Source: Chiloscyllium plagiosum (lineage: Eukaryota). From it: a stretch of DNA of 64,000 nt. Both the position numbers and the translations under genes were made by a program. Below, piece by piece: positions 1-64,000 of this stretch. Under the pieces are notes generated by a model, which did no database searches, had not been told where the DNA came from, and saw nothing but the letters and a program-made list of their open reading frames with translations. Each line of letters opens with the position of its first letter. Positions within the stretch are counted from its first letter, which is position 1. The DNA is taken from contig NC_057757.1 in the NCBI RefSeq assembly GCF_004010195.1, forward strand, positions 1,076,405 to 1,140,404, given 5' to 3'.

Positions 1-545
1 CCCCCACCTCTGTCCCTACTAAAACATTTAAACGCTGGAACCTGCAACAGCCAATCCTGTCCCTGTTCTACCCATCTCTCCGTATTAGCCACAACATCGA
101 AGTCCCAGGTACCAACCCACGCTGCAAGTTCACCTACCTTATTTCGTATACTTCTTGCATTGAAGTATACGCACTTCAAGCCACTTTCCTGTTTACAGGC
201 ACCCTCCTTTGAAATTGATGCCATGTTCCTAACCTCCCTACACTCCAGGTCCTGCACCCTAAAGCTACAGTCTAGGTTCCCATGCCCCTGCAGAGGCAGG
301 GGTAGGTTGAGGGGTAGATGTTTTACACTGAGGGTGATTCTTGTGTGGAATGAACCTTCTGAGGAAGTGGTGGATGCGGGCACAGTTACGTGTTTAAAAA
401 ACACTTAGATAAGTATATGAATAGGAATTGGAGAGATATGAGCCAGGAGCAGACAGATGGGACAAATTTAGTTTGAGATTACGTTCGGCATCGACTGGTT
501 GGACCAAAAGGTCTGTTTTCGTGCTGTATGATTCTGATTCTGTAT
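1..545. mobile_element. CR1/HER1 LINE fragments: endonuclease region on - (1-292) abutting a 3' end on + (293-545)
   Basis: Minus frame reads GELAAWVGTWDFDVVA; plus part reads VWNEPSEEVVDAGTV followed by the HER1-type tail. Confidence 0.8.
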
Positions 546-1635
546 CCTGTCAAAGGCCTTCTCCTGGTCCAGACTGATGAGGCAGATCTCCATTCCTCTG
601 TTTAGCACATAGGTGATTGTTTCCCTGAAGAGTTCTCAGAGATCTCCCTGATCGGTACAGCACAGTTTTGGTCGGGGTGAATCACTGATCTCAAAGCAGA
701 CCTGACCTCGTTGGCGATAAATTTAGACAAGATTTTGTAATGTACATTCATCAGTGAAATTGATTGCCGGTTCCTAATTGCCTCCCCTTCCCCCTTCTGC
801 TTGTAAATAAAGTTGATGATACCTACCCTTATGAATTCGCACATAGTACCCGCCAGAAGCGTACCTTTGTATGCTTCCAACAGGTCCTGGTCTGTCAAGT
901 CCTACAAAGCAGAATATAATTCAGCCGTCACTTCTGGGAGTTTTATTCTTTTCCACGCACTCGAGGCCTTGGTCAGCTTGTCTAGAGATAATGACTGGTT
1001 CAGCTTCTCCTGTGTGCTGCCCTCTAAAGCTTGGTCATAATGACGGGAATGACTGGGAAGCTGTATTATAGTGGGCTTCGTGTCATACAGTCTGGCATGA
1101 AAGACTGAACAGATAGACCATTCTGGCCATGAGCAGATGTATTTATGCTACACTCAGTCTGCAGGTGTGCTGAAGACATGCAGCTTGGCGTTTTTAATTG
1201 TTTTTATCAGGAATCTAGGCATGCCTAGTTTGCTGTCAGCCCCTCTGGATCTTCCGTCTGCATTGATGATGCAATTGAAATCTCTGGCCAGAATGACTGA
1301 CTTTTATGTCACCAACAGCAGTGGGAGCTGCTGCAGGGCAGCCATATTCTCATTTTTTACTGTCAGGCATGCACATTAATTAGTCTCAGGATCGTTTCTG
1401 TACATAACATCTGCTATGAGGAAGCACCTGCTGAGCATCTCCTTAACCTTGGAAATGGTGAATTTGCCTCCTTGTAGCAGAACATCCAAGCCGGAGGAAC
1501 AGCAATTGTTGCCTCCTGACCAAATTGAAAGCCTCTGGGCCCACAAGCTCGTCTATTTCTGTAGCTGAGGTGCACTATCTTGCACTCCTGCAGAAACAGG
1601 AGATCCACTTTTATGTTGGAAGGTAGGCCAAAATG
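546..1635 (-). mobile_element. Tx1/L1-clade LINE remnant (endonuclease and N-terminal RT)
   Basis: DLLFLQECKI; GIINFIYKQKGE; SLMNVHYKILSK; VIHPDQNCAVP. Confidence 0.8.
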
Positions 1636-1754
1636 GAAACTTATGGTATTAGTGGGTTACGTTTCAGCAGAATCTCAAACATATTTGGGGTGCCTCGATT
1701 CTATTAATCTACATTTAAGTTTTCTAGATTTAATTAAGTGGAGTTAAGAAAAGA

Positions 1755-2010
1755 AATAATTGCATTTCTGAAGCATATTTCATGACTTCTGGCTGTCTCA
1801 TATCGCTTGGTATCCATTAAAAACTTTTTAACTGTAGCAATGTAGGAAATATGGCATCCAAATTACACAAAGCATGCTCCCATAAACAGCAAAATGATAA
1901 TGAGCAGATTCCCCACTCTTCAAGTAATGTGGTGGAACTTTTTAAAATCCTCTTGAGTGGCAGACAGAGCTAAGGGTTTAATATCTCATCTGAAAGATAA
2001 CACCTTTGAA
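1755..2010 (-). mobile_element. Ancient Deu-domain SINE remnant (AmnSINE1/SacSINE1-like); further fragments near 28545-28640 and 59460-59645
   Basis: gcagacagagctaagggtttaatatctcatctgaaaga resembles the conserved Deu domain. Confidence 0.55.
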
Positions 2011-2990
2011 TTTTTAAAAATACCCTCTTGGGATGTGGACATTACTGGCAGGCAGCATTTTACTGCCACCCTAGTTGAGAAGATGGTGGTGGACTGTCTT
2101 CTTGATCTGCTGCAGACACATGCTGTAGGTTGACCCACAATACCCTTAGCGAGGGAATTCCAGTATTTTGACCCAGTGAAAGTGGAGGAACGACAATATA
2201 TTTCCTTGACAGGATGGTGAGTGGCTTGGGGGTGAATTTGCAGATGGTGATGTTCCCATTGCATCGGCTGCCCTTGGTCCTTCTAGATGGAAGTGGTCAT
2301 GGGTTTGGAAGGTGCTTCGGTGAATTCCTACAGTGCGTCTTGTTGATAGTACACAGCTGGTACCGAGTATCTGTGGTGGAGGGTATGGTGCACGTTATGT
2401 ATGCTGTTTTGTTTTGGATAGTGACAAGCTTGTTCAGTGTAATTTGAATTGCACCTATTCAGACTAGTGGGGAATATTTCATCACACTTCTGACTTGTGC
2501 CTTGTAGATGGTGGAAGGCTTTGTGGAGTCAGTTGGTGAGTTAATGGCCACAGTATTCCTAGTCTCTAACCTGCTCTTAAAGCTGTTGTATTTATGTGAC
2601 AAGTTAAGTTGAGTTTCTCATAACCTCAGAGATGTTGATAGTTGGGGATTCGGTGATAGTAACACCATTGAATGTCAAGGGGTGGTGATTAGATTGGGAG
2701 AAAGTGAGGACTGCAGATGCTGGAGATCAGAGCTGAAAAATGTGTTGCTGGAAAAGCGCAGCAGGTCAGGCAGCATCCAAGGAGCAGGAGAATCGATGTT
2801 TCGGGCATAAGCCCTTCTTCAGGAATGCCTGAAGAAGGGCTTATGCCTGAAACGTCGATTCTCCTGCTCCTTAGATGCTGCCTGACCTGCTGTGCTTTTC
2901 CAGCAACACATTTTTCAGTGGTGATTAGATTGTCTGTTATTGGAGATGGTCATTACTTTTCCATTTGTGCAGCCTGAATGTTGCTTGTCA
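2011..2990 (-). mobile_element. Older CR1/L2-type LINE 3' portion, interrupted by a Penelope-like palindrome
   Basis: Reverse complement of the family seen at 14040-14340/15921-16000 (WNSLAKGIV; cacatccc tail). Confidence 0.7.
2697..2917. mobile_element. Penelope-like palindromic terminal repeat (family A) with two opposed hammerhead cores
   Basis: Inverted arms of about 95 bp centred near 2825; exact 15-bp TSD gtggtgattagattg at 2682-2696 and 2918-2932. Confidence 0.85.
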
Positions 2991-2999
2991 TTTGACGAG

Positions 3000-4305
3000 A
3001 TATTATTGTATTTGTACAAGGAATTCTTGTTCAAAAGCCAAGGCTTTTTCATGCCCCCTTCTCAGTCCATTTTTAAGTTTCCTAGCTATCCTGTAAATGA
3101 GTTGATGGGGGATGTGGGGAGAAAGGGCATGTGGTTTATTTGGATTTTTAGAAAGCTTTCAACAAAGTCTCAAATAAGAGAAATCCATGGGGGTATTGAG
3201 GTGGATAGAAAACTGGCAGATAAGAAACAAAGTGGGAATAAATGGGTCTTTTTCTGTGCTATATCTCAGACTCCAGTACTAGGACCTGTGTATTTAGATG
3301 AGGAAACTAAATGTAAAATCTCCAAATTTGCAGACAACAGAAAGCTGAATGGGAGGGTGAGCTGTGAGGAGGATGCAGACATGCTTCAGTGGGATTTGGA
3401 AAAGTTGAGTGAGTGGGCAAATGAATGTACTGCATCTGCCATTGTGGATAAATGTGAAGCTATTCACTTTGGTAGCAAAAGCAAAAAGGCAGATTAGCTA
3501 AATGGTTGTTCAATGAGAACGGGAATATGCAAGCAGACCTTGGTATCCTCATATAACAGTTGCTGAAGATAAGCATGTGGGTTCAACAGGTGGTTAAAAA
3601 AAGACAAAAAAGACGAAAAGAAAAAGACCCATTTATTCCCACTTTGTTTCTTATCTGCCAGTTTTCTATCCACCTCAATACCCCCAATCCCAAGTGCTTT
3701 AGTTTTACATGGTATTCTCTTATAGTAAGAGAATGTGAGTATAAGAACAGAATGTCTTACTGCAATTAATCAAATCTGATTCCACACCTGGAATATTGTG
3801 TGCAGTTTTGGTCTCCTTAACAGAGGATGGATATTCTTGCTATACAGGGAGTGCAGCAAAGGTTTGCCAGACTGATTCCTGGGATGGCAGGCCCAACTGT
3901 GAGGAGAGATTGAATTGGTTCGGGTTATATTTTGTGGAGTTCAGAAGAATTAGGCAGGGTGGGGATGACTCATGGAAACCTATAAAATTCTAACGCAGGT
4001 AAATGCTGAAGGATGTTCTTGAAGGCAAAGGAGTTCAGAACCAGGGATCACAATCTAAGGATATGGGGCAAACTACTTAGGACTGAGATGAGAATTTTTT
4101 TTCTCCCCCTGAGACTGGTGAATTCATTGCCACAGAAAGCAATTGAAGCCAAAATGTTTGATTGCAAGATAGGGATCAGAATGATGGGGGGAAAACTGGG
4201 AACAGGCTATTGTATAGGTTGGTTAGCTAAAATCGTAATGATTGGTAGAGCAGTCTCAAAGCTCTGAATGGACTACTTCTGCCCCTATTATATGTGCTTC
4301 TAAGT
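3000..4305 (+). mobile_element. Decayed CR1 LINE RT and 3' end
   Basis: ISKFADNRKL, KCEAIHFG, YFVEFRR in ORFs 2940..3497 and 3796..3993. Confidence 0.85.
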
Positions 4306-5322
4306 TTTAAACTTGAAAAGTATGGAATAGAGTGAAGAGATCACCTGTGAATAGATTTAATGTAGTTCAAAGAGATTATTTAACTCAGTATTTATGTTGT
4401 GTCGTTATAGAAAAGTTTTGTGACTTTGGAACTTAAACCCTTCCTGTACAAATATGGATTATGTTAATATGATGATATTTGAACACTTAATCTCTATTGT
4501 TAGCCCACTAACATTTCCATTGTACCTAACTATTTGTACGTGGGTCTATACCATTAAAAAGCTTTGAATTAATGTCTGGAATTAATGCAGAATCTCCAAG
4601 TCACTTTGTCAATGAAACAATATGCCTGTTAGTCAATGTTACTGATCAGTGGAGTTGGAGATGTAACACTGCCCATGATCTGACCTTTCTAATTGGTCCA
4701 GTGTGTTTCATTAACAGGTCTTTTGAACGATAACATTGCAGATATTACAGCAATAGAAATGAAAAGTGGACAGTCTAAATAAAAATTAGGGTTCTTTTCA
4801 TTCCTACAGTTATTGATCTGGAAGTGCAAGTGAAACAAGAAGACCGGTCTGTACTGAGGAACATGAGATTTTAACAAACTTAATACTGGAGAAGTATTTT
4901 CTAAGAAAAGGCTGGTGTTTAAGCAAACCTAGTGAAGATTATACGGTCAAACTGCTTAAGTGTAATCAGATCCAATTTTTCAAAACCAGTTCTCTGAGCC
5001 GTGGTACAAGAGATGTACAAGTGAAAACCAGAAATGTCTGTGCTGCACTGTGCCCGGGTCATTGTTCAGCAAGTCTGCGCTATCTTCATTTTCATTTGCA
5101 ATATTCTTCATATGCTTTTGAAGGGCTGACATTACCTTGATTATACATTTTCTTCTAATTTAGTTGTAAAGATCTTGTTCATGGTAATCTTCTGAATTTT
5201 TTTAAATTTCATTTTCCTGCTATCTTTATTTTTCTTTTCATCTTTTCCAATTGTCTGTATTCAACTGTTCATCTGTAGTTCTCCATGGTGACAATTTCAA
5301 ACAAGGAAATTAATGCAAATGG

Positions 5323-5423
5323 ATGCAAGTTTGTTCACTGAGCTGGAAGGTTCATTTTCTGAAAACGAACCTTCCAGCTCAGCGAGCAAACTTACATCTG
5401 AGCTACAAATCTTCTCAAAACTC
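5323..5423. mobile_element. Short hairpin insertion, probably a Penelope-like terminal fragment of another family
   Basis: Inverted ctgagctggaaggttc/gaaccttccagctcag; exact 14-bp TSD attaatgcaaatgg at 5309-5322 and 5424-5437. Confidence 0.65.
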
Positions 5424-5645
5424 ATTAATGCAAATGGCAAGATATAAATTTCAAAGAAATTGAGGCAGCTTGAGAGATTTGTTTAAATTATCACATTGTA
5501 TTGAATGCAGTGCCTGCAAGGGTGGTGAAAACAGATTGAATAATCTCTTTTCCAACATGTATTTACCCATTTCTTTTTGAATACATTTATACAGTGAAAG
5601 AGATTGGGAAGTGTAATTAACTGTGTAACTCTAACAAAAATCCAG

Positions 5646-5739
5646 TCAAAGAGTGTGGTGCTGGAAAAGCAAAGCTGGTCAGACAGCATCCGAGGAGCAT
5701 GCGAATTGACGTTTCAGGCATAAGCCCTTCATCTGGACT
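5646..5739 (-). mobile_element. Penelope-like family A single arm with mutated hammerhead core
   Basis: 16-bp TSD tctaacaaa(a/g)atccag at 5630-5645 and 5740-5755. Confidence 0.75.
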
Positions 5740-5893
5740 TCTAACAAAGATCCAGCACAGGAACCAGGGGCTGAACAGCACTGTGTTTTCCAGAGAACAG
5801 GACTCATTCAGCCTTTCCTGATAAATATGTTCTGTAAGTTTTGGTATCATCATTGTGAATCTATTTTGTACTTTTCCCACTACCTTTATATTT

Positions 5894-6205
5894 TAGATTA
5901 GGTTAGATTCCCTACAGTATGGAAACAGGCCCTTCGGCCCAACAAGTCCACACCGACCCTCCAAAGAATAACCCACCCAGACTCATTCCCCGACCTGACA
6001 TTTACCCCTGACTAATGCACCTAACACTGGGCAGTTTAGCATGGCCAATTCACCTAACTTGCACGTCTTTGGATTGTGGGAGGAAACCTACACTTACACT
6101 GTGAGAATGTGAAAACTCCACACAGACACTCGCCCAAGGCCAGAATTGAACCTGGGTCCCTGGTATTATGAGGCAGCAGTGCTAACAACTGAGCTGCCGT
6201 ACTGG
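5894..6205 (-). mobile_element. HE1-type tRNA-derived V-SINE
   Basis: Reverse complement of the SINE at 53797-54120. Confidence 0.88.
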
Positions 6206-6902
6206 CCCAGCCACCATTTATTTTGTAATATGCAAGTAGTACTGCTCACAGTACTCAACATCCAGGGTTTCTAGTCTTCTAGGTGGTGACTTCGGAAGGC
6301 TGTTCAGTGTTCAATGCAACCATTTCCACCTCCAATATTGTCTTTTCAAGTATGATGACTGTACTCCAATAAAGCATAGAAGCCCTAAAACTCACACCCC
6401 CCACCCACCTCCCCTCCTCCCAATTCAATCTCCAGAATGGGACTTGAAGCCAAAACTTTTGATGAGTATAGTTTTGTTTCTTTCTTTGTAACTCTAAAGA
6501 CATTCACTGTATTCTTAACATTGTAGTTCAAAGGCTTCGCTTTGCAGTATTTGAGTTGCCCTCTGATGGCTGCAGAATGGCTGGATTTCTGTTTAGTTTT
6601 GTTGGTAAATGCTGATACTACTCATATCTTTGAGCACCAACATAGTTCTGAACAAGAACCTACATAAGGTAATATAACAATTCATTATTTTCAGATTCAG
6701 TTGGTTTTGGATCATTTTTGGGGTAAGGGCATAACAACAATTAAACACACACAATGTTCGTTTAGTCCATTGAACGTTATTCTGTATCTTAACATTCTCA
6801 TTGAAGCCCATCCATCTGGCATTCCAACTCTAATGGAAGCCAAATCACTCCTATATCCTGATACTCCTATTGATGCCCTTCTGACTACTATCCTAACTAT
6901 TA

Positions 6903-9900
6903 GAGAGTCATGGAGTCATACAGCACGGAAACAGACCCTTTGATCCAACTTTTCCATGCTGACCAAGTTTCCCAAACTAAGCTAGTCCCAGACAAAAACA
7001 GAATGCTGGGTAAGCTCAGCAGGTGTGGCAGCATCTGGAGAGAAATCAGAGTCAATGTTTTGGCTCAAGTCACCCTTTCTGAGAATAGTCCTATTCCCAC
7101 ACTTGGCCTATTTCCTTCTGGACCTTTCCTATTCATCTATAGTGAAAAAGGTTACCTCAGATTGCATTGGAATCTTGATCAGATGGGCCAATGGGCTGAG
7201 GAGTGGCAGATGGAGTTTAATTTAGATAAATGTGAGGTGCTGCATTTTGGAAAAACAAATCAGAGCAGGACTTATACACTTAATGGTAAGATCCTAGGGT
7301 GTGTTGCTGAATAAAGAGACCTTAGAGTACAGGTTCATAGCTCCTTGAAAGTAGAGTTGCAGGTAGATAGGATAGTGAAGAAGACATTTGGTATGCTTTC
7401 CTTTGTTGGTCAGAGCATTGAGTATACAAGTTGGGAGGTCATGTTGCGACAATGTTCAGGACATTGGTTAGGCTGCTTTTGGAATATTGCATGCAATTCC
7501 GGCCTCCTTCCTATTGGAAGGATGTTGTGAAACTTGAAAGGATTCAGGGAAGATTACAAGGATGTTGCCATGGTTGGAGGATTTGAGCTATAGAGAGAAG
7601 CTGAATAGCCTGGAGCTGTTTTCTCTGGAGCGTCGGAGGCTGAGAGGTAACCTTATAGAGGTTTATAAAATCATGAGGGGCATGGATCGGATAAACAGAC
7701 AAGGTCTTTTCCCTGGGTTGGGGGAGTCCCGAACTAGAGGGCATAGGTTCAGGGTGAGAGGGGAAACATATAAAAGGTACCTATGGGGCAACTTTTTCAC
7801 ACAGAGGGTTCTGCGTGTATGGAATGAGCTGCCAGAGGAAGTGGTGGAGGCTGGGTAAATTATTGCAGCATTTAAAAGGCATTTGGATGGATAAATGATT
7901 AGGAAAGATTTAGAGGGATATGGGTCGTGTGCTGGCAAATGGGACTAGATTAGGTTAGGATATCTGAGCATAATGGACGAGTTGGACCGAAGGGTCTGTT
8001 TCCGTGGTGCACAGTTCTATGACCTTTCCAAATGTCTTAATGTTGTAACTGTATCTACCACTTCCTCTGGCAGTTCATTCCACATACGAATCACCCTGTG
8101 TGAAAAAGCTCCCCCTCAGATACCTCTTAAATCTTTCTCCTCTCCCTTTAAAATTGTGTCCTCTGGTTTTGAACTCCCTTACCCTGAGAAAAAGACCTTT
8201 GCTATTTATCTTATCTATACCCCTCATGATTTTATAAACCTCAATAAGGTCACCCCTTAACCTCCTATGCGTGAAGAAAAGAAGTTCTAGTCCTAGACAG
8301 AAGTGGGAAGTTGAGTATGGACCCAGTGGAGACCGGAGAGGTGCTAAACGGACATTTCTCATCGGTTTTCACTCAGGAAAAAGAGAATATTGCAGAGGAG
8401 AAGAATGAGATATTAGACTAGAAAGGATCGAGGTTAGTCACGAGCAGGTGTTATCAATTCTAGAAGGAATGAAAGTAGACGTGTCCCCTGGGCCAGATGG
8501 GATTTATCCGAGGATTCTCTGGGAAGCTAGGGAGGAGATAACAGAGCCTTTGGTTTTGATAATTGAGTCGTCATTATTTACAGGTTTAGTACCAGAGGAC
8601 TGGAGGATTGCAAATGTGCCCTTGTTCAAGAAGGGCAGTAGAGATGACCCAAGTAACTATAGACAACTGAGCCTTACTTCTGTTGTAGGAAAGATTTTGG
8701 AAAGGATTATAAGAGATAAAATTTATAATCATCTAGCAAGCAACAATTTGATTTCACATAGTCAACATGGTTTCGTCAAGGGCAGGTCATGTCTCACAAA
8801 CCTTATTGAGTTTTTTGAGAAAGTGACCAAGCATGTAGATGAGGGTAGGGCAGTTGATGTGGCATAGACAAAGTTAATTTCAGATATCTGGTCAACATGG
8901 GTGGGTTGGACTGAAGGCTCTGTTTCCATGCTGTATATCTCTATGACTCTATTAAGAGGGCAAATGGACTATTGCCCTTCATTGCTCGAGGGATTATGCT
9001 GCAGCTGTATAGGGTTCTACTGAGACCACACCGAGATATTGTGTATAGTTTTGGCTTCCTTACTTGAAAAATGATGTACAAGCACTGGAGAGTGTGCAGA
9101 GGAGGTTCACTAGGTTGACTTCAGAGTTAAGAGGGTTGGCTTATGAGATTGAGTAGACTGGACTATACTCATGGTAAAAACAATGACTGCAGATGCTGGA
9201 AACCAGATTCTGGATCAATGGTGCTGGAAGAGCACAGCAATTCAGGCAGCATCGAGGAGCTTCAGCAAAATCGACGTTTCGGGCAAAAGCCCTTCATCAG
9301 GAATAAAGGCAGAGAGCCTGAAGCGTGGAGAGATAAGCTAGGGGAGGGTGGGGGTGGGGAGAGAGTAGTCGTAGAGGGACTGAGTTCCGGAGCCGCAATA
9401 TGATGCTGCAATTATACATAACGCTAGTGCGGCCACACTTGGAATATTGTGTACAATTCTGCTTGCCATATTTCAGAAAGGAAGTGGAAGCATTGGAAAA
9501 GATGCAGAGGAGATTTATCAGGATGTTGCCTGGCCTGGAAGGAAGATCTTATGAGGAAAGGCTGAGAAATTTAGGTCTGTTCTCATTGTAAAGAAGAAGG
9601 CTAAGAGGGGATTTGATAGAGACATACAAAATGATCAGAGGATTAGATAGAACAATACAGCGCAGAACAGGACCTATGTTCTATTCAGTTTCTCCTTATA
9701 GATCAAACCCTCCAGTCCCAGTAATATCCTTGTAATTTTTTTGTATACCCTTTCCAATGGAATAATATCCATCTTATAGCAATGCAAATAGAACTGTATA
9801 CTGTACTCTAAAAATAACCTCACCTACGTCCGGTAACATGATGTCCCAACTCTTATACTTAGTGGTCTGAGCAATGAAGGCAATCGTGCCAAACTCCCTC

Positions 9901-9965
9901 TTCACCACCCTCTCTACCTGTGACACAGCTTTCAAAGAACTATGTACCTGAACCCCTAGGTCTCT
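6903..9965. mobile_element. Nested stack of CR1/HER1 LINE fragments in both orientations, with Penelope-like inserts at about 6990-7085 and 9173-9368
   Basis: [54 protein letters not shown]. Confidence 0.9.
9273..9300 (-). ncRNA. Minimal hammerhead ribozyme motif, best-preserved family A copy
   Basis: Minus strand CUGAUGA A GGGC UUUU GCCC GAAACGUC; all core nucleotides present; activity untested. Confidence 0.65.
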
Positions 9966-12274
9966 TCGTATTAGTGATGCTTATTTCTCCTATACCCTAT
10001 TTCTCTATTATCCTGTTACCAATACTCCTATTGAAGACAATTTCTCTGACAACCTAACTCTCCTTTGAAGTGCCTCCTTCTTATACCTTGAAATCAAAAC
10101 AGAATAGACTGAAAATGCTTAGATGTCCTGTAGCATTTGTAGAGTGAGAAACAAAGCTAATGTTTCTGTTTAATCACCTTTTCTCAAAACTCGTATCATA
10201 GTAGTAAAATTACTAGATTGGTAGTCTAGAGGGCTGGACCATTCTCCAGAGTCATGAGTTCAAATCTTACCTCTGCAGGAATTTAATTCAATTAGTTAAT
10301 AAATCTGAAGTAAAAAGTTAGCCTTTACGATTATCATGAAACTTGTTATTAAAAACAGGTTCATTTACCTTTTGTATATGTGAATCTGTGCAGGAATGTG
10401 ATTGGTGTATAAATATTTGCTGAAATGGCCTAACAAGCTAATTGTTGGTTCACTGTCCAGTTTTCAAGGGCAACTAAGGATTGGCAATGGATATCCCCGT
10501 CTCATAAGCACATATAAAATTCTCTAGTCATTACTTAATAGAGGCAGATTGGAAGTTCCAACTGGAGGCCCATACTCAATATCAAATGATAATTAGAATT
10601 CCTTAACAAAAGAACATATTTATGACACTTTCCTGGCTTTGTCAGTCTTTGAGGAAGTTTCAATTCTCATATTTATTTCTTCAGCAACATCAACTGATTT
10701 GATTGAATTCAACTACACTTGATTGTGGTGCCCTTGAGGTGAAACACACCACCTGTGTCATTTCAGAAATGAGACATCACTCTTTTATCCTCCAGGAGCA
10801 TGGCAACTTTCACAACAACTCTGGATAATCAAACCATTAAAGAAATATCAACATAATGTTTCATTTACTTTTTTTAAGCATGGGCCATTGCTGTCTTGTG
10901 TGATTCAGAATGCATTCCATAACTGTTGCTTCATTTTAAGTTGCAGTTTTACAAGTATCATTTATAATTTGGATGATACATGAACCATCAAGCTCTTCTG
11001 TTTGATTCACCCTAGTCTAGTTTCTGGTTTATTAGTATTCTGTTCCCTCCAAACTTGCACCCTCCTGCAATAAATGTGGGAATGCTGTTTTTTTTTGTCA
11101 TTGGTCAGGTCTCCTCATTCTCCAGGATCTCAATAATATTCTTTATCACTGCCCAATATTTCGCAATTTCTTTGGATTTGCATTCTTTGACTTTAAAAGT
11201 GCATCTTCTACCTAATAAAGTTTTGGAAGGCCAAACACAAGAAGATATAAGATTCACCTGAAATGACAACTGCAAACTCAACCTTGTTGACCCTATAAAG
11301 TCCTCATTAATTATTGGGGCTCGTGCCAAAATTGAGAGAACTGTCTAATAGACTTGGTAAAAACAAGGACTGCAGATGTTGGAAACCAGAGTCTAGATTA
11401 GGGTGGTGCTGGAAAAGCACAGCAGGTCAGGCAGCATCCGTCAAGCAACAGCCCAACCTAATCATACTAATAGAATCATACCTTACAGATAATGTTTTAA
11501 ACTGCATCATCACCATCCCTGGGTATGTACTGTTTAACTGTCAGGATAGACCTACTAGAGGTGACAACACAGTGGTATACAGTTGTGAGAGTTCCTCTTG
11601 AAGCACTCAGCATTACCTCCGAACTCCATGAAGTCTCTTGGCATAAGGTAAAAAATGATCAAGGAAGCCTCTTATTGATTGCCATATACTGACTACTACT
11701 GCAATAGGCTGATGAATTTGTCTTCCTGCAAGTTCAGCACCACCTAGAGGAATCACTGAGGATAGAAATGGTGCAGAATGTATCTTGGGTGACGTACTTC
11801 AATGTCACCACAAAGTGTGGCATGTCAGTATCACTAGTGACAGCTGGTTGAGTGCTAAAGGATATAGCTGCTAGATTGGAACTGTGGCAGGTGGGAAAGA
11901 AACCACCATGAGGGAAAAACAGACTAGACCATCTACTCACCAATATGTTCACCACAGATGTACATGTCAATGACAGTCTTTAAAGGAGTGACCAGCAAAT
12001 AGACCTGGAAATGAAATAATATCTTCATATTGAGGATACCATCCATTGTGTTGTGTTGCTCTATCAATATGTTAAATGGGATAGATTTTGAACAGAGATC
12101 TCAATACCACCATTACTAACAAGTGGAGGGATCAACCCTGGTTCATTGAAGAGGACATTAAAAATGAGGTATCAACTTGGTGAAGCTACAACTCAAGATA
12201 ACTTGCATGCCAAATAGTGCAAGCAGCAACTCTTAGATTAGCTAAGCAGTTCAACAAGCAACGGATCAGATCTA

Positions 12275-12615
12275 TTCCTGCTGCCTTGGTGTGTGCAGAA
12301 TAGTGAAAGACTTCTCTCACCCCAGTTATACTTTCTTCCATCCTTTTCCATTGGGCAGAAGGTATAAAAGTTTGAATACACATACAAACAGATACAAGAA
12401 CAGCCTCTTCGTCTGCTTTTATTAGACTTTTGAATGCACTTATCAAATGTTAATGTTGATCTCTCACTCTGTCTTCTCTGTGGCTGTAACACTATTCTAC
12501 ACTCTGTTCTGCTACCCTAAATACACTTTGTATGGTATGGTCTGTCTGTATAACACTCATAACAACACTCCTCACTGTATCTTAGTACACATAACAACAA
12601 TAGATCAATCAATCT
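12275..12615 (+). mobile_element. Rex1/Babar-like LINE 3' end; related copies at about 25180-25415 (+) and 33481-33770 (-)
   Basis: Decayed HP..LF..LP.GRRY.S...T.R.KNS motif and an atcaa-type microsatellite tail. Confidence 0.65.
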
Positions 12616-12654
12616 AAGCTCTAATCCTACTACACCCAATTGTGAATGGTAGTA

Positions 12655-13286
12655 CAGGTAGTTCTCCTGTAGGGCTGTAGTTGCATTCCAGTGAAACCTC
12701 ACTAAATGGAAAATCATTGAATATAAATGATGGGGCTCATGGGAAAAGTGGGGTTGGAGCAGATGATCAAAAATTATGACTCAAGATCCCTCAAAAATTA
12801 ATCAGAGATCTAACATAAATTATAGCACAGCCTGAATGAAGGTGTAAATCATATTTATCAATGGAACAAAAGTAAATTTAACAGAATACATTTAAAAATT
12901 TTAAGTAATCTGCTCTCTTATAATATCTCTCATGGTCACGTGCAGTATGGCACGAAGACTGGTGCTGACATTGCGCGTGCATAGAATGGCACGGAGACAT
13001 CAGCATGGGCATGGACACTGGTGTGTGTGCAGAATGGCATGGAAATTTTGGCATGGACATTGGTGCGTGTGCAGAACAGCATGGAGATTTCAGCGTGGAC
13101 ATTGACGCATGTGCAGAATGGCATGGAAATTTCAGCATGGACATTGGCGCATGTGCATACCAGAGCACGCGGACTAATCCCTGCTTGAATCACATTATTG
13201 CAAACAGGGGTGAGTGTTCTCGAAGATACTGTCACCTAATTCTTCAGCCAAATCTGCTAAATTGCACGTTATCCCAGAACCACCTG
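12655..13286. mobile_element. Tc1/mariner-superfamily (Tigger/pogo-like) non-autonomous element
   Basis: TA|caggtagttct ... agaaccacctg|TA terminal inverted repeats with TA duplication; host LINE continues on both sides. Confidence 0.7.
12942..13160. repeat. Minisatellite, about 5 copies of a 42-bp unit
   Basis: gcagaatggcatggaaattt..gcatggacattggtgcgtgt with unit starts at 13029, 13071, 13113 and 13155, plus 39-bp and 48-bp variants upstream. Confidence 0.9.
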
Positions 13287-14344
13287 TAGAAGATTAAACA
13301 ACTTAATGAAGGAGGAGGCTCCCAAATACACCACCATCAATGATGGTGGTCCAACACATCTGTATAAAAAAATAAACATTTTCAACAATATTCAGCAAGG
13401 AATGCTGAGTGGATGAGTCCCCAGTATCATAGATGCCAGTCTTCAGCCAATTTGATTGACTCCATATCACATCAAGAAATGACAGACAGCACTGAATACT
13501 GCAAAGACTATTGGCCCTGATAACATTCTGGCAATAGCATTGAGGCACGTGCTCCAGAATTTGCAAATCCCTTAAGCTTTTCCAGTATAGCAACAACAAT
13601 GGCTTTTAGTGGCAATATGAAAAATTGTCCAGGCATGTCCTATACATAAAACACATGCCATTCCAACCTAGTTAATTATTATTCCATCAGTCTACTATTG
13701 ATCATTGATAAAGTAATGGAAGGGGTTGTCAAAACTGCACTTGGCATTAATGTGCTGAATATACTCACTTTGGGTTGCATCAGGGCCACTCAGAGTTTGA
13801 CCTCATGGGCTCAAACATGGTTGAAAGGGTACTAAAGAGTTGAATTCCAGAGGGGAGGTGCGGATGACGGTTCTTGCCATCAAGGCTTCATTTCAACGCC
13901 TTGAGATTACCAAGGGACTACCATTGACCAGAAACCATACTAGTCCTGCAAATAGGTTCTGTGGCTATAAGAGTAAGTTAGGGGCTAGGAATCTTGCAAT
14001 GGCAGCTCACCTTGTGACTCTCCAAAGCCTGTCCACCATCTACAAGGAATAAATAAGGAGTGTGATGGAGTACTCCCCATATTCACTAAAGATCCTTAGA
14101 TAGAACCTTCCAAACACATGGCCATTTCCATCTAGAAGGACAAGGGTAGCAGATACATGGGAACACCACACGTACAAGTTCCCATCCAAGCCATGTACCA
14201 TTCTGACTTGGAAATATATTGCTTTTCCTTGATTATTGCTGGGTAAAAATCCTGGAATTCCCTTCCTAATGGCATTGTGGGTCAACCAAGAGCAGATGAA
14301 CTGCAACAGTTGAAGAAGGCAGCTCACCACCACTTTCATACAGG

Positions 14345-15920
14345 CTGTTAGACTAGATAGAATTGTGGTACATAAGGAGGAGGTGTTAGCAATTCTGGAA
14401 AGCGTGAAAATAGGTAATTCCCCTGGGCCGAATGGAATTTTTCCTAGGATTCTCTGGGAAGCTAGGGAGGAGATTGCAGAACCTTTGGCTTGGATCTTTA
14501 TGTCATCATTGTCCACAGGAATAGTGCCAGAAGACTGAAGGATAACAAATGTTCAAGAAGGGTAGTAGGGACAACCCTGGTAATTATAGACCAGAAAGCC
14601 TTACTTCGGTTGTGGGTAAAGTGTTGGAAAAGATTATAAGAGATAGGATTTATAATCATCTGGAAAGGAATAATTTGATCAGGGATAGTCAACACGGTTT
14701 TGTGAAGGGTAGGTTGTACCTCACAAACCTTATTGAATTCTTTGAGAAAGTGACCAAACAGGTGGCTGAGGGTAAAGCCATTGATCTGGTGTATGTGGAT
14801 TTCAGTAAAGCATTTGATAAGGTTCCCCATGGTAGGCTATTGCAGAAAATGCAGAGGCATGGGATTGAGGGTGATTTAGTGGTTTGGATCAGAAATTGGT
14901 TAGTCGAAAGAAGACAGGGTGACGGTTGATGGGAAATGTTCATCCTGGACTTTGTTTACTAGTGGTGTACCACAAAGATCTGTTTCAGGGCCACTGCTAT
15001 TTGTCATTTTTACAAATGACCTAGATGAGGGTGTAGAAGGATGGGTTAGTAAATTTGCGGATGACACTAAGGTCAGTGGAATTGTGGACAGTGCTGAAGA
15101 ATGTTGCAGGTTACAGAGAGACATAAATAAGTTGCAGAGCTGGGTTGAGTGGTGGCAAATGGACTTTAATGTGGATAAGTGTGAGGTGATTCGCTTTGGA
15201 AGAAGCAACAGGAATAAAGAGTACTGGGCCAATGGTAAGATTCTTGGTAGTGTGGATGAGCAGAGTTGCCATCCATGTTGACAGGGTTGTTAAAAAGGCA
15301 TACGGTGTGTTAGGTTTTATTGGTAGAAGGATTGAGTTTCGGAGCCATGAGGTCATACTGCAGCTCTACAAAACTCTGGTGTGGCCGCAATTGGAGTATT
15401 GCATACAGTTCTGGTCACCACATTATAGGAAGGATGTGGAAGCTTTGGAAAGGGTTCAGAGGAGATTTTCTAGGATGTTGCTTGGCATGGAGGAAATGTC
15501 TTGAGGAAAGGCTGAGGGACTTGAGGCTGTTTTTGTTAGAGAGAAGAAGGTTGAGAGTTGACTTAATGAAGACATACAAGATGATCAGAGGATTAGATAG
15601 GGTGGACAGTAAGAGCCTTTTTCCTTGGATGGTGATGGCTAGCCCGAGAGGATATAGCTTTAAATTGAGGGGTGATAGATCTAGGACAACTGTCAGAGGT
15701 AGCTTCTTTACTCAGAGAGTAGTAGGGGCGTGGAATGCCCTGCAGCAACAGTAGGAGACCCACCAACTTTAGGGTATTTAAATGGTCAATAGAGAAACAT
15801 ATGGATCATAATGGAACAGTGTAGGTTAGAATGGCTTCAGATTGTTTTCACAGTTGGTGAAACATTGAGAGTAGAAGGGCCTGTACTGTGCTGTAATATT
15901 TTATGTTTCATTTTCTATGT
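14345..15920 (+). mobile_element. CR1/HER1 LINE, 5'-truncated RT to 3' tail
   Basis: GNYRPESLTSVVGK, DFSKAFDKVPH, SGVPQRSV, KFADDTK; frameshifted. Confidence 0.92.
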
Positions 15921-17436
15921 TCTCAAGGGCAGCTAGGCATTGACAATAAATGCTGGCTACCCAGCAACATCCACATCCCATGAATGAATAAAAAAAAAGA
16001 ACTTGACAGGACACAGTAGAAGTGATCTTGATCTAACATACTTTCCAGTCAGTTGATAAATAGGGATCAGGAGAGGCATCCTATCTAGTCGATTGTCTGA
16101 TCAACAGGTGCTGGGGTAGATGCTGGTGAGCCAACTGCTTTTCAGCTATGGAGTGGAGATTGAAACTGAGATCAAACGGGTCTGGATGGCTGATCTAACC
16201 TCTGTCTATACCCCCAAGTCCCATCTCAGAATGGCAATAAAGGTTTCCAGAGTTATACCATAGACCACAGATTCCTACCATACCCTTGGCAAGGTTTCTT
16301 GCACCTTTTATTAAAGCAGCATCGAAACAATAAACTTCTTAACTCAGCTTATGCCCTGGCACTGTGTGCTCTGCATTATGACACACAACAAACTGACTCA
16401 AAGTTTTAAAGGTTTACTAACAGCTGTATTTTCCAACTGACTGACCAATAAGCGTGAATGACAGCTCAGGATTGCATGAGAGAGAAGGTGATATCAAAAG
16501 TGGTTATTGTCATTTGGAGCATAAAACCTATACTGTCAATAGAATTGGAAATTATACCTATTGTTCTTACATTTTTATGTGTGAATACAAACACAATTTA
16601 TAGTGATTTCCAGTAACTTGTTTTTAAAAATCCAACTTCTATCACAGTCCTTGGTTCAAAGCAGTATCCTTTTCTACTTTGGTGTCAAAATTAAAATAAA
16701 GACATTTTTAAAAATGTGATCTTAATGTTTAAAAAAATTCTTGGACCCACTCCTTTTTCTCTCAAACTGAATGTAAAATTCAGTCATGTCATGGTGCTGG
16801 TTCCTACGGGTACCTTCATCATGAGATCAATAATTAATCCTATCTTGTTGCACAAGACAAGGTTTAGAATATTCTGCTCTCTGGTCACTTCCAGAATGTG
16901 CTAATAAACTATCCAAAACACACCTGACTTTTCCAGTCTGCAGGTGGATTAAAATATCCCATAATGATCACCATATCTTTCTGACAATCTCCCATTATTC
17001 CCCTTTACATCACTCCTGCAAGTGACTTCTTGTATTCATTATTTCTTCTCTCCATTCAAACCAATTTCATAAATTAGGTTTACTCTCTCAATATTATGCT
17101 AATACAACGAGCAAACCACCCCACCCATTTTTCTAGCTTCCTGTCCTTTCACTCCTCCACCTTTTCCTAATTTTCTGTGCTTCCTAAATGACTTGTACCT
17201 TTCAATATTCAGGTCCCAATCCTTGTCATCTGACAGCCATGCCTGTGCAATGACTACCAGATCATTTTTATTTATATCTTTTTGTACTATTAGTTCATCT
17301 GTTTAGTTTTGATCTTTAATTCTTTTTTGTAAATTCTATTTCATCTAACAATTTACTCTCAGACTCTTAGTTTTGTGTTGTATATCCCTTCCATCCTGGT
17401 CTATTTATCATTTCCTGTATTAATAACTTTGTCTCT

Positions 17437-17675
17437 TGCCTTAACTCTTCAACAACTCCACAGAGGCTGGTATTCAGTCACAAAGTCACCCTTTATTTAC
17501 ATATGGAAAGTCCTTGACACTAATCCAGCTCCCTCAGAGCCAGCTCTCAGAGTGAGTAGGATGTCTGTCGCTCCTTATATGTCAGCCAGGGCTCCCTGAT
17601 TGGACCATATCAAGCCCCATTCAAAGAATTCATATTCTTTGAGGTCCACCTGGCTGACCGAGTTAAATTGCTACA
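17437..17675 (-). mobile_element. Probable short solo LTR inside a decayed LINE
   Basis: TG...CA ends flanked by gtctct direct repeat (17431-17436, 17676-17681); AATAAA on minus strand. Confidence 0.55.
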
Positions 17676-18606
17676 GTCTCTACTGTTTACTTTGTCACAT
17701 CTTCCAAATATTATCTCTTGCCCCACTAGTAGGAATTCTGCGCTTCCATTTTAGTTTAAAATTCTCTCTACTTGTTTGCTTAAGTGGCTTGCAAGAAACC
17801 AGTACTAATATTGTTCAGGTGGAGACTATCTTGTTCCAATTTGGCCTTGCACTGGTGCCAATGCCACACAAACCGGAACCCACTCCTCTCACACCAGCCT
17901 TTGAGCCAAGCATTTATCTTCCTTGTCTAATTAATTCTCTAACCTGATTTCTTCAACGTAGTTTGCATGTGGTTCACGTAATAATCCAGAAATTCTGGGG
18001 TCTGTTTCTTAATTTGGTGCATAGCTCCTAATACTGATAATTCAGAACCTGCTTTGTTCTGCCTTTGCCATTGGTACCGACATGGACATCAACCAGTCTC
18101 TCTCCTTTCCGCTGCAAATTCCTCTCTAGTCTGAGCCTGCAAGAAAGGATGGAATAGTATGTGCTAATGAAAGATATATGTAAAGAACGGTGTTATGTCA
18201 ATAAATAAAACAATTTGTAGAACCTACTTAAGTCAGATAACAGCTGCTCATAAGTGAGAGGAAACCATTACAGGCCATAAACTATCAGAAGAGGCAAGGA
18301 TAGCCATCTCTCATCTGCAGTGTGCAGGATAGAACTTTGAGGCACAAGTCTGATAGCAACAGAAACCACTTACAGAGCAAGAGATTTTCAAATTTGAAAA
18401 TGAGAAGCAGCTTTACCCAAGGCACACTGCAATTGTGTGATTACAGCAAATTCTGGCCAAGGTATGCAGCTTTAATACAGAGTGTACCACAGCGTTGGTC
18501 TTATTTCCTTATCAGTTTATCAATTTACTATCATTGAACTTTCACAGTGAGGTCAGAGGCCACTTGGCACATTTGGTCCATGTAGGCTCTGCAAGATCCT
18601 AACCAC

Positions 18607-18821
18607 AAATCACACAATACCAGTTTATAGTCCAAGAGGTTTATTTGGAAGCACTAGCTTTCAGAGCACTGCTCCTTCATCAGGTGGTTGTCAACCACAT
18701 GATGAAGGAGCAGTGCTCTGAAAGCTAGTGCTTCCAAATAAACCAGTTGGACTATAATCTGGTGCTGTATAATTTTTAACTTTGTACACCCCAGTCCAAT
18801 ACTGGCATCTCCAAATCATGA
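18607..18821. mobile_element. Penelope-like palindromic repeat (family B) with two opposed hammerhead cores
   Basis: Inverted arms of about 85 bp centred near 18691; minus core 18655-18683 CUGAUGA A GGAGC AGU GCUCU GAAAGCUA. Confidence 0.8.
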
Positions 18822-19390
18822 CGTTGCATGAAAACATTTTTCCTCATATCACCGTTGTTACTGTTGTCTTTCAGTTTAAATCAGGTTCTCTACTGTTCTG
18901 GCAATAGGAACAGATTTTCTGTTCTGTTAGATCCATCATGATTTTGGATGTATTTGCAGAGAAAGCTTCATCCAGAGACGGATTGCTGATTAGTTTGTGT
19001 AATGAAGCTCAGTTGTGGAGGCCAGAACTCACCAACATGACAGCTGTTCACTGATTGGCTCTTTGGGAGGTGAACATCTTGTATGAGTGAACAACACGGA
19101 GGAAGAAGCTTCCAGAATGGAACCGTGAAAAGGGTCTCTCACTCTCAGTGATATAACCAAAACTCAGAAAATGGGTAGCTCTTCTCTTCCATCAGTTGGT
19201 GTAAACTGTTGCCTCTAACCAGTGACTGAAAACTGTGTAATAGATATGCCAATTGCATTATGTCTTCAAAGAACTGAAAGAATCTGGATGAGGAAATCAG
19301 AGAACAGAGGGTTTGGAAGCTGTAAAATTGACACCTCATTGAATCTTGTGGGCTGGTGCTATTGAACTATGTTTCCCCAGTTCATCAACA

Positions 19391-19720
19391 TGGTGGCATG
19401 GTGGCTCAGTGGTTAGCACTGCTGCCTCACAGCTCCGGGGTTCCAGGTTTGATCCCAGCCTTGGGTGACTGTGTGGAGCTTGCACATTCTCCCTGTGAAT
19501 GTGTGGTTCCCCTCTGGGTGCTCTGCTTTCCTCCCACAATCTAAAGGTGTGCAGGTCAGGTGAATTGGTCGTGCTAAATTGTCCCATAGTGTCCAGGGAT
19601 GTGTGGGTTAGGTGCATGAGTCAGGGGTAAATGTAGGAATGTGTCTGGGTGGGATACTCTTTGGAGGGTTGATGTGGAATTGTTGGGCTGAAGGGCCTGT
19701 TTCCACATTGGAGGGATTGT
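19391..19720 (+). mobile_element. HE1-type V-SINE
   Basis: A box tggctcagtgg, B-box-like motif, V-domain, LINE-like tail. Confidence 0.88.
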
Positions 19721-19782
19721 AGTATTTTCCCTTCCTCCCATATGTTAATTTGAAAAAGATCTTGTCTGCATGCCTGTTTTGG

Positions 19783-20128
19783 GGAGGTGATGGTGTAGTG
19801 GCATTATTGCTAGACTTTTAATCAAAGATCCAGATAATGTTCTGGGTACCCTGGTTTGAATCCTGCCATGGCAGATAGCCAATTTGAATTCAGTAAATAA
19901 AAACTGGAATTATGAGTCTAATGATGAACATGAAACCACTGTTGATTGTTGGGAAAATGCATCTGATTCACTAATACTCTTTAGGGATGGAAGTTGCCAT
20001 CCTTACCTGGTCTGGCATACATTTGACCCTAGACCCACCGCAAAGTGGTTGACTGTTACCTGCCCTCTGGGCGATAATTACTGGCCTAGCCAGCGACACC
20101 CATATCCTATGTATGAATAAAAAAAAAA
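19783..20128 (+). mobile_element. Second tRNA-derived SINE family sharing its 3' tail with the older LINE; decayed copy near 10195-10520
   Basis: tggtgtagtgg A box, ggtttgaatcc B box; tail ctggcctagccagcgacacccatatcc...gaataaaaaa. Confidence 0.7.
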
Positions 20129-20319
20129 TCAGCTACTAGAGTTTTATGTTGATAATTCATAGTTCTGTTTACCTGTGGCTAGAATTTATTTCTTTGCAAT
20201 AAATAGTAGTTTCCTGTTAAGTGTACAAACCTGACCAATGTTTTCTGTAAACCTGAGTTTATCATACAGGAAAATTGATAAATTTGAGTAGTTTAATTAA
20301 ATCTTTTAACTTCTATAAT

Positions 20320-23300
20320 GATCCTGGGAGTAGTGGGGCTTGAATATCAGCAAATTTTCCCAAGTGGACCAAGACATTAAACAAGGCCAGTTATGAAGGC
20401 ATGAAACAAAATTGACTAAAACTGAATTAGACAATCAGTTTAAAGGGTAGGTCAATAGAGAAACAGTGGCAGACATTTCAGGGGATATTTCAGAAGTCAA
20501 CAAATTTGGAAAATTCCAGAGGACCCAACATTCATTGTAACTAGAAAAGTTAAACAAAGTATAAAGTATTAAGAAAAAGTATATAACGTGTGCAAAGTCG
20601 GATGGCAAATCAGAAGGTTGAAAAGAATATAAAAAATCCAAACAATTAACAAGGAGACAAAAAAATTGAGTTTGAGACAAAGGAAGCTTGAAATGTAAAA
20701 ATATGTTAAGAGTTTAATAAATGTTTACAAAAAAATAAAGTGAGGATTTGTCCTATAGAAAATGAGTGTGGAGAATTGATATTAAAAAAAATGAAGGCGT
20801 GGCAGATGAGTTAAGTGATTATTTTACATCACACTAATCTTCACAACAGAAGGTAAAATCCCAGAAGCAGCTATCATTCAGGAAATTGAAAAGAGGGTCT
20901 TGGGAAAATTAAAATAATTGGAGAAGTGATACTGAGTAAATTGTTGTGGGTGCAGGCTCATAACTTATAATAGCATTTAGTTTGGTGTTTGGATTTGAGC
21001 TAGTGGCATGTGGGCTTTGATCTGTGTGTTTCAGTTGATTTAAAGACTAACTTGTAGATATTTCTCTAGTCATGGTAATTTTGTTTGAAAAAAAAGACAT
21101 ATTTCTTGGAGGCCAATGGGACTTTGCTTCTCATGGGAGAGGTTTTACAAATCCACAACCGTAAACATTTGTGTATTAGGCTTTCAGTTCAGAAGATCAG
21201 CAATTGATATTTTTCTTTGGGGAGAACACCCAGAGTTTGGAAAAAGCTTTTGATTTCGGTTTGGCAAGTTTGCAGAAGTCCTTGTTGAAGTTGGATACCT
21301 AAAATAGTCATTCCTCAGAAAGTGAAAAATCACACGACACCAGGTTATAGTCTAACAGGTTTATTTGAAAGTACAAGCTTTCGGAGATCTGTTTTTGGGA
21401 AAATTTTAGAAACCATTAACAAAGCCATCATAGCAAGGAACTTCAGTAAATTCCCTGTGATCAGGCAGAGTCAGCATGGTTTTGAAAAGTGATACCATGT
21501 TTAACCAATCTGTTGGACTCTTCCACCCCAGGGAAAAGACCTTGTCTATTTATCCTATCCATGCTCCACTCTCTTTAAGAAAGTAATGTGCTGTGGATAA
21601 AAAGGAACTGATGGATGTAATGTACCTTGATTTCCAGATGGCATTTGATAAGGTGTAACATCAAAAGGTATTATGGAAAATAAAATTTCATGTATCAGGA
21701 GCAGCATTTTGGCATGGAAAGAATATTGGCTGGCTAACAGGAAGAATTGAAAAGGGTGGTGCTGGAAAAGTACAACAGGTCAGATAGCATCCAAGGAGCA
21801 GGAGATTGGATGTTTCAGGCATAAGCCCTTCATCAGGAATGTGGAGAGGGAAGGGGGAATGAGAGATATATAGCAGGGGTGGGGCTGGGGTGGAAGGTGG
21901 GTGGGATGACAATAGGTAGACTCAGTTGGGGGAGCAATTGTAATAGGTCAGTGGGGAGGGTGGAGCGGGTAGGTAGGTAGGAAGGAAGATGTACAGATAG
22001 GACAGGATAAGAGGGCGGTGCTGAGTTGGAGGTTGGATCTCGGATGAGGTCGGGAGGAGGGGAGATTTGGAAACTAATGAATTTGATGTCGATGCGATGT
22101 GGTTGGAGGGTCCCAAGGCAGAAGAAGAGGCATTCTTCCAATAAAGAGTAGGCGTAGTGGTGTCTTTTTTCGATTGCAAGATGTAATGAGTAGTGCTTCA
22201 CAGCTATTGGCACTGCGACTTGACTGTTTACAATGTATATAAATAACTTGGATGAAGTGCTGAAGGTATGGTTGCCAAATTTGCTGATAAGAAAACAAAA
22301 AGTCATAGCAGGTGTAGGTCGTTTGGCCCTTGAATGCTTCATCATTCATGAAGATGACAGCTAATTTGCCATGCCTCAACTCATTTTTCTCAGGCCAATC
22401 CATCATAGCTCTCAGTTCCCTGTTATTATGAAAAACTATTTACCTCCTCTTTAGAAGCTAGCAGTGATGCAATCTCCACAACTCTTTAGGGGAAAGAATC
22501 CCAGACATTCAATACCTTCTAGCAGAATAAATGCTTTCACATTTTAAATGAGTGTCCTAACATTGTCCCCAATTCAAGATTTCCCCACTAGTGGAAATAT
22601 CTTCTCAACATCTACCCTGTCAAGTTCCCTCGGGATCTTGTATGTTGCAATAAGGTTACCATTTTGACTGGAAGATAAAAAAAAAGCAAGCGTGTTATCT
22701 CAATGGTGAGAGACTGCAGAGCTCGGAGCTGCAAATCTGGGTATCTTAATACTTGAATCTCAAAAGGCTAGTATGCAGGTATAATTCCTAATTGGGAATG
22801 CTTATAGAATGTTATTTATTGCAAGAAGAATTGAATACGAAAATAGGAAAATTATACTTTAAATATGTAGGTACTGCCTGATCACATGTGGAGTGCTTTA
22901 TACAATATTAGTGTCCAGTCAAGGAAGAATGTGTGTAAATACACTGGAAGCAGTGCAAAGAATGTTTACCAGGCTGACACCTGGAATGGTCCATTTGTGA
23001 GGGACTGGGCTAAATAGACTCGGCTTGTATCTGTTGGAATTTAGAAGGGGTGACATGATTGAAACATTTAAGGTCCTGAGGGGTCTAGACAGGGAAATGC
23101 AGAAAGAATTTTTCCTGCTATAGGATAATCTAGAACTTGGGATCACTGTTTAAAAATAAGGTGTTACCCATTTAAAACAGAGATGAGGTGAGTTTATTTT
23201 TCTTCGAGGATTGGGACTCTTTGGAATTCTCTTCCTGCAAATGAAGTGGGTGGAATCTTGGTAATCAAGGGAGTGAAAGGTTATTGGGGTTTGTGAGATG

Positions 23301-23390
23301 GTGGAGTTGAAAGATCAGCCATGATCTTATTAAATGACGGAGTAGTCTTGAGATACCAAGTGGCCAACTCCGGTTCCTTGTCTATATGTT
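20320..23390 (+). mobile_element. Highly decayed CR1 LINE with nested insertions
   Basis: Scattered RT motifs (cagcatggtttt, gcatttgataagg, aaatttgctgat) and 3' tail near 23310-23390. Confidence 0.7.
21747..22141 (-). mobile_element. Penelope-like element 3' end: GIY-YIG C-terminus, 3'UTR and family A hammerhead repeat
   Basis: LEECLFFCLGTLQPHRIDI in ORF 21833..22345 resembles the PLE endonuclease end; core at 21809-21836. Confidence 0.8.
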
Positions 23391-23918
23391 CACCTGACTG
23401 CTGATGTCATTGTTACATCTAGGTAAACATCATTGCATTATCATAACTATTCCCATTGAACTACTGTAAGTTGTTGGAAGTATGAGCTAGCAATGTTGCA
23501 GCAGTGATAGTGAAACATTTTTGACTCAAATGAAAAGCAGGGTCAACAGTTAATCCATAAACTGGTGAAAGGTTAAGAAAATAAAGTAAGAGGGTTGGTA
23601 GGAGAGAAGAAACTGTTAATACAGGTTAGAAAGATAAAGAAAAAGGGATACCATTGAGAAGAGATTGGGAGAAATGTGTGACCATATGAACGTGTTCCTA
23701 CACACATGTATACAATTCCCTGGAAGCTGCTATGCTTCTTTTAACCTGACACAGTTATCTCAGTTTTTTAAGATACTAACACAGGTCCTTAGTTTGTGTC
23801 TGCCGAATAAGGGGTGTTCCTTCAGGAAGTCACTGATAATCGCCTTTAAATGGCTGCAAATGGAACATGAATACAATAGTTGGCACCTTGAAGATGTGTT
23901 TTGCATGTCTTGGGTGTA

Positions 23919-24087
23919 GTATCGAGAGTGTGGTGCTGCAAAAGCACAGCAGGTCAGGCAGCATCTGAGGAGCAGGAGAATTGATGTTTCGGGCATAAGC
24001 CCTTCATCTTCTCATTCCTGTGCTGTGCTTTTCCAGCACCACACTCTCGACTCTGTTCTCCAGCATCCACAGTCCTCACTTTTTCCT
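23919..24087. mobile_element. Penelope-like family A partial palindrome
   Basis: Exact 14-bp TSD atgtcttgggtgta at 23905-23918 and 24088-24101. Confidence 0.85.
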
Positions 24088-25044
24088 ATGTCTTGGGTGT
24101 ACTCATGCTTGAAGTGCACTTGATAAACTGGTTTGATTTTGAATTGGATCATAGATCCTGCCTTAAAGACAATCACTGATGGACAAGAAATGCTACAAAA
24201 GATCATCGTCACCAACAATCTTTTGTTTATCAATACCTTATCTGAAGATCTGGAGAAGGAAACAGCCTTCCATGTCTGGGTATGCTCCTGATAGCATCAA
24301 TGTGAGATGGATATCAGCATGCAGTCTTTGGTGGCAATAGTAAAAAGCATTTTCATTCTGTAAACATTCTCATTGAGGATTTTAGTTCACAATAGTAGAC
24401 AAACATATTTAGCAAGGGATTTGTATTTGTCATGTGCTTAATTCTGCTACATTCAAAGATTTGAATGAAACTACCCATCAGTGATTGAGGTCAGAGATGT
24501 CCTGCACTTATAAATGCTGCTATACATAGCGTGCCACACATTGATTTGGAAGAAGTGGAGACAGCCTACTCATTTCTTATGCGACATTGCATTAAGGAGA
24601 TTGGTGAAGTGGCTCATTGTGCAGGGACCTGTTGGTATTGCAGATGCAGCTGCTGGGTTAGGCGGGATCGGCTCTAGGGGCACAGGAGTTGTCCATTTTA
24701 GGAACCATTGCGAACATCCTGTTCAGGGAAAACACCTTATTTACTCCATGATTGTTACCAATCATTTTCAGCTAATTGTTTCATATTACTGAGTGAACCT
24801 TGTACCTTTACAGGGAGGTGTGCAGCTGTTGCATGCATTCTGAGTGATACTGCACTTGTCTCTCCATGGGACTAGCCATTCTGTCATGATTGGATGTGTG
24901 GTTGAACCCCCGAGCCAAGAGAGCACACCACTGTTATAGACTGCTGCATTTTCATTGCACAGACTTGCATTGATTTACAAAATGGTGAAATGTCCACATA
25001 TCTGGATAACAAGGATACCGTCAGGCTCCTATTTATTGACAGAT

Positions 25045-25180
25045 TCAAGATTAGTAGAATGGTGCTGGAAAAGCACAGCAGGTCAGGCAGCATCAGAGGA
25101 GTAGGAAATCGAAGTTTTGGGCAAAAGCTCTTCATCAGGAACCCCTTCCTGATAAAGGGCTTTTGCCCGAAATGTTGATT
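25045..25180. mobile_element. Penelope-like family A asymmetric palindrome
   Basis: Opposed decayed cores at about 25111-25138 (-) and 25149-25176 (+). Confidence 0.75.
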
Positions 25181-26242
25181 CAAGAGCAGCCTCTTTCTGC
25201 TGTTATTAGACTTCTGAATGGACCTCTGAAATTTCAGATTTAATGTTTATTTCACTCTTTGTGTATCTTCTCTGTAGCTATAACATTGTATTCCTCGCTT
25301 GGTTGTGTTACCCTTTATGCAGTTTACTCAAATCATTTGTATGGTATGATCTGCCTGTTCTGCATGCAAAACAAAACTTTTCACTATAGGTACACGGCAA
25401 TAATAAATCAAATCAACATCTGCTGCTGATGCTCCAAATATTGTGCTCCATAGGGTGATCCCTGAGACCTTATCTCTATGCATAATGGAGCATTATTGTG
25501 ACTACTGTCCCTCCTCCAGGGATTTATACGAAGGTGTCACTGACTCCGTTCCTTCACCTGTACTCACCAAATACTACTGATTCTATATGCATGCAACATT
25601 CCTCTGATATGCTACCAACCACATTGAGAAAATGCAGGCCAATTAAAAATGCTGCTGCTTCCTTGAATGTCTTTTCCTCCTAATGCCCAAGTATAAAGTT
25701 GATCCAGTGAGTTGTTGGGGTGGAGAGAGAAGCAGTAAGTAAGTGAGCTGGGACCTATGTGAGTTCTGAACAAAATGTAATGAGGTTTGACCCTTCATAT
25801 TGAGAGCCATCTTGAAATATGCGATTTACTTTAACCTCTAATCACAACTGTATTGCTTGTATTATGCAACCGAACCATGTACTTGAGATGTAACATTTGT
25901 GATTTTTATAGTGTGTTTGCACGATACTAGTTGTACACTAGTAGTATATGTGTGTCTGAAGGGGTTTAGTAATTAATGTGTAAGAACTATAGTACAGATG
26001 AGAAGCAGGGGATCTGTACTTTTTCCTTCTGCAACCAAATGGCACTCAGGCCATTGATAGTAACAGCTTCAGCACAGTTGGTGGGAAAGTGTGGATCCCA
26101 GAATCTCTCGGTTTAGCACAGTACAATATACTAATTATATATAATGTGAGAAACTGAAAGGCTCCTCTATCTTTATTTCTTGTCAAGGTAATCAATCAAA
26201 TTTCAATGAAGCATATAAACCGTACATTTCTTTTTAAAAAGG

Positions 26243-26248
26243 TTTATT
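26243..26248 (-). promoter_or_regulatory. Candidate ACAP1 polyadenylation signal AATAAA (second candidate at 26172-26177); implies a 3'UTR of about 700 nt
   Basis: tttatt on + strand at the end of a repeat-free, AT-rich stretch downstream of the stop codon. Confidence 0.55.
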
Positions 26249-26927
26249 TTTTTCAAAACCTCAAGCAAAGCTCTGTTTTATATAAATAATTGTTACAAAC
26301 TAATGTATTATTTAAAAAAAACTTTCAAAGTGAACTGTATCACAATGTAATAAATTGCCTCAAATTTCTGATACATTTCTTTTGAATCCTGCTATTCATT
26401 TTTGAATCCAACAGCTTCAACTTTGGCCTGATCGATTTCCGCAGTCTTAAGCTATGCATGGGACCCGGAATAAAAAGTTGCTCCTCACTTAATTCTGAAT
26501 TTGAACCTCAAGATCTGTTTGGATTACTGACTTTGGATATCTAATGATTAATAGGAGTCTGATTGAAACTTTATCTGGAAATGTTATCCTGAGATGTTCC
26601 AGACTGTAGCTGAATTCAGACATGTTGAGAAGAGAATTAGTTGAGTTCCAGAGTTTGGAGATCAAGGGAAACAGTGTAATTAGATTGGATTTCAATATAG
26701 TGAAGATGGAGGGAGCAAGAATCCCCTGGTGCTGGAAAAGAAATGGGGTTCCTCAGTTCCTTATTGTTGTTGAACTCTTAAAAATGATATTCCTGCTGTA
26801 TGTGAACAATCAACATTTTTTTTTGCTTTCTGTGCTTTAGCTAGTTTGGAAGAAGCATGTTGCACCTGTTGAGGGAATCATACAGCAGCCTGTAGGATAT
26901 CTCTGGGTGATTGCCAGGTAGGAACAC

Positions 26928-27034
26928 TTAAAGCGTTGAGGTTCTGAGTTCATGACTCTTACGTTTTAACTTCTCCGGGTTATTTGAAGCCATATGCGAG
27001 AAATCTCGGAAAATGTCGTTGTACGTTTCATCTC
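26928..27034 (-). CDS. ACAP1: ACAP1 last coding exon (DETYNDIFRDFSHMASNNPEKLKRKSHELRTSTL*)
   Basis: Polypyrimidine tract and cag acceptor; TAA at 26930-26928; tail resembles ACAP1 RRSHDLHTL as recalled. Confidence 0.94.
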
Positions 27035-27881
27035 CTGAAAGGAGAAGAAAAAGATATAAAGTGAAAGAAAACATGGGATCAGAAAAGCAAGAAATTCAAA
27101 CCTACTGACACACAATCCTCAGCATCAAGTAGGGTCAGAAGCACACAGGCATACAGAGGTTTGGTGAACAAATATCTTCTGCTTGATGTACTACACAAAA
27201 AGCAGGAGGCGCAAGATTCTGTCATAAACTCACACCAAAATAGTTAATTAGCTACAGTCACCTTCAATATCCCTGGGCTGGGATGGATGGTATTAAAACC
27301 AGCTCAGATCTTCGCAGCTAATCACTACCCATGCCTCTATTGCTAAGTGTGTATATGGATTGAATATAGCTATCATATCTTTTACAGCTGAAGAACTCAA
27401 TGACTCCCACTGTCCTGGATAACACAAATAATCCAGCAGAGCAGAATGGAGGAACACCAAAATGAAATTACAGCAGCTACTGGGCAAAGGGTACAAAACC
27501 GCATTGAAATAACCTCAATGTTATGTGGCCTGAGAACGATCAGAGGGGAAATGCTTGTTAGAGCTAGTTCCAAGTCCCACAGAGATTAATACCAGGGAAA
27601 TGACTGAATGTCACTCTACATCCCTCATGTTTTGTCAATTTTCTTCTTAAAGAAATGTAAAGAATTCAGTGGCAATCAAACTGCTTCAATTTGATTTGGT
27701 TTTCATATCTTTTTTTGGCTACTTGCCTACTCTACTGTGACACAGCAATAGTGCTTTTTTCCCTCACTGCACCCATGTTGCGTGTGTGTACTGATTCAGA
27801 TTTCAAAGTCCATATTAATTTAACACGTCTTTGATTTAAACCTGGTTGATGACATGCAGCACTGGACACAAAGATACTGAC

Positions 27882-27943
27882 CTGCTTGTCCAAAGACTCC
27901 CTCTGCTTCTCGCATCTCTTCATTCATCTTAGCCAAACGAAGC
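27882..27943 (-). CDS. ACAP1: ACAP1 penultimate exon (LRLAKMNEEMREAEGVFGQA)
   Basis: 62-nt exon, cag/gtcagt, phase 2 to 1. Confidence 0.94.
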
Positions 27944-28147
27944 CTGAAAATTCAATGGGCAGATTATTAGGGTTTAACACAGTGAGTCCTTCACTTGGGA
28001 TCATAAAATCAAAGAAAGAGATAGGTCAGTCCTTCATGTCTATTCGCCTCTTTGAAACAGCATCCAGTTAGATTACTCCCCATCTCTTCCTAACAATCCG
28101 GATTTTTGTCCTTCAGGTAAAGAAAATCTTGGAATTTAAGGAATAGC

Positions 28148-28479
28148 ATAGAAACCTTATAGTGTGGGAATAGGCCATCTGGCCCAAGTCCACATTGACT
28201 CTCTAAAGAGCATTGCACCCAGACTCACCCCCCTACACTATCCCTGTAACCCTGCATTTCCCATGGCTGATTCACACATCCCTGAACGCTATGAACAATT
28301 TAGCATGGCCAAACTACCTAACCAGCACATCTTTGGACTGTGGGAGGAATACGGAGAACCCAGAGGAAATCCACGCAGCGATGGGTAGAACGTGTAAACT
28401 CCACACAGACAGTCGCCCGAGGTTGAAATTGAACCTGAGTCCCTGGCGCTGTGAGGCAGCAGTGCTAACCAGTGCCGCA
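28148..28479 (-). mobile_element. HE1-type V-SINE (intronic)
   Basis: Reverse complement of the SINE family. Confidence 0.85.
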
Positions 28480-29149
28480 CCTATACATGAAGTGTTTTGT
28501 AATCCCAGGACGTTTAAAAGTGTTCAGTCTATGTTGTGAAGAATCTGGGGAAAACTCTCTTCCCCTTCTTTGAATGGTGCAGTGGGATATTTTACATTAC
28601 CTTGGGGGCAGATAGAGCTTTAGATGAACATTGGAACTAGAAAAAGAAATCCAATTCCCTTAAAGAGTTGGCATGATCTGCATAGATTCTTGATGAATTT
28701 TATGGGCCCCTCCACTCAAGGGGACAAGATGATCTAAAAAAAAGGCTTATCTAAAATAAATATTGCTGGGCTTAAGAGAGCTGGAGTGCTTCCCCAGGCC
28801 TTGACTCAAATTGTGGACCAATGTCTTTCTTTACTGTCTGCAATCATGTCAGAACTCCTTCACTCCACCTTCCCTCTGATCGCCACATACAGAACTTATG
28901 TCATCCCTCTGCAATTTGATGTGACACCCTTCACCTGGAGTCAAAAATCGGTACTTGATCTTTCAAGAATTAAATTAGGAAATACTTCACACAACGATGG
29001 AAACTTGGAACTCTGATAGTAGATCGTTTATCAATTTTTAGGGATGGGCAATAAATGCTGGCTAAGCCACCAATTCCCTATCCTATGAATGGTTAAAAAA
29101 AAATCAGATTGATTTCTGTTAACCAAAGGCTTGGCAATATATTGGAAAA

Positions 29150-29752
29150 GAGTCATAGAGTCATAAAGGTGTACAGCACGGAAACAAACCCTTCCGTCCA
29201 ACCTGTCCATGCCAACCAGATATCCCAACCCAATCTAGTCCCACCTGCCAGCGCCTGGCCCGTATCTCTCTTAAACCCTTCCTATTCATATACCCATCCA
29301 GATGCCTTTTAAATGTTGTAATTGTACTAGCCTCCACCACTTCGTCTGGCACCGCTCTCTGAGTGAAAAGGTTGCCTCTTAGGTCTCTTTTATATCTTTC
29401 CCCTAAACCCATGTCATCTAGTGCTGGACTCCCCCACCCCAGGGAAAAGACTTTATGTATTTATCCTATTCATGCCCCTCATGATTTTGTAAACCTCTAT
29501 AAGGTCACCCCTCAGCCTCCGACGCTCCAGGGAAAACAGCCCTAGCCATTCAACTTCTCCCTATAGCTCAAATCCTCCAAGCCTGGCAACATCCTTGAAA
29601 ATCTTTTCTGAACCCTTTCAAGTTTCACATCTTTCCAATAGGAAGGAGACCAGAATTGCATGCAATATTCCATAAGTGACCTAACCAATGTTGTGTACAG
29701 CCGCAACATGACCTCCCAACTTCTGTACTCAATACTCTGACCAGTAAAAGAA
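29150..29752 (-). mobile_element. HER1/CR1 LINE 3' end; another RT piece at 30462-30850
   Basis: RYKRDLRGNLFTQR; TSGVPQGLVLGPLLFIIYINDL...KFVDDTK. Confidence 0.9.
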
Positions 29753-29757
29753 AGGAA

Positions 29758-30097
29758 GGTGGCACGGTGGCTCAGTGGTTAGCACTGCTGCCTCACAGCG
29801 CCAGGGACCCGGGTTCGATTCCAGCCTCGGGCGACTGTCTGTGTGGAGTTTGCACATTCCCCCCATGTCTGCAACACTCCTGAGGACCTTACCATTAAGC
29901 GGGTTTCCTCAGGGTGCTCTGGTTTTCTCCCACAGTCCAAAGATGTGCAGGCCAGATGAATTGGCCATGCTAAATTGCCCATAGTGTTAGGTGCATTAGT
30001 CAGAGGGAAATGGGTTTGGGTGGGTCACTCTTCGGAGGGTCGGTGTGGACTGGTTGGGCCGAAGGGCCTGTTTCCACACTGTAGGGAATCTAGTCTA
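29758..30097 (+). mobile_element. HE1-type V-SINE with a short internal insertion
   Basis: A/B boxes, V-domain interrupted near 29873-29898, LINE-like tail. Confidence 0.88.
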
Positions 30098-31331
30098 AAC
30101 TCATTGATTTAGGCATGAAATCATGCAACAAATGACTCCCCAAAAACTCCCACCCACCACCTTACCACTTTAAAGCCTTTGCCCCCTTGTTTCTTCTAAA
30201 TATATTTTCAGTGAAGGCGTGAGAGCCAGTCCTGACAGTGTAGCTCCATCATGTCTCAGACTGTTGCTAATGCCAATTAAACAGACTTTCAGTGACTAGC
30301 TCTCCATTGTGACTGTCCTCCATGCAATATTATTCCTTGGTCTCATAGGTCATGAGTACATTGTAACTGTTGGGTAGATTCCATGTCTATGGGGCCTCCT
30401 CTAAAGATGTGTCTAAGTTCTGTATAATATTGTCCAGACATTCTTCTGACTCCCTTCTAGTCATACCAAACACCTTCTTCACTATCCTATCTACCTGCAA
30501 CTCCATTTTCAAGGAACTATGAACCTGCACTCGAAGGTCTCTTTGTTCAGCAACACTCCCAAGGACTTTACCATTAAGTGTATAAATCCTGCTACGATTT
30601 ACTTTCCCAAAATGCAGCACCTCACATTTATCTAAATTAAACACCATCTGCCACTTCTCAGCCCATTGGCCCATCTGATCAAGATCCCGTTGTAATCTGA
30701 GGTAACCTTCTTTGTTGTCCACTATACCTCCAATTTTGGTATCATCTACAAATTTACTAACTATACCCCTTATGCTCACATCCAAGTCATTTATATAAAT
30801 GATGAAAAGTAGTGGACCCAACACCAATCCTTGTGGCACTCCACTGGTCAAAAGCTGGAGATGTGGAGTTAGATCACAGATCAGATAATTTTATTGAATG
30901 GTGTAACAGGTTTGAGATATATAACGACCACCTCCTTTTCCTTCCTTCCCCTGCAGTCCTATATTACTGCTGTCTCTATCTTTTCTCCAGAGACGATGAG
31001 CTGTAGCAGACACAGTTTACCTAAGCTGTATATAATCTGCTCTCAACATAGTTAACCACTTTCACTCACTGGGGAGTGGGATGGGGAGGAGATAGCTATT
31101 CAATAATTAACATTCGGAAGCATTCCCGAGAGCTGGGACTAATCTTCCAGAGCTAAGGTTCCTGAGTAAATCCATATAATCATTTAATGGTGGGGATTAT
31201 TGTCAGAACTATACAACCTGCTCACTGGCTCCTCTCTTAGCTTAGATTTTAAGGATAGTAGCTTGTGTTACTTAATCACAGAGAGCAGAAATATAATATA
31301 TTCAGTCTCAAGTCCCTGTTAACTTACTTGT

Positions 31332-31484
31332 CATGATTTGGAGATGCCAGTGTTGGACTGAGGTGTACAAAGTTAAAAATCACACACCAGGTTATAGTCC
31401 AACAGGTTTAATTGAAAGCACTAGCTAGTGCTTCCAATTAAACCTGTTGGACTATAACCTGGTGTTGTGTGATTTTTAACTTTG
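31332..31484. mobile_element. Penelope-like family B palindrome collapsed at the hammerhead site
   Basis: Inverted arms of about 55 bp meeting at gcactagctagtgc. Confidence 0.75.
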
Positions 31485-31840
31485 ACTTAGTTGAGTTTGG
31501 ATAGTGCAAATTATTAACTGCAACAAATGATCTTTGCACCATTGAACCAACCAAGCTATAAAAGAAAAAGCAAGCAAGGGTTTCTGCTTTTTAGTCATTA
31601 TTCATTGACTCATATGAATGTCAGCTGACTATAAACCAACATCCCATGAACATTCATTGCCTTGATGCAGACATGAGCAATGAGCCCTTGGGTGAGGAAC
31701 CAGGAGCAGACTGGATACTGTTGAACACAGCCCAGCAAAAGTGAGCATCTTTGTGAGTGGAGAAGGGAGGTAGAAGAAGAGAAGGTAGAGAGGTAAAGAA
31801 TAGAGGGTAAGAAAGATATCCTGGATGTTGTGGCACTCAC

Positions 31841-31951
31841 AGTGTGACAATGTCTGCATTCGCAGTATCGATAGCGATTGTAATTGGATCTTTGCCATTT
31901 TCATCTACTGCAGTTTGGCTTGCTCCACGTTTCAAGAACAGGCACACTAGA
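31841..31951 (-). CDS. ACAP1: ACAP1 coding exon (ankyrin: LVCLFLKRGASQTAVDENGKDPITIAIDTANADIVT)
   Basis: 111-nt exon, tag/gtgagt, phase 2 to 2. Confidence 0.95.
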
Positions 31952-32459
31952 CTATAATAAATCACAGATTGTAATAAACAGAACATTTTAAAAACACAAA
32001 TTAAGAGTTGGCATTAATAACTCCGATAGGTGTCAACTGAATTATTATTTAGGAATGCATTATCTTAATGAATAACAATTCACACACTTCAGTGAAGCTG
32101 GTATAGTTATTGAAATTTCTTGAGAGCATTGTTCTGCATTAATGTCATCAGGCAAATCGACAGTTAGTGGGGAGCTAAAAACAATGCAATAAGATGACAA
32201 CTTGTATTTATCTAGCAGTGTTAAACGAGTGAAACATTCCATGGCACTGCAGAGGAATTTAACATTGACTGTGTCATGGAGGTGACATTATGATAAGTAA
32301 CTAAAGACTGTGCCACAGAGATGTAGAGATGACAAGCTCAAGGGACGAATGGGCCTTTTCCTATTTCAGTGTTTCTAAAGCAAAAAAAAAATAGAAGTCA
32401 CCTTTGTCCTCTTCTGCCATTGGGATCCAGGATGAAAAATGTTTCTGTAACTAACTTTT

Positions 32460-32632
32460 ACAGTGCCTGCCCTGGGAATATAATGACAGGGAGGTGTAAA
32501 GAGATCTTTATTCTGTATCTAACCCATGCAGTATTGGTCAGAATTGATTTTGATAGGGATTGTATGGGTAGAGTTCTAACAGTATCTAACCCTGTGCTGT
32601 ACCTGTTCTGTGAATGTTTGATGGGACAGCAA
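32460..32632. repeat. Degenerate satellite-like repeat, 2-3 units of about 65-70 bp
   Basis: Recurrent gtatctaaccc...ctg..ctgggaat...gatgggac units. Confidence 0.55.
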
Positions 32633-32879
32633 ATAGGAATTTTCTCATTGTTGTTTCAAACTTTCTAAATTTGACTCAAGTTTTTGAACAAAAAAAACCC
32701 AAAGAAAGTGCCAGAAATGAGAGACCAAATCATGATCTCCCAGTATGAATCAATTTTCACTTCTGATTTATAATTAGCTACATTTCCTTTTTAAATAAGT
32801 TACATCATTTATGGTGTCAAATCAGCACGCATGATTAATTTTGCAGCACTAGATGCATCTAGTGCCAAGCCAGCCTTAC

Positions 32880-32989
32880 CCAGTGTGCCCATGGATAGTA
32901 GCATGGTGGAGAGGACCACGACTGTGAATGTCCATTTGATTCACGTTGGCTCCGTTCTGCAACAGAAATTCACAGGCTACCAAGGAACC
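32880..32989 (-). CDS. ACAP1: ACAP1 coding exon (ankyrin: GSLVACEFLLQNGANVNQMDIHSRGPLHHATIHGHT)
   Basis: 110-nt exon, tag/gtaag; not in the ORF track, read manually. Confidence 0.95.
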
Positions 32990-33849
32990 CTAGGAACCAT
33001 ATCATGGAGCCGAAGAGAAGGAATGTAAAGATGGAACAAAAAAAAGTCAATGGTTAGTCCATTTAGGATCTGAATCACATTTCTCAATGATACAAGGAGC
33101 AGGATCTCCACAGAACACACTTAGTCTTATTGAGTACATGTAATTCAGCGCAGAGTTATCTTTCTGTCTTTGCATGATTTGACCAAACAGATTACCCACC
33201 TAATATACACTTGCCCATTTTTTTTCATTTTAGTTTAGTCTTGAGGGATAATATTTCAAGGAACAATCTGAGCTCGTTTTCCTTCCACTCTAGGGATCCT
33301 CGTAGAATAAATACCAGCTTTCTATTAGCTCTCATTAAGAAGATACCCAATGATGTAAATCACATGCACTTACATGTCAAAGCAAGTACCACTACAATTT
33401 TTTAAAACAAGAATATTCGGACAAGATTTCAAGTGAAATCATTATTTATCATTGTATATCATTGTTTAACCAGGCTATGGTGGATTTGATTTGATTTATT
33501 GTAGTCATATGTACCTAAGTACGGTGAGAAATTTTGTTTTGCGAGCGGTACAGGCAGATCATAACAAACAAGGACATACAGATCACAGGATGCGTCTATG
33601 ATCACAGAGCGAGGCATACAGAGTAATGGCACACAGCAAAATCAACATTAGATTTGAAATTGGAGAGGTCCATTCAGCAGTCTAACAATAGCAGGGAAGC
33701 AGCTGTTCATGAACCTTTTGTACCTTGTGTCTGATAGAAGAGGTTGGAAGAGAGTATTACTGGGGTGGGAGCGGTCTTTGATGAGCATTGATGAGATTGT
33801 GGATCAGAGATTATTGTTGGATTGCGATTATTCCAGCTGTGGCTCAGTG

Positions 33850-36800
33850 AGGGGAGCACATCAGTTAGAAAAGAAAGACACAAGGGAGTCAGAGTACATA
33901 GTAACTCTGAAGAACTAAACTGCATTTATTTCAATGCAAGGGGTTTTACAGGTAAGGCTGATGAACTGAAGATATGTTTAAGAACATGGGATTGGGACGT
34001 CATAACTATTACAGAAACCTAGAAGAGAGATGGACAAGACTGGCAGCTCAATGTTCCAGGTTTTACACGCTGTATGAAGGATAGAAAAAGAGTGAAAATA
34101 TATGGGTAGAAATTACAAATAAGAAAGGAAAGATCACTTTGATGGGATTGTACTATAGGCCCCCCAATAGTAAGAGGGAGATTGAGAAACAAATAAGTAG
34201 GGATATCTCAGATATATGTAAGCATTGTAATAATGGAGGATTTTGATTTTCCAAACATTGACTCGGGCTACCATAGTGTTAAAGGCTTGAATGGTGAAGA
34301 ATTTGTCAAATTTGTTTGAGAAAATTTCCTTTTTCAATATATGGATGCTATTACTAGAGAAGGAGGAAAATAAGATCTTCTTTTGGCAGGACAGGTGACT
34401 GAAGTTAAAGTGGGGGAACACTTTGGGTCTAGCGATCATAGTTCTATGAGTTTCAAAATGGCTATGGAAAACGTTAAGCCTTCCATTTAGAATCATAGAA
34501 TCATAGAGATGTACAGCATGGAAACAGACCCTTCGGTCCAACCCGTCCATGACCCAATCTAGTCCCACCTGCCAGCACCCGGCTCATATCCCTCCAAACC
34601 CTTTCTATTCATATACCCATCCAAATGCCTCTTAAATGTTGCAATTGTACCAGCCTCCACCAAATCCTCTGACAGCTCATTCCATACACGTACCACCCTC
34701 TGCATGAAAAAGTTGCCCCTTAGGTCTCTTTTATATCTTTCCCCTCTCACCCTAAACCTATGCCCTCTAGTTCTGGACTCCATGACTCCAGGGAAAANNN
34801 NNNNNNNNCCTAACCAATGTCCTGTACAGCCGCAACATGACCTCCCAACTCCAGTACTCAATACTCTGACCAATAAAGGAAAGCATACCAAACACCGCCT
34901 TCAATATCCTATCTACCTGCGACTCCACTTTCAAGGAGCTATGAACCTGCACTCCAAGGTCTCTTTGTTCAACAGCACTCCCAAGGACCTTACCATTAAG
35001 TGTATAAGTCCTGCTCAGATTTGCTTTCCCAAAATGCAGCACCTCGCATTTAATTGAATTAAACTCCATCTGCCACTTCAAGGTAAATTTTAATGCCACG
35101 AGACAAGAGCTTTCAAAAGTTGATTGGAGTAGACTGTTCGCAGGTACAAGGGTGTCTGACAAGTTGGAGGTGCTGAGGAATGTGATGACGAGAGTTTGGA
35201 GGCATTTTATTCATGATAGAGTGGTATGATTAAGGAACAATGGATGAATAAAGATATTGATGTTCTTGTCAAGAATAAAAGAGAATCGTAATTTAGATAC
35301 AGACAACTTGGTTCAATTGAATCTCTTAATCAATATAAAGAGTGTTGGAGCATTCCTAACAGAGAAATTAGGAAGTCAAAGAGGGGAAAAGATAGCATTG
35401 GCAGATAAGGTTAAGGATAATCCAAAGAGATTCTACAAATATAGTAAGAGTAAGGTAACTGAGAGAGGGTAGAGCCTCTTAAAGATCAAGGAGGTCATAA
35501 GAACTAGGAGCAGGAGTAGGCCGTCTGGCCCTTCGAGCCTACTCTGCCATTCAATAAGGTCATGGCTGACCTTTTCGTAGACTCAGCTTCACTTACCTGC
35601 CCATTCACCATAACCCTTAATTCCTTTATTGTTAAAAAATAAATCTTAGTTTTAAAAACATTTACTGCAGAAACCTCAACTATTTCTCTGGGCAGAGAAT
35701 TCCACAGATTCACAACCCTCTGGGTGAGGACGTTCCTTCTCAATTCAGTCCTGAATTTGCTCCTCCTAATTTTGAGGCTATTCCCTTGTGTCTTAGTTTC
35801 ACCTGCCAGTGGAAACATCCTCTCTATGTCTATCTTATCTATTCCGTTCATAATTTTATATGTTTCTCTAAGATCCCCCCTCATTCTTCTGAATTCCAGT
35901 GAATATAATCCCAGTCTACTCAGTCTCTCCTCATAAGCCAACCCTGTCAACTCCAGACCTAGGTGAACCTCCTCTGCACCTCCTCCAGTGCCAGTATATC
36001 TTTTCTCAAATAAGGAGACCAAAACTGCATGCAGTACTCCAGGTGTGGCCTCACCAGCACCCTGTACAGCTGCAATATAACCTCCCTGATATTCAACGTA
36101 ATTCCTTCAGCAGTGAAGGACAAAATTCCATTTGCCTTCTTAATTACCTGCTGTACCTGCAGGCCAACCATATGTGATTTATTCACAAGGGCACCCAGGT
36201 CCCTCTGCACAGCAGCGTGCTGCAACTTTTTACCAGGAGATGGGAGAGATACTAAATGAATATTTCTCATCAGTTTTTAGTGTGGAGAAAGAAATGGAGA
36301 CCAGAGAATGCAGAGAGAGAAATATTGATGTTTTAAAAACAGTTCACACTACAGAAGAGGAAGTTTGGGAGGACGTGGAGAATATAAATGTGTGTAAATC
36401 TCCTGGACCTGACCTAATGATCCCAGAACATTGTGGGAAGAAAGAGAGGACATTACGAGACCCCTCGCAGAAATATTTACATCATCTGTAACTACGGGTT
36501 GTGGGGGGGGGGGGGGGGGGTGGGCGGTGGCTGATGACTGGAGGGTAGCTAATGTTGTACCTTTGTTTAAGAAAGGTTGTAAGGGGAAACTGGGGAACTA
36601 AAGACCTGTGAGTCTGACTTTGACTGGCAGGAAATTTTTGAAGGTGATTATAAAAGGTAGGATTTATGGACATTTAGAGAGGCAAAATTGATTAAGGATA
36701 GTCCGCATGGTTTTGTGCGAGAAAAATCGTGTCTCACAAACTTGATTGAGTTTTTTTGAGGAAGTTACCAAAAAAGTTGATGATGGCAGAGCAGTAGACA

Positions 36801-37168
36801 TTGTTTATTTGGATTTTAGTAAAACGTTTGACAAGGTTCTGCACGGTAGGTTAATTAGTAAAGTTAGGCCACATGGGATTCAGGATGAGCTTGCCAATTG
36901 GATACATAATTAGCTTTTAAGGTGAGTGGACGGAGATTTTAAAAAAGACATAAGAGCCACATTTTTAACACAGAGAATAGTTCGTGTGTGGAATGAACTT
37001 GCAGAGGAAGTGGTGGATGTGGGTACAGTTACAGCGTTTAAAAGACATTTGGTTAACTACATGAATAGGAAAGGTTTGGAGGGATACGGGCCAGGAGCAG
37101 GCAGATGGGACTAGCTTGGGATATGTTTGGCATGGACTGTATGTTTTCGTGCTGGGTGACTCTATGAT
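33850..37168. mobile_element. Plus-strand CR1 relic interrupted by two minus-strand CR1/HER1 copies (about 34490-35078 and 35497-36228)
   Basis: CIYFNARG endonuclease start; RT motifs; includes an 11-N gap at 34798-34808. Confidence 0.88.
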
Positions 37169-37231
37169 TAGGTGTAGCGTTGCATTCAGCAGATATCACT
37201 CTCTCCATCGAAAGTAATGAATTCTTTTTAC

Positions 37232-37428
37232 CGGTGTCACTGCCTGGATAAGTGGAGTTTTGTTCTCATCTGATGCATTCACCCAGTTCACATCAGCCCC
37301 ATGTGCCAGTGCATCAGCCATGACTGGGAGATTTTGGAGTGCGGCAGCTCGGTAAAGTAGTGCCCCTGGATGGAGGTCTCGCAGCTCGTCACAGCTCTCA
37401 GCATTTGAGGCTTCTTTATCATTCACGC
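37232..37428 (-). CDS. ACAP1: ACAP1 coding exon (LHPGALLYRAAALQNLPVMADALAHGADVNWVN...TPLIQAVTP; start of ankyrin region)
   Basis: 197-nt exon, tag/gtaaa, phase 1 to 0; LHPGALL and MADALAHGADVNWVN match ACAP1. Confidence 0.95.
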
Positions 37429-38133
37429 CTACAAACAGGGAACAGGAGAAAGAGAAATTGAAATTAGTGAACCTGACCTGACAGTGCATTTCAGCATTTT
37501 ACGTTTATAAATTCATCTTTAACATAGTAAAAACATTCCAAGGAGTAGCTAGGTAAAGGAAAATTGACATAAGAAAAACGAAGATATTGGGACAGATATG
37601 TGAACATGGGACATTGGAAACAGTCCTTTGATTCCTGCTGCTTCATTCATTAGTAAGATCATGGCTGATCTGGCTGTTGTTTCAATTCCACTTTCTAGTC
37701 CGCTTCTGTTCCTGGGATAATGGGGTATATTAGGGCCCAACAAATGAGTCCTGGATCTCTGGAGGCCCCCCCCCCCCTGCCAGTCCTTGCATGGGGCAGG
37801 GCTGCTGTGCTCAGTTGGGGTCCTGAACTAGTGGGGTCTTTGATTTCTGTACCTACTCCTGGACTGCATCCCATAACTTTTAATTCAAATGTTTATCATA
37901 AATCTATCCCGGCCCTGTTTACAGACCATTCTCTTCTGGAGAAGAATAATTCCACATTCTTAACTGACCACAGGATACTAAAGTTCTTCTTATCCCTATC
38001 TTAAAAGTAACATCCTTTATTTTTCAAGTATGTCCCCTAAATTTAATCTTCAGCACAAAAGGAACCATTCTCTGGGTATCCATCCTTCCCAGTCCCCTGA
38101 AGTTTTTGTTTCAATAGTACTAGCTCTTTTTAT

Positions 38134-38453
38134 GGTGGCATGGTGGCACAGTGGTTAGCACTGCTGCCTCACAGCGCCAGAGACCCGGGTTCAATTCCCA
38201 TCTCAGGTGTCTGTCTGTGTGGAATTTGCACATTCTCCCCGTGTCTGCGTGGGTTTCCTCTGGGTGCTCCAGTTTCCTCCCACAGTCCAAAAATGTGCCG
38301 GTTAGGTGAATTGGCCATGCTAAATTGCCTATAGTGTTAGGTGAAGGGGTAAATGTAGGGGAATGGGTCTGGGTGGGTTGCTCTTCGGAGGGTCGGTGTG
38401 GACTTGTTGGGCCGAAGGGCCTGTTTCCGCACTGTAAGTAATGTAAATCTAAA
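38134..38453 (+). mobile_element. HE1-type V-SINE
   Basis: Well-preserved A/B boxes, V-domain and tail. Confidence 0.9.
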
Positions 38454-39427
38454 TCATTCTTCCAAACCCCTAATTTCTAATGGCCAACTGTCCGATGTTT
38501 CTTCATAAGATAAGCCCCTCATCGCAGGAATGAGTTGAGTGAACCTTCTTTGAATTATTTCTGAAGCAATTCTACCTTAAAATCAAAATTATGACACCAA
38601 AACTACATAGCACTGTAGACATATAACTGGACCTCCAAGGGCCTTTGTTCCAATATAATCTAATCTCAATCCTTTCAAAGGAACATTTCAATTCATCTTT
38701 CTTGATCAAAAAATAGATGAAACGTTGAATTCTACCTTTTAGTATATTGTCAATATACTAAATTCAAACTTGATTAGAGTTTGTTTTTTTGGGGGTATAA
38801 TTTAAACTGATTAGCCAAATTCAAAATTGTTTTTGTCTCTGGGCAACCAGCTATCCTAGCTGCTGGACCACATGTTACATTGTATCTTATTCAGAACACT
38901 TGGTGCTGTTGGATAGTTCTGCTCACATTTAACTCTCTTACAGGTACAGTACACCCACATCTTCATAACAATCTATCCAAGCAAGAATCGATTAAGGTAT
39001 AGATGTTGAATATTGCTGCAAAAAGACATTTTGTGAAAGCTTTCTGTCTTGCACTCATAACAAAATGTTGCAAGAATACCAACTCAAGGGAAAAAAAATC
39101 CAACCTTAATGCTACATGAGAAGAGATGGCTGATTGGTTGGCAAGGGGATTCTGATTGGTAGAGATACTCTCCCTGGCAACATCTGTGCAAGTAACATTC
39201 TTGCCCACACAATTCCCAGTCAGCCAATGGATATCTCTAACAAGAAAGAATTTAAGCAACACCTCTCCATTCAATGGCACATTGTTGAATCCCCCACTAT
39301 CAACCTTGGGGTTACCACTGAGCTGAAACTGAACCAGACTAGCCACATTAATACTAATCTACAAGAGCAGGTCAGAGGCTAGGAACCTTGAAGTGAGTAA
39401 CTCACCTCCTGACTCCCCATAACTTGG

Positions 39428-39645
39428 AGAAAGTGAGGACTTGGAGATGCTTGAGATCAGAGTCGAGAGTGCGGTGCTGGAAAAGTACAGCAGGTCAGGC
39501 AGCATCCGAGGAGCAGGAGAATTGACGTTTCAGGTAAGAGCCTTTCATCAGGAATTCTTGATGAAGGGCTCTTGTCTGAAACGTCGATGCTCCTGCTCCT
39601 TGGATGCTGCCTGACCTACTGTGTTTTTCCAGCACCACACTCTTA
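39428..39645. mobile_element. Penelope-like family A palindrome within an older LINE (about 39165-40055)
   Basis: 16-bp TSD actccccata(a/g)cttgg at 39412-39427 and 39646-39661; opposed cores at 39524-39551 and 39558-39585. Confidence 0.85.
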
Positions 39646-42600
39646 ACTCCCCATAGCTTGGCCACCATCTACAAGGCACAAATAAGGACTAGGATGGAAT
39701 CCTGTCCACTTGGATGAATGCACCTCCAACTACATTCAAGTGGCTTGACACCATCCAGGACAAAACTGCACTCTTGAGTGATATCCAAAAATGTTTATTC
39801 CTCTCACAACCAACACCCAGATGCAGCAATATGTACCATCTACAAGAGGCACCAGAGAAATTTATCAAGACACCTTTGGTAGAAACTTCAAAACCCATGA
39901 CCACAACCATCTAGAAAGAAAATGGAAACACATACATGTCACCATATGCAGGTTCCTCTCCAAGTCACTCACCATGCTGACTTGTCACTGTTGGTGAGTG
40001 AAAATCCTGGAACAGCATAGTGGGTCAATTTACAAATGTCCTGCAGCTGTTTAAAGTGGCACTGTTACTTAATATTGATCTGAGATTTAATAGAATAAGT
40101 GAACAGGGTTAATTGGGTATGAATTGATTGAATAAATATGGGGAACTAAGAATCAGTGGAGTGTGAATTTTGTGGTGTATGGTTAACTGAAATGAAGCTC
40201 TCGCTGAAAGTATGGACTTCAACTGTTTAAAAACAGCTATCCTGTAATGTATAACAGTAGTAGTGGAGGGTGGTTGAGTCAAACTGTAAAGTTTTAGGGT
40301 ATGATTTACCCACCTATTTCCTGAAAATGAGCCTTATGACCAGTGGTGTGCATGTCCACATAATATAGAATAGACCGGCTAAACTGCGACCAGGTTTCTG
40401 AGTAATAAAGATCGGGTTAATGTTAGAAAATTTGAGAGTCCCATTAATCTCAGACTTTTGGGAATGATAACACACCAGAAGGAGCTAGCCAGTGGAGAAA
40501 TGTGACTATTAAGTCGGGCAAAGAAGGCCACTGGCAAATGTAAAAGCTGGTTGAACATATAGGGTAAGGACAGGAAGTTAGGTCATGGAGTGGGAATATG
40601 AAGATAGAAGGGAATAAAACACTTAGTTGTTGGCTTTGTTAGTAACAAATGCTTGGAAGAGTAGATTAAATAATATTGTTTCTTAGTCCTCCAAACAAGC
40701 CACCAAATAGTGAAGCAAAATTAATGTGTATTTTACCTAAATACTGCCATTCCAGTTTGGTACTTCTCAACGAGGTGTGCCTTGTTTAAACTGGGCTGTC
40801 AAGTTAAAAATAGACTTTATCATGAGGAGCAGCTTTCAAGCATCTTTATGTTGTGTGTGAATAATTGTTTGTTGAGTGGAAGCAGGAAACTTGAAAACAT
40901 TGTGATAAGTGGGCTTAAAGAAGAATTCCAAGTTGGATTCTGGAGCTTTTTCACATATTGGATTGGAAATCAGGTTGAAATGACTGTGTCACTTTAGCAA
41001 CCTTACCTGGGAAATGTTAGGCTCATTGTTATTAGTCAAACTGAAATGGACGAAATGCAAAGTCTAAACGGACAGCTGAATTGACTTGGTACCCTAACAA
41101 AACCAGATGAGAGAGTTTTGTAGCAATACAGTTGAATAAAATTATGAAAAATCCCAACATAGGAGATGTTCTGGTAAACAAGACATTGAAAAAAACATTT
41201 AAAATAAAGCTTTTTGTTAAAGTTTGTATCAGTGTGAAATGCCAGAAACCTCATCATGCTTTTCATCATGCTTCCTAAGCAATCTGTGATGGATTCTTAA
41301 GTACAGGAGAGTTTGTAATTCTTCTTGTGAGATGGGGAAGAAAATATTGCAGTTTAGCTTCGGAAGGTAAAAAGATCAGATTTGTAAAAGGAAGGTACTT
41401 AGCAACAGAAACTCGCTTTTGTTAAGGCTGTGGATATGGTGTTTCTCTGCAAAAATATTGGAGGAAATTGTAAAAAGCAATTGAGTAGCAACACACTTTG
41501 AGTGCTACATTGATAGTACTTTGCTATGGAATAAAATACACTCAACAATTGTGCAAATGGGAAAATACTGAGGCTTGATTTTGTAGTTTTAAAACAGACT
41601 GGAGAATGGAGAAATCTCCAAATTGGAATGGGTGGATAGCAGGAGTCAGCTAGAGATTATTTGTAAAACAAGAGAGCAAATCCTCAGAAACTGCCATCCA
41701 TACTGGAAAAGGGATACTTGGAATGCCAATATGCACAGAAGAAATGGGGATATAATATGTTGTCATTTTATATGACTTGTTTTATTTAATTTAAAAAAAG
41801 ATTTAAAAGGATAAAGAGAATCTGTTATTGTCTAATATAGTCTGAAGGAATGCCTGAGACCTAAAAATTTAATGATAGTCTTTATATACCTTGGTAATTG
41901 AGATGAAACACGATTCAGAAAAAGTGTTTTATCATGAGATACATGATGCAAAGATGACAAAACACATGACTTTTATCTGTTCATCCACCTCCTGCCCCCT
42001 TCCAAACAAAAATACAAAATTTCAGCATTTCTTAAATCTTTAACTTATACCATCATTTTACACTCTGGGCAATGCATCTGCAACCACATTATTTGCTCCA
42101 GAAATATGAATGACCTTACCATTAAATGGTTGAAATAATATATTCTGAGTAAGTCTTACATTTCAAGTTTTGAACTTATGAATGAATACCAATGGATCAC
42201 TGTCACTGTAGATTAATGTACTGTACATCTGTTATCATGTCAAACATAAACTTCAAAAAATTGAAGACAATGACATTCTCAAAATCTCTTTTGTAGAGTA
42301 CATCCACTGAGAAGTATGTCCTAATAAGTTACTCTTGCACTTGTGAATACACTTTTGGGCAAATTTATTACAAAACCAGCCAACTGTAATTTCGTAGCAA
42401 GTTTGCTACTGGTCTGACATGTTCCTCCCAGATGTTATTATATATCTCAAAGCCAAAATAGATGTGCAATTATGAATTTCAGCTATGACTTGATTCATTA
42501 GCCTTTGGAATGTAGTTTGGTCATTCTTTAATCCAAATGGCATTACTTGAAACTGTTTGTGACCCTTCTTCTTGTTTGATGTTCAGGGCACTTGCCAGTA

Positions 42601-43898
42601 CCACTTCAATACATTTATGTCAGAAAGGAACACAGCACTGCCAACCCATAGAAACACAGGAACATGAGTGGACTATTTTGGCCTTGAGCCTGTTCCACAT
42701 TTAATTAGATTATGGCTCATCTGTGGCTTAACTCCATTTATCTGCTTTTGGCCCATATTTCTTCCGACCATTTGCTTAACAAAACATTATCTATCTCTGA
42801 CTTAAAATTAACAATTTTAAGCATTTGCTGATGTTTGTGGAAAAGGCTTGCAAACATCTATCACCTTTTGTGTATAAGAATGTGTAGAAATCTCTCCTGA
42901 ATAGCTTACCCTAATTCTGAGACTATGCCCCCTAGTTTTAGAATCCCTAACCACTAGAAATAGTTTATCTTTACTATCTTTTCCTGTTAATACAGTCTTC
43001 CAATAGTGGGAATGAGTACAAATCTTATTTTCTGACTGCATTTACCTTTCTGTAATCTATACAGTATCTAGTTGATCTATCCAGTTTATAAACTGACAGT
43101 ATCGTTGAAAGCGAAGTGCTTTGATTGGGTTCATTAAAGTAATTTTCCAGAATGTATTGAATTTATTTTTCCTCCCCGGAGTTTGTTTTTCTGAGCTGAA
43201 CTGATAAGGATTCTGTCTTATTGGTATGAAGTCTCCATATTATGCCGAGCTAACACAGCACACCCATGCGAGTATCTACAGATTATCTAATACTTCCTCG
43301 GTTGTTTTGCAAGATCCTTCCATTGTCCATCATGTAATCATCTCCATGAGGTCTTCATTTAGCTCTGTCTTTTAATCGTGCAATCTTATATCATGATCCT
43401 GTAGGTTCGTGTTGCTTTGCTATTATCAGAAATAATATCAAACTTGGAGGTGTGGGAAACAACATGGATGATATCAAACAGCTGTAACAGGGCATGGGCT
43501 ACTGGAAGAGATAGACAACTGGTAATTTGAATTTAATACAGAGAAATGTGAGGTGATGCATTTTGGCAGAAGGGTTAGGGAGAGGTAGTACATACTGAAA
43601 GGTACAGTGCTAAAGAGAGCGCAGTTCCAGAAACATCTGGGAATTAATGTATATTAATCTTGAAGGTAGCAAGACATACTGAAAGAATAATTAGAAAACT
43701 TTCTAGGATCTTGTCACACCATAAATAGAGACATTGAGGATGAAAACAGGGTAGTTACGCCTAACCTATATGAAGCTCTGGTGAGACTGCAACCAGATTA
43801 TGGTGTCCATTTATGGGTACTGGACTTTAGGAAGGATATGAGTGTCCTGCAGAGGGTACAGAGGAGGTTTACCAGAATTACTATAGGGATGAAGGATT

Positions 43899-46800
43899 TG
43901 TGATGATGCTGCTCCTTTAACAAGGTAATGTTATCTTTGGTTTTTGTTTTCAGAGTGATTGTAACGACACAGATTCAGAGAGAGCTAAGTTTGAAGGGTA
44001 TTAGGGCCAATTTGATTATAGCTAACAGATACTGCCTCAGGCAAAAGGTTTTCAAGATTTGAAATAATCACTTGTACGATAAAATGGGAGTGGCCAGTTC
44101 TCCCAGCCCAGCTTTTCTCTGCTTTGGTTTGGGGTTTTAGCGAGCAGTCAGTGGTGAAGCTGCAAGACCCAAAGAAGCAGCTCCATGCTGATCCTCCCCC
44201 TCTCTGACATCGCTCCTGGAAGACCCTGGGTTTGATTTTACCTTAATTGCCAAGGGGGTGTTTATGGGGATTGTTGCAGGAATTTGGAACAGCATCATTA
44301 AGTGGGGATACTCTGTTGGGTTTTCAGACAGGCTAAGTTACTCTATTGTCTGTACCTTTTTGTTTGTGTTTCATTCGGTAATATCGCAAATAAATTCTGT
44401 TTTGTTCAGAACTGAGTGGTTGGCCAACTGCATCTCTTCTGGAATATCTACTATAAACCTGCTTCAAACAACTAGCAAAGTTAGTGTCCATGCTACTTTC
44501 TTGAAATGATTTGAGGGGGACTGTCCTGGTCCATAACAGATTGAGGGCTTGTCTGGGATTTGTTCAATGGTTCCAGTTGGGATTTGTGTTGTTGGACTTA
44601 GAGGCAGCGAGTGGCAGGTGTGAGTATCTTTTATTCTGCGTGTTCATTTTGGTTGGTTTAAACAGTGCTTGGGATAGCAATGGCTCTCTCAGTCACTAAG
44701 AGTTTTCTGGGGTTGGAAGAAGTGACTTTGGGGGTTTCACAAAAAGAGAATAAGGCCAAGCTGCTGGAATTAGCAGACAAGCTGGGATTGGAGCTACCTC
44801 CTTCTGTGTGGGAAGGAGAGATAATTACAGCAATAGCTCAGCATTTAAATTTGTTGGAAAAGCCATCAGAATCTTTCGAGATGGCTAAAATTCAATTGAA
44901 AAAGAAGCAGCTTGAGTTAGAGGCAAGGAACAGGCAACAGAAATGAAATGGTTTGAATTATGATTAAAAGCAGAGGAAATGGAAAAAGAACACTGAATCT
45001 TTTAGCAGAACATAAAGAAAAAGAGAGAAAGAGAGAGAGACAGCAGATAGAAAGAGACAGAGAGGAGAGAGAAAAGGAGAGGGAAGAAAGGAAGAAAGAG
45101 AGGGAGTTTTAACTTCAGAAATTGGCACTGAGACAGGAAAGTCAGCTGAAATGGATGGAGATGAAGGCTGAAGGGAAGTTTAGTGAGGAAGAGAGTGAGG
45201 ATGAGCAAACCCATGGTAGCTAAAGGGCTGGGGAGAAACTGTTTAAAGCTTTGCCTAACTTCGATGAGAGGAATGTGGAAGCCTTTTTCATCTCATTTGA
45301 AAAGTTAGCTAAACAAATGCAGTGGCCAATCAGCTTAATCCAAACAAAACTTGTAGGTAGAACTAGTGAGGTATTCACGTCACCATCAGAGGATGTATCT
45401 GGGCCGTATGAGGAGGTGAAGAAAGCCCTTTTAAGTGCATGTGAGCTTGTGCCAGAAGTCTATAGATAATGTTTCAGGAAACTAAGGATATCGAGTTTGA
45501 AAGGATCAAACAAATAATTTTGATAGATGGATAAAGGCATTAAAATAGAGCAAACCCATGATGTTCATAGAGACAATTATTTGGGAGGAGTTCAAAAATT
45601 CACTTCTGAAGTAGTGAGAACTTATGCAGAAGAGCAGAGAGTTAAGAACGGCAAGGTTAGCAGCTGAAGTGGCTGATGATTATGAGTTGGTCCATAATTC
45701 AAAGTTTAGCTTCCAAAATCAATTTCAATCCGTGAGGGATAGAAGTTGGGACAAAGAGAAATCCTCACGTGGATAGAGAAAAGTAGATCTTGGTGAAGAT
45801 CATGAGGATAACTTACCACAGGGTACAAAAGGAAACCCTTGAAGGGGAAAGAGAAGTTAAAAAGCTCTGGTGCTTTCACTGCAATAAAGTAGGCCACATG
45901 AAATCACAATGTTGCTGGGCCAGGAAAAGCACTGGGAAACCAGATGTAGGAAAAACAGGATAAGCCAGTGAATTTTGTCAGAGTGGTAATGGAAAGCACA
46001 GTGTAGGCTAAAAAGCTGACCAGAATGTACAACTTGGTCAGAGGTTGATTAAGGAGGAAGTGCCAGATCTTCTTAAACCATATACCTTCAAGGGTAAAGT
46101 GTACTCACATAGGCCAGGAGCAGCAGATAAAGAGGTTACAATATTAAGAGATACAGGATCCTCTCAATCTTTGATGTTGAAAGATGAGGAGCTATGTACC
46201 CCTGAAGGACTATTGCCAGAAAAGGCAATCCTGGGATTGAGTGGGTTTTATCGAAAATTCATCCCAGTGTGGCTGCAGAAAGGCAAGAAGTTTCATTGGA
46301 CAGCGGACTGTCAGAAGGCATTTGACAACCTGAAGGCTGTGTTAACCACTGCCCCGGTATTAGCCACAGCTAATTACGCAAAGTCAATTTAAGACGATTA
46401 TCGACACAAGTGATGCGAGTGTCTGTGCTGTGTTCTTGCAAGAAGATGATGAGAGATAGAAAGACCTATCAGTTATTTCTCAAGGAAATTGAACATTAAT
46501 CAGCATAAATATTTGACAGGTGAGGAGTCAGAAAAGATTTACAAGGATGTTGCCAGGGTTGGAGGATTTGAGCTATCGGGAGAGGCTGAACAGGCTGGGG
46601 CTGTTTTCCCTGGAGCATCGGAGGCTGAGGGATGACCTTATAGAGGTCTATAAAATCATAAGGGGCATGGATAGGGTAAATAGACAAAGTCTTTTTCCCT
46701 GGGGTGGGGGAGTCCAGAACTAGAGGGCATAGGTTTAGGGTGAGAGGGGAAAGATATAAAACAGACCTAAGGGGCAACTTTTTCACACAGGGTGGTACGT

Positions 46801-47868
46801 GTATGGAATGAGCTGCCAGAGGAAGTGGTGGAGGCTGGTACAATGACAACATTTAAAAGGCATCTGAATGGGTATATGAATAGGAAGGGTTTGGCGGGAT
46901 GTGCGCCATGTGCTGGCAAATGGGACTAGAGTGGGTTGGGATATCTGGTTGGCATGGACGTGGTAGACCAAAGGGTCTATTTCTGTGCTATACATCTCTA
47001 TGACTCTATGAGTCTTTGAACTTGGTGTTAACGTCATAACATTTCAATGTTTATGTTCCCAGTAATGTATCTGAGACAATCATATACACTGATCAGAATC
47101 CACTGAAGTTTGTGGAGAAATTGAAGGACAAAACGTCAGACTGTTTAGATGGAGCATGCTGTTACAGCCAATTTCAAAATTGTGCATGTGGCCGGACAAG
47201 AAAACATGATTGCTGACGCCTTTTCGAGTCTCAAATGAGAAACGGAGGTGTTCGATGGCAGGAATACAACAAACTGAAACAGAGTGTAGCAGGGCATATT
47301 TGCACAATTATTGTCAATGTAATTTATATGGTTGTTGTGGTATACTAACAATTGAAGATAAAGGGGTTTTAAAATGAAGCTATGTTTGGATATTGATGGT
47401 TCATTTTTTTTAAGTGGGGAGGTGTGATGATGCTGCTCCTTTAACAAGGTAATGTTACCCTTGGTTTCTGTTTTCAGAGTGGTTGTAAAGACACAGGCTC
47501 TGAGAGATCTAGGTTTGAAGGGTTTTAGGGCCAATTTGATTATAGCTAACCGATACTGCCTCAGGAAAAGGGCTTTCAAGTTTAAAGAAGAACTTGTACA
47601 ATGAAAGGGGAGTGGCCTGTCTCCAAGCTCAGCTTTTCTCTGCTTTGGTTTTAGCGAGCAGTCAGTGGTGAAGCTGCTAGACCCAAAGAAACTAGGGTAG
47701 GAATAGGTCCAGTCAAGGAAGTTGCGTTGTTTTGTTCAGAACTGAGTGGTTGGCCAACTGCATCTCTTCTGGAATATCTACTATAAACCTGCTTCAAACA
47801 ACTAGCAAAGTTAGTGTCCACACTACTTTCTTGAAATGATTTGAGGGGGTCTGTCCTGGTCCATAACA
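43899..47868 (+). mobile_element. Internally deleted Gmr1-like Gypsy LTR retrotransposon
   Basis: LTRs 43899-44538 and 47423-47868 (TGT...ACA); GATT TSD; tRNA-Pro-like PBS 44542-44559; PPT 47412-47422; gag, CFHCNKVGHMKSQC knuckle, RDTGS protease and RNase H remnants. Confidence 0.9.
46519..47010 (+). mobile_element. HER1/CR1 3' end inserted into the RNase H region of the LTR element
   Basis: QKRFTRMLPGLEDLSYRERLNRLGLFSLE; (ctctatga)n tail. Confidence 0.9.
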
Positions 47869-48069
47869 GATTTTAGTTACAAAATAAGGTTGGAAAACCT
47901 AGAGCTCTTCTAAAAGCAAAGGGGCTGAGGATGGACCTGATTAAGAAGAACAAAATCATCTAGGTTTCCATTCCTATTAACTGATGATGCAAGCCCTATA
48001 GGACATCAATTTAAGTTTTTTGACGAGATATTGGTGTATGTGAGGAAGAACTGTTTTCAGAAGTACTGT

Positions 48070-48492
48070 TCATAGAATCTCTACAGTGTGGAAACAGGCC
48101 CTTCAGCCCAACAGCTCTGCACCGACCCTCCAAAGAGTATCCCACCCAGACCCATTCCCCAACCGTTTTATCCCTGCCTAATGCGTCTACACATCCCTGA
48201 ATGCTATGGGACAATTTCCCATGGCCAATCCATCCTCACCTGTACATCCCTGGACACTATGGGTCAATTTAGCACAGCCAATCCACCCTAACCTGGACAC
48301 TATGGGACAATTTCCCATGGCCAATCCACCCTAACCCACACATCTTTGGACTGTGGGAAGAAACCGGAGCACACGGAGGAAAATCACACTGACATGGGAA
48401 GAATGTGCAAACACCACACAGACAGCTGCCTGAGGCTGGAATTGAACCTGAGACCCTGACGCTGTGAGCAGCACTAACTACTTGAGCCACCT
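48070..48492 (-). mobile_element. HE1-type V-SINE with an internal triplication of about 45 bp
   Basis: ctatggg.caattt..ca..gccaatcca repeated three times at about 48205-48340. Confidence 0.85.
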
Positions 48493-48557
48493 TTGCACAG
48501 CAAATGGTAATGACCTGTGGTCGATGGTATTTAAGTGAAAGGAAATTTCAATCTTAC

Positions 48558-48757
48558 CTGAGTTCGAGGACGAGGTTTTCCCTCTTGGCTTCAGGAAAGG
48601 TTTTGGTGGTTTTTCAGGTTTTTGGGCTTTCTCCAGAGTGTTGGTACGCTGATTTCGCTTCAAGCTGCATCTTCGAAGTCTGATGCCACTTTCTGGAAGT
48701 TTGTGGATAAATTTCTTCTCCACATACTTGGCCCGAATCCAGGCTTCTTTCTCCTGT
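48558..48757 (-). CDS. ACAP1: ACAP1 coding exon (QEKEAWIRAKYVEKKFIHKLPE plus basic/proline-rich linker)
   Basis: 200-nt exon, tag/gtaag, phase 2 to 1; KLPE and PPKP linker is ACAP1-like. Confidence 0.94.
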
Positions 48758-48881
48758 CTAAGGAAGGAGAGTAGTGAACGAGGCTGTTATTCACTGTGCC
48801 TTTTATCAACTTTCAGGATCATGGTAGAAAAAGACCTTTGCAATCTTAAGACAGATGTTATCCTCAAAATATAATCCTTAC

Positions 48882-48976
48882 CGAGGAGATCCAGGGTGAG
48901 GCTTTTTCACTGTCATCTCTTCAATTCGAGCTTCATAGATCCGATTAATGGTAGAGTTCCCCAACTCACACATCAG
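48882..48976 (-). CDS. ACAP1: ACAP1 coding exon (ArfGAP: LMCELGNSTINRIYEARIEEMTVKKPHPGSP)
   Basis: 95-nt exon, cag/gtaag; resembles ACAP1 IYEARVEAMAVKKP as recalled. Confidence 0.95.
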
Positions 48977-49139
48977 CTGTTTGCGAGAGAAACATAAAGA
49001 GTGAAAGGGATGACAGAGTGACGGGAAAATCAAAGCAGGGTTGGGGTAGTAGTGAAAGCTCAGCGATGAAGGAGAGATCTGATGAGTAAACACAGGTTGA
49101 GGGCCAGGGGAGTGGGACACAATAAACAGTGAGAAATGG

Positions 49140-49490
49140 AGATGAGTGAGGGGGTGGAACAGAGGTGGGGGTTAAAATCAGATGTGGATAGGGCTTCAGG
49201 GAAAATAACCTGGGAGGAGAATTGGGAAGAAAACGGGGAGAGCCTGACGAAGCGTGGTGGAGATGGGAAATAGAACAGGAAAGGGAAAGGGAAAAGAAAT
49301 AGGAGCCGTAGGGAAGAGATAGAACAAAGAAAAGGGTGAAGGGGGAAGCAAAGAAGATGGAGGGGGGAGTAAGAGGAAGGGAAAGGTGAAGCAAAGGGTG
49401 GGGACAAAAAGATGAATGTGGGATAAAGGTGAGAGGAAGGGAGGGAAAGCAGAGAGAAAGAGGGGGGCATAGGAAAAGTAAAGGAGAATT
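49140..49490. repeat. Purine-rich low-complexity tract (pyrimidine-rich on the gene strand)
   Basis: Strongly G/A-biased over about 350 bp. Confidence 0.8.
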
Positions 49491-49638
49491 CAGATGTAGA
49501 AATCCAAGGTCACAGGTCGGTGCAACATCGAGGGCCGAAGGGCCTGTTCTGTGCTATATTGTTCTATGTTCTATGTTCTAAATGTAAGAAATCCCATATT
49601 ATATAGTTTAAACTATATTAATTCTGGAAAGTACTGAC

Positions 49639-49708
49639 CTTTAACAATTCAGGCTCCCAGGAATCAAGAGTCAGTGATCGGACTTTGGAAAAATGGACTC
49701 CCAGACTC
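49639..49708 (-). CDS. ACAP1: ACAP1 coding exon (ArfGAP: SLGVHFSKVRSLTLDSWEPELLK)
   Basis: 70-nt exon, cag/gtcagt, phase 2 to 0. Confidence 0.96.
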
Positions 49709-50052
49709 CTGACAGAAATAAGAGAACCAAAATTAGTTCTCTCTTGCTCAGTACATACTTCCAGTTGTCATGTCTTTAGCCTCTTTTCTGACAGTTACAG
49801 CTTCATCCCACTCCTGACATTCTTACAAGAAGTTCCTCAAGATCAGTGCTGGGCTTATTCCGAACACTTAGATTTGTTACTTGTTCCCAGCGTTCAGCTC
49901 AAAAGTTCAGAGTTTACAATCCCATTAATAGGTAACCACAGGAGAATAAAATCTGGAAAGTTTATGAATATGAATCTCTGGGCTAAAGTAACAAGGGTTT
50001 TGAAAGAAAATAACTGAGAACACTGAATTACTTACTCGTTCTGTAATCAGTA

Positions 50053-50745
50053 TTAGAATAGAATCCCTACAGTGTGGAAACACACCCTTCGGCCAACATG
50101 TCCATACCGACCCTCTGAAGATTATCCCACCCACACCCATTCCCCTATTACTTAACATTTCCCCTGACTAATGCACTTAAAATACACATCCCTGCACAGT
50201 ATGAGCAATTTCTCATGGCCAGTTCACCTGACCTGCACATGTTTGGACTGTAGGAGGAAACCGGAGCATCCAGAGGAAACCCACGGGGAGAATGTGCAAA
50301 CTCCACACAGACAGTCGCCTGAGGTGGGAATCGAACCTGGGTCCCTGGCGCTATGAGGCAGCAGTGCTAATCGACACTCCCTAACCACCCGATGCCTGGA
50401 GGAAGATTGCCTCATCTTCCACCTTCTAACACCATGGCATCAATGTGGATTTCACCAGTTTCCTCATTTCCCCTCCCCCCTCCATATCCCAGATTCAACC
50501 TTCCAACTTGGCACTGCCCTCATGACCTGTCCTACCTGTCCATCTTCCCAGCTATCTGCNNNNNNNNNNNNNNNNNNNNNNNNNNNCTCTCATTTATTTC
50601 TCTACCCCAAGCTCACAAGCCTCATTCCTGAGGAAGGACTTTTTCCCGAAACGTCGACTCTCCTGTTCCTCAGATGCTGCCTGATCTGCTGTGCTTTTCC
50701 AGCACCACACTCTCCACTCTAACCACTGAACCACCATGCCGCCTG
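50053..50745. mobile_element. HE1 SINE (-) interrupted by a Penelope-like 3' end (+, about 50371-50720)
   Basis: RCLEEDCLIF...HGINVDFTSF remnant; core CUGAGGA...GAAACGUC at 50628-50655; 27-N gap at 50560-50586. Confidence 0.8.
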
Positions 50746-50965
50746 TATTGTTTAATCCTTGCCAATAATTTGCCTTTATTAAGAGTTTCATGTATAACTA
50801 GTTCAAACTGTTAAAGAACTTCGCCAAATACGTCTGAAAGCCTCTATATCTAATATCATACTTTGTTCTACTCAATACTTTAGTCACCTCAAAGGGTGTA
50901 TTCAGCGACTGCACCAAATTAAAATTTGGGTGAGTTGGCAAATGTGCCTGACTCTTGCCCTTTAC

Positions 50966-51165
50966 CTGTGGATTCCAGAACATTCTATGCAGAGGGTGAT
51001 GCCAAGATTGATGCTGGCCCATTCTGGCAGGTGTTCATTGCAGTCACAGCACTGGGCATTCCCTGGGATAGCTTGCACCTGCTCCAGACCCTTTTCCTTT
51101 CCGGGTCTTGCTTCGTCTGAGAAATCCAAAACTCCTGTAGACATAGACGAAGTCCTTTCCAACTT
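50966..51165 (-). CDS. ACAP1: ACAP1 coding exon (ArfGAP zinc finger: ...[32 protein letters not shown])
   Basis: 200-nt exon, cag/gtaaa; C-x2-C-x16-C-x2-C-x4-R ArfGAP signature, with the arginine codon split across the intron. Confidence 0.96.
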
Positions 51166-51687
51166 CTGAAAAGACACCAAGCTGAACTCTAACAAATATA
51201 GATAACACTGAGAAATGCTTTAAAAAAAATGTAGTCCGTAGCTGAGCAGAGCCAGGATAATTTTCAGGAAGGATGCTGAACAGTTTTTCTGGACAAAGTT
51301 ATGGGCATTGAACCACACAAACCAAATTCCTCCCACATTCTGGTCCTTGATTTCAATTTGGAGGAGGGTAATCAAGGGACCATGACTAACTTCTTGTTTA
51401 GAGAAGTGTAAAAATCAGCTGGGTTCCTGTTCCTGATCACAGTCCATTAGTCACTCTGGAAATATATGGCTCTGTGATGTCAGGCATTCACTTCGGCTGT
51501 GATGAGCTATTGAATATTTTACAGTCTGCAGCGTCAGAAATGAAAGAAGTCCATTTTGTTAACATAATGGAAAACTGTAGTGGCTTTGCCCCCACCCCTG
51601 CCATTGAGAATCAGTATTTGTGAACATTACCAAGTGAGAATTAATGACTGCATAATTATTTATCATTGTGAGTGGAACACACAATGT

Positions 51688-51890
51688 GCGGGGAGTCCAT
51701 ATTCCTGTGAGAGTCATTGTGTGTAGAATCCAAATTCCAGTGAGTCAGTGTGTGTGCAACCATATTCCAGTGAAAGAATGTACGGGATCAGTATCCTAGT
51801 GACAGCTAATATGTTGGAATTATGCCTCTTGAGTGTCAGCATGCATGGAATCCATACCCCTGTGAGATTCAGTGTGTGTGCGTGGAACTT
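51688..51890. repeat. Degenerate minisatellite of about 30 bp near an ACAP1 donor site
   Basis: Recurrent ggaatccatattcc.gtgagagtcagtgtgt-like units. Confidence 0.6.
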
Positions 51891-51924
51891 GTAATTGCGA
51901 AGTTTCAATGAATTTATTTTGTAC

Positions 51925-52033
51925 CGTATAATTGTCCTCTCGCCTCTCATTAAAGGCTGTTGCAATGCTTGATTGTACCGCCAGGATCCAGGTTTGCTGG
52001 TGTTTCTCAGAATCAGCCTGAAGCATGCAGCTC
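51925..52033 (-). CDS. ACAP1: ACAP1 coding exon (PH C-terminal helix: SCMLQADSEKHQQTWILAVQSSIATAFNERREDNYT)
   Basis: 109-nt exon, cag acceptor, gtac donor; inside ORF 51820..52047; phases consistent on both sides. Confidence 0.92.
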
Positions 52034-52939
52034 CTGCCAGGGAACATAAGGAGAGCATAAGAACAGGGAACTTACATCAAGGCTGCAAGTCTTGTAAATG
52101 TTAAAACGACTACTGTTTAAAACAGTGTTCTGACAGCAGCACTCGTGTATGTGTGAAGGGAAACATGAGGGATATTTTAGTCAAACGTTGCCCTTCATGG
52201 AGTTTGAGGCTCTGATTGCTGTTTAGTTATTATGGGATGTGAGGCTAATTGGTAAGGTGCATATTTATTGTCTGTTTCTTGTATGGTTCTACAGACACTG
52301 ACTCTCACTAAACACAAGAGGCAATAGCCTGTGAGGGCCAGACCAGAGTGGGTAAGGATAACAAAGGACATTATGAACTGTTTAGGGTTTCATGACTATC
52401 TGATAGATTGTGGTCACTTTTACTGGTACAGCCTTTTATTTTCAGATGTGTTAAATTGAATTCAGATATCTTTAAACATCAATTTGAAATCATGCTTTCT
52501 GGTTTACTAGTTCAATAATACAGGGAAATCGTGGTAACACAAATTTGGATAACCTGAAACACTGGTTGAGGTGAAGCTTTCAGTCATTCCCAATGACAGA
52601 ACAGTAAGTACAATCAAAAGATGCCCACGATAAACCAAATTGTTTTAGCTGAATTCATGCATGCATATGACCAGGGCAACAAATCAGAGCAGAGTTCAAC
52701 TCACTGGAACATGAAATCACAGGCAAGTTAAGGGTGAACATCAAGATCAAAACCTCTGTGAAAGAATGTTCACCTGCAGGAATGGTTAAACTTATAGAGA
52801 AAGTTTAAAATAGATTGGAGACAAAGAGAAATTTGTATGACTCGATATGCAGTGGAAAATCGCAGTGTGAAATAGTGGGACCTTCCACCAGTGAGTTTGT
52901 TGACCATTCTGAAACACTGCAGCATGAAAGCACAGGAAA

Positions 52940-53468
52940 TATGATTTGGAGGTGCCAGTGTTGTACTGGAGTGTACAAGAGTAAAAATCACCAACACCAG
53001 GTTATAGTCCAACAGGTTCATTTGGAAGCACTAGCTTTCAGAGCGCTGCTCCTTCATCAGGTGATTGTAGAGTATAAAATCATAAGACACATGATTTATA
53101 GCAAACGTTTACAGTGTGATGTAACTGAAATTATATATTGAAAAAGGTCTGGATTGTTTGTTAAGTCTCTCATCCTTTAGAATGACAGTGTTGATTTCAG
53201 TTCTTTCATATGTAAATCCCAGAACTTTTCTTAAAAAGTTACATTCTCAGGTTAACTTTAACAATAGGTGCCATGTCGTCTCAGAATTATGTATGAAGGT
53301 GTGAGCTGCCCCAATCTGTGCCCCAATGTTCAGACTGATTCTATTTCTAAAAAAGGAATTTACAGAATCTGACATGGATTCATGCAGTTTTTGAGCAAAA
53401 TAAAATATAATTCTGCACGAAATATGTTTGACTTGAATTGACAATATGGTCAACTGTATTGCACTCAC
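52940..53468 (-). mobile_element. Longer Penelope-like family B 3' fragment
   Basis: Same terminus as 18607-18821 and 31332-31484, extended by about 400 bp. Confidence 0.7.
53032..53060 (-). ncRNA. Minimal hammerhead ribozyme motif (family B), sense to ACAP1 pre-mRNA
   Basis: cac-CUGAUGA A GGAGC AGC GCUCU GAAAGCUA-gug; stem I cac/gug; activity untested. Confidence 0.6.
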
Positions 53469-53493
53469 TCAAAGACAGTTAGGTGGTGGATCA

Positions 53494-54543
53494 TGTTACG
53501 AAGATATGCGTGTACTTTAAGAAAGTTAAAAGCAGCCAAACTACCGGACACGGAACCAAGTGTTCTCAATAAGGCAACAATGTAACACTTGGTCGAACAA
53601 CTCAATTAGATCATTGCCTGGAGACAAAAACAAATTTGAATTCGACCAATCAGTTTAAATTATACCCCCAAAAATATCAAACTCTAATCCAGTTTGAATT
53701 GATTATATTGAAAATCTTAAAAGCCAATGATGCAATCCAATGCTTTGGGTGTATAAGACTGGGGAAAATTGAACAGTTGGGAGGAGAACTGTTCATGGGC
53801 GGCACGGTGGCACAGTGGTTAGCACTGCTGTCTCGCAGCGCCAGAGACCCGGGTTCGATTCCCGCCTCAGGCGACTGACTGTGTGGAGTTTGCACATTCT
53901 CCCCGTGTCTGCGTGGGTTTCCTCCGGGTGCTCCGGTTTCCTCCCACACTCCAAAAGATGTGCAAGTCAGGTGAATTGGCCATGCTAAATTGCCCGTAGT
54001 GTTAGGTAAAGGGGTAAATGTAGGGGTATGGGTGGGTTACGCTTCGGCGGGTCGGTGTGGACTTGTTGGGCCGAAGGGCCTGTTTCCACACTGTAAGTAA
54101 TCTAATCTAATCTAATCTAAAAACTGCCAAGCTACCAGCATGTAAACAGACTGCCTGAAAAATAGCTGTCTTAAAAAGGTACCTTATCGATCAGTAACCT
54201 GTAATGTAGAAATTCCTAAGAAGAAGAAAAGAAGACACAGGAAGATCTGAACAGAAGAATGAAAGCTGCTGGGTTTTGAGATAAGAAGTCGTGTTTATAA
54301 ATCTTAATTGGGAGTTTTATCAGACTAGTATTATAGAAGGGAAGGTAGCAGATAGATTAGAGTAAGGAATGGTTAATAGTTGTTAGTTAATTATTCTCTG
54401 ATATACTTTAGGAAATAAAGTTGTTAATTTTTACTTTAAATAGTTCGTGGCCACTCGAATTTCTACAGATTATTGCATGGTATAAATCTTTGCTGTGTTG
54501 CTGGTTTTAAATTAAACAGGAGGGTTTACCTCGTGTCGTAACA
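53494..54543 (+). mobile_element. Solo LTR containing an HE1 SINE
   Basis: Terminal inverted tgttacga/tcgtaaca; flanks ATCA/ATCG (4-bp TSD with CpG decay); AATAAA near 54414. Confidence 0.75.
53797..54120 (+). mobile_element. HE1-type V-SINE, youngest-looking copy
   Basis: CpG-rich; tggcacagtgg and gttcgattcc boxes; V-domain; (aatct)n tail. Confidence 0.92.
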
Positions 54544-56836
54544 ATCGCAAGAAAAGAATTTGTGGAATGTCTAGAAGATGGGTTTTTGGAGTAGCACTAG
54601 TAAATAGGCAGTTCTGGATTTAGGGTTGTGCAATGAAAGCAGACTTGATAAGAGAGCTTAAGGTGAAGGAACCCTTAGGAGGCAGTGACCATAATATGAT
54701 AGAATTTATTCTGCAATTTGAAAGGGAGAAGGTGGAATCAGATATAATGGTATTACAGCTGATTAAAGGCAACTAGAGAGGTATGAGAGAGGAGTTGACC
54801 AGAACTGACTGGGGGAGGAGCCGAGCAGGAAAGACAGTGGAACAGCAATGGCAGGGGATTCTGGGAGTAATTCAGGAGGCATAGCAGAGATTCATCGCGA
54901 GGAAAAAGAAGCGTGGCCCAGGGAGGATGAGGCAACCCTGGCTGACCGGGGAAGTCAGGGACAGCGTTAACGCAAAAGAGAAAGCATATAATGCAGTGAA
55001 GGGCAATGGGAAGCCACAGGTTTTGGAAGCTTAAAAAGACCTACAGAGGACAGCGAAGAAAATAATAAGGAGGGAGGAGATTAAATATGAGAGTTAGCTA
55101 GCCAGTAATATGAAGAACGATTGCAGGAGTTTCTTTAGATATATAAAGAGTGATAAAGAGGCAAAAGTGGACATTGGGCTGCTGAAGAAGTAGCAATGGA
55201 GAACGAGGAAATGGCTGAGGAACTAAACAAGTATCTTGCATCAGTCTTCACGGTGGAAGACACAAATAATATCCCAAAATTCAACAGACAGAGATGAGTA
55301 CAGTGGCCATCACCAAGGAAAAGGTACCAGAAAAACTGAAAGGTCTGAAAATAGATAAATCACCTGGACTAGATGGACTGCACCCCAGATATCTGAAGGT
55401 GATAGCTGAAGAGATAATGCAGCCTTCAGTAATAATCTTTCAAGTATTACTGGAGTCAGGGAGAGTCCCAGAGGACTGGAAAATTGCTGACATATCCCCT
55501 CATTTAAGAAGGGAGTAAGGCAAAAAATGGGAAATTATAGGCCGATTAGCCTGACCTCAGTTGTTGGTAGGATTTTAGAGTCCATTCTGAAGGATGAGAT
55601 TTCTGAGTACTTCAAAGTGAATGGTAAAATAGGATAAAGTCACATGGTTTCATCAAGGGGAGACCATGTCTGGCAAATCTGCTAGAATTCTTCGAGGAGG
55701 TTACAAGCAGATTAGACCAAGGACAGCCAATGGATGTTATTGACCTGGACTTCCAGAAGGCCTTTGACAAGGTGCTGCACAAGAGGCTGCTGAGTAAGAT
55801 AAGGGTTCATGGTGTTAGAGACACGGTACTAGCATGACTGAAAGATTAGCAGAAGGCAGAGAGTGGGGATAAAAGGGACCTTCTCAGTATGGCAGGCATT
55901 TCACAAGGGTCAGTGTTATGAACGCAGCTTTTCATTTTATACATTAATGATCTGGATGAAGGAACTGAGGAAATTCTGGCTAAGTTTGGGATGGTACAGA
56001 GATAAGTGGAAGATGTAGACAGGTTAGGAGGGTGGGAAAAGATATGGCAGATTGAATATAATGTGAGAAAGTGTGAGGTGATGCACTTTGGTAGGAAGAA
56101 TAGAGGCATGGGCTATTTTCTAAATGGGGAGAAACTTCATAAATCTGAAGTGCAAAGAGACTTGGGAGTCCTCGTCCATGTTTCTGTTGAGGGAAACTTG
56201 CAGGTTGAGACAGTACTTAGGAAGGCAAATACAAGTTGTCATTCATCTCGAGAGGTTTGCTCTTCTGAGGCTTTGTAAAGTTCTGGTCAGACCACATTTA
56301 GAGTATTGTGTGCAATTTTGGGCCCCATACCTCAGGGAGGATATATTGGCCCTGGAGTGGGTCCAGAGGAGGTTCATGAGAATGATCCTAGGGTTGAAAG
56401 GCTTAATATATATGAGGAATGTTTGAGGACTCTGGGACTGTACTCAATGGAGTTTAGAAGGATGCAGAGGAATCTGATTGAGACTTACAGAATACTGAAT
56501 GGCCTGGATAGAGTGGATGTTGGGAAGATGTTTCCATTGGTAGGAGACTCGAGAGCCTTTGAGTAAAGGGAAGACCCTTTAGAACAGAGATAAGGAGAAA
56601 CTTCTTCAGCTAGAATGGTGAACTATAGAATTCACTGCCATAGAAGAAGTTGTGGTGGTCAGATCATTGAGTATATTTAAAACCAAGGTAGATAAGTTCT
56701 TGATTGCCAAGGGGATCAAAAGTTACGGGGGGCAAGTGGGAAAATGGGGTTGATAAACCTATCAGTCACAATCGAATGGCAGACCAGACGTGATCGCCTA
56801 AATGGCCTAATTTCTGCTCATCTGTCTTATGGTCTT
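54544..56836 (+). mobile_element. CR1 LINE ORF2 relic to 3' tail
   Basis: KSPGLDGLHPR, PEDWKIA, KCEVMHFG, RPHLEYCVQFW. Confidence 0.9.
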
Positions 56837-57998
56837 GTGCTAAGTTGAAAAAGATTAGAGATTTATCAGTCCTAACGTCAAGCATTTTTGAGAGAGTTTT
56901 TACTGTACAATGTCATGCATTTAAGGTGTGAGAAAAAGTAACGACATTTTCACAAAATCAGAATTTTCATTTCTTTTTGACAGAGCTCGTTTGTGGGCAA
57001 ATCAGGTTAGATAGGAACTTGGCTCGACTATCTCAAAGCTCTGCTTAACGTGGATTTGTGGGTGGGTTTCCTAATGTTGGTGCATTAGTCTAGGCAAAGC
57101 TACTGTATCCCAAGTTCTATTGATAGACACTAGGCGATTGTCAGGTTGTATCTGATTTCTCAACACTTATTATTGAACTTGACAGAAATGAGCAATGCTC
57201 TTTCCTCATCAATCTCTTAATCTTTCTGTCGAAAGGATCTTGTTTATTATTGTGCACAAAGTTTTTTCATGGATGGATAGTTCAGGATAAGGAGGAGTCT
57301 GACTACCTTAAATTATTTACTAGGCCCAGCAAAATTGAGATTGTTTTTGCATTAGAGCAGAAAAGGCTATGGGGAAATTTAATTGAAGTGCAGAATCTTC
57401 AAACATTATGTGGAGTTTTGATAGTGAATTAGGAGAATTCTTGTAATATTGTCAGAAGTTTTGTATAATTAGAGCACATTGATTTAAAATAATTGACAAA
57501 ATAACTACAGGGGACATCAGTTTTTTAAAAAAGTCACAGAGAGCAATGCTCTGTCTGAAAGGGTGATGTAAGCAGGTGCAATAGTAACTTTGAAAGGGAA
57601 TTAAATTTTAAAAAACTTTCAAAAGTAAACATTGGAAGGCCGTGGAGAATGAATGAAATAACTGGCAAACTCTTTGAACAGAGAAAAACAATTTTTCCCC
57701 CAAAAGGCTGAGACTGCTGAAGAAAAAAAAAGGGAGCTTTAAATATTTGTGGGCAAAGGTATCAAAGGATATGGAGCAATGTACCCAACTTAATGAAAGG
57801 TACAGAACAACCTTGTGCCTGTTCTCCAAATGCTATATGTAACATGGGCTGACGTTTCCAAGTCCCACATGGATGCCATCTAGCCAAGTTTAGCCCACAG
57901 ATTTGGATGTTGTAAACAAGCTTTTAAAAACAATTAAAGATATTATCTACTTTATTCTATGATGGAACAGATCTGAAAATGAAGGAATGGCAATGAAG

Positions 57999-58297
57999 GG
58001 GCAACACGGTGGCTCAGTGGTTAGCACGGCTGCCTCACAGTACCAGGGACTCGGATTCGACTCCAGCCTCAGGCGACTGTCTGTGTGGAGTTTGCACATT
58101 CTCCCCGTGTCTGTGCGGGTTTCTTCCCACACTCCAAAGATGTGCAGGTCAGGTGGACTGACCATGCTAAATTACCTATAGTGTTCGGTGCATTAGTCAG
58201 AGGAAAATGGGTCTGGGTGGGTTACTCTTTGGAGGGTCGGTGTGGACTGGTTGGGCTGAAGGGCCTGTTTCCACACTATAGGGAATCTAGTCTAATC
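57999..58297 (+). mobile_element. HE1-type V-SINE; further fragments at 58603-58670 and 59248-59447
   Basis: Same family sequence. Confidence 0.87.
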
Positions 58298-58416
58298 AAT
58301 GAAAACAAAGTACACATTCTTGCATGACTGAACACCACATGCTCCGTCTTCCCTTGTTTGTCAGCAGACTGATCAACATTGAAAGATTTGACAGGCATTG
58401 GCCAATTCACACTCAC

Positions 58417-58517
58417 TTTGATGGGGAGACTACCTCAAAGCAGAATCGTCTCTCAGTGTCTGTACCAGACTTGATTGTACACAGTCGGAGGTCTTCCACC
58501 ACAACCGTTAGATTATC
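58417..58517 (-). CDS. ACAP1: ACAP1 coding exon (PH domain: DNLTVVVEDLRLCTIKSGTDTERRFCFEVVSPS)
   Basis: 101-nt exon, cag/gtgagt, phase 0 to 2; ACAP motif VVEDLRLCT...ERRFCFEVVS. Confidence 0.95.
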
Positions 58518-59669
58518 CTGTATCATTGAAAATAATGAATTTACAGCTTCTTTCAACGGGTTAGCAAAGTCCACAATTCACAGTTTCAAGGTATCTTCCA
58601 TGCGCTTCGGCGGGTCAGTGTGGACTTGTTGGGCCGAAGGGCCTGTTTCCACACTGTAATGTAATCTAATCTTTAAGTTTCTTTTTTAACGGTTTGTGGG
58701 CACTTCAGGCAAGGCTGACACTTAACCTCAATCTCAGTGGTTTTCTAGACTTCTTCCAAGAATTATTAAAAGTCAAACTCGCTGATCTGGTTTATTAATT
58801 TGCCATCCTACCAAATCAATGATAATTGGTAATAGACTCTCTTTCAATTCTAGAATTAAGTGATTTTAAATTTTACTAGATGTCTTGGTGTATCTTAAAC
58901 CCAAGTCCCCAACGTATTACTCTGGGCTGTGGTTTTGCTAGCCAGTAACACCACCACATCTGCACTTTCTCATGAACACAAATTAACTCATTCATGCAAT
59001 CACCTAGAATCTATAGAAGAGAAATAGACCATTGGTTGACATGATCCAACAATTTTGTGTTGCCTGATATTGAGCCTAAGCTACCTCCTTTAAACTTTAT
59101 GTCTTTGATGTAGTTCTGTGGATAGCACTTCTCTGCAGTAGATGTGTTTTCAAACCGAGAATGCTACATAGTTAGAAGAGCTTTATTTCTAATTTGACAA
59201 TTAAACAGTGCCTCTTTGCCCTCTTGGCTAAACTTAAAAGATCTCATTTTGCACATTCTCCTAGTGTCTGCGTGGGTTTCCTCCGGGTTATCCGGTTTCC
59301 TCCCACAGTCCAAAAATGTGCAGGTCAGGTGAATTGACCATGCTAAATTGCCCGTAGTGTTAGGTAAAGGGGTAAATGGGTCTTTGGCGGGTTGGTGTGG
59401 ACTTGTTGGGCCGAAGGGCCTGTTTCCACACTGTAAGTAATCTAATCAAAAGAAAGAAATTCTCTGGCCAATATGTATTCCACAATCAACATCACTCTAG
59501 TTATTGTTGCTAATGGTGGGTACTAGTGGTGTGCAAATTAGCTGCAAAATTGCCTACATTATAATATTTCAAATACGTTAGTGGCTATTAAAAAACTATG
59601 GAATGTTCTCAGGTGGTGAAGGGTGTTGCACAAAAGCAACTTTTAATTTCACTTGCACCATTTATCTAG

Positions 59670-60087
59670 TCATGATGTGGAGGTGCCGGATTGGGGTGGA
59701 CAAAGTTAAAAATCAGATTCAAAAAGTGTGGTGTTGGAAAAGCACAGCCACTCAGGCAGCATCTGAGGAGCAGGAGAAGTGATGTTTCGAGTATGAGCTC
59801 TTCATCAGGAATTGAGCTTATGCCTGAAACGTTGACTCTCCTGCTCCGCGGATGCTACCTGACCTGCTGTGCTTTTCCAGCACCTTACTTTTCGACTCTG
59901 ATCTCCAGCCTCTGCAGTCCTCGCTTTCTCAAAGTTAAAAATCACACAACACCAGGTTATAGTCCAACAGGTTTATTTGGAAGAACCAGCTTTTGGAGTA
60001 CTGCTACTTCATCAGGTAGCTGAGCAGCGCTCTGAAAGCTAGTGCTTCCAAATAAACCTGCTGGACTATAACCTGGCGTTGTGTGAT
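59670..60087. mobile_element. Family B Penelope-like palindrome with a family A palindrome (59716-59929) nested inside
   Basis: Exact 15-bp TSD caaagttaaaaatca at 59701-59715 and 59930-59944. Confidence 0.85.
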
Positions 60088-60216
60088 CTTACATTTGAGA
60101 AAGGGTTAGAGCAGTTTGGTCCAGGTAATATCCCTGGAGTTGGTTTATGATTTAGAAATGAAGGAGATGCAAGTAAGCTGCCTCATAGTAATAAGCTGAC
60201 AAGCAACCCAACTCAC

Positions 60217-60268
60217 CTTGAGCTTCTTCTGATAGACCAGCTGATTGTTTTGAATGGAAAACCACCGT
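60217..60268 (-). CDS. ACAP1: ACAP1 coding exon (PH domain: RWFSIQNNQLVYQKKLK); first exon visible in window
   Basis: 52-nt exon, cag acceptor, gtgagt donor; translation matches the ACAP-family PH motif; phase joins next exon. Confidence 0.93.
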
Positions 60269-61333
60269 CTGTGAATATAGAACAGAACAATGATGAGGGA
60301 AGACAAGCAGATAAGCCCAAGCAAACATTGAAGATGACCTAAATCTAGAGGTCACCTCAGCCAAAACTAAGTTTCAATATTCTCAATGCTGGAAGTGCCC
60401 GAGAGTTCTCAGGCGCCATGTTGTGCTGAACCACATGGAGGCTCTTTGCAGCCAGCAGTAAGCCAGAGTCGCCAATCTGATTCCCATGTTGAATTGATAA
60501 GATAGGAAAATGCATATTAATAAGGTCAGATATGCAGTCAATAAGGTGCATAACAAGCAATAATCCTTCCTAATATGGAACTCTCCGCTCCTTACTGAGA
60601 AACTTGTTCGGCATGAGCAGATGCACAGAAGATGCACAAGAGTTAAGAGTTTTTTGGACTGCTTGTGCGACTCTGCCACAAACTTTGCCATAGCCCATAT
60701 CAGTCAGGCTCCTATAAGATTTTGCCCCTTGCTTCTAACTTTCCCTTTCAAATGATGACCCATAGCCTGTGTTCTTCAGTATGGATCTGTGTTCCTTGCT
60801 GCTCATCATCAACCTACATATTTCCAGTACAGCCATTAGAAAACTGAATTGCATTCCTTGTGCAACCAGTATAAACGTGACCTACAAATCTAGTGTAGGT
60901 ATGGACCATAATGGGAGAAGGCTGAATTAAAAAAACACACTTTCCTGTAATGAGATTTTTGGGATTCAAAAGACAATCAAACTTAGGAAGAAAGGTAGCT
61001 GAACAGATGTGAGGCGTCTTCTAATCATAAGAAAATAAGTGCAGGAGTAGTCTTTATGGCCCTTGAATCTGCATGCCATTCTGTATTTTGTTCTTTTTAT
61101 ACAGTTCCTTGAGATTAAGGATTCTTTTTAGATTAGTTTAGATTCGATTCGATTCCAAAGAGTAACCCACCCATTCCCGTACTAATGCACCTATCACTGC
61201 GGGCAATTTATCATGGCCAATTCACCTGACCTGCACATCTTTGGATGTCATGATTTCATTCTGGTTCAATGGTTTGAAATGGCTAATAAGTCCAATGGTC
61301 AATCTATAGACTCTGCCACATGTGGGGTTAGTG

Positions 61334-61949
61334 ATTAGATTAGATTCCCTACAGTATGGAAACAGGCCCTTTGGCACAACAAGTCCACGCCAAACCTCCA
61401 GACCCATTCCCTTACCCTATATCGAACTGCCTAGCTCCTTTCCACCTATCCACTCCACCCTCTCCTCCCTGACCTATCACCTTCATCCCCTTCCCCACTC
61501 ACCCATTGTACTCTATGCTACTCTCTCCCCACCCCCACCCCCACCCTCCTCTAGCTTATCTCTCCACACTTCAGGCTCATTGCCTTTTTCCTGATGAAGG
61601 GCTTTTGCCCGAAATGTTGATTTCGCTGCTCGTTGGATGCGGCCTGAACTGCTGTGCTCTTCCAGCACCACTGATCCAGAATCTGGTTTCCAGCATCTGC
61701 AGTCATTGTTTTTACCTCTATATTTACCCCTGACTAATGCATCTAACACCATGGGCAATTTAGCACAGCCAATTCACCTGTTGTGCACATCTTTGGATTG
61801 TGGAGGAAACCGGAGCATCCTGAGGAAACCTACGCAGACACAGGGAGAATGTGCAAACTCCACACAGACAGTTGCCCGAGGCGGGGATCGAACCTGGGTC
61901 CCTGGCGCTGTGAGGCAGCAGTGCTAACCACTGAGCCACTGTGCCGCCC
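61334..61949. mobile_element. HE1 SINE (-) interrupted by a Penelope-like family A end (+, about 61422-61716)
   Basis: Core CUGAUGA A GGGC UUUU GCCC GAAAUGUU at 61591-61618; SINE resumes at atttacccctgactaatgc. Confidence 0.82.
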
Positions 61950-62521
61950 AAAGATAGATCTTTGAAAGATAGGTCAAATGAGGATTTGAAGGCTTTTGTG
62001 CTCCCTCTGACACCAGGCTTTCACCTCTGCATTGTCTGGTAGAAGTCTTTCAATGTGTTTGATGCTTTTCCAAATAAAGACATTCTCCATTTTGGGGCTG
62101 ACCATAAATTAGCAGGAATGTATGTAAAATCTTTAGGGATGTTTTGAGGACATCCCTAAATGTAGTTCTCCAGGATCTCTCACAGGGAGAATGTGCAAAC
62201 TCCACACAGACAGTTGCCCGAGGCGGGGATCGAACCTGGGTCCCTGGCGCTGTGAGACAGCAGTGCTAACCACTGAGCCACCGTGCCGCCCAAAGATAGG
62301 TCTTTGAAAGATAGGTCAAATGAGGATTTGAAGGCTTATGTGTTCCCTCTGACACCAGGCTTTCACCTCTGCATTGTCTGGTAGAAGTCTTTCAATGTGT
62401 TTGATGTTTTCCAAATAAAGACATTCTCCATTTTGGGGCTGACCATAAATTAGCAGGAATGTATGTAAAATCTTTAGGGATGTTTTGAGGACATCCCTAA
62501 ATGTAGTTCTCCAGAATTTCT
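61839..62521. repeat. Tandem duplication of about 342 bp (SINE head plus unique flank)
   Basis: 61839-62180 repeated at 62181-62521 with only a few differences. Confidence 0.92.
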
Positions 62522-63064
62522 CTCTCTGATTGGGTTTCAAGTAGACCAGTTGCTTTAGAAGATTCTCCTGCTCCTCAGATGCTGCCTGACCTGCTGTGCT
62601 TTTCCAGCATCACACTCTTGACTCTGATCTCCAGAATCTGCAGTCCTCACTTTCTCCCAGTTACTTTAGAAATCTATGGTCAGGCATACAATGTCATATC
62701 TTGCCCAACGTAGCTGATTTGGAATAGTAAGTACCTTGATGCTGGATTAATTGTCTTGGAAGATGATGTTGCTGTTGGAGTGTATTTCTTGCCATTGGGT
62801 TTGAAGGACCTTGCTGGTTTACTTCTTTAGTTCTTTCAATTGCCTTCTCTAGATTCCTGGCCAATCTGATCTGGCCTGAATCAAGGGCTCTCTTACAACC
62901 CTTGATACCACTACAGTTTAAGAATCTATCATAGCCTTGGACATAATCAATGACTCCGCTTATACAGTTCTTTGGGGTAGAGAATTCTAAAGATTCTCAA
63001 CACTCTGATAGAAGAAATCAGTCTAAGTAGAATGATTAAGGGACAGTGATAATTATTGATTTGA

Positions 63065-64000
63065 ACCTGGATGTTGCCTGGTCTGGAGGGAAGGTCTTAT
63101 GAGGAAAGGCTGAGAGACTTGGGTCTGTTCTCATTGGAAAGAAGAAGGCTAAGGGGGATTTGATAGAGACATACAAGATCATCAGATGATTAGATAGGGG
63201 AGACAGTGGAAGTCTTTTTCCAAAGATGATGATGTCGGTTTTTATGAGGGGATATTGCTACAAATTGCAGGGTGATAGATTTAAGACAGATGTCAGAGGC
63301 AGGTTCTTTACTCAGAGGATGGTAAGGGCGTGGAGTGCCCTGCCTGCCAATGTAGTTAACTTGGCCACGTTAGGGAGATTTAAACAATCCTTGGATAAGC
63401 ACATGGATGATGATGATGATGGGATAGTGTAGGAGGATGGGCTTAGATTAGTTTACAGGTTGGTGCAACATCAAGGGCCGAAGGGCCTGTTCTGCACTGA
63501 ATTGCTCTATGTTCTATGAATGCACAGAGAGGTTATGGATTGGAAGAGTGTTTCAGGGCATTTGGAGCTTGTGAACATGACATAAAAGTTACAATACAGA
63601 AGCAGGCTATTTGTTCTAATTGGTTTCTGATGGCTCTTTTACTCCACATAAGCCTCTGTCTATCCTATTTCATCCAAACAACATAACCTTCTAATCGAAT
63701 TCTTTTCTCCTCATGTGTTTATCTATCTTCCCCTTAAAATGCATCAATGATATTTGCCTCACCTAAACCCAATGGGAGTGAATTACACAGTGTAATTCGC
63801 TACTCAGAGTCATAGAACATGGAAACAAACCCTTCGATTCAACTCGTCCATGCCTAAACTGAACTAGTCCCATTTCCTTGCGGTTGATCTATATCCCTCT
63901 AAACCTTTCCTGTTCATGTACCCATCCAGGTGCCTTTGAAATGTTATAATTGTACCCACCTCCACCAATTCACCTAGTAGTTTGTTCCACATAGGCACCA
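63065..64000. mobile_element. CR1/HER1 3' ends: 63065-63518 (+) and 63805-64000 (-)
   Basis: GRFFTQRMVRAWSALP; family tails. Confidence 0.85.

Follow-up and report, generated by a model that had tools for sequence, protein, structure and literature searches.

The window analysed here is a stretch of 64,000 nucleotides from Chiloscyllium plagiosum, in which 13 dispersed hammerhead ribozyme motifs of one repeat family (family A) had been predicted. All 13 were found at the predicted coordinates and on the predicted strands. Motif positions are numbered from C3 (0), with the predicted cut between 27 and 28. In eight of the 13 copies none of the 11 scored core bases is changed; stems I (2 bp), II and III are intact as well only in 9273(-) and 61591(+). 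The non-intact motifs bear mostly CpG-type decay; 20 of the 35 deviations from the family motif in the window copies are at its six CpG positions.

The insert at 2697..2917 is a head-to-head palindrome with a minus arm (-5..+124, with tail) and a plus arm (-4..+85), flanked by a 15-bp target-site duplication (2682-2696 and 2918-2932). Its arms carry subfamily A1 motifs at 2795..2822(-), where CpG decay breaks stem III, and at 2829..2856(+), where the base of stem II is G-U and stem I is broken. In the palindromic insert at 23929..24088 (14-bp duplication; minus arm +2..+81, plus arm +59..+126), the motif at 23983(-) lacks the first two core bases (C3/U4) because this copy begins at +2. The insert at 25060..25181 (8-bp duplication) has a minus arm of -3..+79 with G12>A and a plus arm of -3..+32 with G8>A. 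Both arms of the insert at 39426..39639 start from -4 with a 2-nt central overlap, the minus arm reaching +124 and the plus arm +81, within an exact 10-bp duplication. The palindromic insert at 59723..59930 lies within a family-B element; its minus arm, from -4, belongs to the GAGC/GCUC subfamily (motif 59781-59808), and its plus arm spans +10..+123.

The solo stub at 5654..5737(-) covers -2..+81, with a decayed motif at 5708-5735 (U4>A) and a 9-bp duplication. Two subfamily A2 copies are longer. The one at 9173..9376(-) covers -75..+125 and holds the intact motif 9273-9300, with the predicted cut after GUC falling between 9273 and 9272. The other, at 61427..61717(+), covers -158..+126 with 3' UTR, tail and the motif 61591-61618, which has a U-G in stem III and a GUU triplet. 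Two 5'-truncated element ends include coding remnants: 21748..22294(-) contains a decayed endonuclease C-terminus (22294-22010), 3' UTR, the motif 21809-21836 and an end at about +87, and 50372..50720(+) contains an endonuclease C-terminal remnant (50372-50522), a short N gap within the UTR, the decayed motif 50628-50655 and an end at about +92. Further arms that lack the full core lie at 11356-11451(-), 24021-24088(+), 59816-59930(+) and 62561-62657(+). The first is a tail-only stub (about +35..+125) with no core; the last is a stub of +28..+124, the sole copy in the window that begins exactly at the predicted cut site. Family C, a related family, has an old and decayed copy at 7003..7077(-).

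Hammerhead core, families and copy number

The reading of the motif as a minimal hammerhead is borne out by the order of its core elements (CUGANGA, GAAA, UH) and by the enrichment of a hammerhead descriptor over decoys and shuffles. The descriptor gave 59 matches in 1,160,244 random bases; three shuffles gave 0-1, and six decoy cores, each altered at a single base, gave 0-2. Five families (A, B, C, D and E) keep the core, and stems I, II and III, tabulated family by family, covary among them. The flanks of unrelated families are 0-45% identical. Core fixity in families B-E is partly built in by the descriptor, yet decoy cores still gave 0-2 matches against 59. The extra base and G10.1 are present in all nine family representatives and C11.1 in eight, with U by CpG decay in one; the G10.1-C11.1 pair was no requirement of the descriptor. 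In single dispersed copies the motif decays as its flanks do, and nearly all of these copies are dead stubs.

The prediction had also listed two paired changes in stem II. The GAG/CUC change at 59781 stands as a subfamily-level compensatory change, positions 10.2 and 11.2 being both changed in 7 of 74 scored copies, five of them to A-U (p = 2e-5). The AGG/CCU change at 39524 does not stand: positions 10.1 and 11.1 were both changed in 0 of 73 scored copies, and it therefore represents two independent transitions, one at a CpG. The loop-free, self-complementary ACGU described for stem III is present in families A and D. Family B has AGCU, and the C and E representatives have AUGU, whose U-G wobble is consistent with CpG decay.

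Stem I is weak in most family A subfamilies (A1/A2: C-G, U-A, U.U, A-U; that is, 2 bp, U.U and 1 bp). Four full pairs occur only in subfamily A3, and families B, D and E have 3 bp. The computed stem I probability was 0.01-0.08 for A1/A2 and 0.10-0.51 for A3. Folds of lower energy than the hammerhead were predicted, and for a natural tandem pair the dimer fold came out 5.9 kcal/mol above the optimum. An Rfam scan gave 20 matches at E <= 10, none of them to a hammerhead family; the motif has no stem-loop III.

The motif shares with the minimal hammerheads of metazoan Penelope-like pLTRs (PMC4209133) the CUGANGA, GAAA and UH elements, one extra base, G10.1-C11.1, a loop-free palindromic 15.2-16.2, a short helix I (2-5 bp), several families per genome and an arrangement mostly as solo copies or opposite-strand pairs. 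The class is known, as had been stated, from this published pairing of hammerheads with Penelope-like elements. The Acropora entry of that paper has a stem II nearly identical to that of family A. Compared with the published motifs, family A has a weaker stem I, in which the third pair is U.U. Its lists (Table S1, Fig. S3) contain no cartilaginous fish. Our literature search, with subscription papers and Repbase/Dfam outside its scope, found no report of Penelope hammerheads in sharks or elasmobranchs; in the available text of a whale shark paper, Penelope is recorded only as present (PMC8455134).

The very high copy number claimed for the family was confirmed by both searches. The exact 28-nt pattern matched 53,445 times in the 3.56-Gb assembly and its reversed control 0 times, so the motif is not due to chance. 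Extrapolation from the random 1.16 Mb gives about 450,000 fragments genome-wide and about 175,000 intact-looking motifs in all families. For family A it gives about 75,000-100,000, as compared to about 9,000 (Xenopus) and 4,000 (coelacanth) in the largest sets of PMC4209133, obtained with a different descriptor; the extrapolated family A load is about 10 times the largest published set that we found.

The carrier element

The predicted Penelope-like carrier is shown by the position of the motif 158 nt behind the stop of an ORF that encodes a reverse transcriptase (RT) and a GIY-YIG endonuclease with Neptune-clade marks. The entry point was a peptide from the one weak locus returned by a Pfam GIY-YIG search of the genome. 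The element runs from the ORF stop through the 158-nt UTR to the hammerhead, after which the copy ends at about +80-95 or +125; where copies lie in tandem, the ORF begins some 160 nt past the hammerhead. Of 29 endonuclease loci, 22 are followed on their own strand by the motif at a distance of 200-670 nt (473-474 nt in seven of them), and in 16 of 20 loci chosen by the N-terminal ORF peptide it lies 2.6-3.0 kb downstream. The single ORF contains RT (DKG and core motifs) followed by GIY-YIG, as read in two loci (L063 and L073), with a CX4CX2C linker (CNRKKCKTC) and an endonuclease CCHH (IIYCIRC..CGLLYIG plus downstream histidines). Pfam E values were 3e-4 for GIY-YIG and 0.0045 for RVT_1, both below the curated cut-off, and a PDB sequence search with the RT piece gave no relevant match. 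An unbroken ORF between two pLTRs was not recovered, as all 20 long candidates are interrupted by N gaps; the junctions at the two ORF ends were observed in separate copies. A pLTR with hammerhead, a 30-40-nt tail, an inverted 5' copy and a variable target-site duplication are all present. Judged by these motifs, the carrier is a Penelope-like element, putatively of the Neptune clade.

Most copies are stubs of 90-130 nt. In a local sample, 85 of 167 3' ends fell at +74..97 and 63 at +124..127, and all-against-all extents also end at about +90 and +123-129. Target-site duplications of at least 7 bp flank 15 of 42 solo stubs, versus 1.4 in shuffled pairs, with lengths of 7-15 bp. An inverted partner was found in 82 of 167 copies and a direct-repeat neighbour upstream in only 5. 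One 3-unit tandem was also seen. Of the 167 copies, 134 reach no further than 10 nt upstream of the core, and 33 extend through the motif into the UTR.

The Neptune clade (Craig et al. 2021, PMC8557442) has in common with this element the C-terminal GIY-YIG with CCHH, a CX2-5CxxC linker, the DKG motif, 5' truncation, partial tandems, an adjacent inverted copy and the tail. It differs in that stubs without ORF sequence dominate here, and no microsatellite targeting was evident by inspection of the flanks. PAc, a Poseidon element of Anolis carolinensis (Frangieh et al. 2024, PMC11167929), likewise has a hammerhead in the pLTR, two internal RT start sites, a 30-40-nt tail, extension of both target strands and uncut RNA as substrate. 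Its ORF begins inside the hammerhead, unlike the present ORF, which lies behind the hammerhead and contains the CX4CX2C linker. Non-LTR retrozymes (bioRxiv 10.64898/2026.07.22.740005), reported in one chondrichthyan, are non-coding pLTR derivatives with type I hammerheads. One small tandem of our set (L061) is of this kind; family A is dispersed, head-to-head rather than tandem, and continuous with an autonomous ORF. Tandem arrays of retrozymes were rejected for family A on the rarity of direct upstream neighbours and of 3-unit tandems.

Copy edges and the template of insertion

The function of the hammerhead in Penelope-like elements was called unclear by Craig et al. (PMC8557442), and cleavage was dispensable in vitro in the work of Frangieh et al. 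(PMC11167929). The present genome contains enough copies to read template ends from DNA. In subfamily A1, exact 5' edges genome-wide numbered 218 at -8, 5,087 at -4, 537 at -2, 146 at +24, 182 at +28 (the cut site) and 35 at +32. The edges therefore pile up 4 nt before C3, and those at the cut site are at background level. A few +28 edges in the local sample had hinted that copies begin at the cut site, and this idea was refuted by the genome-wide counts. Among the first 100 of the +28 edges, 79 have one triplet, matching an inverted partner joined through 2-nt microhomology in stem I.

Among the first 100 of 301 matches, the base preceding the -4 edge (after TA) was G in 52, A in 30 and T in 18. 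Edge 0 served as the control, with G 16, A 41 and T 43 among its first 100 of 102 matches (Fisher p = 1e-7; background G 24-27%). A local test of the extra G (34 solo, 28 inverted) was too small and had older subfamilies mixed in. Full-length L1 and SVA insertions also have an extra, untemplated G at a fixed 5' edge, read as a copied cap (PMC4859970); there the whole transcript is copied from the poly(A) tail, whereas here it would be the first 90-130 nt only, from an internal start. The extra G at the -4 edge is likely the signature of a copied cap. Together with the missing cut-site peak, it suggests that the stubs were copied from capped, uncut RNA, and the copy edges argue against cleavage as the template-making step. 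This cap-G test is what our analysis adds to the published class; the available text on PAc (PMC11167929) reports no transcript start or cap signature, and our literature search, with subscription papers outside its scope, found no paper on a cap signature in Penelope-like elements.

YYANWYY is the initiator consensus. The -4 edge sits on the A of such an initiator-like motif in A1, A2 and A3. One single-cell RNA run yielded 2,494 reads, covering both strands, and neither their starts nor their ends accumulated at -4 or +28; a second run yielded none.

Two further points count against the cap reading. RT may add C at any template end, capped or uncapped, and ATT, the preference of the Anolis endonuclease, is also the sequence at -4.

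We favour the reading, with a probability of about 0.7, that the repeats are end-pieces of a Penelope-like element with a minimal hammerhead motif, and that most copies are likely RT products of the first 90-130 nt of capped RNA left uncut by the ribozyme. Pol II would start at the A at -4 within TCATTCC, which would place the hammerhead at the very front of the mRNA. The RT-endonuclease protein would nick the target and begin copying at either of two internal sites some 36 nt from each other, in the way shown for Anolis PAc (PMC11167929). A start in the leading repeat would run off at the cap after 90-130 nt, add C opposite the cap and leave a stub; two such cDNAs, primed on both target strands and joined by microhomology, would give the palindromes. 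A start in the trailing repeat would give longer 5'-truncated copies. Because 85 of 167 5' edges lie inside or behind the motif, this model must invoke early stops or trimming.

The hammerhead would be maintained by selection within active master lineages. To fold, it would depend on the element's protein or on a second copy that pairs with it through an ACGU:ACGU stem III, and the predicted cut would fall after GUC. Anolis PAc used mainly uncut RNA as substrate, and its ribozyme required protein (PMC11167929). A slow, protein-assisted cut would leave the leading repeat without its cap and the trailing repeat without its RT start site. Since insertion does not appear to use cut RNA, we guess, at somewhat less than even odds, that such a cut may be a self-limiting switch. 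More speculatively still, transcription of Penelope-like elements may begin, with a cap, at the first base of their hammerhead, giving a leader that RT often copies into the genome in a "strong-stop"-like manner. Hundreds of thousands of stubs would then be a fossil record of RNA 5' ends, and the ribozyme would be not the processing step of insertion but an off-switch that takes off the cap once armed by the protein that the element encodes. The copy edges suggest that transcripts start, capped, at the hammerhead and that the templates are uncut, which makes the role of the ribozyme accessible to direct tests; four natural subfamilies differ in stem I strength.

In the model of Cervera and de la Pena (PMC4209133), tandem hammerheads cut as a dimer and the unit-length RNA circularises into the insertion template. 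The ACGU palindrome suits a dimer, same-strand tandem copies 224 and 320 nt apart exist (L061), the copies that pass through the motif into the UTR are expected from a circle, and dimers of other minimal hammerheads cut weakly. However, a circle has neither an end at -4 nor a cap, a linear cut product predicts the +28 edges that are at background, most of the first 100 matching the inverted-partner join, and direct upstream neighbours are few. We consider this model unlikely for the bulk of the copies, and it could apply to a minority of long ones.

Somewhat less likely again, the -4 edge may be a site of DNA cutting or RT end-addition, the endonuclease trimming longer or hairpin cDNA at the ATT of its own repeat, or may be the uncapped end of a processed RNA. 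The preferred cutting site of Anolis PAc within its own repeat is 5'-ATT-3' (PMC11167929), head-to-head palindromes were attributed to self-priming by Arkhipova et al. (PMC3846280), and the lack of an RNA start pile-up at -4 in the single-cell reads would fit. But an extra G at -4 and not at edge 0 is not expected from a DNA cut, and the edge falls on the initiator-like A in three subfamilies.

It is also improbable, and more so, that the motif is non-catalytic in this lineage and was retained as a protein-binding or promoter element resembling a hammerhead. The weak stem I of the two commonest subfamilies, the misfolds favoured in silico, the absent cut-site footprint and the failure of 8 of 9 Xenopus retrozyme dimers to cut in vitro (bioRxiv 2026.07.22.740005) agree with this idea. 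Yet five families retain core and stems with compensatory changes in I, II and III, as expected of an RNA catalyst, and the Anolis homologue cuts, dependent on C3 and G8, once protein is added (PMC11167929).

That the palindromic units of 120-230 bp move by themselves, as a MITE or as an independent SINE-like family, is very improbable despite their inverted ends, duplications, high copy number and miRNA-like Rfam hairpins, since centres, arm lengths and duplication length (7-15 bp) vary between copies and longer copies are continuous with the ORF on both sides. A MITE as the main origin was rejected on the lack of fixed terminal inverted repeats and of a fixed duplication length. The miRNA-like Rfam matches are the hairpins of the palindromes, all below gathering scores.

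Abundance and conservation of the hammerhead motif

Positions are given relative to C3 of the hammerhead core (position 0), with the predicted cut between 27 and 28. The motif was confirmed at all 13 window sites of the original prediction. All 11 scored core bases are intact in 8 of these copies, two of which, 9273(-) and 61591(+), also have three intact stems; CpG positions account for 20 of the 35 differences from the family motif. The exact 28-nt pattern has 53,445 matches in the 3.56-Gb genome, and its reversed control has none. From a random sample of 120 evenly spaced 10-kb regions (1,160,244 non-N bases), an anchor profile spanning +46..+88 returned 194 matches. We kept 167, after removal of 12 that lacked the anchor, 5 located at edges and 10 with a low score or N; 152 belong to family A, the Penelope-like repeats, and 15 to the older family C. 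Extrapolation gives about 450,000 family-A pieces genome-wide, which together with the exact matches bears out the very high copy number originally proposed. Intact-looking family-A motifs (25-35 in the sample) extrapolate to 74,000-104,000, or about 175,000 when every family is counted. These numbers far exceed the roughly 9,000 in Xenopus and 4,000 in coelacanth given by Cervera and de la Pena (PMC4209133), whose descriptor differs from ours. No hammerhead family was matched in an Rfam scan of the window. The repeat occurs in sequencing runs carrying three organism labels, so the family appears common to related species.

Our hammerhead descriptor found 59 motifs in the random sample, whereas three shuffles each yielded 0-1 and six decoy cores each 0-2. 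The 59 motifs sort into five families (A-E), among which the core is invariant (in B-E partly by construction of the descriptor), the stems covary and the flanks of unrelated families are 0-45% identical. Stem I is AUUC/GAUU or AUUC/GAAU in A, CAC/GUG in B, GCA/UGC in D and CCA/UGG in E; stem II is GGGC/GCCC, GAGC/GCUC, GGAGC/GCUCC, GGGUC/GACCC or one of two 7-bp versions; stem III is ACGU or AGCU. The subfamilies of family A vary at N7 and loop II, which are free positions. Of two paired changes suggested earlier in stem II, GAG/CUC is genuine (P = 2e-5) and AGG/CCU was rejected, with double changes in 0 of 73. Dispersed inserted copies enjoy no protection of the core: differences occur in 23 of 746 cells (3.1%) at core positions outside CpG, compared to 4-5% in the flanks and 17% at CpG positions, G12 included.

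Minimal hammerheads in repeats of Penelope-like elements (PLEs) have been published (PMC4209133), and this family is an unusually abundant example of that class. A SINE of the window, we assume, is HE1-like, which suggests a shark host. We found no shark report of the family; a 2026 retrozyme preprint covers one chondrichthyan, and its supplements may list the family (bioRxiv 10.64898/2026.07.22.740005).

The carrier element

The proposed Penelope-like carrier is upheld by the position of the motif behind an ORF with reverse transcriptase (RT) and GIY-YIG at most loci. Among 29 loci with a GIY-YIG peptide, 22 carry a same-strand motif 200-670 nt downstream, usually at a distance of 158 nt from the stop; at one more locus the copy is unrelated and lies farther off. 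Remnants of the endonuclease C-terminus precede window copies 21809(-) and 50628(+). Twenty ORF-start loci were chosen by N-terminal peptide plus a long open frame, and at 16 of them the motif follows 2.6-3.0 kb downstream, with N gaps inside all. At two loci elsewhere in the genome (L063 and L073) DKG, the RT motifs, a CX4CX2C linker and GIY-YIG with CCHH are readable; DKG, the linker and GIY-YIG with CCHH are marks of the Neptune clade as described by Craig et al. (PMC8557442). Pfam matches to the ORF pieces were below cut-off (GIY-YIG, E = 3e-4; RVT_1, E = 0.0045). Subfamilies A1 and A2 are each accompanied by a separate ORF variant. At locus L061 the sequence continues past the motif into an ORF start about 160 nt on, which indicates that the same repeat both leads and trails the ORF. 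The repeat thus behaves like a pLTR.

Upstream edges and the extra G

Among the 167 sample copies, 33 reach more than 10 nt upstream, 49 begin at -10..-1, most commonly at -4 (13 copies), and 85 begin within or behind the motif. Genome-wide, we counted A1 copies in which three upstream bases, all transversions, are followed by 32 matching bases. Edges numbered 218 at -8, 5,087 at -4, 537 at -2, 146 at +24, 182 at +28 and 35 at +32; the predicted cut site (+28) therefore has less than 4% of the -4 count. A window stub, 62561-62657(+), starts exactly at +28. Upstream triplets were tallied by eye among the first 100 matches listed per edge. CAG precedes 79 of the 100 listed +28 edges, which suggests joining to an inverted partner via a 2-nt stem I microhomology. 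Microhomology also influences the spectrum at -4 (AGG in 37 and GGA in 22 of the 100 matches listed), and we therefore restricted the test for an extra G to the context TA, where an inverted partner would favor A. After TA, the base before -4 is G in 52 of the 100 matches listed, as compared to 16 of 100 listed at the control edge 0 (P = 1e-7) and a background of 24-27%.

Position -4 is occupied by the A of TCATTCC, a sequence that we take to fit the consensus of initiators. The promoter of Drosophila Penelope is internal and lacks TATA (PMC2377424), and in L1 and SVA an additional 5' G, as seen here at the -4 edge, is accepted to reflect copying of the cap (PMC4859970). A capped transcript would then start at -4. 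We found no literature on a cap signature in PLEs, and none of 2,494 single-cell reads over the repeat gave a direct RNA start. A DNA cut or end-addition by RT could also produce the -4 edge, since RT can add C at any template end and the Anolis endonuclease prefers ATT (PMC11167929); we consider this unlikely. The edges and the extra G are a useful mechanistic lead.

Insertion anatomy and a candidate role for the hammerhead

Copies end at +74..97 (85 of 167) or at +124..127 (63 of 167); the latter ends are limited by reference length, and all-against-all extents halt at the same places. The two clusters correspond to the 30-40-nt tail of the Anolis element PAc, which Frangieh et al. attribute to two internal RT start sites (PMC11167929). 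An inverted partner adjoins 82 of the 167 sample copies, 5 have a direct neighbor and 65 are solo. Target-site duplications of at least 7 bp surround 15 of 42 solo stubs, compared to 1.4 in the control, and those of window inserts are 8-15 bp. We propose that RT starts internally, that stubs (end-pieces of 90-130 nt) would be copied from the leading repeat, and that palindromes would be two cDNAs united by microhomology. A circle model is a possible origin of long copies.

Three same-strand A3 hammerheads, spaced by 224 and 320 nt, lie on the minus strand of L061:1100-1960, each followed by the tail and an ORF start, with an inverted copy also upstream; judged by its sequence, this array would be a natural dimer substrate. 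It sits within a tandem repeat. Among the matches listed, five tandem pieces at G000:C16:42817618-42817934, spaced by 47-95 nt, each start at the predicted cut site. Folding in silico always gave stem II and seldom stem I, and it placed the dimer fold of the natural tandem 5.9 kcal/mol above the optimum. This poor predicted fold would fit the weak activity of minimal hammerheads (PMC4209133) and the protein requirement of the Anolis PAc ribozyme (PMC11167929). The templates appear mostly uncut, which makes an off-switch, either slow or armed by protein, a likelier role for the hammerhead than production of the template. Cleavage at the predicted site would remove both cap and RT start site.

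In Penelope the intron terminates at helix I. At three loci the UTR has, shortly before the hammerhead, a pyrimidine tract followed by AG that resembles a 3' splice site (at about -26 in L057, -18 in L047 and -37 in L013).

Family B repeats in the window (18607-18784, 52941-53068, 31330-31485, 21319-21386 and 59930-60103) carry a hammerhead with stem II GGAGC/GCUCC, stem III AGCU and a CUA triplet. Similar to family A, they form palindromes and end at either of two 3' positions; the start of several copies is about 8 nt upstream of C3, and G precedes some of these. Hammerheads of families D and E, with a 7-bp stem II (L123:2187-2984, L063:7959-8790 and locus L155), follow a Poseidon-like endonuclease end distinct from that of family A. 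Elsewhere in the window, 5324-5398 is a short palindrome like the family E tail, with sub-threshold miRNA-like Rfam matches. A decayed reading frame at 46012-46392(+) resembles an LTR-element protease/RT-linker stretch. A near-identical local duplication of 340 bp with SINE copies (97.7%) occupies 61839-61976 and 62181-62522.

What the first reader, a model, noticed from the sequence alone, without database searches (positions are those of the whole stretch)
18655..60041. Second hammerhead family (B) with a compensatory stem III palindrome, AGCU instead of ACGU
Seen: a repeat with unrelated flanks has cac-CUGAUGA-A-GGAGC(AGY)GCUCU-GAAAGCUA-gug at 18655-18683(-), 18699-18727(+, first C mutated), 53032-53060(-) and decayed at 59987-60041. 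Core and spacing match family A, while stems I, II and III all differ in sequence yet keep pairing. Inference: the ACGU to AGCU swap preserves self-complementarity, as expected if two copies pair through stem III. This is the strongest in-window evidence that the motif is a selected RNA structure. The predicted cleavage triplet is CUA.
Basis: partly seen in the sequence, partly recalled or inferred. Interest (0 to 1): 0.72.

Follow-up and report, generated by a model that had tools for sequence, protein, structure and literature searches.

The report
Penelope hammerhead with AGCU dimer palindrome
These repeats are broken end-stubs of a very common Penelope-type jumping gene carrying a known kind of tiny hammerhead ribozyme motif that likely works in pairs, and at three other places in the genome U6 RNA copies are joined exactly after its CUA, which likely records real cutting there.

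Summary
The motif is real at all four places. It is the minimal type I hammerhead in the end repeat (pLTR) of a 3.2-kb Penelope-like retrotransposon with RT and GIY-YIG domains. A sample extrapolates to about 195,000 arms genome-wide, mostly truncated.

The stem III palindrome holds beyond this genome: 20 of 20 distinct minimal hammerheads in unrelated Penelope loci are palindromic (ACGU, AUAU, AGCU, AAUU). This rule, AGCU included, is already published (Cervera and de la Pena 2014).

- A and B are not sister families (AU p=0.009), so no direct ACGU-to-AGCU swap is shown.
- The stem II 'differences' are largely CpG decay.
- The close window pairs are inverted, so they would fold as sense-antisense hairpins, not dimers.

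New support for the CUA site: three U6-family B chimeric loci all join exactly after CUA (2 of 2 from unbiased patterns), fitting ligation to a 5'-OH cleavage product. Ordinary copies never start there (0 of 74) but pile up at the ribozyme's 5' edge, so most templates were likely uncut. Earlier notes of this scan reported the Penelope reading and U6 fusions on other DNA of this genome.

The parts
18607..18691 (-). Family B pLTR stub, arm 1 of an inverted insertion (offsets -8 to +76 from hammerhead C3)
18652..18686 (-). Minimal type I hammerhead with intact core: stem I cac/gug, C3=18683, stem III AGCU 18659-18656, N17=A at 18655; predicted cut between 18655 and 18654
18692..18818 (+). Family B stub, arm 2 of the same insertion, running to the +121 'tail' end; hammerhead 18699-18727 with C3 changed to A (core broken)
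52942..53417 (-). Longest family B copy in the window: about 365 nt of Penelope 3' UTR, then pLTR and tail; hammerhead 53060-53032 with intact core
   Evidence: 81% identity over 456 nt to the 3' end of full-length element L061
59930..60017 (-). Decayed family B arm (GAAA box to AAAA, N17=G)
60022..60090 (+). Inverted partner arm, 5'-truncated at about +9 (no CUGAUGA box)
31334..31484 (.).
21325..21386 (-). Solitary family B stub starting at about +17, AGCU-U (CUU triplet) subfamily

Best explanation
Family B is the minimal hammerhead motif in the end repeat (pLTR) of a 3.2-kb Penelope-like retrotransposon, likely of the Neptune group, and its AGCU palindrome is predicted to let two ribozyme copies pair into a dimer that would cut after CUA, while the window holds only truncated, likely dead stubs. 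Shown: full-length copies run pLTR, RT, GIY-YIG, 3' UTR, pLTR, with the hammerhead at both ends on one strand. Stubs end at +78 or at a +121 tail and often sit as inverted pairs. The palindrome is kept across unrelated Penelope families. Three U6 chimeras join exactly after CUA. Ordinary copies start at the ribozyme's 5' edge, not at the cut. Related-organism RNA is polyadenylated 26-30 nt after the cut site. Inferred: the two copies in a pLTR-ORF-pLTR transcript (or in two transcripts) pair through AGCU/AGCU; cutting is slow or needs the element's protein; a minority of transcripts is cut, leaving a 5'-OH end that RtcB can join to U6's cyclic-phosphate end before reverse transcription; most stubs are run-off copies of uncut RNA that begins just upstream of the hammerhead.
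For: Element: L061 and L062 align over 3.2 kb at 83% and encode RT and GIY-YIG motifs. RVT_1 E=1.4e-5, below the curated cut-off. Homologues carry PF00078+PF26215, many also PF01541; best hits are 69-74% shark proteins. 22 of 30 ORF-end loci have the B hammerhead 379-1128 nt downstream. L061 has it at 4086 and 7212 on one strand. 3' ends at +77/78 (23 of 80) and +120/121 (19 of 80) match the Penelope 'tail' (PMC8557442, PMC11167929). Palindrome: AGCT in 51 of 57 whole B copies; all five hammerhead clusters of a 1.31-Mb random sample have a palindromic parent or its CpG-decay products; 20 of 20 distinct metagenome motifs, plus 6 longer palindromes; AGCU in L202 is rejected as one clade with family B plus turtle PLEs (p-AU 0.001). 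Within B, stem I position -3/+31 is C-G 27, U-A 7, U-G 4, C-A 2, U-U 1 of 41. Cut site: U6 junctions exactly after CUA at L308, L311 (both arms) and L316 (both arms); RtcB chemistry from PMC6789731 passages. 5' ends: 36 of 64 at risk fall in -10..+10 and 0 of 74 in +26..+30.
Against: No cleavage or dimer was assayed. The designed hammerhead dimer (-11.1 and -16.3 kcal/mol) is less stable than an alternative duplex (-21.7 and -25.5), and the monomer prefers a hairpin that buries the cut site. Only three U6-B loci were found, and one came from a query biased to that junction. If a parent had the CUU triplet, up to 2 T's at the junction are ambiguous. No ordinary copy starts at the cut. RNA reads span the site uncut and show no pile-up of ends, although that library could not easily show one. 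Seven Penelope loci from the metagenome set have a non-bulged core followed by non-palindromic ACCG; they were left out of the 20-of-20 count as a different, unresolved geometry. The stem I covariation is probably a single subfamily event.
Confidence: 0.8

Rival explanations
1. The motif is a vestigial or passenger hammerhead in the pLTR that seldom or never cuts in this family; the palindrome is inherited from active ancestors and the U6 junctions reflect another nuclease or a template switch.
For: 0 of 74 ordinary B copies start at the cut. Uncut polyadenylated RNAs exist. Competing folds win in silico. In the anole Penelope, hammerhead mutants still transpose in vitro and no reads begin at the cut (PMC11167929). 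Naiad PLEs lack canonical hammerheads yet multiply (PMC8557442).
Against: Both unbiased U6-B chimeras, and the third, join at the exact predicted bond, where no ordinary copy starts; family A chimeras likewise join after GUC (L284, L301). Palindromy persists across at least 9 state changes on the RT tree.
Confidence: 0.13
2. Family B is a separate non-autonomous retrozyme or SINE-like element of about 130 nt that spreads as circles or tandem arrays, borrowing a Penelope RT.
For: Most copies are 80-130 nt and begin at the hammerhead's 5' edge. Animal retrozymes are described as pLTR-related (bioRxiv 10.64898/2026.07.22.740005 passages).
Against: Coverage declines continuously from the pLTR into the 3' UTR and ORF of one element. 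Close pairs are inverted rather than head-to-tail (no dedicated tandem-array search was run). 5' ends do not coincide with the cut site, as unit-length circles would predict.
Confidence: 0.05
3. The neighbouring window copies (18655/18699, 59987/60022) are themselves a selected, locally pairing ribozyme dimer with a host function.
For: Two copies lie 16 nt apart; 2 of the window's arms keep an intact core.
Against: They are on opposite strands, so one transcript carries one sense and one antisense copy and folds into a long hairpin (-124 to -130 kcal/mol for 18600-18780). Partner cores are broken. 33 of 80 B arms genome-wide have such an inverted partner within 300 nt.
Confidence: 0.02

Closest known systems
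Minimal type I hammerheads (min-HHR) in pLTRs of metazoan Penelope-like elements (Cervera and de la Pena 2014, PMC4209133; I read text parts 1-2 of 4 and supplement file 2 part 2 of 3; file 1 was not searchable)
   Same: CUGANGA core, extra nucleotide before stem II, G10.1-C11.1, short stem I, palindromic 15.2-16.2, location in both pLTRs, thousands of solo or opposite-strand copies. Their Fig. S3 table lists AGCU for Chrysemys picta and S. mansoni(3), also ACGU, AUAU and AAUU, and a CUA triplet for Marsupenaeus japonicus (read from PDF text in which the GAAA column is detached, so column order is my parse).
   Different: No shark hit in the searched supplement. Copy number here (about 195,000 arms, extrapolated) is far above their 4,000-9,000 for coelacanth and Xenopus. 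They report no U6 junctions or 5'-end pile-up in what I read.
Penelope-associated hammerheads that cleave as dimers (Lunse, Weinberg and Breaker, RNA Biol 14:1499; not held; seen only as a citation and summary in PMC6765202)
   Same: Very short palindromic stem III, dimer cleavage model.
   Different: Could not check whether shark AGCU variants were among those listed or assayed.
Anole Poseidon element PAc (Frangieh-type in vitro study, PMC11167929; whole main-text section read; author name recalled)
   Same: pLTR hammerhead, two RT start sites that define a tail, both DNA strands extended, protein-assisted cleavage, uncut RNA as main template.
   Different: In PAc the ORF starts inside the hammerhead; here the first ATG lies at the end of the tail, about +121. 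Family B has a CX4CxxC linker, which PMC8557442 associates with Neptune. They found no in vivo trace of cutting.
U6/LINE-1 chimeric pseudogenes made by RtcB ligation (Moldovan et al. 2019, PMC6789731; passages read)
   Same: U6 3' T-run joined to a 5'-truncated retroelement; needs a 5'-OH partner.
   Different: There the L1 partner is variably truncated; here the partner is a Penelope RNA and the junction is fixed at a ribozyme's predicted cut.

Membership tests
Minimal type I hammerhead (min-HHR) | Core boxes CUGANGA and GAAA with U16.1 and H17 | tested here: met
   Intact at 18683 and 53060; majority letters over 57 copies; N17 A41/U13/G3
Minimal type I hammerhead (min-HHR) | Extra nucleotide after position 9 and G10.1-C11.1 closing stem II | tested here: met
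   A bulge; +8/+20 is G-C 25, G-U 14 (CpG decay) of 41
Minimal type I hammerhead (min-HHR) | Short stem I flanking the core | tested here: met
   3 bp cac/gug; uac/gua in one subfamily
Minimal type I hammerhead (min-HHR) | Palindromic 15.1-16.1 tetramer | tested here: met
   AGCT in 51 of 57
Minimal type I hammerhead (min-HHR) | Self-cleavage after N17, as a dimer | not testable with these tools
   Indirect only: U6 junctions at the predicted bond; folding energies favour other structures
Rfam hammerhead families | Match to a curated covariance model | tested here: not met
   No hammerhead family among 16 matches at E<=5
Penelope-like element (EN+) | Single ORF with RT followed by C-terminal GIY-YIG | tested here: met
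   Motifs in broken frames of L061-L064; homologues with PF00078 and PF01541. Direct Pfam scan gave only RVT_1 below cut-off and no GIY-YIG hit
Penelope-like element (EN+) | Direct-repeat pLTRs carrying the hammerhead | tested here: met
   L061 copies at 4086 and 7212
Penelope-like element (EN+) | 5' truncation, inverted partner copies, 30-40 nt tail | tested here: met
   the tail here is 43 nt
Neptune clade | CX2-5CxxC linker between RT and EN | tested here: met
   Present in the L061 translation, decayed in L062 and L063
Neptune clade | RT groups with named Neptune elements | not tested
   No named references in hand; tree places B with unnamed turtle PLE proteins, 96/92
Non-LTR retrozyme | Non-coding head-to-tail repeats of 150-300 nt with unit ends at the hammerhead | tested here: not met
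   Continuous with an RT-EN element; sampled close pairs are inverted
RtcB-type U6 chimera | U6 3' end with T-run joined to a partner without junction homology | tested here: met
   L308, L311, L316: U6 3' part, 3-6 T, then GTG at +29
RtcB-type U6 chimera | Dependence on RtcB and a 5'-OH end | not testable with these tools
   Inferred from PMC6789731

The most novel reading that the evidence does not exclude
The genome holds a fossil record of how Penelope hammerheads behave in the germ line. A minority of family B transcripts is cut exactly after CUA and trapped by ligation to U6. The bulk of insertions are run-off copies of uncut RNA that starts at the ribozyme's 5' edge. The cut lies about 10 nt before an AAUAAA that is used as a poly(A) signal, so cleavage of the downstream pLTR would strip the poly(A) tail. 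The dimer ribozyme would then act as a regulator or end-processor of Penelope RNA rather than as a step needed for insertion.
Probability: 0.55. Interest if true: 0.62.

Novelty: new member of a known kind. Interest (0 to 1): 0.36.

Why it matters
The palindrome swap itself confirms a rule published in 2014 and matters little. The useful part is a handle on an open question: whether the weak minimal hammerheads of animal Penelope elements cut in living cells, and what for. U6 junctions at the predicted CUA bond, together with the absence of ordinary copies starting there, make that testable by genome counting and by 5'-OH or cyclic-phosphate RNA capture. A search of the held library for Penelope + hammerhead + U6 snRNA returned 0 papers; U6 snRNA + RtcB + chimeric + ribozyme returned 5, none on Penelope by title. 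Subscription papers are not covered.

Tried and rejected
- Rfam: no hammerhead match; the miRNA hits at 18639-18743 only reflect the inverted repeat, and the weak U6 hit at 7505-7612 lies in LINE-like sequence.
- PDB search of the RT piece: one weak retron RT hit, E=0.017.
- No Penelope RT match in the window itself or its two 10-kb flanks.
- First 5'-end analysis was contaminated by inverted copies in the reference panel and was redone. About six inverted arms are still misplaced far upstream, so the pile-up is understated.
- A cap-derived extra G before 5' ends, proposed in earlier notes, was not seen (G 6, T 13, A 6, C 6 of 31); my boundaries are too coarse to exclude it.
- L309/L312 and L310/L313 matched the U6-end pattern but have no U6 upstream and were dropped from the chimera count (2 of 4 pattern loci). 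L344 is an ordinary B copy. L320 and L326 start at +29 without U6 but were pulled by a biased query, so they were not counted.
- No RNA holder was listed for the window copy. Run X22 laid no reads, so it is no test.
- RNA 'joints' from 7240-7242 back to 4115 look like circles closed at the cut but are the same place in the two pLTRs, so they cannot be told from ordinary reads.
- Tree rows dropped for the clade tests: L094, L128, L263, L272, P0003 (25 of 30 kept; long, odd or label-uncertain rows, and one redundant shark row); L168 was too short for either tree. The backbone is unresolved, so the direction of tetramer change is unknown.
- Selection on the tetramer among genomic copies: not significant.
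Full report
Observation. The four places named hold the motif. Counting offsets from hammerhead C3: core CUGAUGA 0..6, bulged A 7, stem II 8..20, GAA 21..23, AGCU 24..27, N17 28, predicted cut between 28 and 29. Copies 18683(-) and 53060(-) have intact cores. 18699(+) has lost C3. The 59987-60041 place is a decayed arm plus an arm truncated at +9. The descriptor finds 7 hits in the window and none in 100 Markov simulations. BLAST adds an inverted pair at 31334-31484, joined on the AGCT palindrome, and a stub at 21325-21386: 8 arms in all.

What it is. The window lies in a 3.56-Gb genome. The best protein homologues of the linked ORF are from sharks. Longer B copies share 600-700 nt upstream and end in an ORF C-terminus. 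Of 30 loci fetched with that ORF end, 22 have the B hammerhead 379-1128 nt downstream on the same strand. L061 and L062 align over 3.2 kb at 83% and carry, in broken frames, DKG, RT, a CX4CxxC linker and GIY-YIG motifs (motif names recalled or from PMC8557442). Pfam gave RVT_1 at E=1.4e-5, below cut-off, and no GIY-YIG hit on 6 pieces. The 120 listed homologues mostly carry PF00078 and PF26215, many also PF01541. L061 has the hammerhead at both ends, 3,126 nt apart, and the first ATG follows the tail. In 136 arbitrary 10-kb stretches (1.314 Mb without N) there are 72 B arms, about 195,000 genome-wide by extrapolation. Their 3' ends cluster at +77/78 (23 of 80) and +120/121 (19 of 80), and 33 of 80 have an inverted partner within 300 nt. 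Truncation, inversion and tail are Penelope hallmarks (PMC8557442 passages; PMC11167929).

The palindrome. Among 57 whole B copies the tetramer is AGCT in 51, and N17 is A 41, T 13, G 3. The random sample gave 127 descriptor hits. Clusters A (74: ACGT 53, ATGT 10, ACAT 9, other 2), C (7), D (6) and E (2) have ACGT or its CpG-decay products; B (19) has AGCT in 18; three hits come from a LINE-like coding stretch, and 16 are other scattered hits. In 77 metagenome Penelope loci, a descriptor leaving the three bases after A15.1 free found 20 distinct minimal motifs, all palindromic (ACGT 10, ATAT 8, AGCT 1, AATT 1), plus five 6-mers and one 8-mer palindrome, none on the antisense strand. One non-palindromic row was a second register of a motif already counted. 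Seven loci with a non-bulged core and ACCG, and one further odd locus, fell outside this descriptor and remain unexplained. So palindromy is a real constraint across families. [quoted passage not shown]

No direct swap. On an RT tree of 30 rows, family B groups with turtle Penelope proteins (96/92) and family A elsewhere; the backbone is open. With 25 rows, A+B as one clade is rejected (p-AU 0.009), as is B+turtle+L202, the other AGCU carrier (p-AU 0.001); the stem III word changes at least 9 times. These tests used the quick LG+G4 model. The turtle entry with AGCU suggests the word may be old in this lineage (inference; I cannot show that the listed turtle motif belongs to these proteins). 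Within B, stem I shows C-G to U-A at -3/+31 (Fisher p=0.0005, but likely one subfamily event).

The window copies cannot be the dimer. The close pairs are on opposite strands and fold into long hairpins. A cis dimer needs two same-strand copies, as in pLTR-ORF-pLTR. A 4-bp AGCU duplex scores -2.5 kcal/mol against -1.7 for ACGU. The designed dimer loses to an alternative duplex, and the monomer to a hairpin over the cut site. This fits the low activity and protein assistance reported for such ribozymes.

Is CUA the cut? Ordinary copies give no sign of it. B 5' ends fall at -10..+10 in 36 of 64 at risk (0.027 per nt, against 0.003-0.009 in the other bins) and at +26..+30 in 0 of 74 (78 of 80 arms scored). 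Family A behaves alike: 94 of 162 and 6 of 191 (226 of 236 scored). I found this before reading earlier notes, which report the same. Those notes gave the U6 lead, which I tested for B. Patterns allowing the junction anywhere from upstream of the hammerhead to past the cut gave 4 loci. Two lack U6. The two real chimeras, L308 (U6 57-106, 92%) and L311 (both arms), join T-run to GTG exactly at +29. A junction-biased query added L316, both arms, same bond. Of 30 top U6 loci, 2 join family A right after GUC and none joins B. RtcB joins U6's cyclic phosphate to a 5'-OH (PMC6789731), and a 5'-OH is what hammerhead cleavage leaves (established chemistry). The sample is small, but the position is the one predicted in advance.

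RNA. In one poly(A) single-cell run of a related organism, 3,217 reads lay on the 53032 copy, mostly 85-95% alike and so from other copies. First-mate orientation and T-runs indicate sense RNA with poly(A) at +55 and +58 (587 and 694 reads), after the AAUAAA at +38..+43. Reads span the cut site without an end pile-up. This shows uncut polyadenylated RNA through B copies; whether from host or element transcripts is unknown.

Mechanism. Shown: element anatomy, palindrome rule, junction positions, 5'-end distribution, poly(A) site. Inferred: dimerisation through AGCU, slow or protein-assisted cutting after CUA, U6 ligation by RtcB, and run-off copying of uncut RNA as the source of most stubs.

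Verdict. A real but known kind of element and ribozyme; the AGCU variant is already listed. The added value is indirect evidence that the CUA site is cut in vivo, a lead this scan had already found for Penelope families of this genome. Interest 0.36; new member of a known kind. Unseen material that may bear on novelty: Lunse et al. (not held), supplement file 1 and parts 1 and 3 of file 2 of PMC4209133 (file 2 was term-searched only), and the bioRxiv retrozyme supplements, whose sample includes one cartilaginous fish.

Noticed in passing
window 31423-31426: The two arms of an inverted B insertion join exactly on the AGCT palindrome, likely by microhomology; 3 of 80 arms start at +24 (two are these).
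   Followed up: partly
window 2799/2829, 9277, 21813, 39528, 50628, 59785, 61591: Family A hammerhead stubs; family A is also tied to Penelope RT ORFs elsewhere (L128, L168, L170, L179).
   Followed up: partly
L284 and L301 (just 3' of the U6 match): U6 joined to family A right after the GUC triplet.
   Followed up: partly
L282, L289, L290, L294, L299, L302-L307; L285: 11 of 30 top U6 loci are followed by the 5' end of one SINE-like repeat, and L285 by a tRNA-like 5' end (labels recalled, not tested).
   Followed up: no
L072, L094, L188 (cluster D); L071, L173 (cluster E); L084 and others (cluster C): Three further hammerhead families with ACGU; D copies are nearly identical and L094 has an RT between two copies.
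   Followed up: partly
L215:3430, L217:3956, L218:3369, L219:4455, L224:5116, L228:3463, L236:3449: Metagenome Penelope loci with a non-bulged hammerhead core, GAAACCGUG and an upstream hairpin; topology unresolved.
   Followed up: partly
L254, L266, L274, L275: Hammerheads with the U3-A8 core covariation (UUGANAA) described for Schistosoma.
   Followed up: no
window 53002-53005: Poly(A) addition site of family B RNAs in a related organism, 26-30 nt after the predicted cut; this window copy has AATGAA instead of AATAAA.
   Followed up: partly
window 18643-18675 (-) and equivalent positions: The 5' strand of stem II can instead pair with the sequence just 3' of the cut site, giving a competing hairpin that could switch the ribozyme off.
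   Followed up: no
window 5324-5396: Near-perfect short inverted repeat, the source of several sub-threshold miRNA matches.
   Followed up: no
window 8409-8867, 14546-15754, 30387-30890, 35504-36106: Fragments of CR1-like LINE reverse transcriptase (family label recalled from motifs).
   Followed up: no
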